Shown: positions 1-64,000 of the stretch, one piece after another
Position numbering within the stretch: the first letter of the stretch is position 1
Layout of the letters: each line of letters begins with the position of its first letter
Assembly: GCA_905178155.1 (NCBI GenBank)
Contig: CAJINV010000002.1
Location: 1,795,216 to 1,859,215 of the forward strand
From: Amoebophrya sp. A120
Lineage: Eukaryota; Protista; Dinoflagellata
DNA length: 64,000 nucleotides
Direction: 5' to 3'
The notes under the pieces: generated by a model
Told to the model about the DNA's origin: nothing
The model's input: the letters and a program-made list of their open reading frames with translations, nothing else
Databases searched by the model: none
Position numbers and translations under genes: made by a program

Positions 1-1166
1 TCCAACTCGTCGCCCTTAACCACCTATCAAATGTAAAAATGTCTGGGTCTGGAAGAATGCCAGGTTTGTCATGCATATTTTGCATGACACATGATGCCTG
101 TAATGCGTGGCCTAGCATCACAGATTTTGAGAGGGCTTTCTGGTGCGTATTCCGCATGAGAAATGCCCTCTCCGCGTAGCACAAACTGGACTCCTTTTGC
201 TGGTCATGCAATACAGACTTTTTTGGAATCCAAACACAGCATCACAAGTTGCAATCTCCCAGACCCAGACATTTTTACATTTGATACCACCGGCACCACG
301 TTTTCCGGGTGCTGCTGCTCGGAGAGACAATGTCCCTCTGGGTGGTCCGCGTAATCCGGGGCCTCGATGTAATCCGGCATCTTGACCTATGCATTGCAAA
401 TATGTCTGGGTCTGGAAGGTTGCAACTTGTAATGCTAGCTTTCCATACCTAGTAAATCTGTATTGCATAACCTACAACAGTCGCAGCCTCTTTGTCTTTT
501 GTTCATACAAACAACTTCTCATGCGGATTGCCCATGAGAAACCGTTCTGGAAGGTTGTCATGCTAGGTTGGATTCGGGACTGTTTCCATCATCCACATTT
601 TAGCATCAGAAGTTTCCAGACCCAGACATATTTGCAGTTGATATCACCTGTTTCATCACCTTCCCGGGTCTCAGTTCCCCGCTAAAAACATACTCCTTCG
701 GTCTCCTTCTCACCCGCCCTGGGGCCTCCCAATACTCGGGCTCTGGTTGCTTTTTCCCCATTTTCTTCTTCGCGGTGGTTATTGTAGTCGCTGACGTGGC
801 CTGCTCGGATGATGGGTTATTTTTATCGCCGTTACTTGGTGCAGCTGCTGGGGTAGGAGGTTGTGTCGGTGCTAAACCCAAAACGTTCATGGCCCAGTCG
901 TCGAATTTGAGAACTTCCTCTCCATCCTCATTGGTGTCCCAATACGCGCCGCGGAGCTTCTTGTTCCCCTTCTTTTTCGCCTTCTTCTTCGCATTTTTTG
1001 ATTTTTTCGCTGCGGAAGGCTCGGCGTCTTGTTGATCGGCGGTTGGGTCGGTGGGAGCATCGGCTGCGATTTTTGCGTCAGTTGCTGCTGCCACATCTTC
1101 CATAACAACATCTTCTGCTGCCGCGGGGTCTGGCTTCGCCGTTTTCTTCTTGCCGGCGGGAGCCAT
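1..1166 (-). CDS. METAP1: Methionine aminopeptidase type 1 (5' part; continues past the window start), 2 introner introns
   Basis: Splicing out the introners at 388-643 and 25-286 gives YVFSGELRPGKVMKQ|VKMPDYIEAPDYADHPEGHCLSEQQHPENVVP|VVKGDEL, which resembles the eukaryotic MetAP1 linker (Y.TG.LRP...PDYADHP.G.S.SEQ). Both introns can be read as GT-AG using the TSD. Confidence 0.85.
25..286. mobile_element. Introner family A
   Basis: TIR TATCAAATGTAAAAATGTCTGGGTCTGG; TSD CCACC. Confidence 0.9.
388..643. mobile_element. Introner family A
   Basis: A-type TIRs; TSD TGACC/TCACC. Confidence 0.9.
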
Positions 1167-3754
1167 TGTGTTTTATAGTTTTGGTAGGCGGGTGCGGGTG
1201 GAAAGCACGGGTATAATAACGTTGAGGAGGCTAGCAGCTTTGGGGGGCGATGAATTATACAAAGCACTTCCTTGTTTCTATGCTCGGAGACACAATAAAA
1301 GATTCCTGTTTGTAGTTATGGACAGAGCAGGTATGTAAGTACTTGTTAAACTTAAAGCTTAAGAGTGAAACAAGAAATAACGGTCTCGTAGGAGCTGATG
1401 AAACATGTGTAGTTGCTGTGCCATGTCAAGGGGAAAGTGCCATCGAGAGCTTCCTCGCGGTTGCCGAGGGACCTGAGTGCGGGTGGTGGCCGCAGTGGTG
1501 TGCCCGAATTCAATCTATCTACCATAAAATCTGCGGCGACGAGCCTCAGATGCCACAATTCTACCCACGAAGGAAGAACACTTTCTCTTTACGGGAAAAC
1601 ACACCAACGGGCGCTCCTGGCGCGTCACAGTGCGAAATTTGGTTCGACTGATCCAGGGGACTGGCATGCCGCCGCCGCCACATTGATTGTTTGCAGCGTT
1701 TGCCAAAACGGCAATCGGTGAACTACCAGAGCGCCACACGGCACCGGCGCGCGGCTCCCTGAAAATACCTGTGGGCACGGGGACCACCATTGCCAGCCAA
1801 GGAGGGGCGGATGGCCCTCGCTCCCAGCGGGGCGGCCGGCTGGGTGGGAAACACAGCACGGGCGCCGGAGCGAAAATACACAAAACAGCTGCCTGCGGCC
1901 ACGCACGAAGGTAGGAAGAAAATGGGAAGCGGCAGGGACAGCAAAGGGCGGGGGCGCGGAACGGGCGAAGCCCCCAGCGGCCCGCGCGCACCCGGCCGAG
2001 GGAGCCCCCGCCGGGCAGCCCATGCGCTGCCGGGCGTGGGCGCGACACGGAACGGGCGTGCCCCGTTTAGGGTTTCCGGGCTCGAGAGCCTGCCGCGCCG
2101 CGGCTGCGTTTTTATCCTGGCTTCTGACAGGGGCGTCTGGTTCCCTACCGCTGGGATGGCCCTAAATTCCGGAGATTTGAAGGAGACTTTCCTCATTGAT
2201 TCTCGGCGACCCGGGTGGTGCTCCCCCTGCTGCACTTGCAGGCCAAGCAGGAAGATCCTGCGGAGAGGATTTCCGCAAGATACCCGTGGCGCCGCCGACC
2301 CGCGCGCCATCAGGTAGCCCCGCGGCCCGCGCGCCCCGACAAAGGGCGGGGGGGCGGACGCAACCCATTAAGGGGGGGGGGGCGCCCGCTGCCAAAACCC
2401 GGCCGGCGGGCCGCGCCTGCGAAGGCGGGACCAGGGGCCGGCGCGGGCGCCGGCAGGATAGGGCAAGGCCGGCGGCACGGGCCGCCGCCTCTTGGGGCAA
2501 AGCGCGGGACGCCCACGAAGCTAGCTCTGGAGCGTGCGGGGCGCTTCGGGCCTGGTCTTGGTGCAGGCCGCTGCTCTTGCCGAAATCAAGAGCCTTCATC
2601 TTCGTTCGCCCCCCCAGCCACAAAAGCCGGGCCGGCCGCGCGCGCCGCGCGCCCTACCTTGAGCGGCCCCAGGCGACACACCCCCCCGGGCCGATGGGCG
2701 CAACAACTGCGCCGCTACGCACGAGGGAAGGCACCTCCAGAGCCCGCCCGACCAAGCGGCAAGCGGCGCCCCTTTGGAAAGCTGCGGCCGCCCATCCTCC
2801 ACAAGGCTGCGGCGCCCGCGTCAACCGTGTTGGCGTAGCGGTGTGGCGGCCGCATCTGCCGCCGGGCCTTCTCGGTAAAAGATGCCGACTGGCACTGCGC
2901 CCGCGCGGCCGGCTAGCGTGCGGCGGCGCCACCGAAGGCAACAGCCGGGCCCCCGGCCGACGCCGACTGCGGCCGGGCCACAAATATACGGCCGCCCTCC
3001 AACATCCATGGCCGCCGCCTATTATCGCCGGCCGGCAGGAGTTTCTCCGTTGGTTTGTTTAGGGAGTGCGGGCCCCCACCGTTTTTCGCGGCGCCGGGCT
3101 TGCGTCCATCCATGCCTCCTGGGCCCGGCGGCGCTGGGAGCCCACGCAACCCTTCCCGGCGCCGGCCTTTCACCCTATGCCGCTTCCTTGTGCTTTCTCG
3201 TCGGCGCCGTCAGACGAGGCGCCCCGAGGGTCTGCCTGCTTGGTTACCGCGGGCCGCACCCGGCAGGCTGGCGACTGCCACCTGTCGACACGGCAAGGCC
3301 GGCGCGCGGCGCCGCCGCGGCGGCCCGGCGCTAGGAAAGCGCACGCGGCACAGCCCTCGCACTGGGCGCGGCCCCGGCACGACGGACACGGCGCCGGCAA
3401 GCGGGCGCGGCTATTCTTATGCCAACGCACGCCGGCGCTCTATGAGCCAGCCCAAACACAACTAAAGGGGGACAATGAAAAAAGTTCTCGGCTAGTACAA
3501 TCGTGGCGCGCGTCGCTATTCCGTCCTCCAGCTTCGCGATCGTCGTCTAGTTCGCAGAAATTACCTTACGAACGATCTTTCAGACAAATTTGGTGCCGCG
3601 GAACACTGAAAAAGATCGTGCGTTCATTCTTTCATCCAGACGTCAGAGCAACAGGATTTTTCTCATCGTCAAGAACAGGTATTTTTCTGTGTACACAACT
3701 ACACAAGCAATTCAATTTTCTTTTTGAGCACGTCTAGCAAGGATCGAGATCGAC

Positions 3755-6504
3755 TCAAGCTTTCATCCTGATTTTTTCCATCATTTCTGCAATGGAAGTG
3801 ATTTTCACGGCTAGTTTCTCCACTTTTTTCCCCTCTTCCTCTTCCACTGCCTTCAACCTCAGCCAATCGTCGAAGTCAGTTACCGGTCCATCTACCATGC
3901 TGGTACCAACTTGTGATGCTTCTGCAGGATGAACTGGACCTGTTTTTGTCATGCGGGAAGATGTTGCAGTTGTTTCATTTCTATCTAAATACGCCAGCAC
4001 ATGCCCACTTGTTTCCGCCGCATCAGGTACGTTGGACGCGATCGTGCCTCTCGGTCCCCGTTTCAACCACCCGGCGCAGAAAACGTTGTCAAAAACATGA
4101 CCCTTGTTGTTCTTTAACGGGCCGAGATCTAATGGGCGTGGTGGGACTTCTGCGACGGCTGCAACATCAGCCCCTACTCGTGTTGTATCCTGCTCAACAC
4201 TACTTTTCTCCTCAGAAACGGTAGCTGCAGTGTTGACATGGTACGGCACCAACTCCTTGTCGAAGGGTTCAAATCCGAACCCGACCGACTCGAACACCCT
4301 ATCCACGCCTTTCAACACCAATTCGTCACTTGCAGGAACCGCCTTCACAACAGCTGGATCAGATGTTGTTTCCATCTCTTTTACCACCAACTTCGTTTTC
4401 AAGTATTTCAATTCGTTTTTGCTCTTATCATATCAAATGTAAAAGTGTCTGGGTCTGGAAGAATGTAAACTCGTCATGCAGATTTTCCATGACCCATGAG
4501 GTCTGGAATGCGGGACCTAGCATGACAGACTCTGTGAGGTCTCTGCCATGCCTATCCTGCATGAGAAACTCCCTCCCAACTTGGTCAAAAGTGAAAAGCT
4601 TTTGGCACTCATGCAACACAGATTTTCGCATGCTTCAGATTTACCATGACAAGTTGCCAGCTTCCAGACTCAGACATATTTGCAATCCATATATCAAAAT
4701 CCACCGGCTGCGTTAAAAACTTCAACTGCAAAATCGGCTTTTCCCTCGTTCCGACCGGTTCCGAGTCCTTTACCGACAAGCTTTCCCAGTTTTTCACCAT
4801 TTCCTCCAAAATTTTCATCTGCCGCTGTTTCATCTTGGATTTTCCCAACTCTTGCTTCGAAGTCTCATCCATTGAATTTTGGAAGTCAACAGGATCAATC
4901 ACCGTCGTGAAAAGCGAAGGATCCGCGTGTAATAACTCCCGTAATTCCTTCGTGCCGAATTGGTTCTGCACCGCACCTCTTCTTCCCGTGATGATAACGT
5001 GCGCAACATTCGACTTCTCAATCGCGTCCCGGGTTTCCTCAATGATATCGGAGTGAATTACTTGTGGTGCTTTGGGGGATAGCAACATTCGCGCGACGTC
5101 TAGGGCGACGTTGCCCAGTCCGTTGATCACGATTTTACTGCCGATTTTTTGTGAAGAAGAAGAAGATGCAGTTGGAGGTACTGGCGATTTTTCCGAGGTG
5201 GACTCACTTTCCACAGGAAATCCGTTGTACTCCTGCACAAAACTGTAGGCGTCGACACTACCCGGTATGCTGGTCTTTCCAAACTGCGCGCCCGTCGCTA
5301 ATACCACGGCGTCGTAGTTTTCTCTCAGTTGAGACAAGGGGAGGACGAGTTTGTCTTTGTTGTCATGCGGGTTTATCTTATTCGCAGCGCTGGAAGGAGT
5401 TGCTGAGGTGCCTGTAATTGTTGAACTCTCAGAGGAGGTAGAGGATTTCGCCGCATGATCGGTGGAAGAGGGGAAAAAAGTCGTGTACACCCGATCGAAG
5501 ATCGAAACTAAAGTATTTTGGATCACGTTGAAGTCATCAGGAGCGCCGTTGTCTTTTGTGTTCCCAGTTCTCTCGCATGAGAAATCTTCTCGATTTATTG
5601 CTGTTTTGGTTTTCGCATGAGAAGTTCTCAACATATCTCCGACCCACACGTTTCCGAAATACTTGAAATGCTGCTTATTTTTCTCAACGACCTCCTCGAA
5701 ATCATTGATCACGTTCTTCACCTCCGGGTGATCTGGAGCGACGCCGTAACGGACTAGGCCAAAAGGAGTGGGGAACTGGTCAAACATGTGGATGTTGATT
5801 TGTGGTTTAATCATGCGGTCACTACTTGCAGTGTTTCCTTCCTTGCCCTTGTTCGTAGAACCAGGTGCAGCAGCAGGAGTATTTCTCCGCAACAAAAATT
5901 TCGCTGTGTAGAAACCAGCCGGCCCGGAACCGACAATGGCAACGGTTTTGGCATTTTTTGAAGCGGCGTGGTCAGCAGCAGCTCCTGATGTCGCTGTTGC
6001 GGACGCAGCTTGATGTTTTTCGGTAGAAGTCCCTGTTGCTGTGGAAAAGAACCTCGGATGATTGGTCCAGCGGGGACGATGCTGCTTTGTTGAGGTTGAT
6101 ATCAACTGTAAAAGTGTCTGGGTCTGGAAGATTCTGACACTTGTCATGCTCGTTTTGCATGAGCCCTGATGTCTGTGATGCATGCCCTAGCATCACAGAT
6201 TTTTTGAGAGCTTCTTGATGCCTATTCCGCATTACAAATGCCCTCTCCGCGTAGCAAAAATTACATTCCCTTTGGTACTCATGCAATACAGATTTTTTTG
6301 GAATCCAAATGCAGCATCACAAGTTGCATTCTTCCAGACCCAGACATTTTTGCACTTGGTAGTTGATGAAGCAGCTGCCGACGTTCCGGTGAGGCACGGT
6401 GCTATATGCAGCTTCAACAAGCTTGCTGCACAACAACTTCCGCCGCGTTCTAGCCCGATCATCCTGACCGGACCGCCTGAGCAAATCGTGATTGCTGTTG
6501 CCAT
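3755..6504 (-). CDS. FDXR: Mitochondrial NADPH:adrenodoxin oxidoreductase (ferredoxin reductase), 2 non-canonical introner introns
   Basis: Motifs VAIVGSGPAGFY, PFGLVRYGVAPDHPEVKNV, INGLGNVALDVAR, GRRG and GWLKRGPRGTI. Frame is restored across 6100-6361 (AASS|TSTK) and 4431-4691 (VDFD|KSKN). Start ATG at 6504 (acaaaaATG) is inferred. Confidence 0.92.
4431..4691. mobile_element. Introner family A
   Basis: TSD TATCA; no GT-AG possible. Confidence 0.9.
6100..6361. mobile_element. Introner family A
   Basis: TSD GTTGA; no GT-AG possible. Confidence 0.9.
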
Positions 6505-6946
6505 TTTTGTGTCGATAGTGATCTCAATCTTTATTTTGAAGACCACCCGTGTGTGATGAAGATAAACAAAATTAAACGGTCATAAGGCTCTCTGGCGGAA
6601 AGCTCGGGCTGGGCAAAGATATTGGAACGAGAAATAAAGACTGATGCTGATCAAGAACGGTGAAATGAATTATTTCTTTCGTTGTCTGAGGGGCTGAGAA
6701 CTGTGGTCTGGTCGAGATCATCAAAGTAGCCTTCGAAACGAACTTCTTATGTTTGTGATGCCCCGCAAGAAGGGTCATGAGCTTCACAAGGAAAGGATCG
6801 CTGAACAAACCTCCTTTTGATCATCAGCATAGCTCTTTCTTTTCGTGCGCAGGCACGGGGAACGGACCCTCTCGCACGCCTTCAAGAACAAAAAGTCACC
6901 AACCAGCGTGGCAGGAGTACGCTTTTCTGTCTGCTGCAATTACATG

Positions 6947-7095
6947 TTAGAAATTCAAATTTCACTTTTCGCTATTGAGGCTAAAATTACTTCTGAAACT
7001 GTAACTCATTCATTTGTTAGCGTACTCGTGCACGCGCAATATAGTTGCCTCTGCAGCTTTAGCTTTTCTAGCAAACACACAGTTGTACTAGCGAA
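6947..7095. repeat. Repeat of about 150 bp, copy 1 (downstream of the CaaX gene)
   Basis: Shares TTACTTCTGAAACTGTAACTCATTCATTTGTTAGCGTACTCGTG with 9160-9319. Confidence 0.8.
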
Positions 7096-7105
7096 TTCGT
7101 TCCCG

Positions 7106-8488
7106 TTACATAATGACGCAGCGGCACATTTCTTTGTCTACTTGTGCCACCCGTGCCTTCGTTTCTTTCAGTTCCGCCTGGATTGTGTCAACTGTAAAAA
7201 TGCCTGGGTCTGGAAGAATCCAACTAGTCATGCTGATTTTGGCTTCTAAAATAAATCTGTATTGCATGAGCAGCAAAGAGAGTCCAAGTTTTGCTACACG
7301 GAAAGAGCATTTGTCATGCGGTAGCGGTATAGGCATCAGGAAGCCCTCACAAAATCTGTGACGCTAGGGCATGCATCACAGACATCAGGAGTCATGCAAA
7401 ATGTGCATGACAAGCCTGGCAATCTTCCAGACCCAGACATTTTTACATTTGATAGATTGCATCCATCTTCGCGTCCATCTTCGCCTCGAGCTATCCTTTT
7501 TCAAAACGTCCCCACACCAAAGTTGTCATGCACATTAGCAAGCACAGGAGCATTTGCGATGCGCATTCCCAAGAGAGGCAATTCCAATCGTGTTCTGGAA
7601 CTTGTAATGCTGTAAACAGGATGAGGAGATGGATGTGTTATGCGGATTCCCTTGCTAAACTGCATTAAACTACAACCTGCAACTTGTCATGCGTGACTCG
7701 CAAAACTTTCAGCTTTGTGTTGCAAAATTTCTATCTTGACTCTGGGGCGGAAACGTTTTTCCTCACAATACGAGCTTGTTGAGCTTCTCCACCAACTGGT
7801 TCCCCGCCGTGGCCGCCTCTGCCACGCTCCCCAGCCCCGCTTCCAACCCGCCGATGCGGAGCGCCGTCTATTGAGAGGAAAAATCCCCCCTCCCCATATC
7901 GAAAAGGTATGCTGCCGATAATTTGTGATGCAGATTCGTGACCACAATTCCTGTCTGTCTTGCGAGAAGACAAGGGCAGAAGCTTCCGCCCCATTATGGA
8001 AGCGATTTATCATGCCGCTGGGCCTAGGGGGCCGCCGTTTGTAATGCTAAACAACTAGAGCCAAGCGCCAGTGCCTAGGCTGAGGATCTGGCTGCGATGC
8101 CTTATTGCAAGACAGCGCGCATTTGGGTACGGAAATCCAGCATCAGAAACTTCGTTTTGATATGGGGAGGGGGGATTTTTCCTTTTGATGCCGTCGTTTC
8201 TACGTTCACTGCAGTTTCCTGGAGCTTCAAGCTTACGGCACTTGGATCAATCGCCTGGCTCAGATTCGCAATCGCCATGTCTAGATTCGCCACGGTTGCG
8301 CACAACGACTTCACGTCCTGGTGCGTCTGGATCACCCGGGGCAAGCTGCTGACCCCGCACTCGGCTCTATTGACAAAAAGGCCACTGGCGTGCCTATGCG
8401 CTACGCCGTTTTCTTTCGCCAAGATGTCACCCGCGTGACTGAGGTCGTTGGCACTCAGGAACGCTGTTGATCCCGGAGCGAGTGCCAT
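7106..8488 (-). CDS. Small coiled-coil protein with C-terminal CaaX motif (CRCVIM), 3 introner introns
   Basis: Spliced product ...NVETT|ALRIGGLEAG...EKLNKL|EAKMDAKMDAI|QAELKETKARVAQVDKEMCRCVIM*. All three junctions are in frame after removing element plus TSD. Confidence 0.8.
7186..7454. mobile_element. Introner family A (opposite orientation to 25-286)
   Basis: TSD GATTG. Confidence 0.9.
7492..7770. mobile_element. Introner family B
   Basis: TIR TAT..AAAACGTCCCCAC; TSD CGAGC. Confidence 0.85.
7869..8190. mobile_element. Introner family C
   Basis: TIR ..GGAAAAATCCCCCCTCCCCATATC; TSD CCGTC. Confidence 0.85.
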
Positions 8489-9159
8489 TTTTTTTGTCGC
8501 GAGACACGCAACGGCAGAGGACAGACAAAATTTGATAAATTAATATGAGAGTGCTGAAAAATGAAACTCTGGAAATCTAGACTCTGTTGGTTACCTATTG
8601 TGAAAAATTTTCCGGCTCGTTTCCCTCTTGCACAGCAAAAGTTTGCCGGTCAAAATATCGCAGCGTACGGCCGAGGACGGAAGCCAGGGGGTCACGCGGA
8701 TATTAGTTTGCGGCTGAAACAGTAAAAGAGTAGTTGTGGCTTTAAACTTCTGAGGTAGCTTGCCATAGACGAGCTCTACGAACCACGATGCGTTTGCACG
8801 CGCCCGAATTGTCGCAAATGATTTGGTCACAGATCACACTGAGAGCTTGTGCCAATATCCATTTATGTCGCATACGAACGAGTTTCTTACATCTCTCGTG
8901 GAAGACCAAAGCCGACTATTATCATCCTCATCAGATGCTTATGGACCGTGGATCGGCGACACCGAGCAGAGGAGGTTGACCGTTCGAAATACCGATGAAA
9001 TTCGAAAAGTTAAAACAAGCAACGCACTCAATGCTCAGGACGAATGATCCCAATCTTGTTCTTCACAAACCGAAATAAAAGTACAACAGCAGTACCCAGA
9101 GTGGCGCCAAATGGAGACGCGAAAGGGAAAGCCTTTCTCGCGCCGCCCTATCACTGCAT

Positions 9160-9319
9160 TTAGAAATTGCAATTTTACTTTTCGTTATTCAGGCTAAAAT
9201 TTTTACTTCTGAAACTGTAACTCATTCATTTGTTAGCGTACTCGTGTACGCGCAACATAGTTGCCCCTGCAGGTGGCCAGCTCCAGCTTTTCTAGGAAAC
9301 ACACTTATTTACTAGCGAA
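9160..9319. repeat. Repeat of about 150 bp, copy 2 (downstream of the PMP3-like gene)
   Basis: Direct, slightly diverged copy of 6947-7095. Confidence 0.8.
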
Positions 9320-9469
9320 ACAGAGACTTATTTTCGAGAAACAAAACATTTTGAAGGTTGAACAAAAAAAGTGCTAAATTTTATCATTTCGAGGAACAGG
9401 CTTGCCAGTACAACTATTTTTCCTCACCAACTATAGTAGGACAACTGACATCAACAACAGCCATTTTCC

Positions 9470-9961
9470 TCACTTCGCCTCCTCTGTCGCCCCGTAATTA
9501 GTACTCGCCACCACCGGCGCCCCGACCACCGCTTCCCCGCCCCACATCTTCTGACTATCTCCCGGCCCCCACAGTAGGCACACGTAGAAGTTGCCGAGGA
9601 ACGGAACGATACCGGAGGAAACCGCGCAGAACAGGTCGACAATGCCGTCACATCCCTGCCAGGTAAAAACCGCAACAACCGGAAACCAAAACCGGCAACA
9701 CTGGTCTTTCGGGTGGCAGAAGCAGCAGAGGTACTTGGGCTCATCTGTTGTTTCCACCGCGAAAATTTTCTGCGGGCCGGGGGACCAGAGGAGGAGACTG
9801 TAAAGCCAGCCGGCCGCGCAGTTGGTACAGAGAAACGCGCTGATGATGATGGCAGCCGGGTCATCGCAACCCTGCCAGGCCCAGATTGCCAGAGTTGGAC
9901 AGAAAAACCGGCAGAAACAGGTGCGTGGATCGTAGAAGTCGACGACCGCCTTGTCGGACAT
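9470..9961 (-). CDS. Cys-rich small membrane protein with two tandem PMP3/RCI2-like proteolipid repeats; intronless
   Basis: 163-aa ORF with an internal repeat CRFFCPTLAIWAWQGCD...LLWSPG / CRFWFPVVAVFTWQGCD...LLWGPG, and a C-terminal NYGAT. Confidence 0.7.
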   Translation of the reverse strand: MSDKAVVDFYDPRTCFCRFFCPTLAIWAWQGCDDPAAIIISAFLCTNCAAGWLYSLLLWSPGPQKIFAVETTDEPKYLCCFCHPKDQCCRFWFPVVAVFTWQGCDGIVDLFCAVSSGIVPFLGNFYVCLLWGPGDSQKMWGGEAVVGAPVVASTNYGATEEAK

Positions 9962-10502
9962 CTCGTGTGGATTTTCGTAGCTTTAACAGTTCAGCTTTCA
10001 AGTCATGGCAAGGCTCTGTTGTAATATCAGCATTTTCTACAGCTACTTTTTTTTTGGTGGAAGTTTTTTTGGAGCAGTTGGATGTTATCTAAAGTTACCA
10101 GCAATCTATGGGTGTGCTGGTGCGTATCTAGTATTTGATGGCGAATTTTATTCGCGAAATTTTGATGACCGTCAACCTCCACATCACTGTAACTGTCGCG
10201 TGCTCACATCACTTTTGCATGGCCGATTTCCGTTTAACGCCCCTCTCTTTTCCCTTCTCGGTTTGGTTTCGACGATATATGAGTAGTTCGCTGTACGTAG
10301 TACTAGCAGCACAAAAGGTAGTACTTGTAGATAGAAGAAGAAGAACAACACCCGATAGGCTTGGTTGGCAAAAAGCTTCTTGCGTGGAGTGTCAATGCTC
10401 TTTGCTTCTTGTTCTTCTTCTTTCCAAGTCGATCATCCTGCAGACACAACACTAGACCAAGACCTCCACTATTGACCCACCTCTAGTTGTCCAGAAGAAA
10501 AA

Positions 10503-13500
10503 TCACAGTTCCAAGAAGTTGTCACTCAAATTTGACAACGACCGCAAACGACTGACGTCGTCTTTGCGCACGTTCTTCGTCCTCCTATCCACGACCACCT
10601 CGCCCGTCGGGCCGCGCACGACAAATTTTCCCTTCGTGATCTCCACGGTGCAGAGGGTTTATCAACTGCAAATACGTCTGGGTCTGGAAGGATTCAACTT
10701 GTGATGCTGTCTTTCGATTGTGCATAAAATCTGTACTGCATGAACAGCGATAGAGGTCCAGGTTTTACAACATGGAAGGGACATTTCTCATGCGGTATGG
10801 GCATCAGGAAGCCCCGTAAAGTTCTTTGATGCTAGGTCATGCATTATAGGCGTCATGGGTCACGCAGAATATGCATGACAAACCTGGCAATCTTTCAGAC
10901 CCAGACATATTTGCAATGCATAGGGTTTCTTCGTCGCCGACTTTGAAGATGCCAATGGGCGCGGACTCCGGGAAGTCGACGATCTGTGATAGTAAGGTGA
11001 TTTGTTGCTTTTGAAAATCTCTCATGCATAGACATGCATGTGAAACGCGTTCTGTCATGCATATGCGGCATCACAGTAGCAGTACCTTGATCCCTTTCTT
11101 GTCCCACAGCTGCTTCAAATTTTTCCTCTCCCGTAGCATCCGCTCCCCCTCCGCGTCAAAAGCCGAAGCGATAGCCGCAGTTCGCTGTTTGCTAAACAAA
11201 GACCCGGGGTTGTTTATTTCGTCGTCGTCGATCGTCAATTCGTTCTCATCATCCTCGTAACTGATGATGTTTGGTTTTTGAATTTCCGGGTTATCGATGA
11301 GGTATGGGTTGGTGTTCCACTGGGTTAATGCCCTTTGCAAAACCAAATCCACGTCTTGATTCGTCGTGCAGTCGGAGGGGATCACGGTTTTTTTGTCGGG
11401 GATCCTCGGATCTGCTCGGAGCTGGAGGAGGAGGGACACGGCGGGCTGGGTTGATTTTGGTGTTTATGCGTTCTTGGAAGACAAAATGCATGGTGCGAAC
11501 GAGACTCATAGCTGTGTTATGCAAAACCAAAAGGAAAAGATGCATGACAGAGACAGAATAAAGCAATGTCACTTCTATACCTTGTTGTTATATTTCGCGG
11601 CCCACCAGAGCGCTGTCCGCTGCATTCCCGATTCTCGAGTGTTGACCTCTGCGCGGAACTCCACCAAGAGTTTGATCAACCCAACCGAATCTTTTTCCTG
11701 CACCCAGGCGGAGTTCGTTCCGTGCCGGATCTTGTGCATGGCAAAAGTATCTGTATCGTTCTAGCAGAAACTACTGCATCACAAATTTATTCATAATGCT
11801 CAAATGGAAAAGTGAAATTTGTCATGCAAACAGACCAAAGAGCACATTGGTTTGTCATGCACAGACGCAATCAGTACAACATAAGCACGACACTTTTGCA
11901 ATGCATAGATTTTGTGCTTTATGAGGTAGATCAAGGGCGTTTCCCCAATGCCGTGGTTCCTCGCGTTCGGGTTGAAGCCGTTTTTCAGCAGGAATTCTAC
12001 CACCTGATACGCCTTCTGCGCTTGAATCCCGGAGAAGATCGCAGTAGAATTTGAGGCGACCTCGGCGTACTGCTCCACTTTCAAATGTTGCGTGAGCTCG
12101 TGGAGGAGAATGCGCACGACGTTCACGTTGCCAAAACGGCAGGCCTGATAGAGAAAGGTGGATGTTCTTGGGGGTTTGTTCAAGTGAGAATGTGCGGTTT
12201 GTCATGCACGACTTCATTCGATCGTGATTGCACAGAATGAGAGGAAGCAGAGAAGATTTTTTATACCTCGTGAAACCGCTGGCGCTGCGTCGCCGACGGT
12301 GCATGTGGTTTCTTTTTCTTCCCTCTAGAAGGCCCCCCGTCGGGCTCTACGATCTGCTGCTCTTCTTCATAGAGGTTTTCCGCCGTTGGCTTACTTGGTT
12401 TTGAAGGTTTTTTACTCCTCTGCTGTATTCTTGATGGTAGATCGTGAGGACTCCTTCGGTTTCCGCCGGATGACCTCGAGTTCGGATGATCGTGCTCAGT
12501 CGGTGGCACCATGGTGCTCGCCATAGACTGGTGGTCGGTGCTCGCTATGGTCTCCTCGTCTGTCGTATGCGACATCGGGAAATGGTCGACGAAAGCGTCT
12601 TCTACTCCACCCGGCGGCCCAGGTTCTCTCATGTGCCGGTATCCGTCGCAGAGGTCGCTGACTTCAAAGATGTCCTCAAGATTCGCAGCGAGGTTGTTGT
12701 TTTCCTCCACTAGATCTGTCATCTTTGTATGCACTGCAAAAGCATCGCGCTCGTACTAATCGAAATCATGCATGACAGATCTACCTTTTTACGCGAATCG
12801 GCATTTTTGCAAATTCAATTCTACTTCATGCTTCCCAAATTTGTGATGCGATTTATACTAGTACGATACTCTTGCAGTGCATACTTGGCCCGCTTCGACG
12901 ATGATGATTTCGAAGATTTGCTAGTGCTTGAGGAAGAACTCGATTTCGATTTACTCCTCTGCAAAGGGGGTGCTCTGTTTGAAGATCCCCCTGGAGGTGC
13001 CCTGTTGCTCCGCCTAATCGCCGCGGTGGATCCGCTGAGTGACTGTTGGAAGGAGAACTCCTTATCATAGTCGATCGAATTGTCCTGGTCTAATTGGTTT
13101 GTCATCACACTGTCAGTAACCAAACTGTCGGATTTGCTTCTTCTTCGGGAAGAATTAGACGCAGAAGCTTTCGAGCTCGACCTTGTATTGCTACCGGTGC
13201 CACTGCTACTACCGCCTTTATTCGACGTAGAAGTTGTACCAGATTTCGAAGCTTTCCTCGCGGCAGAAGCACTACATCCGTACTGTTGTTCTACTTCTCC
13301 CATTATCAACTGTAAAAATGTCTGGGTCTGGAAAAGTGCAACTTGTCATGCTACATCTGAATCATACAAAAATCTGTGTTGCATGATTACGAATAAAGCT
13401 GTTCACTTTTGAGAAGGCCGAGTAGAGGCAGTTTGTCATGCGGAAAAGGCATAGTAAAGGTCTCACAGAATCTGTGATGCTGAGGCATGCATCACAGACC

Positions 13501-15262
13501 TCACACGTCATGCAAAACCTGCATCACAAGTCTGGCATTCTTCCAGACCCAGACATTTTTGCAATCCATACCCATCTTCCACTTTTTCGCCACGGTGAGA
13601 AACGGATCGTCAACGAACTTGTTCTATCAAATGCAAATATGTCTGGGTCTGGAGACTTGTGATGCTAAAATGTGCATGATGGAAACACTTCCGAATGCAG
13701 ACCAGCATGACAACTTTCCGGAGCTCTGTCTCATAGGCAGCCCGCATGAGAAACTGCGTTTTTGCATGACAAAAATGGCTGCGGCTTTTGTCGGTTCTTA
13801 CGCAATACAGATTTCCCAGGAATGGAAAGCTAGCATTACAAGTTCCAACTTTCCAGACCAAGACTTTTTTACATTTGATATACCCATTTCGTTCACACTC
13901 GGTTCGTGGGTTAACCCGACCGGGTAACTCAAGTCCTTCGGTGGGTTTTTCTCCAGCTCGAGGAAGTCATCGGGCACTTGTCGTGTGTTGAACGCGGGTA
14001 TGCATTGCAAATGTGTCTGGGAATGGAAAGCTGGACTTTGTAATGCATATCTTGCATTCCTGAAAAACCTGTGTTGCACGAGCAGCAAAAGAGCAGCTTG
14101 CTTTGTCATGCAGAAATACAATTCGTAATGCGTGCTAGGCATCAGAAAGCGTTCAAAAAACCTGTCATGCTTGGCTGCCATTGCAACCGTTTCACTCATG
14201 CGCATTTCAGCATCACAGGTTTCCAGACCCCGACGTATTTGCATTTGATAGCTGGTAAATCGTGGATGTCCGGATCACCATCGTCACTCATTCCCGGCTC
14301 GGATAAATATTCCGGCGGTTCTTTCGCGAATAATCTCTGTTTCGAAATTTCTGCCGCGTTCACCAACTCCTCCGCTTTCCTCCGCTCCACAAGCATGTGG
14401 TTCAAAACCTTCGAGTGCTTCGATTTCTGTTTAGTATTATCCCCGTTTTCAAACATTTCCAGCCCCTCGATCTCCGCATCGATACCGGTTAAAAAAGCGT
14501 CTAGTTGCGATTTGTTTTTGTTTTTCTTGTAGAAGGGAAGGACCGGCTTTAGGTTATTCTTTTTCGCTTCTTTCTCCTTCCGTTGCCTCTCCTCCTCTTT
14601 CTCCTTTTCGATCTGACTCGCCCGGGCTGCCCGCGTATTCATGATTTCCCAGGAATCCAAATTGTTGTTTTTCGACCTGGATTTGTAGAAATTTTTCCCG
14701 ATGTTCTTCAAGGGAGGAAGAGCGGTGCTGTTCGCGAGAAGGGAAAAAGTGGAAGAGTTCGGGTTGTGAATTAAGTTGTCTTCGTTTTGGCTGTAACTGT
14801 TCTCATAGATCGACATGTCCTGGTAGTCTGTGTCGTTGAAGGAGCTGCTATTCATCCCGATCGTATGCGAGTGCACAACTCCCCTCCCCCTCGTTTGTCA
14901 TGCGAAACCCCAAACCCAAGCGCTGCTTTGTGGCACTCTCGGCATGACAGATTCCGGAAGCCCAAACAGTACTACACTAGGCGCGTGCATTTGCCACGCA
15001 CAGGCTCCACGTGTGCTGGTGTTTGTATTGCTGCTTATCCGATACAAATGAGGGAGAGGGGGGGTTGTGGACTCTCATAGATTGGCGCCCGGGTTGACAT
15101 GGTAGAGGAGTAGAGGCTTGACCCATTGCTGCCTTTCCGCTTCCGCTTCTGTGACTGGATCAAATTCAGTGCCCGTTTTGCCTGCATGGGATCTAGTGGA
15201 GAAGTGCTGTTCAGCTGCGTCGGGGCCTGGATGCGGCCCCGGGTCGCGAAGGCGGTTGGCAT
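10503..15262 (-). CDS. Ankyrin-repeat protein with long low-complexity N-terminus (7 introner and 3 canonical GT-AG introns)
   Basis: Spliced ankyrin repeats RFHE|ACRFGNVNVVRILL, GETPLIYLIK and RTALWWAAKYNNK|PAVSLLLQLRADP. Canonical introns at about 12145-12266, 11446-11580 and 10984-11085. Frame is continuous from MPTAFATR (15262) to LSDNFLEL* (10503). Confidence 0.75.
10660..10922. mobile_element. Introner family A
   Basis: TSD GGGTT. Confidence 0.9.
11733..11907. mobile_element. Introner family E (diverged)
   Basis: TIR ..GCAAAAGTATC; TSD GATCT/GATTT. Confidence 0.75.
12728..12883. mobile_element. Introner family E
   Basis: TIR TATGCACTGCAA; TSD CTTTG/CTTGG. Confidence 0.8.
13304..13570. 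mobile_element. Introner family A
   Basis: TSD CCCAT. Confidence 0.9.
13625..13880. mobile_element. Introner family A
   Basis: TSD degenerate (TGTTC/TACCC); frame restored by removing element plus 5 nt. Confidence 0.85.
13999..14250. mobile_element. Introner family A
   Basis: TSD GCGGG/GCTGG. Confidence 0.85.
14864..15079. mobile_element. Introner family D
   Basis: TIR TATG(A/C)GAGT(G/C)CACAAC(T)CCCCC; TSD GATCG/GATTG. Confidence 0.85.
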
Positions 15263-16032
15263 TTTTAGTTGTACGATTTTTGCTGCTTGTGCTTCAGCAG
15301 AATGTGAAAACGCACGCTTTGTTGTTCTCGAAGTGAAGTGCTGTCAAGTTCCACCTTACCCTGATATAATTTCTGATTTACAACTTATAAGTGATTCACT
15401 AAAAACGATGTCGCTCACAGGTGCGAACAACAACAAACACCTTTAATACGATTTTTTTCTCCCTCAAATCGCCCCGAATTCAAAGTCAATCATTTTTGCG
15501 CTCGTAGGGCGTGGTGCAAAAATTCTCTCACTTTTGCGAGGAAGAGAAAAGAAACAACACTTCTCCTCGACATTGGAATTTAACGAAAAAACGACAGTTT
15601 TGATGCAGCTGGCGGGAAAATAGGAGATAAAAAGCGCGGCTGAAGGCTGTCAACGAGCCGGCTTTATTGTTTTTGTCAAAAATTATTGGAAAAGCGGGGT
15701 GGTTTTCGTTTTACTTCTAGGAAGAAGGTTCATCACGGCAGTGTCGATGTGTATCTCAAATGAAGATGGCTATGCGATGTTTGCGCGTAAAATCTAATGT
15801 GTTTGATAGCAAGCGTTCACTTGATCTTCCGCCCCCTTCATTTTAGCGTTTGCTTCATTTGTGCGATAGATTGAGACGAGAAACCAACCACCAGGTGTGG
15901 TCCTGTTGTCTCATCGCATTCTTGCCCACATTCTTCTTCCACCTCTGTGAAGAAGCACTCAAGTAAATGCGGTTGATGTGGTGATACAGTCGTTGGTGAT
16001 CCACAACTTCAAATCCTCTTATCTCCTCCTCC

Positions 16033-16783
16033 TCACTGCGGCATCCCCGGCGGTCTCAAGCCCCGCGGTTGCATTTGGGACTGATTCGGTCCTCCGACCC
16101 CGCGAGTGGGTGCTTGCAGGCCCATACCCATCTTATTCATGGCAAGCGCGTTGCCGCCACCGCGACCCGCGACCGCTGCTCGACCGGGGCCGGCAGTGTG
16201 TTGTGTCGATTTTACCAAGTGCGCAGGAGGTGCCTCCGCCGTCATCGACATGACCTGATATTGATACATAGATGAGATTTTTTTCATACACACATACAAG
16301 TGTATTTGTCAGCAGACTGCTTTACATGATCATGATGCAAAATTTGATTTTGTCATACAAGAAACGCAACATCAACGATACATGATTCTTACCGTATCTC
16401 CTCGTAACACCACCAATCCGATTACTCGCTTTACTTCTCTCTCCTCACCGGAGGCCTTGTGTTTGACTTTGCGGAATTCTTCTGTTTCGCCAAGTACCAT
16501 GTTCATGTACCTGATGTACAGCGAGTTTATATGTGTCATGGGAACAAGAAGTTGCCTTGCACGAGGCAAAATAAGTATGATTTCGCATGCAACAAGAGCA
16601 GCAAAACAAGATCTGTATTGCAGATAGTCCATAACCGGCACCAAGATCAGAGAGGGCAAAAACTTTCTTATACTTGTCAAACGCCAGGAATGTTCCCACC
16701 AGCACCCTGCGGTCTTTTTCGTTTGTCGTCACCCTTACCCGGTAGTCGATCCAGGTTTGCATCTTCGTCTTTCGGTCCGCCAT
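16033..16783 (-). CDS. SNRPB: Small nuclear ribonucleoprotein Sm B/B'
   Basis: MADRKTKMQTWIDYRVRVT...VGTFLAFDK|YMNMVLGETEEFRKVK...REVKRVIGLVVLRGDT|VMSMTAEAPP...GPGRAAVAGRG...RGVGGP. GT-AG introns at 16511-16673 and 16255-16392. Confidence 0.95.
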
Positions 16784-18022
16784 TTTGGAAGAGGGTTGTT
16801 GGGAATGAAGAAGAACTTGTTAGGTTGCGAAAACAATAAAGTCGTCAAACAGCAAAGTCGTAAAACTAAAAAGTGTCACTAGCGCAGCTCTGATAAAACT
16901 ACTGTAGAACAACTAAACCCGTAGAGTTTGCGCACCTAAAAAACCACAAGGACGATTTAATATCACGTGTATAATTACAAGTACACCAATTCGGCCTGTC
17001 GTGAAAGAAAAGATTTTGTTTCAAAAGCGAAACCATAAACTTCGTGGGTCTAGCTCAAAACACAATGTTAGAACGGGAAAAACATTCGCGGATCCTCATG
17101 ATATGGTTCGAGAGGAACTCTACTCGCTTAACCAACATCGGGAGACCAAAATAAAGCAGATCCTTCTTCTGAATTTAGATGAGTCACTAGGTTCTTATAC
17201 GGAGCCGCAGGACACTTTTCCAGAAAAATCGATTTTTCAGTCGCGCAGCTGATAGGACATCGCTGCGTGTTCTGTACTAGGCCTATGTTCGATCGGATTG
17301 TATGTGCTCATGATCACTTTGAAACGCCGGACTATATCGAAACAACGAACAGGCAATCTTTTTCATGTAGAACAATTTTCAGCATAATTTTCAGCGTCTA
17401 TGAACCTAAGTTGTTTGCTTGCGAAGACCAAAAGAAGATACTCCTCCGAGGCATTGTTTTTGCAGTAACGCCGATCCTCGCTATGATTTGCGTGTGGCGG
17501 TGTCCAGGTCAACATGCAGAAGTACTTAATAAACCGGGTGTGCTACAAAGTAGAGCCTATCGTGCACCAAGTCTAGTACAACTGTCTTCCGCAGTCGCCT
17601 CGGTGGCAGGCCGACGGCCGTTTTCGATTTCCGCCTCGATAGAATGAAAATTATCAGTGGCACAAAATGATCTCTTCGAAACAACGAGGGACCACGATGT
17701 TAGTTTGACAAGGTTGATTTGTGTTCTGCTCATAGCAAAAATATTTCAACAGCCAAAATTTCAGAATGTCGCTATCATGACATGCGAGAAATGATAAAAA
17801 GGAAAACGCAACCCCACCAAGCCCGACCCGCCAGTGCCGAGTCGCATGACCTTTCTTGCAGCTGTATTTGACCAGCGACAGATCGACTTACAGGAGTGAC
17901 TGAGGGAAACAAAATTGAAACAACTCGAGCTTCTATATTCTCGGAATAATTTTGTTGAAGACGTAACTTGGTGCAGCCCAGAAACTACATCAGATATGAG
18001 CATCACCATTGTCCATACCTTC

Positions 18023-21000
18023 TCACCAGTACACCGCAATGTCCCCTGCTCGCATGGTTCCCGGCCCAGGCACCAAAAACCTGTGCCCGACGTCCCGCCC
18101 TGCACCTCCAACCCGCAAGGCCGCATCCGGTGGCGGTAAAGTGACCGCTCTCATGTGAGCGGCAACGCACCGGGCGTGAACTTGGGGGGAGAAGTTCTTC
18201 TTCGCGGATATTGCTTTTTCATCAAGTTCGACTTGTTCCGTAATCATATCGACTACACCGTGTGTTGATGATGAACTAGGTGCGAGAAATAAACCTCCTG
18301 TACTATTCACACCACTTCCAGGTCGTGGTGGAGCAACCTCAAGTAGATGACCTTGCATGTGTGATGTACTAGCTCCGTGTGATGAACAATTTCCCCCGGT
18401 GCCAACCCAGTCCAGCAAACTATCGTCTTCTGCGTCCTCACTGTCGCTGTCCTGTTTCTCCGCTCCAATTTGATTATGCATAGCAAATATGTAGTCAGGG
18501 TCTGGAACAATACCAGTTTGTCATGCTTGTCTGACATGACTGTAGAGCTTGTGATGCGTGTCCACGACGACGAGGTCCTTTTGTTTGTCATCCAAAAACC
18601 AGTTTGTCATGCGGGATGGGCAATACGTAGCTGCGCAACTATTTCTCATGCTTCGCTGCGCATTACAGAGCATTCATTTTTCACGGCCTAGCATTACAAG
18701 TTCTTTCGAGATCCAGACATATTTGCATTTGGTATTGATGCTCGTAGAACAAATGCCACTCCCGATCGAGCGTCACGTGCTTCGGGACCCAATTGTTATT
18801 CAGCACCACCGCGGAAAAGAAGACAGAAACATCCCGGAGCAACACGTCCTCGGACTTTGTGTTGCGTACCATGGTGACTATTCCTGTGTGTTCTTCTGAT
18901 TGCACGACGCCGCGTAAGCCGTACGGCGGTCTGTTTAGTGGCTTCTTGAACTATCAACTGTAAAAGTGTCTGGGTCTGGAAGAATGCAAGATTTGTCATG
19001 CATATTTCTCATGACCCATGATAGTCTGTGATGTATGCCCTAGCATTGCAGATTTTTAGAACCCTTCCTGATGCACCTTTCGCATGAGAAATGCCCTGTC
19101 CGTGTAGCACAAACCGGACCCCTCTTTCTGGTCATGCAATACAAATTTTTTTAGAGTGCAAAATCAGCATGACAAGTTTCAATCTTCCAGACCCAGACAT
19201 TTTTACAATCCATATGAACTGCATGTGACCGAAAGTGTTGTGCTGCATGTGCTGGCCATTGTTCTGCTGGACAAGATGTTCCTGGTAGTACCCGTCGTCA
19301 TCGAAGTCGTAATTGTACATTTCGTAATAAAAATTTGGTTGTGGCGGATTATTTGACGAAGCTTCACCACCAACACTCGTCTCTAACTCGAACCGCAAGT
19401 CGACCCGCTGCAGCAGTTTTCTCCTTTTCTCTTCCTCTAGGAGGTTGGCGCCGGTCGGAGGTAGTTGTTCATCTTGGTGTACTAGTTCTGAAATACCAAC
19501 ATCATCTTCATCTTCGCCTATGGTTGTAGATCTAAATTTTGATGAAGTTGTACTAGCCCCTTGATTATCAAATGTAAAAGTGTCTGGGTCTGGAAGAATG
19601 CATGTTTGTCATGCTTGTCTGGCATGACTGAATCTTAAATCTGTCATGCACGTCACCCAAGAGACCCATTTTTCTGTGATGCAGAAACGCAGTCTGTCAT
19701 GCAGAATAGGCAACACCTAGAAGCTCAGAAACTTGTCATGCTGAGCCAGCATTTGTGGCCTCATCATGCGACGCCACCCAGCATCACAAGTTTCCAGACC
19801 CAGACATTTTTACATTTGATATTGATGTCGTCGCGGTCGTTGTCTCGCCGGGTAGAAGGCCACCGAAAGCCATACGTAGGGCTGGTCTTCATTCAGATCT
19901 GACCGCTTGGTAAAGATCTCGATGTGATAGTCCTCGCGAAGATGACGAGGAAGAACTGCTGCACGACCGGACGACGCGGAGCTGCTACTTGGTTTTGCAT
20001 TGCTTCCCGCTATTTCAGGATCATCCTGGTCAGAAGGAGCTTTTTTCACCAGCAATTGCAATCGTGGTGCTCCTGTTGTGGCTCCTGCTACTGCGCCATC
20101 CGTCGAAACTGGTCCTTGTTCTTCAGGTTTATTCGCACGGTACGTATGCACCAATTTGGTCGTCGTTCCCGATGTAGTTGTTGATCCAGAGGCAACATGA
20201 TTCAAACACCTAATCCCACACGTCGCCTCTTGCTGCGCGTCCAACAAACGCAGCAGGGTCTCTGCGGTGAATCTGTGGCTCGCGAGGGATTTTTTCCTGT
20301 TAATTTCGTGCGCGGCTAGTTCAAGTTCCAGGGCTGCGAAGTCGACGGCGAGGACGGACTGGGCTTCTTCCCGACGAGCGTCGTAATGCCATTCTTGCTC
20401 ATGGATTTGGTGATGTTGGAGGAACACCTGTTGCTCCGGCTGTGGACGTTGTACATCAGGATCATGCTGCTCCTCCTGTTGCAGCTCCACCACCTCCATT
20501 TGCACTTCTTGTGCCGGGTGAGGATCAAGATCATCGCCTTGCTGCATCACAACATCCTGGGCCTCGAGGACGTCTCCGTTCAGAGCCGCGGGATGTTGGC
20601 GCGCAACCGCAACTGGACGGTAAACAGCGGGGTAGGGGACAGCAGCAATTTGATGATGCAGCTGTAGATGTAGCGTCGGGTCTCCTGGTACAGCTCCAGC
20701 TTCTTGCTGAGCAGCGTCTGGCCGCTCCGCATCTTCCCGAACTATACCAGGAAGGGCATCCATTGGCTGATCCGCGACATCTTCCGAGTGCTGGGCAATA
20801 ATTTCAGCTCCTTGATGCTCAGCGGGAAATTGGGTTTCGTTCCCGTCGTGGTCGACGATGTCATCATGATCGTGATAATCATTCCCGTGAAGGTGAAGAT
20901 CTTCGTGTAGTTGTCCTCCGTCTTGCTCATCTCCCCTATAATCGTTCATCACAAGTTGAAAACAATTTCTCGTCCAGCACCTCGGCCGTTCCACCGTGCT

Positions 21001-23362
21001 GTCCACTAGCTCCGGTTGCAAAGCGAGGTTTTCGGCGTTCTTTTTCACGATCACATTCCGCTGCAGCATTTCTTCGAAATCGGTCACCGGATCCAGTAAC
21101 GTGGCATGCGGGCGCGAAAACGGCTGCTCGATCCTCGCGGACCGCAAAATGTCGAGCTTCAACCCTTCGGTTTGCGGGAGCGGGTCGAGGAGGGCAACTG
21201 GGGGAGATGGTGCTGGTTGTTCTTCTTGTGGTGCAGGAGACATCAAGGAAGACGAAGATGAGCCACTACTAGTACCTGTCCGCGCAGCAGCTGCACCAGA
21301 AGTTCTCGTTGTCCTTTTCAATTCCTCCACAATTTCCTGCTTCACCAAAACGTCCAGCATTTTCAACCCCACAAGTTTCGCGGTCGCCCGCATTTCTGGG
21401 TCGCGTACGGCGTCAATCTCCTGCACCGGCTCGGCTTCACATGAGAGTGCACAACTCCCCCCCCCTCATTTGTAATGCAAAGTACTAAATTCGCATCTTG
21501 CTTCTGAGCACAGTTTGCGTGACAAATTTTGGAGCCTCAAACAGTACTACAATCCGAGTCCAAATTTGTCATGCGGAAGCCACATATCTGGCGTTGCTTG
21601 TGTTGCTGCTCATGCCATTCAAATGAGGAGGAGGGGGTTGTGCACTCTCATACTTCAGAGGGAATTTTCAAAAACTCGCTGTAGTAGAGCTGCTTCTTCA
21701 GCAAGTACAGCGGCCCACTTATCGCAAGAAAAAACTGTTTCACTGTAAACTTGTGATGCATAGAACGGAACGCAAGTGTGTTTGTCTTGCTACACATTGG
21801 AATTTTAGCTGTGTTTTCCCTTAGGAAGCACGCATGCCAAGTTTTCTTTGTCATGTGTAACAAACTTGTGATGCAAATCTTGCAAAGCCATCACAGTGAA
21901 ACAGTTTTTTCGTGGGATACCATTTCTTCCATTCATGTAGTCGGAGGTTAAGAGATTCTGTAATGTCTTCGGTTTCCGGATCAGGGTTAAAGCACTGTTG
22001 TCCGATAAAACCGGCATTCCACCACGACCTTTTGGGCCTGTTCTAAACAAGAACTCGTCGAGATGAAACAACAACCTCGGATCGGCGTCTTCGGGAATCA
22101 TTGCGTGGTCAGACCAGAGTTTAGCGAGATTTACGCCTCCAGGAGTGAGAATCACATCGTAGACCGGATCGAGGAGAGAGTCTAATTCGATAGTCACTGT
22201 TGTAGGAGCAGACTGTCCTTTATGTTTGTTCTTTTTGTTCGCAGCTCCATTTTTTTCTCCCGGAAGATTGCTGTTCTTTGTCTTATTTTCCAAAAATTCT
22301 GCCTTCGAGAAGTAGATTTCTTGATTCAAAAACTGCACAAAGGCGTTGTAGCAGTTGCTCGCTGCATGTGGCCCATGATCTGCAGTCGTGCCCGCTCGAC
22401 TTGTGTCTAGCAGACCCTGTACGACATCCCTGCTAGGACCGCTATACACATCATGGCTTTCAATTTCTTCAGCGCCGCTTCCTCCGAAAAAGAAAGATCC
22501 CCTGCTGCTCCGCCCCCGCCGGGATTGGTAGTCCTTGGAAAACACTCGGTCCAGCCGGATGGTTAAGTTCTCCAGAATTTTGTCCCCGCCGATTGTCACG
22601 AGGGAGATCCTATCAACTGTAAAAATGTCTGGGTCTGTGGAAGAATTCATGTTTGTCATGCTTGTCTGGCATGACTCTTAAATCTGTCATGCACGTTACC
22701 CAAGAGCTCCGCTTTTCTGTGATGCAGAAGCGCAGTTTGTCATGCAGAATAGGCAACACCTAGGAGCTCAGAAACTTGTCATGCTGAGCCAGCATTTGTA
22801 GCCTCATCATGAGACGCCACCCAGCATCACAAGTTTCCAGACCCAGACATTTTTGCATTTGATAGATCCCGGTTAAAGGGGCAATTTCGCTGGTCGAGGG
22901 CATAGAATCCGCCGGAGAAAAGGGGGACGACCCACCTGCGGCGGAGGAAGTGGTCGAGGGGCGGGAAGACGAGGGTGGTGAAGCAGGGGCTGACGCAGAG
23001 GACCTGCACGTGTCAGCACAAGTATCGTATGCGGTAGACTGCGCTCCTGGGCTGGTTTGCTTCTCAAATGGGGGGCTGCTTTGCCGGGAAGCGGATGAAG
23101 TCGCGCCATCGTTTCTTTCCTCGAGAAACCCAGGCTGTTCTTGCTGTGCCAAAACAGCATCAGAATGCAGCGGCGGGTCGTGGAGTACTATCCCCTCATC
23201 ATCTGTCGCCACTGCGCCTGCGGGTAACATGAATCTTCCAGAAGTTGTGGGCTTCGCAGCTATGGGCAAGGAAGCTGCGGATACTGTCGGAAGGAACCAC
23301 GACGCAAGTCCGAGGAACACCGTCACGAGGCACCTCATTTTGCTGTATTTGTTACGCGCCAT
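18023..23362 (-). CDS. Large hypothetical secreted/surface protein (signal peptide), 6 introner introns
   Basis: N-terminal MARNKYSKMRCLVTVFLGLASWFLPTVSA. The frame is continuous across all six elements through ORFs 22760-23362, 21805-22659, 19810-21426, 19132-19398, 18681-18905 and 18023-18481. Confidence 0.7.
18475..18734. mobile_element. Introner family A
   Basis: TSD TTGAT. Confidence 0.85.
18952..19214. mobile_element. Introner family A
   Basis: TSD TGAAC. Confidence 0.9.
19566..19821. mobile_element. Introner family A
   Basis: TSD TTGAT. Confidence 0.9.
21440..21652. mobile_element. Introner family D
   Basis: TSD CTTCA. Confidence 0.85.
21720..21919. mobile_element. Introner family F
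   Basis: TIR TATC....GAAAAAACTGTTTCACTGT; TSD CCACT/CCATT. Confidence 0.8.
22611..22864. mobile_element. Introner family A
   Basis: TSD GATCC; close sister of 19566-19821. Confidence 0.9.
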
Positions 23363-23932
23363 GCTTCAATAGAGATTGAACAAGGCGCGCATCTTTTTAC
23401 TTTTGTTATTTGCAGCACTACTAGAAAAAGGCAATAAAGGTCAAAACAATGACATACATCTTGACACAAAAAATTTTATTTCATCTTTCGAAAGGGGAAA
23501 ACTAAAAATGCCTTAAAAAAAGCCGCTGCGCCCTCCGTGGGAAAACAAAAAGATATTTATAGGAAATAAAAGCCGAATCAAGAACGGCAAAACCTGGACA
23601 GCTCAACAAGGAGCGGTGAGCTGCCGTTGGAAAAATAAACTCAAGGTCCAGCAGGATCAGTACTGTGCAACTCTCTTCAGCGCCGTGGATGTGTCTGTGA
23701 CAATGGGATCGATAGCAAAAAGCTGAACCAGCGAAAAGCGTCTCGGAATACTGATTGCGATGTTGAGAAAATTTTTTACACACTTGTTCTCATCAGAGAT
23801 CAACCTACACGAATGCGACTGCCTCTCTGTATGAACAGCCGTTTGCCGACCACAACAGAAAGCTGCGTGGTCGTGATTGATACCGTACGACGTATACGAC
23901 CTAACTGCACCAGAAAAAGACGGGAAATAAAC

Positions 23933-24635
23933 GGGGGCCGCTTACTACTATGGTTCAGCGGCGGACGGACGTGCTAGTGCCGCGGCCGCGCCCCCCTTCC
24001 TGGAACGGCTACTCCGGAGGGCGCCGGCCGCCATCCAGTTGACGGCCCGACTTGGCAGGCCCACCGCGCGCGATACCGGTGGCTGCTCTCTGTCTCGAAG
24101 GCTATAAATAGGCCTGACACGCTGCCCCACTGCCACAGACCATCGCGGCCGGGGCGCATGCTTTTGGGCTGGGGGGCGGGGCCGGGCGAGCGGGGAACAA
24201 GATGGGCCCTCAGGGCGCCGGGCTCCCGCGCCCGCCCAGCTTCGCTCGCTGGCGCCGGACCGCGGCGTCAGACTTTCTACGCAAAAAAAAAGTCCACGCA
24301 TTGAAGAAACACCTTCCCGGCGCAGCACCGCTTCAGTCTGAAACGCTAGAGGAGGCGTCTCGCACGACCGGAGAACTTTGGCGGGGAAGGTTCCGACAAT
24401 TCCACTCAACGCCATGACTGTACGGAGTTGGTCCCACCCGCGCCTGGCGGGTGGCTCGCGCCCGGCGGGCGGCTCGCGCTCACATCGACCGACAGGGGGC
24501 CCCTGCGACCGAGTTAGTAACGGAGTGCCGCCGGCACGGCTTTCGTGTCTCTGCGCCCGGCGCGTGCACTCCTCGGGCTCGGGCATCATGAGTCTCATGC
24601 GCGTGCTCCTTCTTCTTTCAGAAGAAGCGGAGCGC
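23933..24635. mobile_element. Putative GC-rich non-autonomous TIR element
   Basis: Imperfect TIR GGGGGCCGCTT / AAGCGGAGCGC; flanking 5-bp repeat TAAAC; sharp GC boundary. Confidence 0.4.
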
Positions 24636-25185
24636 TAAACGACAAAACGAAAAGTCAAGTAGTGTGTGAAGGAAGATGGAGGGTGGTCGTGGTCATCTTA
24701 GAGAGGAAACTCACGTTCCCCAAAAACCAAATCAGCTTTCTAAACCGTCTCTCTTTTTTTTCTAGCAAGATCGAACCTCAAAAATACCACCTCCTCTTGC
24801 TTGAGGTTGTATTTTTCCACTCTGTCATCTGCATCTCAAAACCTAAACGCTCCTGTAGCTGCTTCTTCTACCCACTCTCCAGAACCGCTCAACAGCATGC
24901 GCCCTCCTGTTGAGGCGGAAAGCAGTCGTGGCCTGGATTCGCTTCTGGACCGCCGGCGCCGTGATGACGAAAAACAGAAGACCTCCGCAAGAAAAATTTC
25001 GGAGAGGAACACCACCCAGCACAGGAGGGTGTACTTTTTGAAGGACGTACGCGTACCGTTCTTCTTGTGTCAAAGATAAAACCAACGCGCCCGAAACTTT
25101 GTATTTTATGTTTCCTGTTCTTTGTGCTTTCGTGTCGTGACCACTTCAAATGAAACAACTTGTTCTGATCCAAGTATTTAATTTC

Positions 25186-27216
25186 GGTCGTCGATGGTAT
25201 CAGACTAAAGGATTTACGGAGTCAGATTTATTAATTTCTGGAATCGGGCTAGTGGAATCCGGCTAACAGGTGGAATCAGACTAGTGGAATCAGACTAGTG
25301 CTTCAACATCGCGTCCGTGTTCTGTCGTGCCCGCGCGTGCGCGGCCGGGTCTGGTGGTAGTTTGTTGCGCAATGTGCTGAGTCGTGTGGTTGTGGCCGCT
25401 CCTGATCTTACTAGCAACGGCAAGGCCAGCGGAGGTCTTTACACTGTGGTCTCCGACATGCTTGACTTTCGGCACCATCCACGGGTCAGTGTCTCTCCGC
25501 AGCCGCCGATGCCATTCGGTATGTCCAAGGGCGCCCCCACGCTTCCCAGCGACACTGACGCCAAGCCCGGGCAGATTGCCTGAGATATGTTTTTTTAGGG
25601 GATTCAGGTTGAAAACGGGAATGCGATGTATAGGTCTGGCACAGAATCTACGCAGCAGCTCCTTTCTGCCTCGCGCCACTTCTACCATATTCAGCAATAT
25701 TCGCCTAGAGGTATAGAACCGCGCGCGAAGTTGCAAATAAGTGCTCCGCGCGGCACTGCGCATATCGTCTCCTTTTCGCGGGCCTAGTCTTTTTGCCAAC
25801 TCGATGCACGAACAACCACAACTCCTCCAGAGGCTGCGTGCAAAACGCATGGATGCAAAGTCTTGGCGCGGCGCGCGCGCCCACCGAGGTACGACGAGAA
25901 AAGAAATAAAGATGAGGAAGGAAGCCACAGAGCGCTGCAGCCACTGACGGAACAAAAAAAAAGCGACATCACAACGAGTCCCCTCGCAACACTTACTCAC
26001 TGGCCCAACGCCGGGCTTTGCTAAGTAGAAAACGCAAAAACAGGGTCGATTTTTTAAAATTTGCCAACGTTCCCCCCCTATTTTTGGCGCAAAAATCAGA
26101 AAAGTAGCCCCCTTTTGTCTGAGTTCGAGAAATTGGCTCCAGATAACCGCGGCGCCTTCGCGTCTTTTCTTCTTGGCATGTTTCGCGTCGTTTTGTGCGC
26201 AGGAACCTGCGCGGCCACGGCCCGAGCCGTGCTTTTCTTTTCGTTTAGGCTTTCCTACGATCATCTCTGTGTGGGGGGGCAGCTAGTGAGGACGCGGGGT
26301 GATCTTCTAGCAGCCACGCTGTGCTCGCTAGACATAGCCGGCCAGCTACCTCGCCCATTCTACACAATGGGAGCGATGCCAGACCACAGTTGCGCCCCGC
26401 GCAAAAGGGATAGGGAGAAGTAGGGCGTCCTGCTTGGGAGGGTAGAAGAGAGGGCGGCAAGACTGAGAAGTAGGAAGGAGTAAAAGGCAAAGGAGAGAGC
26501 ATCAACAGCAGCAGCAATTCTGTTGCTTCGTTAAGGAAAACCATCGCGCACGAATGCAACATGAGATGGAAAGTAGAGCACGGCGCCCCTGCTTCCTCCG
26601 CGAGAGCGAAGCAGTCTGTCCAAAAAAAAACAAGCAACATGGTATCTGAAACAAAAAACAAGGCATCTGCATGGAGTACCTGCTAGGGCCCGTCCCCGTC
26701 ATCCATGGCACATGCGCGGTCTGCCAGTCGTGCCGTCGCGAGGATGAGGAAGCGGGTGAGCCGACAATGATCCGGAGCTTGTGAAAGAAGTTGACCCGGG
26801 CTGACCACCACGGATCGCCGAAAACAATCTCGATGCAAGATATACTATGAAAACCTTGCCCCCCCCGTCTAGATGTGGTCTGATGCGCAAACATACAGAG
26901 CATGCAAGTCAACGTCAAGTCCCGCCTGAAATAGAAGCGCGGCAGCGAGCACGCACTGCCCACAGATGAAGTGACGAGAAAGCGATGGGCCAAAACGATG
27001 CTTGCAGGAGGGCGTCAACGTGTCCAATGCATACGACAGAGAACGCAATGACCGATCACATTCATTCGACGACGGATGGGGGTGCAGATTCAGTGTATGA
27101 GTCTGATTCAAGTATCTTGATTCTATTCACTATTCTGATTCCACTAAACTGATTCTACATCTAGTCTGATTCCATTAGTCTGATTCCATCTGTTAAGTCT
27201 GATTCCCTCTCTTACC
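25186..27216. mobile_element. Non-autonomous Mutator/foldback-like element
   Basis: 9-bp TSD TTTAATTTC (25177-25185, 27217-27225); GGT...ACC ends; inverted subterminal arrays of TGGAATCAGACTA(G) at about 25190-25300 and 27100-27210. Confidence 0.75.
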
Positions 27217-27452
27217 TTTAATTTCTGTACAAAAGTTGTGTGTAGAAGCTGTAGTTGTATTGCACGAAATCGCGGCTATTTAGATTTACTGTTATTCAAA
27301 TATAAACATAGACATTGAAATTCTTCATGATCCAAACAGAGAGACAAGGTGAAAGATTCTTACTTTTCAATTTGTAAAACGCACAGTAGCCTTCACAGTG
27401 ATTGCAATTATTGTTCCGAGGGATATCAAGTGTTTTGTTCTCCTCCAGTATT

Positions 27453-30400
27453 TCAAACTGCACCGTAGTTGCCACGCGCCTCGTTCTGCCTTTTGGTTAC
27501 TTCTTCCCCATACGCGTCGATTTTCGCCTGGTCGATTATCACATGAGAATGTGTCTGAGTTTGGAGGAAAATTGTCCGCCCGCTACTTTCAATATATGAA
27601 TGCCAAACTGGTACTAACTCCAGTACGCAGAAGTCAAGCATGAGCAATTTTCAAACGAATCTGTCGTGCGTGGTGACTCGCATGGCATCATGTCATAGTC
27701 ATATGCAAATTATTCGCGTTTCTGCATGACAAAAAGGTACTGGAGGAATTCCATGCAAGTTCAACAGCAGGACAGGTGTTGCAATTTTCCAGACCCAGAT
27801 GACCTATTTTCTATGCATATTGATTTTTCCCGTACGGCTGTCGGTGTATTCTTTGGTGCACTTCTCGACCGCTTGCCGAAGTATTTGCAGCGCCTCGTCC
27901 TGGTTTTGCTCGTTCATGATGATGGCTTTGTACTGCGGGGTGCAGTATCAAGGGCAAATGTTTCTGGGTCGGGAAAAGTGCAACATTTGTGATGCACGTT
28001 TTGCATGACGCACGAGGTCTGTGATGCATGCCCTAGCGTCACAGATTTTGTGAGATCTTTTTCATGCCTTTTCCAGATGAGAAACTGCCTCTGGGCCTTC
28101 TCAAAAGTGAACAGCTTTATTGGTAATCATGCAACACAGATTTTTGTATGATTCAGATTTAGCATGACAAGTTGTACTCTTCCAGACCCAGACCTATTTG
28201 CAATGCATATGCAGCAGCAGGAAAAGCAACTCGGCACGAGAAACCGCGAATCGGAAATCGTTGATGCCGTCGAGGTATGCATTGCAAATATCCCTGGATG
28301 TCTGGAAGGTTGCAACTTGTCATGCTAAGTCTGCATCCTGTAAAAATCTGTGTTGCATGCTTACCAAAAAATGTCCACTTTTGACCTGGTTCAGAGGGAG
28401 TTTCTCATGCGGGACAGGCATGACAGAGATCTCACAGAATCTGTCATGCTAGTTTCTGCATTCCAGACCTCATGAGTCATGGAAAATCCGCATGACAAGT
28501 CGCGCATTCTTCCAGACCTAGACATTTTTGCATTTGATACGAGGCGGGAAGCTTCAACTCCACCCCCTCGCACCCGTGGTAGTATCATTTGTAAAAATGT
28601 CCCCACCCCAGAGTTGTGATGCAGATTTGCAATGACAGGAACATGTGTAGTGCGCATCTCCATGAGAGGCGTTTCTATTCGTGTTTTGGCATTTTTAATG
28701 CTGTAACCAGAATAAGCAGATGGATTTGTGATGCGTTTGTCCTTCTCCTTGCTAACCTGCACTACACTGCGAGCAGCAACTTGTGATGCGTGAGTCCCAA
28801 AACTTCTATGTTTGTGTTGCAAAATCGCCATCTTGATTAGGGGGTGGGGACGTTTTTACACAGGATAGGTAGGAATCTTTGTCCATCGGCACAACAGCTT
28901 CTACCTTTGTTTTTTCATACGAGAATAGTAAATTGGATTTGGAAAGCATACTAGTAATAAGTAGAAGAAAAGAGGCGTTGATCAACATGTAGCTCCTGAG
29001 TCATGAATATTGGATTTCAACGATCCAAAAAGGATTAGTAGGAAGTAGATATTCTCTCGTCCTCCACAACATTTGTGTACCTTGAAGAGCCAGTCGTTTC
29101 CGATTTCCAGGTACGTCGTTGCGTCAAAGTAGCCCATGTATCAACTGTAAAAATGTCTGGGTCTGGAAGAATCCAACTTGTCATGCTGATTTTGGATTCT
29201 AAAAAAATCTGTATTGCATGAGCAGCAAAGAGAGTCCAAGTTTTGCTACACGGAAAGAGCATTTGTCATGCGGTATAGGCATCAGAGGGCCCTCACGCAA
29301 TCTGTGATGCTAGGGCATGCATCACAGACATCAGGAGTCATGCAAAATGTGCATGACAAACCTGGCAATCTTCCAGACCCAGACATTTTTACATTTGATA
29401 CCATGCCTTGGGAAAAGCCAGCGTAGAAGAAGTTACGCTCGCCGAGCGCGTAGATTTCGCTCTCCAGCTGATGTTTCCCGACGCGCGGCATGTAGAAAAA
29501 CCAGAGCAGGTTAAAGAGTAGGAGCGGGACGCAGACTTTGACAAACTGGCACCATTTGTTGTCAAACCATGGGTCACCTGTGCTCAAAGGTGCTTCGTCA
29601 CTCTCCATCGCCGTGTAGATCGCCAGAAAAAGGGATATTCTGTGGAAAAAAATAGCACACGGTCGTCGCACAGGATTCTGACTGAGAAACCAAGAGCTAC
29701 TAGCGGCCAGAGAAGCGAGTATCATCATTTCAGCCCGACATCATCATGATGAGAGGCCTTGTTTTTGATGCCTTGTTGAGAAACTAGATGTAGAAATTGA
29801 AGCACAAGAGTAAGCAGTTCGCATTCATAATATAGATTGAATCTTAATCCCTGTACCGCAGAACCACCTGTGCGACGTGTACGACAATTCTACCTGCTGT
29901 GCAGGAGAAGCACGGAGTACTTGCATACTCAAAAGGAAAACAGAAAGGACCGCGATTACTGTTGCCACGTAGTTGTATGACAGTGCAAAACTCCCCCTCG
30001 CTCCCCCTCATTTGTCATGCAAAACACCAAATCCAGGCCGTGTCTCTTGATACTGTTTTCATGACAAATCAAGGATACCCAGACAGTACGACACTCCTGT
30101 GCAAATTTGTCTATGAAAAACCGACACTCTTGCTGATGCTTGTATTTTTGCCGCTGATGCGTATAGCTATAGATACAAATGAGGTGGAGGGGGAGTTGTG
30201 CACCCTCACACGTAGATAAACCATCTGACACGCTTGTTTTTGTTCGCTTCGGACACGCGCCAGACGGCGATAATCTTTTCGCCCACCTTCATCTGCTCGA
30301 TCCAATGCTCCACCATTTCATCGCGAGTAAAAACATCTTCACGACCCTGGACTTATCTATCATGCGAATCCGCATGCGGCAAATGTGAATATTTCTCATG

Positions 30401-30712
30401 CGCAAGAACCCCATGATGAGGAGCATTTTTCATGCTGCCTTGAGCTTTTTCATGCTCTCATCAGGATAAAGAGCTAGATTTGCGATGTGATTTCACCAGC
30501 CAACGAGGACTACACTTCTTAGACTTAGAGACCCAATGATCTTGTCATGCGCAACGGCTGGAATTTGCTGATTCGTGTTATGCAAGATCGCCGTCTTGAC
30601 TCTGGGGTGCGTGGGGACGTTCTAATACAGGATACAATTTCTGGTCGTGTTCCGTGGCCGGGGGGAACAGCCGGCACGACGGATTTTTTATTTCCGCAGA
30701 CGCAACGTCCAT
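27453..30712 (-). CDS. Membrane protein, paralog of the genes at 47600-62469 (IxAVWRV / YALG..NFF family), 7 introners plus canonical introns
   Basis: MDVASAEIKNPSCRLFPP..DQK|VEHWIEQMKVGEKIIAVWRVSE...ESEIYALGERNFFY...GCEGVELKLP...EARGNYGAV*. Exon structure between 29640 and 29900 is unresolved. Confidence 0.7.
27537..27819. mobile_element. Introner family A (diverged)
   Basis: TSD TCGAT/TTGAT. Confidence 0.75.
27946..28209. mobile_element. Introner family A
   Basis: TSD TGCAG. Confidence 0.85.
28276..28539. mobile_element. Introner family A
   Basis: TSD CGAGG. Confidence 0.85.
28583..28867. mobile_element. Introner family B
   Basis: TSD GGTAG. Confidence 0.85.
29139..29400. mobile_element. 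Introner family A
   Basis: TSD CCATG; close sister of 7186-7454. Confidence 0.9.
29976..30210. mobile_element. Introner family D
   Basis: TSD CGTAG, with 3 extra nt between the left TSD and the TIR. Confidence 0.75.
30319..30634. mobile_element. Introner family B (diverged)
   Basis: TSD CATTT/CAATT. Confidence 0.7.
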
Positions 30713-31736
30713 TTTGTCACTACGTCGGAGGACCTTGGTCGTGCACAAGGACGACAGGGAGGTGCGAATAGTGGCGAAGGTCTTGATGTTTTCAAAACTA
30801 AACGCAAACAAGAGTCGAAGGTATAATCGAGATCAGGAGCGGTGTGCTGCTGCTCGCGGCGAGGACAGCGACAGGAAACTACTAGGTGTAGCTCAAAAAT
30901 AAAGCGAGAAGTCTACTTTCTTGAACTTTGCCCATGAGAGGCCAGTTTCATTTAGTACGATTTTTCATCTATGTCTACCTTGGGAAACACGATATGTTCC
31001 TATTTCATGACGAGGCGAAGATGTAGTTACAGTCGCGTTTTATTTGACGACCACCGGAAAGTTTATTCAGAGGTCTGTCACGATCAAAACAAGCACGGCC
31101 CAACTGCAGAACGAGCCAGCTACGCAAACGAGTCAAGTAGATCTTGTTTCCCGGAACAGTTGATACGATGAGACAGTACAGGTGAACTGCGTGTCTAGCT
31201 CTTTCTTCTAGCACCGATCGGGCAAGTGAATTCGTAGTCGCGAAATAAAGCGATGAAGAAATACGCGATGACGATTTATGACGACGACCCTGACGAGTTG
31301 GAGAAGATTCAAATTTTCGCCGCAAAAGTTCAGTTGCGTATAATTCACAAACACGACTAAAATGCTCTGCACGCCGAGACAGAACAAAATGAAAACCTTG
31401 AACTAGTCAAAGGCACTTGATTATTGCTGCCGATGTGTCGTGAGCAGGAAAAAGCGGCACCGGTATCAGTGTCCTTGCTAAATCAATGTTACTTGCCTGG
31501 TCGTTGCTGCAGAATGCAAGGACAAAGTGATCAACAAAACGCTCCTGTCACCACGGTATTAGCTGCTACTGAGCAACTAACACCCGACTTTCTTGACTTG
31601 TAGTTTCTTGATGCTTTCCAAAATGTCTGTGAAAAATTCTACTGTTTTAATATTCGAATTCGAGCACAGCCACAGTGTCTTCACCGGCACCACCCACGTC
31701 TTATCCTTAACACGTTCACCTCTCGTCGTGTATTCT

Positions 31737-32457
31737 TCACGCCACAACACCCATCTGTTGCTGCATCTCCGGGGGATCGACCATGCCCGTCAGCGGGTTC
31801 GTGCCCACAGGTATGAGAATTTACAAAACCACCACTTGTTTGCAGTCGCTATCCAATGCGTGTTTTTGCATGACAAAGAACGGCGCTTCATCATGCAGAA
31901 ACGAGCATGACAAGCATGCGTATGCGACCGAGGTTGTAGTAAATTCTCAATTCCATATACGGTCGGCGGAAGAGCAAGATGTGGGGTTCCGGGCGGTGAC
32001 ACTCGTAGTGCATCCACCCCCGGCTCTGCTGCACGCCAAGCCCTATCAAATGTAAAAATGTCTGGGTCTGGAAGAATGCAACTTGTGATGCTGCATTTGG
32101 ATTCCAAAAAAATCTGTATTGCATGAGTACCAAAGGGAATGCAATTTTTGCTACGCTGAGAAGGCATTTGTCATGCGGAATAGGCATCACGAATCCTCCA
32201 AAAGATCTGTATTGCTAGGGTATGCATCACAGACATCATGGCTCATGCAAAACGTGCATGACAAACCTCGCACTCTTCCAGACCCAGACATTTTTACATT
32301 TCATAAGCCCGCGCCACTGGTCTTCGGACAGCAGGGAACGGCCGTAGGACGCGTACATTTTCTTCGCGATGGTCTTCGGCAAAATCACGTGCCGGTACTC
32401 GTAGGTATCGTCCTGGTACTTCTCGCTATACTCGATTTCGTCTGGGTAGTGCGGCAT
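31737..32457 (-). CDS. CKS1: Cyclin-dependent kinase regulatory subunit (Cks1/Suc1), 2 introner introns
   Basis: [21 protein letters not shown]...LLSEDQWRG|[27 protein letters not shown]|VGTNP. Confidence 0.95.
31812..31957. mobile_element. Introner, singleton TIR type (TATGAGAATTTAC)
   Basis: Imperfect TIR and degenerate TSD; interrupts the CKS1 RRP|VG junction. Confidence 0.65.
32044..32305. mobile_element. Introner family A
   Basis: TSD AGCCC. Confidence 0.9.
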
Positions 32458-33502
32458 TTTTTGAACTGCTCTTCGGGTTTATTGTGTATAATTCGACACC
32501 TTTAGTAGAAAGCCAAAATCAAGATTCTCGTCCCACGGTTAGGGGCCTTGTGTTTCTTTTTTCCTAGGTGTTGACAAAGTTGTTTGATGTATGAGCAGCG
32601 GCTGACCGTGAACGGAAAAATCGGTTTGTCCTGCCAGCAGTAGTGTTTGCTATAGTTTTTGAATGCTTGTAAGACGTAGTTACCTCAGAAGATTGCGTCA
32701 TCTCTTCTGCGCAATTGAAACTCAAGCCAGCCAAGCAACCTCGGCCACCAGCTATACAAGGGCCGCTCGAAGATTTGGCATGCTAGATCGTCGGTCCTGC
32801 TCTTGGCTCGCTCCTGCACCCCTTGTTTCGGGCCATTTGCGCCGGCGCTTTCTGGTATTTTTTCATGTGTAGTGATAGGCCTGGGCGTGCACTAGCTGTA
32901 CACGGCTCACACGACACTCTGGCAGGGGATAAAAGCTGCTAGCACGACATGGCCGAAACAACACAGTCCACCTCCGGCTTTATTTAAATTGGAAACTGTT
33001 GAACACCACTGAAGCTGTCGATGCCTTCTCTTCGCAGAAACTCCGGCGCTTGCTTCCACAGCTGGTGAGCAGGTGCCGTTTTGAAGCTAGTAGAGCTAAA
33101 TCTCAATCCTTTTTGTCTAGGCAGGCGTACTGCTCAAAGAACTTCTTTTCGCACGGTCTTGATCGAACGTCTTTTACCACCAAATTTCTCTTGCAAGAAA
33201 CGCTTCCCGCGCACCAATCTTTGTGCACACCGCGCGGAGTTTTACTCAGCGCCGCTGTGATCTGTTTACAGTAATCATGTTTATTTGGTCTCCCCTTTCT
33301 TTCTCTTTGATGTGTCTTCTTTACGAAAAAATAGTGTGTAGCTGATGTGGCTAACGAGGTCGATGTCAAAAGTGAAATCTAAGTATTCATAAAAGTGCAA
33401 AATGCAGGTATTTACTTTTTCTCTGTTTCTCAAAAACAACTGCAAGATGAAAGTGGTAGTGAGAGAAAGTCCGCACAACTTCTCTGCTCCTCTTCCCATC
33501 TA

Positions 33503-36500
33503 CTACCCCCTCTGCACCAGTCCCCTGGCCTTTGGAAAGCTGGCGCTCGAATATGAGAGTGCACAACTCCCCCTCTTCCTCATTTGTATATGCAAAACAG
33601 CTGTGCTAAATCAAGTTCCTGCGCTGTCGCTGTGGCAAGAATGTAGTTTTCATGACAAATTGAAATTTCGAAGCCCTAACATTAGGCTGACGATTTTGTC
33701 ATCGAGTTGCTTCCCCTTAGTACTTTTCATGCCCGCTAAAAAATGAGCGGGAACAAGAGTTCTTCTTGTGCACTCTCATATCGAGTCCGTGCTTCCTCTC
33801 CTACTCCTGGAACTTTTACTTTCCCTTTCCAAATCCTGCTGGCCCATAAACTCTATCAAATGCAAAAGTGTCTGGGTCTGGAAGATTTTGAGACTTGTCA
33901 TGCTTGTCTGGCATCACCAAAAAGTTTGCGATGCGTGTCCAAGAAGAGACCCTTTCGCCTGTCATGCAAAAACGCAGTTTGTAATGCGAAAAACGCAACA
34001 CAAAGAAGCGCAGATATTTCTCATGCGTGGCTGTGCATTACAGAGCATTCACTAGCCCCAGCGCAGCATTACAAGTTTCCAGACCCAAACATTTTTGCAG
34101 TTGATAAACTCGCCGCCACCGCCAAACCCGCCAAATCCGTCCACGGGCGTGTTTATCCTGTGCATAAGTATCGTACTCGTATAAATGCAAGTCTTGCATT
34201 ACAAATCCTTTCCTTAAGGCAAATCCGCATTACAAATTTCATTTCTCATGTTGTGGAAATTTGTAATGCATTTATACGAGTATGTAGGAGTACGATACTT
34301 TTGCAATTCATAGTGTTGCCCCCGCCGCCCCCAGCGGTTGTGGACATGGTTGCGTTGCCGTTTGTATGAACTGCAACAGTATCGTACTCGTATAAATGCA
34401 TTACAAATCTCCTCAGCATGAGCAATAAAATTTGTAATGCGGATTTACCTCAAGAAAAAGATTTGTAATGCATGACTGCAATACGAGTACGATACTTTTG
34501 CACAGGATAGTTTGCCCCGGAAAACCCGCCGCTCGCGGCAGTACTGCCCATCACGCCCGCGTATCAAATGCAGATATGTCTGGGTCTGGAAGATTCCGAG
34601 ACTTGTCATGCACGTTTTGGATGAGCCATCATGTCTGTGATGCACCATGCCTTAGCATGAGAGAACTTTTGAGGGCTGCTTGATGCCTATTCCGCATGAC
34701 AAATGCCCTCTCCCTCTCCGCGTAGAAAGAATTACAATCCCCTTGCTGCTCATACAATACAGATTTCTTTGGAATCCAAATGCAGCATCACAAGTTCCGC
34801 TCTCCCAGACCCAGACATATTTGCATTTGATACCGCGCCCCGCCCCTTCCGACTGGCGGTATTCGGTCGGGCGGACTGCGATTTCGACTTGCGCGCGGAC
34901 ACGAGATTTGTCTGCTTTACGGACGCGGTGGAAATCATTTTGTTTGATCGTAGCATCCCCTCCCGACTGTCGTACACGAAGTACACGTTTTGCCGCATGC
35001 AGGCCCGGTCGTACCGGGTTTGCTCCCCACTGCCACTCCCGGGTGGATTTGACCCTCCTGCTCCACTTCCAAACCCGCCGGCCCCCTGCGCCGCTCCGGG
35101 CGCGAGCAGGTTGTTGCCCGCTAAATGGATCTTTTCGATGGTCTATGAATTGCAAAAGTATCGTACTCGTAGAAATGCATTTCTCAGCATGAGAAATTGC
35201 ATTTGCAATGCGGATTTACCTTTAATGCATGACTGCAATTACAACTACCAATAATAGCCGGGTCCGCGGAGGTAGTGAGGTCATGGCGGTCTTTTTGTGT
35301 TCACGCCAAAAAAGGACGCAACTTCTCTGCCCACCATGCCATCGTGAGCAATGTTATGCACGACGGCACGGCGGTCGCTAAAAATCTCGATCCAGAGGCG
35401 GCCTCCATTTGGTTTCGAATCGAAAAACCTTCCCCGCATGCTATGGCCCCGCCAGGGCCCGCGCAAGGGTCGGCCCCTTGGGAGCCCCAAAGCGGGCCCA
35501 TAGCATGCGGATTGGCTTTTTGCTTTTGGCGGACTTTGTTTCTTTTGTTTTTTTTTTGTCAAAATGACGCATCTTCTGGCCTTCAGCCCGCCTCTGAAAT
35601 GGCGGATTTTGAAGGCGTCTTTTGCGGGGCCCGAATGTGGGGCAAAATGAGGCCCATATCATGCGGATTCGCTGCTTTTTTCGGAGTGCTGCTTTTTGGG
35701 CGCCCATTTTTCGGCGCCGCAAATCGCCAGAAACTAAGGCGGTGGGCGCCTCAGAAGGGCGCCCCTTTTGCCGGCTCCCCTGCGACGTTTTATCAAGCGG
35801 GAATCGATAGAATCCGCTCGGGCTTTTTTGCCGCAAACGCCCCGGCCGCTTGATAATTGGAAATTTTTTATGTCAAAAAAGCCTTCCGGCCGCTTGAAAA
35901 CTGCCGGTCGTTTTGCATGAGACATGTCAAAAAGATCGCTAGATTAGAACGTTCGTGACCTCACTACATACGAGTACCATAGTTTTGCGCAGGATATGGT
36001 CCAAATTCCCTCTTCCTCGTTCCAGTGACTGTATTTCTCCACCAGGGACTTCATGTTGTTCGGAACAAATTCATCCATCAACAACGTTTTCAGCTTCACT
36101 TCCTTCGCGGCTGCCCTTATCGTCTCCAGCAAATCTTCGCGCTCTAGTTGGAACTCGTGCTGCAAATCCTTAATTTCCTGCTGCGCGAGCTGGTACCGCT
36201 CCCACAGCTTTTCCAGTTTCGTTGTGAGTTTCTGCACCTGCTCCTCCACGGAATTCGATTTTTATCGAAGGAGAGAAGTGTCTCAGTTACACATTTGCTC
36301 CTGGACAAGCAGCAACACAAACGTGTTCTGCATGAGCGAGGAAACTTGCCATGCAGAGAAAATAGGGAAAAAGACTAATAAAACGAAACTCCTGAGCATA
36401 TCCGGCATGACAGACCTTGTCTGTCTTGCTTGGTCTGCAAGAACACAAAGTGTAACTGTGACTGTATACGCTTTTTTCTTTCCATAATTTTTCCTGCAGC

Positions 36501-39500
36501 ATCAGTTTCTCGTCGATGTTTTTTTCTGCGAGCTTCGCCAATTTCTTCTCGTTTCTCTTCATTTCCGCCACCGCGCGCTGGGCTTTCTGCAGTTCCAGTT
36601 CCTGCTGCGCGGCCTTTTCCATGACGGACGAGCCGGCGAGAATTTTCTCTTCCATTTGCTTTACCTTCTGTATCATCTCCGCCTGCTGTGTGGAGAGAAA
36701 AAAAAATTTTGCCGTACACGAATTCATTAGTTGCATTCTACTTCTGCATGATAAAGTTCTTGCTTCTTTTCTCAATTTAGCAATACAAATCTTATCTCTC
36801 TTGCTTCTAAGTTAGCAAAGCGATCTGTTCTACTTCTACGTGTACGGATAAATTTTCGTTTTGTTCCATATGCTGCTTCCGCTGGTCCTCCGCCAACTTT
36901 TCCTTCTCCATCAGTTCTTTCAGCAACTGCTCTTTCTCCGCTTCGGTTTGCCCCTTTTCCTGCTCGATCCGTAGCCTTTCCTGCTCTAACTCTTGCTCCA
37001 TCTGCAGCTTCTCCTCCAGCATCTTCTCCTCCAGCATATCAAATGTAAAAATGTCTGGGTCTGGCTCTGGAAGAGTCATGCTGTTTTTGCATGACACAGA
37101 AGGGGTGGCATGGAAGCTCTAGCATCACAGGTTTCGTGAAGCTTCCGCAATGCCGAATCCGCATGACAAGTCCGCCACTTTGGTGGCAGAAAGTGGGCAG
37201 CTTTTGCTCCCTATGCATGAGAGATTTTTCTGTGTTCTGAAATACGCATCACAAGTTCGGAATCTTCCAGACCCAGACATTTTTACATTTGATACAGCAT
37301 CTTCGCGTCCGATTGACTCGCCCATGAGAGTGCACAACCCCCCCTCACCCTCATTTGCATGTTGGCATGAACAGCAATACAAACGCCAATACAGGTGGAT
37401 GCTGCGCATGACAAGTTCGTGCGCTGAGAAGTGTAGTAATGTTTGGGGTTCCACCGGAAAAATTTGTGATGCAAACAGCGCCACAAGGCCGTAACTGTAT
37501 TTGGGATATTATTGCAATACAAATGTTGAGGGGAAGGGGGAGCTGTGCACTCCCATACCGCCCCGCCCATGTCCTTCTCCACTTCCACCACTTTTTCTAT
37601 TATCTTCTCCGTAATCACCTTCTCCTCCCCGGTCTCCGGATCGATGACGACTTGGTGTCTATTCTGTGCAAAAGTATCGCGCTCGTATTGCAATCATGCA
37701 TCACAAATCTTTTTCTTGGGGCAAATCCGCATTACAAATTCTATTTCTCATGCTGAGGAAATTTGTAATGCATTGACACGAGTACTATGCTTTTGCACTG
37801 CATAGTGTCCTGCCTGCTGTAATTCCACCTGCCGGCGTAACCGGGCAATCTCCTCTATGGGATTCTCAAATCAGTTACACTCTCAACTGTGTACATGGAT
37901 TTGCAATGCAAGAATGGCAAAAGTGAAAGGGGATACATTGCGCCTTTTGCATTACAGGTTTGGCGCAGGAGATTCTGATGCTATCTAGCGCATCGAGAAT
38001 TTGTCATGCGAAGCAGCTTGATCATGTAGATATCGAAGGCAAGTTTGCATGGCAAATTCATGTAACAGTTGAGAATGTAACGCTTGAGAACCCCATATCC
38101 TCCTGAAACTCGCGGAGCATGGCGTCCTTGGGGTCCTCGTTGATTTTCGGTTTGTTCTGAATCGATTTCGCCCGGTGCGCGTAGCGGAGAGTGGAAATCG
38201 TTTCGTCATAGTTGTAATCCACAGGGCCGACATTTGCTACCATGACGGTTCTGATAGGAATTTTGAAATTGATTTCATGATCTCATGCGCATTTGTTACG
38301 CATAGTACTACATTTTCTCTTGAAGCAGTGCAGCGTCCTCTCAATACCGCTTTTCAAGCATGACACAAAACACACGGAGTGAGGGTGTAACAAAGCAATA
38401 CTTCGTATTCCCTCCCAGCGAGTCTTGTAACAACCGGGTCAGCTTCGAGTCCCTGTACGGCACAAAACTCGTTTTCGCGTCCACCAACGCGGAAATCACG
38501 TTTCCCAAGGCGGATAGCGACAAGTTGATTTTCGTGGCTTCCTTCAAAGTGTCCCCCGTCGCGCCGTATCAAATGTAAAAATGTCTGGGTCTGGAAGAGT
38601 GCGCGATTTGTCATGCTGCTTTTCCATGACCCACGAGGTCTGGAATGCAGGACCTAGCATGACAGATTCTGCGAGACCTTTCTAATGCCTATCCTGCATG
38701 AGAAACTACCTCCCGACTTGGTCAAAACTGGACGACTTTTGGTAATCATGCAACACAGATTTTTGCATGCTGCAGATTTAGCATGACAAGTTGTAATCTT
38801 CCAGACCCAGACATTTTTACAGTTGATACGCCGGTTTTCGACTGCCTTTCCGAACCGGCGAGATATCCCGAGGAAAAACGTCCCCACCCCAGAGTTGTCA
38901 TGCAGATTAGCAAGCAGAGGGGCATTTGTGATGCGCATCTCCAAGGAAGGCACTTCCAGTCGTGTTTTGAAACTTGTAATGCTGTAAACAGGATGACGAG
39001 ACGGATTTGCAATGCGAATTCCCTTGCTAAGCTGCACTACACTACAGGCTGCAACTTGTCATGCGTGACTCGCAAAAGTTCTCGGTTTGTGTTGCAAAAT
39101 CCCCATCTTGACTCTGGGGTGGGGACGTCTTTACACAGGATACGAGATCCACCATGTTTAGTTTCCCAACTCTGATGTGCCCGTTCGTGCTGCACTCGAT
39201 GGTAATCGTAAAAATAGAATGCGAATCCACTGCAAATATGGTGTCTTGGTTTGCAGCTGGAAATAAAACTACTGGTGACTCTACTCGCATGGTGAAGAAT
39301 CTTTGGGGGGGAATGAGTGCAGGAAAAATTTTCGATTTTGAGACATGCCTGTTGTGACCTTTTCATTATGCCGCGTGACAAAAATGCATAATTGCAGATT
39401 CCTTTCCTTTGCCATACGATTCCTGCATCGCAAATCGAGACCTTATATTTGCCACGCATAATGTGATCGGGAGGAGGTTTCGTTCATCTTCGTTTGTTAT

Positions 39501-42500
39501 CAAGTGCAAAAGTATCGTACAACTAGTAGTAATTGCAATACAAATTAGCTCAGCATGACAAATGGAATTTGTCATGCTGTTTTGCCTTGGGATATAGATT
39601 TGTAATGCATGATTGCGATTACTACGAGTACGATACTTTTGCACAGGATATTTGTCCAACGGACCGGTTCCTGGTGCCCGCGGCCATGACCTGAAGTAGA
39701 AGTGCTTAAAAAAAGTTTGTCATGCGTTGTTTGCGAAAAAAAAACTTGTTTTGTCATGCGCTTGTTCATTCAGGAAGCATTTTTGCTGAAGCATCTCCTC
39801 TTACTTACCTGATGCATCTCTTCGACGCCCTTGACGACAAACGCACTCAAATCCTTCACGTAAACTCCAGTGTCTGGGTTGTCTTTCAACTCTAATTTGG
39901 TTTTGGGGTTCTTCGACAACAAGTCTCGAATTTCCTCATTGTAAATCTCCAGGTAGTATCAACTGCAAATATGTCTGGGTCTGGAAGAGGAGAAGTTTGT
40001 CATGCACGTTTTTTTTTTTTTTTTAATTGGGCCCCGCTCTGTTGTATTGTATTGTATTGTATGGCATTGTGTGACGGCGGGAACGACACCCGCCCGCTGT
40101 GCTTAAAAATGCGCTCCCACGCACGAATTTTTCTTCGTCTTTTGCATCACACATGCACAAACATTTTGAACCCCCTAAGCCAACACCTTTTTTCATCTTC
40201 TGCCGCCATCACGCAACAGGACTACTCCTGAAGCGCGGGAACAACCCGAAGGTTGTTTTGCATAACAAGTTCTTGCAGCAGGTTCATGCAGCAGTGGGAG
40301 ATACAAAATTAATTTCAAAACCCTAAACCCGCACAACGCACTGATCCTAGTTAACGTCTAGAGCCGTAAGCCGCGGCAGACGTCCACCAGGGAAGGTAGA
40401 GGGGGGTCAGATCACAGTCTCCGTAGGGCGATAAGTGCAGTAAGCCGCTGCACTGAAAAATAGTAAAGATAGGGCGAGACCACTGTGTATGGAGCTAGTC
40501 ACCCATAGGGGGCGTTATCCGGGTTCGTGTTTGCGTGGTTACTAGGCGCCCCCGAAAGAACGCTTTTCCTTCACGTTACTGCCCCCCGAAATATATGGTC
40601 GAGCTGGATCACAGATACTAGCCATAGGGCGCAGCCGACCCGAATCGCATTAATAGAGGCTGCGCGACCTGACGAAGAACATCATATGACCCAAGCCGAG
40701 GGACGTCAGTGAAAAATACTCCGGACGCGTGTGCAGCCTCGGCCGATGCAAAACGGGCGACCACTGTAAAATTTGCAATCTACTGTAAAACTATTTCTAA
40801 GTGGTCTCTTTAGGGATGGGGGCCGTCGAACCCACGATGATGGGGGGGCGGGGACCGTTGAACCCAGACTGCTTTCTTCCCCAAGACAAAACCCGCTGGC
40901 AAGGCGGAAAAAAAAACAGCTGCCCCTGCAAGGACGCGGGCTACGCGGGCTAGCGCTAAGAAGGCGAGTCAGGTAAAACAACAACACTACGCAAAAGAAG
41001 AAATAAAAGGGCAGAGACCTAAATCTACATGGGAAGATGGGGGCAGATGGGAAGATCGGATTTTTTTCGAAGCAGGAGGAGCGTACGAATTTACGATCAA
41101 GCTCCTGAAGGCAACGAACGAAGGGCGACACACGTGCACGAACCGACGCTGCGCAGTAAGCCGCTGCGCTAACTAGTTTTTTAGTAGTTTCAGTTTCAGG
41201 TGCGCTTTCCGCTCGTGTATAAATTCATCACTAAAACTAGGAGGCCGGTGTGCGTTACTTAACATGTGAAGCAGTTCTACGAATTCACCTGCCTGCCGCA
41301 GCAGGTCAAACAGGGCCGACACCTTTCACACAGTTAAGCAGTGCGCGCGTATGCGTGCATTTTTCATCTTGTTTTGATATTCTTACTATCTGCTCTTGTC
41401 CTCTGCTCCAGCACATTGTACTGCGCGTCTTGTTCTCGCCTCGCTTCCGTTTTCCCCCTCCTCTCCCGCGTGCGTGTCCACCGGGGCCTAGTCCCCCCCG
41501 TCCTGTAGCTCGAGCGGCTCGCCGATGTCCCTCGATTGCATCCGCGCGGGGCTCGGGCTCGTGGCTGTTTTCCGTCATATCTCCTTATCATGACTCCCCA
41601 CTTTGCCGCGCTGACTCCGCGCCCGCTTTCGTTTTTCATGATGTTTTCTTCTAAGCTTCGTGTCTGTTAGCGTGGGTTAGTCTGTAGAGTAAAAGTAAAA
41701 CAAAGCGATGCGGAAATCTTCAAGAGGTTACGCCTGATTTAAACTCGCGCTAGCATCTTGTTCCTATTTCTAATCCCCGTCTTTTCCCCACAACCCACGA
41801 CCAGCCTCTGCTGGAAAAAAAGAAGTTCCCTGGTGTGTTTTTTAATAGTCGCAGCGGGTGGGGGGAGACCGCATTGGTCTCCCCCCGCACGCTGCTAGTC
41901 TGTTGTAGTATCTGCTTTGTATTTCTACATGAGCTAGTTTGTCATGCACGTTTTCCATGATCCATGATGTCTCTGATGTATGCCATACACATCACAGATT
42001 TTTTGAGCGCCTATCGATGCGCATCCTGCATGACAAATGTCCTCTCCGCGTAGCCAAATTTGACTCCTCTTGCTGCTCATGCAATACAGATTTTTATAGC
42101 TTTCAAATGCAGCATCACAAGTTTGGCTCTTCCAGACCCAGACATTGTTGCAATCCATAGGTAGCTTGCACGGACGAGGAACTGCGAGTTTTCGCCGGTG
42201 GTCTGGATGTATGAGAGTGCACAATCCCCCCTCCCCCTCATTTGTCATGCAAAAGCCCTATATTCAGTTGCTACATTGTCATTGTGGCACTGCGTGCATG
42301 ACAAATTCCGGAATCCCAAACAGTACTTCACTCGGCGCATGAACTTGTCATGCACAGGCTCCACCTGTACTGGTGTTTGTATTGCTCTTCATGCCATGCA
42401 AAAGAGGTAGAGGGGAAGTTGTGCATTCTGATAGGATGTGGCGGAAAATGTGCTCAAATGCGCGGGGGATCATACCTGATAGTTGTTTGGTGCGATGAGT

Positions 42501-43247
42501 AGTACTAGATGCAGAATTGAGCATGACAGATGGAAGTGGGATAGGGTGCTTACGCTTGACAAGTTTCTTGCAGAAAAAAAACCTCCTCCATACCGAGCAG
42601 TTCCTCTTGCTCCAGCACCCCCACCATGGTGAAGGTCTTTCCGGTTCCCGTTTGCCCGTAGGCAAACACCGTGCCATTGTAGCCATCTAACGTGCTATCC
42701 ACGATGATGGACGCAGTTTCTTCGTAGATTGCGACCTGATAGCGACGTGATAGATTTGTACTCAAGCATGACAAACATAAACAACCTGGCAAGTAGCAGA
42801 AACGCATGGCAAACGTACCTTACCAGCAATCTACTTCGCAAGAGTCCGTTGTAGATAAACTTTTACTAGTAAGTACCTGCGTTGAATTGTGGTCATAAAC
42901 CGCGTCGAATGTGAAGGACTTCACTGCCGTTGCGTCGTTTGGTTTTCTACACGTCACGGACGAGCTTTTTACGTCGAGATCGACGACTTTTTGCCGCCCG
43001 TCCTGGATTATCCTGTGCAAAAGTATCGTCCTCGTAGTAATTGCATTTCTGGTGCATTACAAATCTCCTTTTTAAGGTAAATCAGCATTACAAATTAAAT
43101 TTGTAATGCTGGGCTAATTTGTCATGCAATTTCTACTAATAGTACGATGCTTTTGCATTGCATATGGATCTCCTGTCCCGACAGTGGCCGACACCGGATC
43201 ACCACCTTCACGCATTCTGACTTCGAGGAGGACAGGTCGGCGCTCAT
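33503..43247 (-). CDS. KIF3: Kinesin-2 motor subunit (KIF3/FLA8-FLA10-like), 18 introners and about 5 canonical introns
   Basis: Spliced motifs [32 protein letters not shown]|[13 protein letters not shown]|[11 protein letters not shown]|[16 protein letters not shown]|[59 protein letters not shown], a coiled-coil stalk and C-terminal FPKARGLV. Confidence 0.93.
33552..33780. mobile_element. Introner family D
   Basis: TSD TCGAA/TCGAG. Confidence 0.8.
33854..34106. mobile_element. Introner family A
   Basis: TSD AACTC. Confidence 0.9.
34154..34312. mobile_element. Introner family E
   Basis: TSD GTGTT. Confidence 0.85.
34365..34509. mobile_element. Introner family E
   Basis: TSD GTTTG. Confidence 0.85.
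34562..34832. mobile_element. Introner family A
   Basis: TSD CCGCG. Confidence 0.9.
35144..35996. mobile_element. Introner family E carrying a nested insertion of about 730 bp
   Basis: E-type ends; TSD TGGTC. Confidence 0.85.
35240..35967. mobile_element. Nested non-autonomous element with asymmetric subterminal inverted repeats (Helentron/HINE-like?)
   Basis: GTAGTGAGGTCA (about 35272) / TGACCTCACTAC (35956-35967). One copy is terminal; the other lies about 32 nt inside, next to an ACTACC..GGTAGT stem. Confidence 0.55.
36263..36486. mobile_element. Introner family F
   Basis: TSD ATTTT; interior similar to 62192-62401. Confidence 0.8.
37037..37294. mobile_element. Introner family A
   Basis: TSD CAGCA. 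Confidence 0.9.
37323..37557. mobile_element. Introner family D
   Basis: TSD TCGCC/CCGCC. Confidence 0.85.
37660..37804. mobile_element. Introner family E
   Basis: TSD GTGTC. Confidence 0.85.
37856..38097. mobile_element. Introner, singleton TIR type (TATGGG(A/G)TTCTCAA..GTTACA.TCTCAACTGT)
   Basis: TSD TCCTC. Confidence 0.8.
38567..38828. mobile_element. Introner family A
   Basis: TSD CGCCG. Confidence 0.9.
38864..39142. mobile_element. Introner family B
   Basis: TSD CGAGA; splits kinesin VDL|AGSE. Confidence 0.9.
39224..39460. mobile_element. Introner, singleton TIR type (..GCAAATAT..GTCT.G.TTTGC)
   Basis: TSD ATGCG/ATGTG; splits SRSH|SIF. Confidence 0.75.
39498..39650. mobile_element. 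Introner family E
   Basis: TSD TTTGT. Confidence 0.85.
39957..42159. mobile_element. Introner family A carrying a nested 1.9-kb retroposon
   Basis: A-type ends; TSD GGTAG; splits ASY|LEIY. Confidence 0.88.
40009..41935 (-). mobile_element. Non-autonomous non-LTR retroposon (poly(A) tail, TSD of at least 15 bp)
   Basis: T16 run at 40009-40024; AGTTTGTCATGCACG duplicated at 39994-40008 and 41936-41950; GC-rich hairpin at about 41850-41896; no recognisable ORF. Confidence 0.8.
42210..42433. mobile_element. Introner family D
   Basis: TSD GGATG. Confidence 0.85.
43009..43164. mobile_element. Introner family E
   Basis: TSD TGGAT. Confidence 0.85.
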
Positions 43248-44784
43248 GATCGCGGAAATGCAACCGAACTGGCGAGGACGTCGTCGGGTACTAGAGCCGT
43301 GCTTGCACCTGCTAAAGAGGACCTCGCAGAAGCGTCCGTGGCACCACGCTAGTAGTGTCTAGGGTGTGCTGGCGGTTTTGTCGGGCGATGATAGCCGCTT
43401 AGTGCTCGGGTGCACGAACTGGGGAACTTTGCTTCTGCAACCATGATGGTCTTGCCGCCGAACTGACCATGAGTCAGCGATGGGCTCAACTTTCCCAAAG
43501 AAGGAGTAAGTGCGTCTTGCGGTGAAATTGGTTTTGGCAATGAGGCATTTTCATTCACACACACCTTATGCCACCTCTAGCATCCTGGCACCCTCGACAC
43601 ACCCAGGCATTCTGATGGAAGCATCGCTTCTCCCCGACAGGCCGCAACCAGGACCAAAGAATCGGAGGAACTTTCGCTGTCACAAAAATCTTCACTCAAC
43701 TACAGGGAAAAGAGGGATCTCACTTTCGCTCTCGCTTACCAACGCTGCAAAATGACATTTCCTTCTTGGCACTCAGTCGTATTTTTTTGCTTTCCAACAT
43801 TGTATGATCCGAGCGTGCGCTACTGTTCTTACCTCTCTCTATCTTTCTCAACCGCCCCCCGCACTCTGTGGTACACACATCAACATTCCATCCTCCGCGT
43901 GATCCTGGGCTCACTTCCCGATCGTGATAATATCCATATCAATGGCTGGGGTCGACGGAATAGTAGTGAGTCTTATTTCGGTGCTTTACATTATTTTTAA
44001 TCTTTGTTTTCCAAAGTTGTTGGTGAAGTTGAAAAGACGTCCCTTGTAAAATAGTGCTGTCGTAATATTCTTTAGTTATTCAAGAAAACATCAATGCTCT
44101 GGGTCGTTGAATATTTGAATCAATGTTGAGTAGTGACGAAAAAATCGTTGTTTATCAAGACAAGCTCATTCGGGATCATGAGCAGAACAAAATACAAATG
44201 GGGTTAAGCATGGTTCAGAAAGAAATACACTCGTGATCATAAGCAAGTTCATTTACTGGAGAAGAGCAACAAGATGTTTAAATTTATGACAAGCCTAGTG
44301 CTAGTGTAGTAAAGCAACGATCTTCAAAACAAATAAAACATGAAATGTGATAGTTGTAAGCAAGCAAAAACACATAAATCGAAAACAAAATTTGAAACAG
44401 CCCTTTTTTTTTGCAAATAAAGTGTCGCAGTAGAGCAAGGTCGTAATGTCGCGTCATCGTATACCTAAAATCGCCGTAGCACAAATGAAAATTGGGCTAA
44501 ACCCTGATAACCCTGGTCCCCGAAAGGACCAGAAGCCAGCTCTGGTGCTCCCATGCGCTGCATGTCGTAGAGGCAGAACAATGCCTCATTCACCTGAAAT
44601 GAAAATGATTGCACCGAATTCACGATTTGTGATCGTGGGAAAAGGATAAAACGACACTCATTGTTTCATGAAAAAATAAGAACTTCATGCATCAGGCGCG
44701 ACATCATCATCAAAACTGCTGGATCAGAATCACGACAAAGCAAGAGTAAAAATCCGTACAAAATTTCCTCCGCCCTCGCCGCGT

Positions 44785-46052
44785 TTACTTCAAGAGACGC
44801 TTCGAGACGCGGGCGTAGTCGGAAAAACCTTTTGCCTCGGCCACCGCGCTGGCACACAAAACTGCCTGCTCGTAGTCTTCCTGCTCGCATTCGGTCGCCG
44901 CCATTGATGATGATGAATCATCACAATCAGAGAACGGCGCCGCAGATTCAGTGTCGCATTCGACCTCCAGTGGGGAGGAATTCAGGCCGCACATGATGTG
45001 GGCGGAAACGTTTTGCTTTTTCACTTCCGGCCAGTCATCGTGCGGCCCAGCTGAGTATGGATTAGAAAATCGTATGTCACGGTCTGAAAGAAAAGTGCGA
45101 CTTGGAATACTTGTCTTGCAATGCTTAAACACCTGTATTGTGCGACCAGCAGAAGCGGGAGTCATATTATGTGTATAGTGCCCTGTCATGCGAAAATGCA
45201 GATTGTAATGCGCACCACGCACGAGGAACAAGCGTTACATAAAGGTGTCATGCTTAGGTGCATCCAGAAAAGTTCCGAATCCGATCGTCGAAAATCTCGC
45301 AGCACAGCCACAACTTACTTCCCAGATCCAGACATCTTTATTGCAGTGCATACTGCCTCGCCCTCGTTGTTCAGACAGGAGCTGCCCGAGCACGCGGCCA
45401 CGTCCAGTTGCACCTGGTCGTCGGACGAGCCGGTGGTGGAGCCGGAGTCTTCGTCTGTTACAATGAAAAATGCCCCGACCCCAGCAGAGCTTCGCAGCGT
45501 TTGTATAGTTGGAAACCTTTGCAATAGAAACATTCCCCGTCTCGCATATATCAGGAGCATCACAAATTTTCAATGCGGAACAGGTAAAATTTGTGTTGCG
45601 CAAGAGCCCAGCAGCAGCCGGGCCTGTCATGTAAAAGATGCCCTACTTGCCTAGATTCGGATTCCGCGTCAGAAAGACTCATAGTCCATTCATGCAAGAC
45701 AAAAAGACTTCATTTGGACACTTTGCATCACAAACTTTGCAACGTCCGGGGTGGGGGCATTTTTTCTTGTGATATCGTCATCATCAGTTTCATCGCGGAG
45801 GAGCGGCTGGTCCAGAGCAGCTTCGTCATTGACGTCGTCGTAACCGGTCGGCGCAATCGAGAAATCATGATTTTCCGTGGTGTCCATATCCACCACTACG
45901 CCTTTGTCCCCACCGCTCCCACACTTGCCCTTGGTCTTGCGACCCCGGCCGGGCTTCGCTTTCTGCTTCCGCTTCGGCTCGGCTTTCAGTTTCGGTTTTT
46001 CAGCTTCAACACCCGCGGGCTTCACGGCTCCACCGCAACATTTTGCAGACAT
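44785..46052 (-). CDS. Hypothetical acidic/low-complexity protein, 2 introner introns
   Basis: MSAKCCGG...DETDDD|EDSGSTTG...NNEGEA|AGPHDDW...KRLLK*. In frame after removing the elements; start uncertain. Confidence 0.55.
45056..45352. mobile_element. Introner family A (diverged)
   Basis: TSD CTGAG/CTGCC. Confidence 0.7.
45456..45774. mobile_element. Introner, B/C-like TIR (AAAAATGCCCC.ACCCC)
   Basis: TSD TCGTC. Confidence 0.75.
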
Positions 46053-47599
46053 CAATCCGGGGCGAGACGAGCGGATGCCGCGATGCCAGAAAAAGCGGCA
46101 CAGGACGAAACAGACGGCAAAGGCGAGGGCGGCCAGGCTGAGTTGGAGGTCGTCGCGGAAAACAAGTTGATTCCAGTTCGAGGTCCAGCTGGGTTGCGTG
46201 GTCGGGCGGTATGCGAAGGAAAAAGGAAGCGAATCCTCTTACTTTGGTCGCAGCTCGACGTCCGTAGGTATTGAGCATGGCAGGCTACGTGGAGGTCGCA
46301 CACAGCGAGCCAACGTGACTCGGAAATTCATTGATGATGATGCTGGTGCACAGTAACCATTTGCATTTATAACCATTTCGAAAATCATAGACACATCACC
46401 ACAGACGAGCTGAGTGCAGTTTAAATCAAAATCACGGCGCACCCATATTTATTTACTAGATATTCATCTCCGCTGTTTTGAACCAACGAAGCTCCTGTGC
46501 TGGCGGAAACATGGCAAAAAAACGGCCGCTATTTCATCCGCAGCTTCACGTATGGGAAATAAAGCCTTGTTCGATGAAACGGGAGACGAGCTGATGCTTG
46601 AAGAGGGTTGCTGCACTTTTCAATTTTGTACCGCAATTCGAATACCACTCGATCCGGAAGGCGCCGCCAGATCAAGAAAAGACGAGCGATGTGAAAGACG
46701 CACCTTTCGCAGCGTCGAGGAAACAAAGCCACCTTCATTGGGAGGACGAACCTGCGAAGGCTTGCCAGACGCGGGACCCTGCGAGGCGGCAACCACACCT
46801 TCCTGGAGGTCGTTGTGCACAGCGAAAAACACGACCACGACTGTGGACCGATGCACAGAGTAATGCAATGCAGCAGCGTATTGTGAAGAAAATGATAATG
46901 AAACCGATGCCATACGGCAAGTGGCTGAACAGAAGCAACCATCTGCTGCACTTGGTGCGTGCCTCCGATAACAGGCACATGTCCAACAAGACACAAGGAA
47001 GCAAAAAAAATTTGTACTCGAATTTCAAAAGGATAAAACAAGATTTCTGCTACGTCTTTTCTCAGGAGGACCAGGCATATCGGATCACATGCAGGTCTTC
47101 CTCTGTTTTTTCTCCCTGGCTTCTGTAATGAAATTCTAAAATTGTGAAAATGGAAAGTGAATTTCTGTGTTACTTGTAAAATCGAATAAGAAGAAAAAGC
47201 TGTTCGATGCTTAAATGAAGCGAAAAGAGCTTCCTTGCTGTTTTTGCGTGTGATTCTGTAATCGAAAAGCGATCTCGTTCTTGATGTCACGCGCTGGGCG
47301 GCGATGTGCTTTGTGGTTTGTAAAATATTTATAGGTAAATGTAAAAGAAAACAACAGACAAATGCCATATGAAGTGTAAGTATAAAATGATGAAATTGTA
47401 GTCTTCTAGTTAGGAGCATAAAAATTCAACAAAAATCTATACATGGTGCTTCTTCTCTCTTCCACCAGCACACGACGTGGTGCGGTCAAACCTGTTTCCG
47501 GGGCTTGATCTTGAAACTGGGTTTTGCTACTAACTGAGGTAGTTCTTCTTCACATGTTGATAACGTGCTCGAGGACGCCAGAATTATTGATGTCGTTGC

Positions 47600-50500
47600 C
47601 TAGAAAAACAGCGAAAAGAGGCCCCGCTGCTTCTCTGCACGAGGCGCGGACCTTTCGGATATGCATTGCAAATTTATCGATGCTACCGGGTCTGGAAGTA
47701 GTGAAGTCGCGCTAATGAAGCTAAAGTGAAAATAATCACTCGTCTAACAGCAGCGTGTCTGTCTGTCATGCAAAATCCGCACTACACACGAATAATTAAA
47801 GAGCGCTGTGAATGAAAAGCTACGTCACGAAATTTCCCTTTGCTCAGGAACGAGTTGGATGAAGTTTGCTGTTGAGCCCGTTAATACGGTATCAACACAC
47901 TACTCCCAACCCGTATCAACACAGGTTTAAGATTCCATTTGTTCTATTTCTAGACCTCCCAGATCGATATCAGCAATGAATTTGTAATGCATATCGGAAC
48001 TATGTTGCGTTTGCTCTAGCTCCGCTTCCGACATTTCTGAACCTCCGCACCTCGCGTTATGCAGTGCAAAAGTATCGTATTCGTATAAATGCATTACAAA
48101 TTTTTCCTCAGCATGAGAAATAAAATTTGTAATGCTGATTTACCTTCAGAAAAAGATTTGTAATGCATGACTGCAATACGAGTACGATGCTTTTGCACAG
48201 GATACGCGTCGCTGGCCGACAACTGCGTCGCGCCGTAGTTATACCCTCCCTTTCATCAAAAGGAAAAATCCCCCCTCCCCATATTGACACGGCATTTTTT
48301 CGAATAATTTGCGTTGCTGATTTGTGACCACAAATCGCCTCTGTGTTGCATGAAGGCAACTCCACAGGTGGCTCCGCCGCGTTCTCCAGGCGGTTTGTCA
48401 TGCTGTTGCACCTACAGCGTTGACGTCTGTCATGCTAAGCGTCTAGGCCAAACCCAAAACCTGTCTACTCAGGCTTAGTATGGGCCTGCAGTCCTCTCCA
48501 GCAACACAAATCTGATTTGTGTACGCAAATCCAGCATCAGAAACTTCGTTTTGATATGGGGAGGGGGGATTTTCGATTTCGATACCTTGCCCCCGCGGAA
48601 CAAGAAGGTATTTCCTTCGCCGCCCTTGGGCCCCACCATGGGACCTTCCGAGCCGGCGGAGGTGATGCCTGTGCTCATGGTCGTGCTGACCCGGCCCCCT
48701 TTCCCGTCGGTGCTAATGGTCCGTTGCAGCCGCCGCTCCCGACTGCTCAGACGAGGCCCAGGACCAGCTCCGGTGTACCTAGTGCCAGCAGGAGCACCAG
48801 TGTTAGTACTACTACCCATCTGACTCGCGAGAAAATCGGCCATGTTCAGGGAGTCCGGGTGCTCTATGCATTGCAAATATGTCATCTGGGACTGGAAACT
48901 TGTTATGCCGGGTTGGGAATAGCGAATGCTCTGTAATGCACAGCAAAACATGAGAAACAGAAATATTGATATCTGCGCTGCTTAGTGCTGCGCTTTCCGC
49001 ATGACAAACTGCGTACTTGCATGACAAAAAAAAGAGTTATTTCTTCTTGGACACGCATCGCAAACTTTTCAGTCATGCCAGACAAGCATGACAAACCTTG
49101 CATCCTTCCAGAGGACCCAGACATATTTGCAATTCATATGCTCCTGGTAGACGGGACCTTTCTTCTTGCGACTCACGCCCCCGGGCATGAGCGGGTCCTG
49201 ACTGGCTAATTTCAGCTATCAAATGCAAAAATGTTTGGGTCTGGAAGATTCTGAGACTTGTCATGCATATTTTGCATGACCCAGGATGTCTGTAATGCAC
49301 GACCTAGCATCACAGATTTTTAGAGGGCTTCCTGATGCCTACTCCCCATGACAAATGCCCTCCCCGCGTAGCAGAAACGAGACCTCTCTTGCTGGTCATG
49401 CAATACAGATTTTTTTACAGTCCAAAGTTAGCATCACAAGTTCCAACCTTCCAGACCCAGACACTTTTACATTTGATATCAGATACCCCTTGTCGATCAT
49501 CATGGCCATCATGCCCTTCGGCACCTTGTTGACGTCCTTACCAAACATGGCCTGCGAAGGCCGCTGCGGAGGCGGAGGTGGAACTGCCATCATCATTCCA
49601 CCGGGCCCCTTTCCCGGCATCATGCCATATCCTATGTAAAAACGTCCCCACCCCATAGTTGTCATGCTAAACAAAATGCGACACACTTTGCCCCCCCATT
49701 GTACCATGGCCGCAGATGGCTTGGCACGCAGGGCGGGTGGGTCAGGCGGACACCGAAGTGCCATCACCATCATCTCCCGGCCACTATATCCCAACTCTGA
49801 TCTCGCCAACCAACCATACTGCGCCAACAGCCATACTGTGCCAACTTGCCAACTGAACAACGCCTCGCTTTTTTTGCCAACAATTCCTTACTCTGATTCT
49901 CGCAAACTTCCAACTCGCAAACCACTATAACGGGGATGTACAGCCAGGCCCACAACCCCATAGTTGTCATGCAAAAATGCATGCTCAAAATGTTTCTCAT
50001 GCGGATCCCCATGAGAGACATTTTCTCATGCTATCTGGGAGTTTGTGATGCTGGAATCAGGATGATGTAGTCGATTTGTCATGCGGCTGCACTACCTCAA
50101 AGAGCACTACACTACGAGTATAAACTTGTCATGCGAAACAACCAAAACTTGTTCATTTGTGTAGCAAAATCACCATCTTGACTATGGTGTGGGGACGTTT
50201 TTACTCAGGATATGCCAGGTGGCATCATTCCGCCCATGTAGGAGGGTCGATTCGGATCCATCCCCATCATGGGACCCCCCATAGACGGTCGCATAGGAGG
50301 GCCCGGGCCCATCATGGGACCCCCCATGGACGGTCGCATAGGAGGGCCGCCCATGGGCGGCGGTATCATCATAGCCGCGGACGGCCGCCCACCCATCATT
50401 CCCATCATCATGGGATCTAGCGGCATGGGGGGGACCGTCGGCACATTCCGCTCCCTGGACGTTTTTCTATCGCGACCGCTATCCTGTTTCCGCTTCTTTT

Positions 50501-52122
50501 TTTTACTATCCTTACTTCCCGTCATCCGTATCTTTTCTCCCTGGGAGACAATCGAGGGCCGGTTGTCGAAACTTTGCACCGCACCAAGTTGTCTCCGGTT
50601 GTCTTTGGTATTCTTCATCTCGTTCGAGATCATTTTCTCCTTATGTCTGTTTCCGAACGATATCAAATGTAAAAATGTCTGGGTCTGGAACATTCTAAAC
50701 TTGTGATGCTGTCTCTGGATTCTGAAAAAATTTGTATTGCATGACCAGCAAGAGGACTCCAGTTTTTGCTACGCGGAAAAGTCATTTCTCATGCTGTAGA
50801 GGCATCACAAAGCGCTCTAAAAATCTGTGATGCTACGGCATGCATCACAGACATCATGGGTCATGGAAAATATGCATGACAAATCTAGAAATCTTCCAGA
50901 CCCAGACATTTTTACATTTGATAAACGACATAACCGGCTTTTTCACTTCGATACTGGATCCGAGTGCTGAGGGGCGCAGCACCGGCGCTTATCAAGAAGA
51001 AAAAACGTCCCCACGCCGTAGTCAAGGAAGTTGGTAAATCTGCAACACAAATCTCCAGGCTTTGCGAGTTGTGCATGACAAGTTTCCATCTGCAGAGTAG
51101 TGGTGGTTAGCAAGGGAAGCTGCATGAGAAAGCCATTCTCTCATCCACATGCTGTTTACAGTACTTACTTATGACAAATGCCAAAACAACACGATTGGGA
51201 ATGCCTCTCATGGGGATGCGCATTACAAGTGTTCCTGTCATTGCGCATTTGCATGACAACTCTGGGCTGGGGACGTTTTTCCTCACAATAGCGCTTCGCC
51301 GTCTGTCAAAGTGACGCGGATTCTGCTCGTGTCAAAATCCGCTCCCTCATCCCGCGCCCCCTCAATCAGCCCGGCGCACACCCTCTGACAGCTCTTTTCG
51401 CACATGATCGCGCAAAACCCGCCCACCCCGTCCTTGCCGTGGTCGGTGCCAATCAGGTTGAGCAGTAGAAGGGGATTGGCTTGGGGAAGGAGTAAAGCCA
51501 CGGCTTTGGATTCCCCGAAACAGCACCCTACGTTCACCGGCACTTCGGGCTCGACGTGGAGGATGTCCTTCAAAGAAATCACCGTGCAATCCGTGTAATT
51601 ATTGTCCGTCACGTAGAAATTTTCGATCCCCAAGCCGTACGCGGTTAGGTTGCACCTTTTCAAATCCTCACTTTTCCGGTAGCAGTTGCACCAGATCACG
51701 GAAACCATACTTGCGACGAAAAAAACGATGATGCTGATCATCATGACCAGGTTGCCCATCTTGTAAAATGCCACGTCTTCGTCCGTTATAATCGGGTCGT
51801 TGTTTGCTTCTCTCTGCGCCGTTGTGGGACAGTCTTCCGGCGGTTCCATTTCCCACTTCTCCTTGCACAGCACGCTGTAATCCGGCCGTAGCGGGTACTC
51901 TAGCACGCAAAACAGGGTTAACAAGACGCCGTGGATGACAACAACGAACGCGGCCCAGAAAAACTGGCAGAACTGCGTGCTCTTTGTGACGGCGTCCTTG
52001 GCGTCCGGGCCCACGCGCCAAACGGCAACGATGGCGTCGCCGTGGTCCTGGGCGTGCTCCTGCATGTGCCATTCGTCGATGGCGTCGGCACCGGAAAAAA
52101 GCTGCACCCCCGACTTTGGCAT
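47600..52122 (-). CDS. Two-TM membrane protein with Met/Pro/Gly-rich tail (paralog 1), 8 introner introns
   Basis: MPKSGVQLFSGADAIDEWHMQEH..IVAVWRVG, two hydrophobic segments and LTAYGLGIENFY. The tail is reconstructed in frame to GGYNYGATQ...GLFSLFF*. Confidence 0.78.
47660..47993. mobile_element. Introner family A (strongly diverged)
   Basis: TATGCATT.CAAAT ends; TSD TCGGA. Confidence 0.7.
48058..48204. mobile_element. Introner family E
   Basis: TSD CGCGT. Confidence 0.88.
48254..48584. mobile_element. Introner family C
   Basis: TSD CCTTT/CCTTG. Confidence 0.85.
48865..49138. mobile_element. Introner family A
   Basis: TSD TGCTC. Confidence 0.85.
49217..49478. mobile_element. Introner family A
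   Basis: TSD TCAGC/TCAGA. Confidence 0.9.
49628..50212. mobile_element. Introner family B carrying a nested 287-bp insertion
   Basis: TSD TGCCA; insert 49668-49954 flanked by the 18-bp repeat ACCCCATAGTTGTCATGC. Confidence 0.85.
50661..50923. mobile_element. Introner family A
   Basis: TSD AACGA. Confidence 0.9.
50990..51290. mobile_element. Introner family B
   Basis: TSD GCGCT. Confidence 0.85.
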
Positions 52123-52877
52123 ACTGCAGAACTGAGTACCGCTTTTTTGTACTTATTCAAGGTGGACTACCGCTTTATTCTTTCTAGGAATCTAGGAGTA
52201 GCACGTCGCCCGACCCCGGGGCTTGTTGTTCATCTCCCGTCGCGCCATGAAATTTCTGTCGTGAAAGAGGAACTACACCGTGCATAGGAGCATTAAATCC
52301 AAAGTATGCGAACGCTAATTTCAATACAAAACAAATTCAAAACGAATTCAAAATGTCAGGGGTTCGTAGTGTGTACACGACCGAGATGCACAACACCACA
52401 TCCCTGACAAAAAACATTCCCAACCCGTTCTACGCCACAGAAGCACCCACCTGTGGATGGTCGTCCAATACTCTTGCGACTCAGAGCGAGGGCAGCAACG
52501 AGATACCTGCAGGCTCCTCGGGGCACGCGCCTTTGATGCCCAATTCCTGAAGCCCCATGGAGTACAGCCAGAGGCCCCGCTTACGTTGAAACACCGGGAA
52601 AAATGGCCCGCGCCAAAGTGGCGCGCGGCTGCGTCTACACAGACGCTGCAAAGAGCGCGGATTCGCCTCGCGTCGCGGGCGGCCTTCTTGCCGGCTGGAA
52701 GCGCAAGCATGGCCGACAGGCGTGGGCCCCACACGGCCCTGCCTATCTGGAGACCCAAACACGCAAACGCTGTCTATGCCGCTACCAGATAGGGAGTGGG
52801 GTCATGGCGCGAGTCTTATGTCGCCAAGGCTGCCAAGCTTGGCGGCCATATTCGCAAGAAAACTCAGTACACAGGCG

Positions 52878-53120
52878 CATTTCAAAACATGATTCAAAAT
52901 CTAGCACAATTTCAAAACGTCTTTCAACTTTCTCGGCAATTTCAAAACGTATTTCAAATTTCCCGGCAATTTCAAAACGTCATTCAAATCTTTTTTCAAT
53001 TTCAAAACGAAATTCAAAACTCGGTTCAAAATCCGTTCAAAATGCGTTCAAACCAATAGCCTCATCGGTGGACGCATTTTAAAAGGATTTTGAACGATTT
53101 TTGAACTTCTTTTGAAATCG
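52878..53120. repeat. Phased TTCAAAA tandem array with a terminal hairpin
   Basis: Units of about 30 bp containing AATTTCAAAACG; 53014-53049 is inverted at 53070-53105. Confidence 0.8.
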
Positions 53121-53284
53121 AAAAAAAAACGCTCTTTACTGGAGGCTGGCTCCCGAAGTTCCAAGTACATGACGAATACCAAAGATGAAATTTCTGTCGT
53201 GAAAGATGAACTACACCGTGCATAGGAGCGATCACGCAGGAGTAGAGGAACTACACCAATACCAGAGCGATCACGCAGAGTGCC

Positions 53285-53552
53285 CAATTTCAAAAGGAAA
53301 TTGGCGGGCCTAGGCAATTTCAAAAAGAAATTGGCGACCTGAACGGAATTCAAAAAGAAATTGGCGGGGTTGATGGAATTCAAAAAGAAATTGGCGGCCC
53401 CGAGACAATTCAAAAAGAAATTGGCGGATCTGGGCAATTTCAAAAAAAAGTTGGGAATAAGTTGGAGACAAGTTCAAAATTAGTTGGGTCAGGGATTCTT
53501 AGTATGGGAAACAGAAAAAAGTTGGCTTCCAACTTATTTCCAACTTTTTTTT
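53285..53552. repeat. 30-bp tandem array (AATTCAAAAAGAAATTGGCG + variable 10 nt) followed by a hairpin
   Basis: About 5.5 units; AAAAAAGTTGGGAATAAGTTGGA inverted at about 53528-53552. Confidence 0.8.
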
Positions 53553-56067
53553 GAATCTGGCGAAGGGAGATTCCTCAAGACCTGGACCCTCTTGAGTTGG
53601 CGTGCTTTACTGCATGCCCCTTCAAGTACGAAATCCCCCATCCGAAGCGCTGTCGAGAAGCCTTTCGGTGTGAAGGTCGACCCTAACAATGCCCCGCAAG
53701 CTATACCCCAACACCCTGAAAGGAAGAGGGGCAGGAAGCGATCACGAATGAAAGCCTTTACACAAAAAGCGCCCCAACAGCTGGCTTAAAACATGGCCCC
53801 AAGGTACCGACAACAATAACACGAAACAGAAGGGATTCCACAGTCTTTGTCCCTAGCGCAGAGGTACTAGAGGAGCCCGAGCTGCGAGCCTGGGTCCTGG
53901 GCATGCGTGGGGGCGATTCGCTGCAAGGCACGGCAGGTGCACAAAACAACACACGAATCCGGGGAACATCATATCCAACCACATACCCGAAACAGACACC
54001 CACTCCCGCAACTGAGTGCGCATTTACCAATCCGCCCTGCCCAATGTCGATTGCACTAGGCCGCTAGACACAGGACGACACTTAAACCCCAAAAAAAGAA
54101 GCCGCACATCCGAAAAAATAAACCCAAGCCCCGCTCAATTTCACGGAAAAATGAAAAGTGCGTCTTTTTGAATTCCTTTTGAAATCATTTTGAATTGTTT
54201 TTAGCATAAGGCGCTTTGGAGTTAAATGAAATTTCTGTCGTGAAAGATGAACTACACCGTGCATAGGAGCAGAGATAGAAGTTGAAATATGTGAGGAACG
54301 AGATTTTTACTGAAATAAATCATGCTTGTCGAAACTGAGACAACCAGCGGGATCCGCTGCGTGATGTCACATGTGGAGCATATATTAGAAGAACGGGATC
54401 CGTTCTAATGAAGGTTCTTCATGCTACGTTTTTACCAAAACGTTATACAACATCGTTCTTGTTCTTGGGCCTTGTATTTATACGTAGCTCCTGTGTCGCG
54501 AACGCGATGAATGAAAACAAAAATGAGTTGCAAGAATGGCATTATCGGGAGATTGATGTTGTTGAGCCATCGCATACCAGTTGTAGTTCCTCAAGGTAGC
54601 ACTAGCAGTTGTACACGACACGACACGGCAAATAAGCCGAAAGCAAATAAGCACGGAAGCAGGATGCACGAACAGACAAGTTTTTTTTCTCGGCTGCAAA
54701 GCAATAACCGACACAGGAAATTCGAGGTGGACCACATATGGAATTGCACGACAAAGAGATCAGATCAGATCAGAGGTGTCGGCGCACGTGGCGCAGCCGT
54801 TGGAGCCGTTGGAGTGGGGCGTACTCGGGGCTGTAAGAGCTCCGGCGAGTGCTTTCATGAGCTAAGCTTGACCACGCTTACTGCTATAGTAGAGGCGGCT
54901 AACTATGAGGCGCAGCCACGCGAGCCGGGCTCAACGCAGCAGTCAGGCAATCCTAACCACCACGTCGGCCATAAAACAGTATATGGCTTGTAGTTTCACG
55001 GCACAACAATTCTCTTAACTTTCCGAACGAATTATGACGACTGAGTTTTCCATTTGCACGGGAGCAGACGAACAATAACTAAAGGGAACGAAAAGGCAGT
55101 GGAACCACCGATAGTACCTGACGCCCAGGAAGGACCGACGGACGACTACAGCGAAATTTATTTGTGATACGAGGCAGGAGTTCAAGTTCTGACGAGAAAC
55201 AAACCTTGCGTGCTTTTCTTCAACTACAGCAAGAGCAAATGGTCGGCAGAGTCTGTCATCCGCGTACCTGGCACCTGACACTGACTCTGTATGGTAAAAC
55301 TTCGGCTCATACTGAAATTCAAATTACGATTGCATTTTGATTCATCACACCTTTGCAGTTTTTCTTCCTGTGTTTCCTTTCGCTGCGGCGGCTCATTTAG
55401 CACATTCTTGCTGCTTGATGTTTCCTACGATGTGCTGAAAAAAAGTGCAACCATAAAATTGTAAACAAAACTACCCAGGGATTGGGACGGGATCTACTTA
55501 GTGTTAGTTCGTTCTCTAATAATTCTAATTCTTTCTACAATACCGGAGCGGGATCCGCTCTTTCTCTTGTATGGTGGGGAAAAATACTAGTGCGGCAGAT
55601 TCTTTTTTTTTCCGAGAGTCTGCGTTTTATCTTACGGGCCTTTGGTCTTCAGGTGAAATCATGTGAAATCCTGGTTTGATGCTCGAGGAGCAAATTTTGT
55701 AAAATAGGATGAAAATTTTTATGGAAACTGTAATTTAAAATCAAGTAAACTCTTTGAACTGACTTGCAAATTGAAAAACAAAATAATTAACTGTATTCTT
55801 TTTTTGACTACATCTTCACAGCTGGAACTCTACATCAACTCATCTGGATATGAAGAAACAACAAATTGTTATGCAATTAGGAAAAAAACTACTCTATGAC
55901 TTGTTTTGCGAAAAAATCTCATCAAAAATCATGTGAAAAACCTGTACTTACGCGGCAGTACAGTACTCGATAAAAATGCTTCGCTTTTATTTTATACCCC
56001 GTTCACCATCTACTTGTCGAAATCGGCTCTTCTTGCTCTTCACAACACCGCGGCGCGATACTGCTTA

Positions 56068-59000
56068 TCAAAAGCCGAAAAACGAGAAAATGGATGGCTC
56101 TTCTCCTGGCGGCTTTTTCGGGTCCCTGCCGCCTAGTGTGATGTGGGTATAATCGGAACCGTCTGTTTCCCCGGACTCCATGTCCTCGACCATTGATTCA
56201 TCCTCCCCCGCTGCAGCGGACATGACGCTCATCGCCGCACCTAGACTCCCGGAAAAAGTTTTCCGCTCCGCCTTCTCGGGGTTTATTTTCCCCGCGGAGG
56301 CCGTCTTCGTCTTTTTCGTACCGCCGGACTTTTTCGTGGTAGCTTTTTTCGTCGTTCCTGCTTTCACCGACGATTTCGGTGCTTCGTTCGCAGCTCCTCC
56401 GGGCAGCGCGGCTGCGGCTCCTTTTCCTTTTCCCTTTGTCTCCAAAGACGCGAGAAAAGAGGGGCGTTGCCGGACTGCGGTGTCAACGGCCGGAGGGCTC
56501 GAGACGGCGGCTGCGGGGGTTATCAAATGCAAATATGTCTGGGTCTGGAAGGACCCGAACTTGTGATGCGAGCAGTTGTGGACTAGACAAAGATCTGTGT
56601 TGCATGACTGGCACTAGGTGCTCACTTCTGGTCACGCTGAGAGGGTATCTCTCTTGCAGAATAGGCATCACGAAGGGGCAGCAGAACCTGTGATGCTAGG
56701 CTCCGCATTCCAGACTTGAGCGAGCTTGGCAAAACTGCATGACAAATCTCGGAGTCTCCCAGACCCAGACACATTTGCAATGCATAGGGGTGGAACTAGG
56801 ACCCCCACCGAACGCCGGCGGGTTGGAGGAGGCCCCCTTAAGGGCCTGCGCGGATGTGGCGGGGGCTTGCGATACGGGTGAGGTACTTGCCTTATGGAAG
56901 TGTTAGGTTCGAAATCGACAAAGTTGAAATAATTTGCCATGCATAAAATGGAGGCCAGTTGAAGCCCAGTTTCCAAGTGGGCATGACAAATTTGGGTACA
57001 ATCTAAATCCAGTTTGTCATGCTGCTCGGGTAAGGACGACGCCTTTTGTCATGCTCCTTGAGCAGCTCTATTTCTACCCCTCAACAGGCTTACAATCTGC
57101 CTCTCTTGCGACCTCTGCAATACAGAAAGATTCTGCGTTGCATTTTATGCATGACAAACTCAAACTATTTCAACTTTGACGATTTCGATCCTGACACATC
57201 CATATGCTTTCGGCTGCTCCGTGTATTTGCTACCGTCGATCCGTAGTTTCGGACTGTCATCCACCGCCGGCGCACTTGTAGTTCCGGTGGCGCCGTAGTT
57301 GGTCGGGGCGTGCCCCACTAACGCGGCTATCGGGTCTGGCGGTTCGTCACGCTGATTTTTTGCGGGGAGATTGGGATTGCGTTCGCTTACCTGCTGACTG
57401 GCGCGCAAGAATTGACTCACGTTCCCGGCTATCAAGTGCAAATATGTCTGGGTCTGGAAGGCTGCCAGACTTGTAATGCTTCGCTGACAGGAGAGAAAGC
57501 TCTGTCATGCATGTCGCGCTACCACGCCTTTTTTTTGTATATGCAAATATTGCTTTTGCTCATGAAGACATGCAGTTTACGCGAGATCTAGCCGCTCAGA
57601 AACTTGTCATGCGCGTCCCCATATTGGAGGTTGCTTGGTGATTCGCAAACTAGCATCACAACTTTCGAGACCCAGACATTTTTGCATTCGATACCAGCCT
57701 GAGCGTTGATTAAGGAAATTCTGGAAATTATCAAAAGGAAAAATCCCCCCTCCCCATATTGAAAAGGTGTGTTGCCGAAAATTTGCGTTGCTGATTTGAG
57801 GTCACAAATCGTCTCTGTGTTGCATGAAGGCAACTCCAAAAGCTCCGCCGCTTTCTACAGGCGTTTTGACATGCTGTTTTAGCTACAGCGTAGACGTCTT
57901 TCATGCTACGCGCCTAGGCCAAAACCTGTCTACTCAGGCTTAGTATGGGCCTGCAGTCCTCGCTAGCAGCACAAATTTGATTTGTGTACGCAAGTCCGGC
58001 ATCAGAAACTTCGTTTTGATATGGGGAGGGGGGATTTTTCATTCTGATAGAAATGTCGAAGTCCCCGCCCTCGTCCTTCGCCCCCTGGATGAGTTGCAGG
58101 CAGAGTTTCTGGCTCTTCTTGTCGCAGTGGACTGGACACAGGTGGAAGAAGCCTCGTCTCAAGCTTTTGTCCGCAATTTGAGAGGATTGTGGGACGAAGA
58201 GACAGACCGCGGTGGTATTCCCTCCGCACCCGAGACTCACATCGGAAAGCGCCACGTGATTCACCTCCGAGAGGCTCGCGGCTTGCAAAGTTTCGTACTG
58301 GTTTTTCGTCACGTAGAAGAACTTCAGCCCTAACGCATACACCGTGTGCTCATAGGTGGCGGTCTCGCTTTTCCCACACTCGCAGATGCAGAAAATCGCG
58401 ATAAGTAAGGAGATCAGCAACAACCCGCCCGCGCCGGCCCACACGGCGAGAATCCCCCTTCGGTAAAACTGGTGATAGGGTGGGTTGGTGAACCAGTCCG
58501 CAATCTGCTGCTCGGTCATTGCAGCTTTTTTCTCCTCTGTTATCTCCTGCTCCTGAATCTTTGCCAAGTGCTCCTGCTTCAGCGCTTCCGTTTTGGACTG
58601 CACGAACAGCGTGCCGCCGAACCCCGCGCCGACGCATAACCCAAGGAGAACGATGACCCAGATGATGACCAGACAGCGGCTCTTCTTCTTCCGCGCTTGT
58701 TCTACCTGCTCCCCGACGCGCCAGATGGCCACGAGGTTGTCGTCGTGGTTTCGCGCGTGTTTATCAAATGCAAATATGTCTGGAGGGTCTGGAACACGAG
58801 TGTACACTTGTCATGCAAGGTTTCCATGACCCATGAGGTCTGGAATGTGGGACCTAGCATGACAGACTCTGTGGGGGGTCTGTTATGCCTCCCCTGCATG
58901 AGAGACTGACTCCCTCCGATTTTGGTCGAAAGTGGACAGATTTTGGCACTCATGCAACACAGTTTTCTAGCATGATTCGGATTTAGCATGACAAGTCGCA

Positions 59001-59099
59001 ATCTTCCAGACACAGACATATTTGCAATCCATAGTGTTCCTGCATGTGCCATTCGTCGTTGGCGTCCGCGCCGGAAAACAGCTGGACGCCGACTGGCAT
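56068..59099 (-). CDS. Two-TM membrane protein (paralog 2), 5 introner introns
   Basis: MPVGVQLFSGADANDEWHMQEH|ARNHDDNLVAIWRVG...HTVYALGLKFFY...LIQGAKDEGGDFDIS|...PTNYGATG...SIFSFFGF*. Confidence 0.8.
56521..56786. mobile_element. Introner family A
   Basis: TSD GGGGT. Confidence 0.88.
56893..57204. mobile_element. Introner, singleton TIR type (TATGGA.GTGT.AGG.TCGAAATCG.CAAAGTTGAAATA.TTTG)
   Basis: TIR of about 44 bp; TSD TGCCT/TGCTT. Confidence 0.85.
57430..57693. mobile_element. Introner family A
   Basis: TSD CCGGC/CCAGC. Confidence 0.85.
57729..58049. mobile_element. Introner family C
   Basis: TSD GAAAT. Confidence 0.88.
58762..59033. mobile_element. Introner family A
   Basis: TSD GTGTT. 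Confidence 0.88.
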
Positions 59100-60694
59100 G
59101 GCGATGGTTTTCGGTAGTGGTGTGGAAGCTGTAGTGTTATACTGATGTTCTAGTTTGTTTTTTACGTAAAGTACTTCTCCTCGAGCTTCTAGACTGGGCT
59201 CCAGTCTATTTGCGTCACAACGTCGCCGGGAAACTCACATTGTACTTGTACTTTTAACGGGGGGACCACGCGGCAGCTTTTGCGCGCTGCGTGGCTTAGT
59301 CGAGTTTTTAGTTTTGTTGTTAACATAGTTGTTTTTTTCGAAAATGCAAATCAAGTGTAGTGTATAGATCTTTCAACATATACATAACAATGGCTATTTC
59401 TACTCTTCATCCAATTGGGTTCCAATATGGAAGTAGCCTGTTGGTGTTAATTTTGTCCATAGCACGGGTGGAGGTCGTGAAAAGCGATAAACATGTGATG
59501 TTTGCACGAGAAGGAGGATGACGGAAACAAGTGAACAAAGTGTATGTACGACGGGACGCTAGAAGTACGCTGTAGCACGACACCGAGATGATGATGGGGT
59601 TGTACGAATACGAACTAAGCGTAAGCCGGACAAAACCGAACAACCGAAGCAAGCATGTCTACTATCGCGAAACATCAGGCACGGCTGGGAATACTACATG
59701 AAGCCACGAAGAAAATCCTTCTTCGTACCGACTTCTCATTTGGCATCGTAACTAATGGTTAAACCGAAGAATCAAAACTCGCTTTGGTTTCGCCGATACG
59801 GCCTGACGCGACACAGGTAAGCACAGTACTGCAAGGTCGTGGACGAAGTTCAAAATTCTGCAGAAGGAAAGTGTTCCACCGAGATCACATCCGAAATTTA
59901 CGTATCTTCATCTTGGGCAGAGAGACGATAGGGATGCCGAAAAATAAGCAAAACCTGCTGGCCGATCACATGAGTTGCTGGAGAACTGTGATGAAAAGCA
60001 GTTACGGCTTTATTTCTTGCACGTGCGCTGCTATTCTGTTTCTGGATGGTCCCGTCTATGCAGGCTTTTGCACTGTACCTCAGGGAGCGGAAGACTCGAT
60101 TTTTCTTTTTGGGATGATAAAGCGAAAGTGCACGATTAATTATGTCTGAAAGTATGTAAAAGCTAAAAACTGTGAAATAAGATCAAAAAACAAAGACTGA
60201 CATAGAATGCTTAATTTTGATTCTCTATGTGAAACTGTCGACGCACCATGAGGCACGACGACATAATGCGGGGTGGGTGCTGAATGTGAAAGTTAAACCA
60301 CGTCTTTGAGTTTTTCTCTGCGAAGCGGGTTACGCCTTATTTTTGTGGTTCTCTAAATCTGTGAGGGTGAGTGCTATCGTGACTGTAGTGTTCACACAAG
60401 GTGCTGTAAATAGGAATTTTCGTTTTTGGTGATACTGTCGTCCTCTGAATAGAAAAATTACTAAAAATAAGTAGGTAGTAGAAAAAATTATTCTTCAGGA
60501 TGTGCGATGTGCCGATCCATCCTACGGTGTGGGTTCGTTCTTTCGTGTTTTGCTTCTTGACTGCCACAAGCAGAGGAATAACTACAGCCTCTTCTTCTCA
60601 CGCCTGGTCCTGCTCCAAGAAGTGAACAACCGGCTTCCATCTCAGACAAATCGAAAAACGATTGAATGATCTTATGACCCCGCCCACTAAAAAA

Positions 60695-62469
60695 TCAAAT
60701 TCTTGCCATCATTTCCCGCCGCTTTTCGTCGTACTCGAACTGCGTAATGGCCTCCGCATCCAACAACTGCTTCAATTGCATAATTTTCGCAAAAACGTCC
60801 TCCGACCGGGGTCGGAGCTGCGCAGCTCCCGTGATAACTGCTGCGGTTGCTCTGTCCACGTCAGAAATCACGGAAGATGAAGTACCTCCCGCAGCCACGC
60901 CGGCTGCAGTCCTGCTCTGGTTCCCCTCGGTTGTACCTGTCGGAGCTGCTACGCTCGCATTCATTCCCGTTGATTGTTCTGCGGAAACTGTATTCGCGTC
61001 ATTGTTATCTGTTGCTCCGTACATAGTTCCCGATTGGTTCGTTGTATTCGTAGTATCCGCGCCCGAGGATAGGGCAGCTGCGTAATTGGCCGCGGATAGT
61101 TGTTGCTGCTGTTGTTGCATCTGCAAGACGACCATTTTGGCCGCGCCGGTGCTGCTGCGGAGGTATTTTTCCCGTTGTTCGCGGATCATCTTCACCGCGC
61201 TCTCTGGATCATTGCACAAAACCGTGCAGTGGGAGTGCAAGATGTTGGTTACCCCCCCGATCTGCGCGTAGGGCATCAGGCCAGAGTGGTGCTGAATGGT
61301 GTCAACTAACGCGTTCCCGACCGGAACGTGGAGCTTCACACCCGTGGTCCCGCCGTAGCAGTAGAATAACCCGGATTCCTTGTGATCCACCGTCACGCTC
61401 GTGATCTGGCCCAAGTCGCAATAGGCCCGATCATCCCCGGACTTGTACAATTTCCCCATGTCGATGCTCCGGAGTTTGTAAAAGTTCTTTTCCCCGAGCG
61501 CCCACACCATCCCTTCGAGTCTTGCATTCGTTTTCTCACTGCGCCAATACGACCGGCACATGAAACTCGCGATTAACAGCATCCCAGGGACCGTGATCAC
61601 CAAAATGCCCACGATCATGGCGTCGTTGCACAAAAAGCCACCTGTGCTTTCTGGTTTTGAAAGAGGTGCTGAAGACGCAAGAGTTGCTTTGTTCGCTGCT
61701 CCTGTCGCTGCTAACGCGGATTGCAGTTCTTCCTCTTGCAGTTTTTTCTCCTCATCTAAGTCCGGTCGCATAATCCCCCACAGAGTCACGGGAACCACGG
61801 CGATCGCGAGACAGTATCAAATGCAAGCATGTCTGGGTCTGGAAGAGTCGGGGCTTGTCATGCACATTTTGCATGGCCCGTGAGGTCTGTGATGCAGATC
61901 CTAGCGTCACAGATTTTTTGAGGGCATTTCTCATGCTTATCCCGCATGAGAAATGCCCTCTTCGCATGCCAAGAAATCGACTCCTCTTGCTGCTCATGCA
62001 ACACAGATATTTTCAGAATCCGCAGGGACCATTACAAGTTCCACTTTTCCAGACCCAGACATATTTGCACTGCATAGACAGAGCAGCAATGCGATGATGC
62101 TCGTCCACACCTGACAGGTGTTGTTTTTTTCGATGGTTTCCCGGTTTTCCTCCGAGACCCGCCATATCGCGATTAACTTGTCGTTGTCTTCTATCCCACG
62201 AAAAAAGTGTTACAGTTACACATTTGTAGTGAATTCAGCAACACAAAGTTCTCTGCATGACAGAGAAAACTTGTAATGCAAAAATCCTACGTGGAAACAC
62301 CTATGAAACGAGGCTCCTATGCATATCCGGCATGACAGAGCTTGTCTGTCTTGCTTGGCCTGCAACACAGTGTACAACTGCAACACTTTTTTCTTGCGAT
62401 ATCTTCTCTCGCAAACTCCTCGCACTTCTGGCGGTCTTCCTCTTTCGCATTGGAGAGGAGCTGGACCAT
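60695..62469 (-). CDS. Two-TM membrane protein with C-terminal SHOCT-like domain (paralog 3), 2 introner introns
   Basis: MVQLLSNAKEEDRQKCEEFARE|DNDKLIAIWRVSE...LLLC|LAIAVVPV...GMVWALGEKNFY...FAKIMQLKQLLDAEAITQFEYDEKRREMM (SHOCT pattern). Confidence 0.8.
61815..62076. mobile_element. Introner family A
   Basis: TSD GACAG. Confidence 0.88.
62192..62401. mobile_element. Introner family F
   Basis: TSD TCTTC. Confidence 0.85.
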
Positions 62470-63517
62470 TTTGAATTTGAGGCTGCTTTGGTTTTACTAG
62501 GAGGAGGAGCAGGAACTAAGTACCTCGCCTGAATAAAATAAATACGGTGCTGCCACCAGTTTTTGAAACTTATGATGCAAAGCAGTAGCCCTACAGATGA
62601 AACTGCGCATAATTTTCGCTATACGTCAGGGGAGACATTTTCTAACAATCATCTTCTCGGATTAAAATCTAGCACGCGGCTCTGAAGGAAGAAGAAATTC
62701 GTCTTCTCTACTGGTTGTAAAACCTTCTTCATCAGAGGAATCACAAATCGTGGGTGCTTTCAAAAGGAAAATCACATCAAGAAAGCGATCCTGGTGAAAG
62801 TTTTTTTGAGGGAGCTGCAAGGTAAATTTCTTGTTAAGCAACGATACTAAAGCCATAGTCGTCAACATCAAAAGGGAAGCAAAATGATCCACGGACGACG
62901 ACTTACAAATACGAAGAAGCCGACTTTTTTGGTACAACCTTCTATAGCGCCATGCGCAGGTACGGACGATTTTCACTTTTATTCTGTACGGACGATAAAG
63001 CTGTCAGGACGACAACGACGGCTACAGAGCGTAGAAGTCAGTGGATGGTCAAATTTGCAATGCATTTTCAATATCAACACCGAGCTATTCGTCCAACAAC
63101 ACGACCTCCAACTTCTATACCGAAACTGCACATCAACGAATGTAGTAGCTGCAAGAAATAAGTCGACATCTCATACCGACTTTTTTGCTGAAAACGAAAG
63201 TTTTCTCCTCATGATGGAGCAGGGACACGAACGAAAGGAGGACCAACGAGAAGGACAAACCGAAGCTCACAGCAGTAGCTTAAGTTTATAGGAGGTTGCA
63301 TTGACGACGCAACTGATGGATAGGTGCAACTGATGAAAAGATGAAGGCTGGAGGTTATCTTATTGTAACTGTCTATCTCTAAAAATAAGTGGGTGTTGTC
63401 GTGTTGTTCCCACGTACGTTGTTCTCGTAAAAAAGAAGAAACTGGACTATGAATTATACCATTGTTTACAAAGAAATATCGATAAAAAAATTAACCAATT
63501 GTGAAGGAGATGGAGAT

Positions 63518-63790
63518 CTACATTGTAGACGCAGGAGCCGGGGCAAGAGGTGTAGTCGCAGGAGCCGGGTCAGGGTTCGCTGCGTGATGGGCCAACTGCA
63601 ACCGATACTCACTCCCGTCAAGGTACTCTGGCAAAATCGCCGGCGCATTTTGCGGCAAACGGCCACGCTGCTGCATCCAGTTACGGAGGTCAGTGCACCC
63701 CTTCGGATCGTGACTGAACTTGCAAGGCGGTCCGAGCCGGCACTTTTCTCCGCCCGCGACATTCTGGCAGTTCAGCTGGGCGATCGGCAT
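63518..63790 (-). CDS. Small CCCH zinc-finger protein
   Basis: 90-aa ORF containing C-x8-C-x5-C-x3-H (CQNVAGGEKCRLGPPCKFSH); preceded by aaaacaccATG. Confidence 0.65.
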   Translation of the reverse strand: MPIAQLNCQNVAGGEKCRLGPPCKFSHDPKGCTDLRNWMQQRGRLPQNAPAILPEYLDGSEYRLQLAHHAANPDPAPATTPLAPAPASTM

Positions 63791-64000
63791 GGTGTTTTAA
63801 CGTTTTGTTTAATTCAATTATACAATTTCTAAAGTCTTACAATTCTAAAATCTTACAAGGATGGATGTGCAGTGGTGTTCACAAAGTAGTCTAGCAGTGT
63901 CGCGTGCGCAATACTTCGTAAAAATAGAAAGGCAAACAGATGTTTTCTGCTCTATTGTGGGCGAACACTATCTACCTATTCGGTCGACATATGTATTCGC

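Follow-up and report, generated by a model that had tools for sequence, protein, structure and literature searches.

A putative fixed cut register for the TAT…ATA introners of Amoebophrya sp. A120

About 65% of the introns of Amoebophrya sp. A120 go without GT-AG ends, and how they are removed has been an open question since 2021, in part because the direct repeats at their borders conceal the cut. The stretch of 64,000 nucleotides analyzed here (the window), three exons of which are 100% identical to deposited proteins of Amoebophrya sp. A120, is densely filled with such elements and raises two questions: at which bases they are cut out, and by what kind of machinery.

Elements with TAT…ATA ends

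In total, 64 introner elements were counted in the window, covering 18,692 of its 64,000 bases. Sixty-one of these are non-nested and came from scans for terminal inverted repeats (TIRs) plus a target-site duplication (TSD), for which shuffled windows gave 0-1 and 0-3 matches; three (39957-42159, 30319-30634 and 31812-31957) were added later. All 64 are located inside minus-strand reading frames which are open after the element and five bases are taken out. No intergenic element was found in the window, where four weak, unpaired end-like matches lie outside elements. The count of about 64, all in coding exons, given by a sequence-only reading of this DNA is thereby confirmed.

25..643, minus strand: elements 25-286 and 388-643, first gene; the TSD of 388 has a mismatch at position 4
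4431-4691, minus strand: element in a FAD-dependent reductase gene (FDXR-like; Pyr_redox_2); no GT-AG register; leaves with one TSD
6100-6361, minus strand: second element in the reductase gene; one contig departs from the window sequence at 6094
7186-7454, 7492-7770, 7869-8190, minus strand: elements in one coiled-coil-like gene
10660..15079, minus strand: ankyrin-containing region (Ank) with elements 10660-10922, 11733-11907, 12728-12883, 13304-13570, 13625-13880, 13999-14250, 14864-15079
18475-18734, 18952-19214, 19566-19821, 21440-21652, 21720-21919, 22611-22864, minus strand: elements in one 1288-codon open frame
27537..30634, minus strand: elements 27537-27819, 27946-28209, 28276-28539, 28583-28867, 29139-29400, 29976-30210, 30319-30634
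31812-31957, minus strand: element in CKS1, TSD matching at 2 of 5 positions
32044-32305, minus strand: element in CKS1, at WRG|LGVQQS
Kinesin 3' part, region ending at 39650, minus strand: sixteen elements, starting at 33552, 33854, 34154, 34365, 34562, 35144, 36263, 36689, 37037, 37323, 37660, 37856, 38567, 38864, 39224, 39498
39957-42159, minus strand: 2.2-kb family-A element between kinesin RASYL and EIYNEE
42210-42433, 43009-43164, minus strand: elements in the kinesin 5' part
45456-45774, minus strand: single element in a 199-codon frame
47660..51290, minus strand: elements starting at 47660, 48058, 48254, 48865, 49217, 49628, 50661, 50990
56521..59033, minus strand: 568-codon frame with elements starting at 56521, 56893, 57430, 57729, 58762
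61815-62076, 62192-62401, minus strand: elements in a 438-codon frame

The TAT…ATA ends and 5-bp TSD described previously hold with some variation: 13 of 63 elements examined deviate from TAT or ATA by one base, and the TSD is perfect in 46 of 64, has one mismatch in 15 and two or three in the remaining 3. A second assembly contained 403 elements, 280 of them with a perfect 5-bp TSD (exact at length 5 in 236 of 313); 293 were kept on the basis of a TSD matching at three or more of five positions, a length below 700 and a confident strand call. Targets were unconstrained in both the window and the second assembly. Interiors range from 145 to 2203 nt and, among 61 elements, form seven clusters (22, 7, 5, 5, 4, 3 and 2 members) plus 13 singletons, in line with the at least six families proposed earlier. 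As also proposed, orientation is free, with 25-286 and 7186-7454 lying in opposite orientations and the 22-member cluster dividing 12:10. A GT-AG register is possible in only three of 61 window elements (25, 388 and 48254; chance expectation 2.0) and in 17 of 293 elements of the second assembly; the earlier statement that none exists at 4431, 6100, 7186 or 7492 was borne out.

The elements show the traits of MITEs, namely TIRs, a TSD of fixed length, no coding capacity and high copy number, and DNA depth reached about 1e5 over elements vs about 25. A scan of 31 frames or proteins gave no match to a transposase family, the frames of four long elements in 559 kb did not exceed 149 codons, and an Rfam search of the window gave no match. 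A TIR family of this kind with Copia/Gypsy homology has been reported (PMC12130899). The elements are likely DNA transposons of a non-autonomous kind that have TAT…ATA inverted ends and duplicate 5 bp at the target. The longest, 39957-42159, carries a nested insert of about 1.9 kb with a poly-T end and a duplication of about 17 bp, and is absent from the deposited gene model P0269, at a position outside the RNA coverage of this study. Elements are also enriched in an internal GCATNASA motif (13.2 per kb vs 0.69 per kb outside; strands 116:95), which is absent from three of 61 elements and present in five of seven host introns examined.

Removal from RNA and the position of the cut

At 17 sites, with elements in both orientations, RNA assemblies and reads lacked the element together with one TSD, which agrees with the earlier proposal that exactly this unit is removed and GT-AG is not used. 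One contig of 3191 nt lacked all sixteen elements of the kinesin 3' part. At 4431, raw RNA (X10) had loose ends at 4430 (29 reads) and 4692 (32 reads), and an X3 contig joined 4425|4692. X3, X4 and X6 are presumed RNA assemblies, X4 and X6 also lacking a GT-AG intron; X10 covered the reductase gene only, and X9 and X11 had essentially no coverage. Taking out element and TSD restored the conserved motifs named in the sequence-only reading (kinesin VDL|AGSE and SRSH|SIF, CKS1 WRG|LGVQQS and the frame of the FAD-dependent reductase). The X3 joint 7185|7771 was discarded as evidence for removal, as its variants are found in DNA too and suggest a second copy of the gene.

Which bases of the two TSD copies stay in the mRNA can be read where the copies differ. 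With r being the number of bases of the upstream copy that are kept, listed RNA joints give r of at least 1 at 33552 and at least 2 at 39224, whereas r can be at most 4 at 37323, where the X4 and X6 joint 37318|37559 keeps position 5 of the downstream TSD (P0269 has GGASQS). The ends of contig pieces give r of at least 2 at 14864 (mismatch at position 2), at least 3 at 13999 (position 3) and at least 4 at 388 (position 4). Here, the RNA contig piece between elements 13999-14250 and 14864-15079 covers exactly 14251-14858, and the piece at 388 starts at 644 with 0 other letters, so that the GT-AG register of this element is apparently unused. At 27537 (mismatch at position 4) the deposited protein P0268 has KINQA, giving r of at least 4. 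At 49217, keeping the first base of the downstream copy would lead to a stop, with four further in-frame elements downstream, so that r is at least 1. Finally, only r = 4 fits 31812 (P0001), as four kept upstream-copy bases give FRRPLGT and five give a stop; the 'PL' at this CKS1 site is present in 64 of 112 motif-bearing homologues.

None of the nine informative sites contradicts r = 4. The chance of all of them fitting under a register that is uniform per site is 0.0024, a post hoc figure, and becomes 0.051 for the six sites from RNA contigs or joints alone. The nine sites rest on listed RNA joints (3), contig-piece stops (3), deposited gene models (2) and frame logic (1), and all lie on one chromosome strand. 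The intron thus appears to consist of one TSD base, the element and four TSD bases.

37319..37558, minus strand: intron that the fixed register would give for element 37323-37557

As one plus four equals the length of the TSD, such a cut would be seamless at any target. It would also place the first TA of the element at intron +2/+3, as in the GTA donors of the host introns.

38251..38401, minus strand: host GT-AG intron, GTATTG…CTATCAG, used for comparison
39691-39808, 42476-42593, 42736-42876, 12145-12266, 16255-16392, 16511-16673, 28905-29080: further host introns
10984-11085, 11446-11580: host introns, predicted only

All ten canonical host introns in the window begin with GTA, and in the second assembly GTAT was the commonest context of GT at coding-to-noncoding edges (67 of 615 vs 689 of 14,386 overall). 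Under r = 4, T at +2 and A at +3 were each present in 61 of 62 window elements and in all 293 elements of the second assembly. This TA is polarized: its deviations numbered 0 on the transcript 5' side vs 9 at the mirror end in the second assembly (293 elements, p=0.004), and 2 vs 18 with the window included (357 elements, p=4e-4). A was present at intron -7 in 62 of 62 elements, its excess over the mirror position not being significant (p=0.09), and the first intron base had not drifted significantly towards G or a purine (9:4, p=0.27). Single-mismatch TSDs had suggested a purine bias at intron +1, which was gone once two-mismatch TSDs were included, and a depletion of T at TSD position 5 (5 of 61, p=0.026) did not replicate in the second assembly (48 of 233). 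Host acceptors had TA at -6/-5 in five of ten window introns, with no confirmation in the second assembly; the idea of a TATCAG acceptor is unconfirmed, the canonical-intron finder being noisy (two of its 27 window calls exactly matched one of seven known introns).

Candidate machineries of removal

The reading we lean towards, as somewhat better than an even guess, is that a putatively relaxed form of the host spliceosome removes the elements. The intron would start one base ahead of TAT and stop four bases beyond ATA. The N-T-A-T opening the intron would pass for a host donor, G-T-A-(T), of which the first base is relaxed; the 3' cut would be set by the distance from the terminal ATA, without a check for AG. 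The hairpin may help by drawing the ends together. As the ends are symmetric, both signals would be offered in either orientation. In favor of this relaxed spliceosome count the fixed register, the GTA donors of the host, the polarized TA, the ends in Table S4 of Farhat 2021 (PMC7789003), where the nine commonest non-canonical ends are all NT-NN in A120 and TT-NN in A25, and the kept spliceosomal parts: A120 retains 83 of 89 spliceosomal proteins together with U2, U4, U5 and U6. The A25 ends would point to another offset in that strain, T still standing at +2. A loosened spliceosome also has a precedent in Fritillaria (PMC13326754). Against it count that U1 was not detected in A120, that the stem buries the donor in 58 of 60 predicted folds and that the likeness to the 3' acceptor is unconfirmed. 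Moreover, splicing normally needs a non-Watson-Crick pair of end bases, which is difficult to reconcile with arbitrary first and last intron bases.

These arbitrary bases would be of no concern to a non-spliceosomal, structure-guided nuclease plus ligase, tRNA-splicing-like or euglenid-like, that takes the foot of the terminal stem as its reference point and cuts 1 nt ahead of it and 4 nt beyond. Such a ruler enzyme would give a fixed staggered offset and tolerate interiors of 145 to 2203 nt; the termini pair in 58 of 60 predicted sense folds, and the nonconventional introns of euglenids, which have paired ends, leave as circles (PMC11282704). However, there was no sign that pairing is selected for in the RNA, stem G-U wobbles being no more frequent than A-C mismatches (44:48 and 167:176); at end position 2, changes to an A-C mismatch even exceed changes to a G-U pair by 6 to 1, and the conserved TA is polarized to the donor side, at host +2/+3. 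We therefore regard this nuclease as a serious yet unlikely candidate, and the relaxed spliceosome as the likelier of the two. Less probable still is that spliceosomal chemistry depends for intron definition on the hairpin, or on a protein bound to GCATNASA, in place of U1. The enrichment of the motif, its presence in host introns and the undetected U1 would suit this idea, but the motif holds no strand signal, and two of the three elements devoid of it (36689 and 39224) were removed in all runs showing the site.

In ciliates, IES have TA-containing ends and leave a single repeat behind. The elements resemble them in both respects, and transcripts could in principle stem from cleaned templates. 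Yet the element is not missing from the DNA at hand, as the sequence-only reading had suggested checking: contigs of one DNA run (X1) continue from exons into elements, and two of them (10899-12866 and 15006-18978) pass through three whole elements at 28x without a break or any other letters. Furthermore, one RNA contig with 34562 removed runs into 35144, two RNA contigs keep 33552, and end conservation tracks the direction of transcription. Even though this single DNA run is possibly the source of the window and of a single life stage, and 15 of 1443 joints were listed, DNA excision is very improbable. Hardly any weight is given to falsitrons, that is, slips of reverse transcriptase over a hairpin between direct repeats, although the anatomy of the elements is a textbook case (PMC8240250) and all RNA data used here are cDNA-based. 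Retention would break conserved genes, with a frameshift in 35 of 63 cases and stops in all three frames in 56 of 63, and the kinesin gene alone holds 19 elements. The X10 depth of 271 in the bin 4003-4669 vs 416 in the adjacent bin fits near-zero element coverage. A slip at the stem base should presumably leave the downstream copy; at positions 1-4, however, it is the upstream copy that stays. Even so, such an artefact could influence which of the two repeat copies is seen in the reads.

The proposal of the sequence-only reading, removal directed by paired termini instead of splice-site dinucleotides, thus stands in so far as GT-AG is unused; pairing as a replacement for sequence signals is unsupported, given the asymmetric fixed cut at nine sites, the polarized TA and the equal numbers of G-U and A-C. 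Symmetric TAT…ATA ends alone suffice for orientation independence. Non-standard machinery, the further conclusion of that reading, may exist but is not implied. We consider it possible though doubtful that A120 has a splicing route free of end-base requirements, which would read the TA at +2/+3 and cut at a distance of four bases from ATA; in its boldest version, an undescribed hairpin-measuring nuclease-ligase instead of the spliceosome would handle most introns of the genome. If such a route exists, every TAT…ATA transposon that carries a 5-bp duplication would be a flawless intron wherever it inserts and whichever way it points. Each insertion being silent, a fixed register would explain the saturation of exons seen, for example, in the kinesin gene. 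As it predicts exact intron ends, lariat, circle, inhibitor and reporter tests can be designed, and a simple rule would serve to correct gene models.

Comparison with known intron systems

Unlike U2-type introns, the elements as a rule offer no GT (or GC/GA) donor with an AG acceptor. TIR transposons turned introns are also described for the introner-like elements of Polarella glacialis and Symbiodinium and for the introners of Aureococcus (bioRxiv 10.1101/2020.10.14.339549), where TSD bases are likewise recruited into splice sites and some classes occur in both orientations. There, however, a donor starting with G and an AG acceptor are needed, which constrains the targets; here neither is needed and targets are unconstrained. 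MITE-derived introns with TIRs and TSDs are also known from Fritillaria borealis, where an altered U2 spliceosome is described (PMC13326754, PMC11282704). Its commonest ends are AG-AC and AG-AT, U2AF is duplicated and U1 retained, whereas in A120 any base can stand first or last and no U1 was detected. The nonconventional introns of euglenids share paired ends offset from the cuts, TSD-like repeats and the lack of GT-AG; they differ in their end motif, CAG/CTG at +4..6/-8..-6, and are described with pyrimidine|purine junctions and circles without lariats (PMC11282704).

The closest match are the A120 introners of Farhat 2021 (PMC7789003), to which the elements had already been assigned. The end profile (inverted ends with TAT, seven looser bases and then at least three A), direct repeats of 3-5 nt, many families, a length of about 240 nt and RNA-supported removal all agree. 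The system itself is thus already published. The passages of that report on intron borders describe the splice positions as variable and the border as unknown, without a clear signature at the ends, and no prior statement of a fixed register was found in the literature searched, although Fig. 3 and Figs S19-S25 of Farhat 2021 may show part of it. The new point is the apparently fixed cut register: a 5-bp TSD, one register and a donor-side TA that is invariant in 293 elements of the second assembly.

Anatomy and surroundings of the elements

A scan for direct repeats around inverted repeats recovered 61 non-nested elements in the window, compared with 0-3 in shuffled windows. Three further elements came from an unpaired-end search and from reading of the sequence, giving 64, which occupy 29% of the window. 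The elements lie within coding sequence: once each one and five bases are deleted, extended reading frames appear on the minus strand (763, 636 and 1288 codons, to name three). After splicing, the kinesin (803 aa; interrupted by 19 elements and four GT-AG introns) and CKS1 (100 aa) both agree with deposited A120 proteins. Eight residues after element 37037 are absent from the deposited kinesin, and the exon is intact (161 nt) in a contig of the presumed RNA assembly X6. The sequence-only reading had described recurring families, inserts in both orientations and sites lacking any GT-AG; comparison of the interiors and of the individual window elements bears this out.

As three window exons match, at 100% identity, proteins deposited under the name Amoebophrya sp. 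A120 and the end code equals that given for A120 introners in the accessible text of Farhat et al. (2021; PMC7789003), the system has already been described, and the window is a real and striking locus of it. A pattern scan of another assembly (contigs JACKZZ01), whose strain may differ from A120, yielded 145 loci (559 kb) with 403 elements in total. These loci have no exon sequence in common with the window, and 56 of the 64 window elements have relatives there (75-97% identity).

Two elements are enlarged. One of 853 nt (around 35240-35950) is removed in RNA all the same, and its GC-rich interior recurs in a JACKZZ01 locus (L051; 78% over 526 nt); another of 585 nt (around 49660-49960) carries its own subterminal sequence repeated around an insert. 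At 40010-41935 an insert of about 1.9 kb is nested in a family-A element within a kinesin exon. A poly-T end, a TGTAT microsatellite and about 17 bp of duplication give it the look of a non-LTR retroposed sequence; 154 nt of it are found again in locus L035, and four scanned frames gave no Pfam match. The motif GCATNASA/TSTNATGC is enriched 19-fold in the elements on both strands, most densely near both ends, and occurs in five of seven GT-AG host introns examined.

All identified genes lie on the minus strand, in keeping with published unidirectional gene clusters of this genus. Four paralogous membrane-protein genes (29760-30700, 47603-52152, 56071-59234 and 60698-62493) open alike with 'IVA[IV]WRV' and have in common a block resembling 'YALG..NFY'; P0268, the deposited piece that was scanned, matched no Pfam family. 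An Sm/LSm-domain gene (16255-16790), of a spliceosome component family, contains two GT-AG introns and no introner. The gene at 7109-8539 shows variants at 7145-7152 and 7811 in DNA and RNA contigs alike, which suggests further copies elsewhere. Intergenic repeats at 52240-54260 (TTCAAAA units, tandem copies of about 30 bp, three copies of a 40-bp sequence) are possibly another mobile element type.

Removal from RNA

Raw cDNA reads (X10) stop matching on either side of element 4431 and go on into the other exon, and a contig of the presumed RNA assembly X3 joins 4425 to 4692. All 16 elements of 33400-39750 are missing from one 3191-nt X6 contig, each by its length plus five (13 listed joints, two adjacent pieces, one case from record offsets), among them family-B copies in both orientations. 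Element plus one target duplication (TSD) is thus removed in either orientation, as the sequence-only reading had proposed. Low-depth contigs of X3 and of X4, likewise presumed RNA, retain 33552, and one low-depth contig enters 35144 after the neighbouring element has already been removed, as would be expected of partly processed RNA. Reverse-transcriptase slippage is an unlikely source of the joins. Excision from DNA is likewise unlikely; the elements are kept in DNA contigs (X1), which come from a single run that is possibly the window's source and which drop rare variants.

Cut register where the TSD copies differ

If the two copies of a TSD are unequal, the product tells which of them stays, and thereby the register, the number of upstream-copy bases left in the mRNA.

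Sites with unequal TSD copies (element; base retained; evidence)
33552; upstream copy at position 1; RNA contig
49217; upstream copy at position 1; avoidance of a stop
39224; upstream copy at position 2; RNA contig
14864; upstream copy at position 2; RNA contig
13999; upstream copy at position 3; RNA contig
388; upstream copy at position 4; RNA contig
27537; upstream copy at position 4; deposited protein P0268
37323; downstream copy at position 5; RNA contigs and deposited protein
31812; deposited, conserved FRRPLGT obtained with four kept bases only, a stop with five; protein comparison and frame

A single register is compatible with all nine sites, three of which rest on the limits of contig pieces: the intron comprises one TSD base, TAT…ATA and four TSD bases. 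The probability of such a fit arising by chance comes to 0.0024 over all nine and to 0.051 over the six RNA-contig sites, both calculated post hoc. Element 388 apparently uses this register even though a GT-AG one is available, and we infer a fixed cut offset. Third codon positions hold 11 of 15 TSD mismatches in the window and 28 of 49 in the JACKZZ01 loci, above the expectation for a freely drifting intronic copy; the other copy may now and then be used, or the last four intron bases may be constrained.

A literature search, with subscription journals mostly outside it, found no paper fixing the A120 register or settling the mechanism; the accessible portions of PMC12130899, PMC12005148, PMC11282704, PMC11453091, PMC8240250, PMC13326754 and bioRxiv 10.1101/2020.10.14.339549 do not fix it. 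According to the accessible text of PMC7789003 the ends show no signature, and in its Fig. 3 legend the border is given as unknown. Despite that statement, its Table S4, as far as accessible, agrees with a T at +2: the commonest A120 ends all start NT-, those of A25 TT-.

Host introns and the machinery of removal

Under the one-plus-four register the element's T and A become intron positions +2 and +3 (61 of 62 each in the window), and all ten delimitable host GT-AG introns, two of them predicted only, start with GTA. In the second assembly, where exons alone served to call the strand (a procedure right for 44 of 45 in a leave-one-gene-out trial on the window), none of 293 elements deviates in its first two bases at the transcript 5′ end, compared with nine deviations at the mirror end. 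On the 3′ side the closing TA of the element occupies -6/-5, where five of ten host acceptors (TATCAG) also carry TA, a likeness that found no confirmation at scale in the second assembly.

The elements would be non-autonomous transposons that spread by cut-and-paste; a scan of 31 frames or proteins found no transposase family. For their removal we lean towards a spliceosome that would tolerate relaxed first and last intron bases and keep the donor TA. Against it stand the pairing of the ends predicted for almost all elements, which would bury the donor, a first intron base without significant preference in the window and the second assembly, and U1, reported missing in the accessible text of PMC7789003. 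The main rival, a nuclease-ligase measuring the hairpin, seems less likely. In the sequence-only reading, paired termini direct removal in place of splice-site dinucleotides. Two results speak against that pairing model: G-U pairs are no commoner than A-C mismatches in the stems of the window and the second assembly (equal frequency), and terminal conservation is one-sided. What is added to the published introner system is a testable rule for the cut position; it makes a loosened spliceosome more probable and wholly new machinery less so, without deciding between them.
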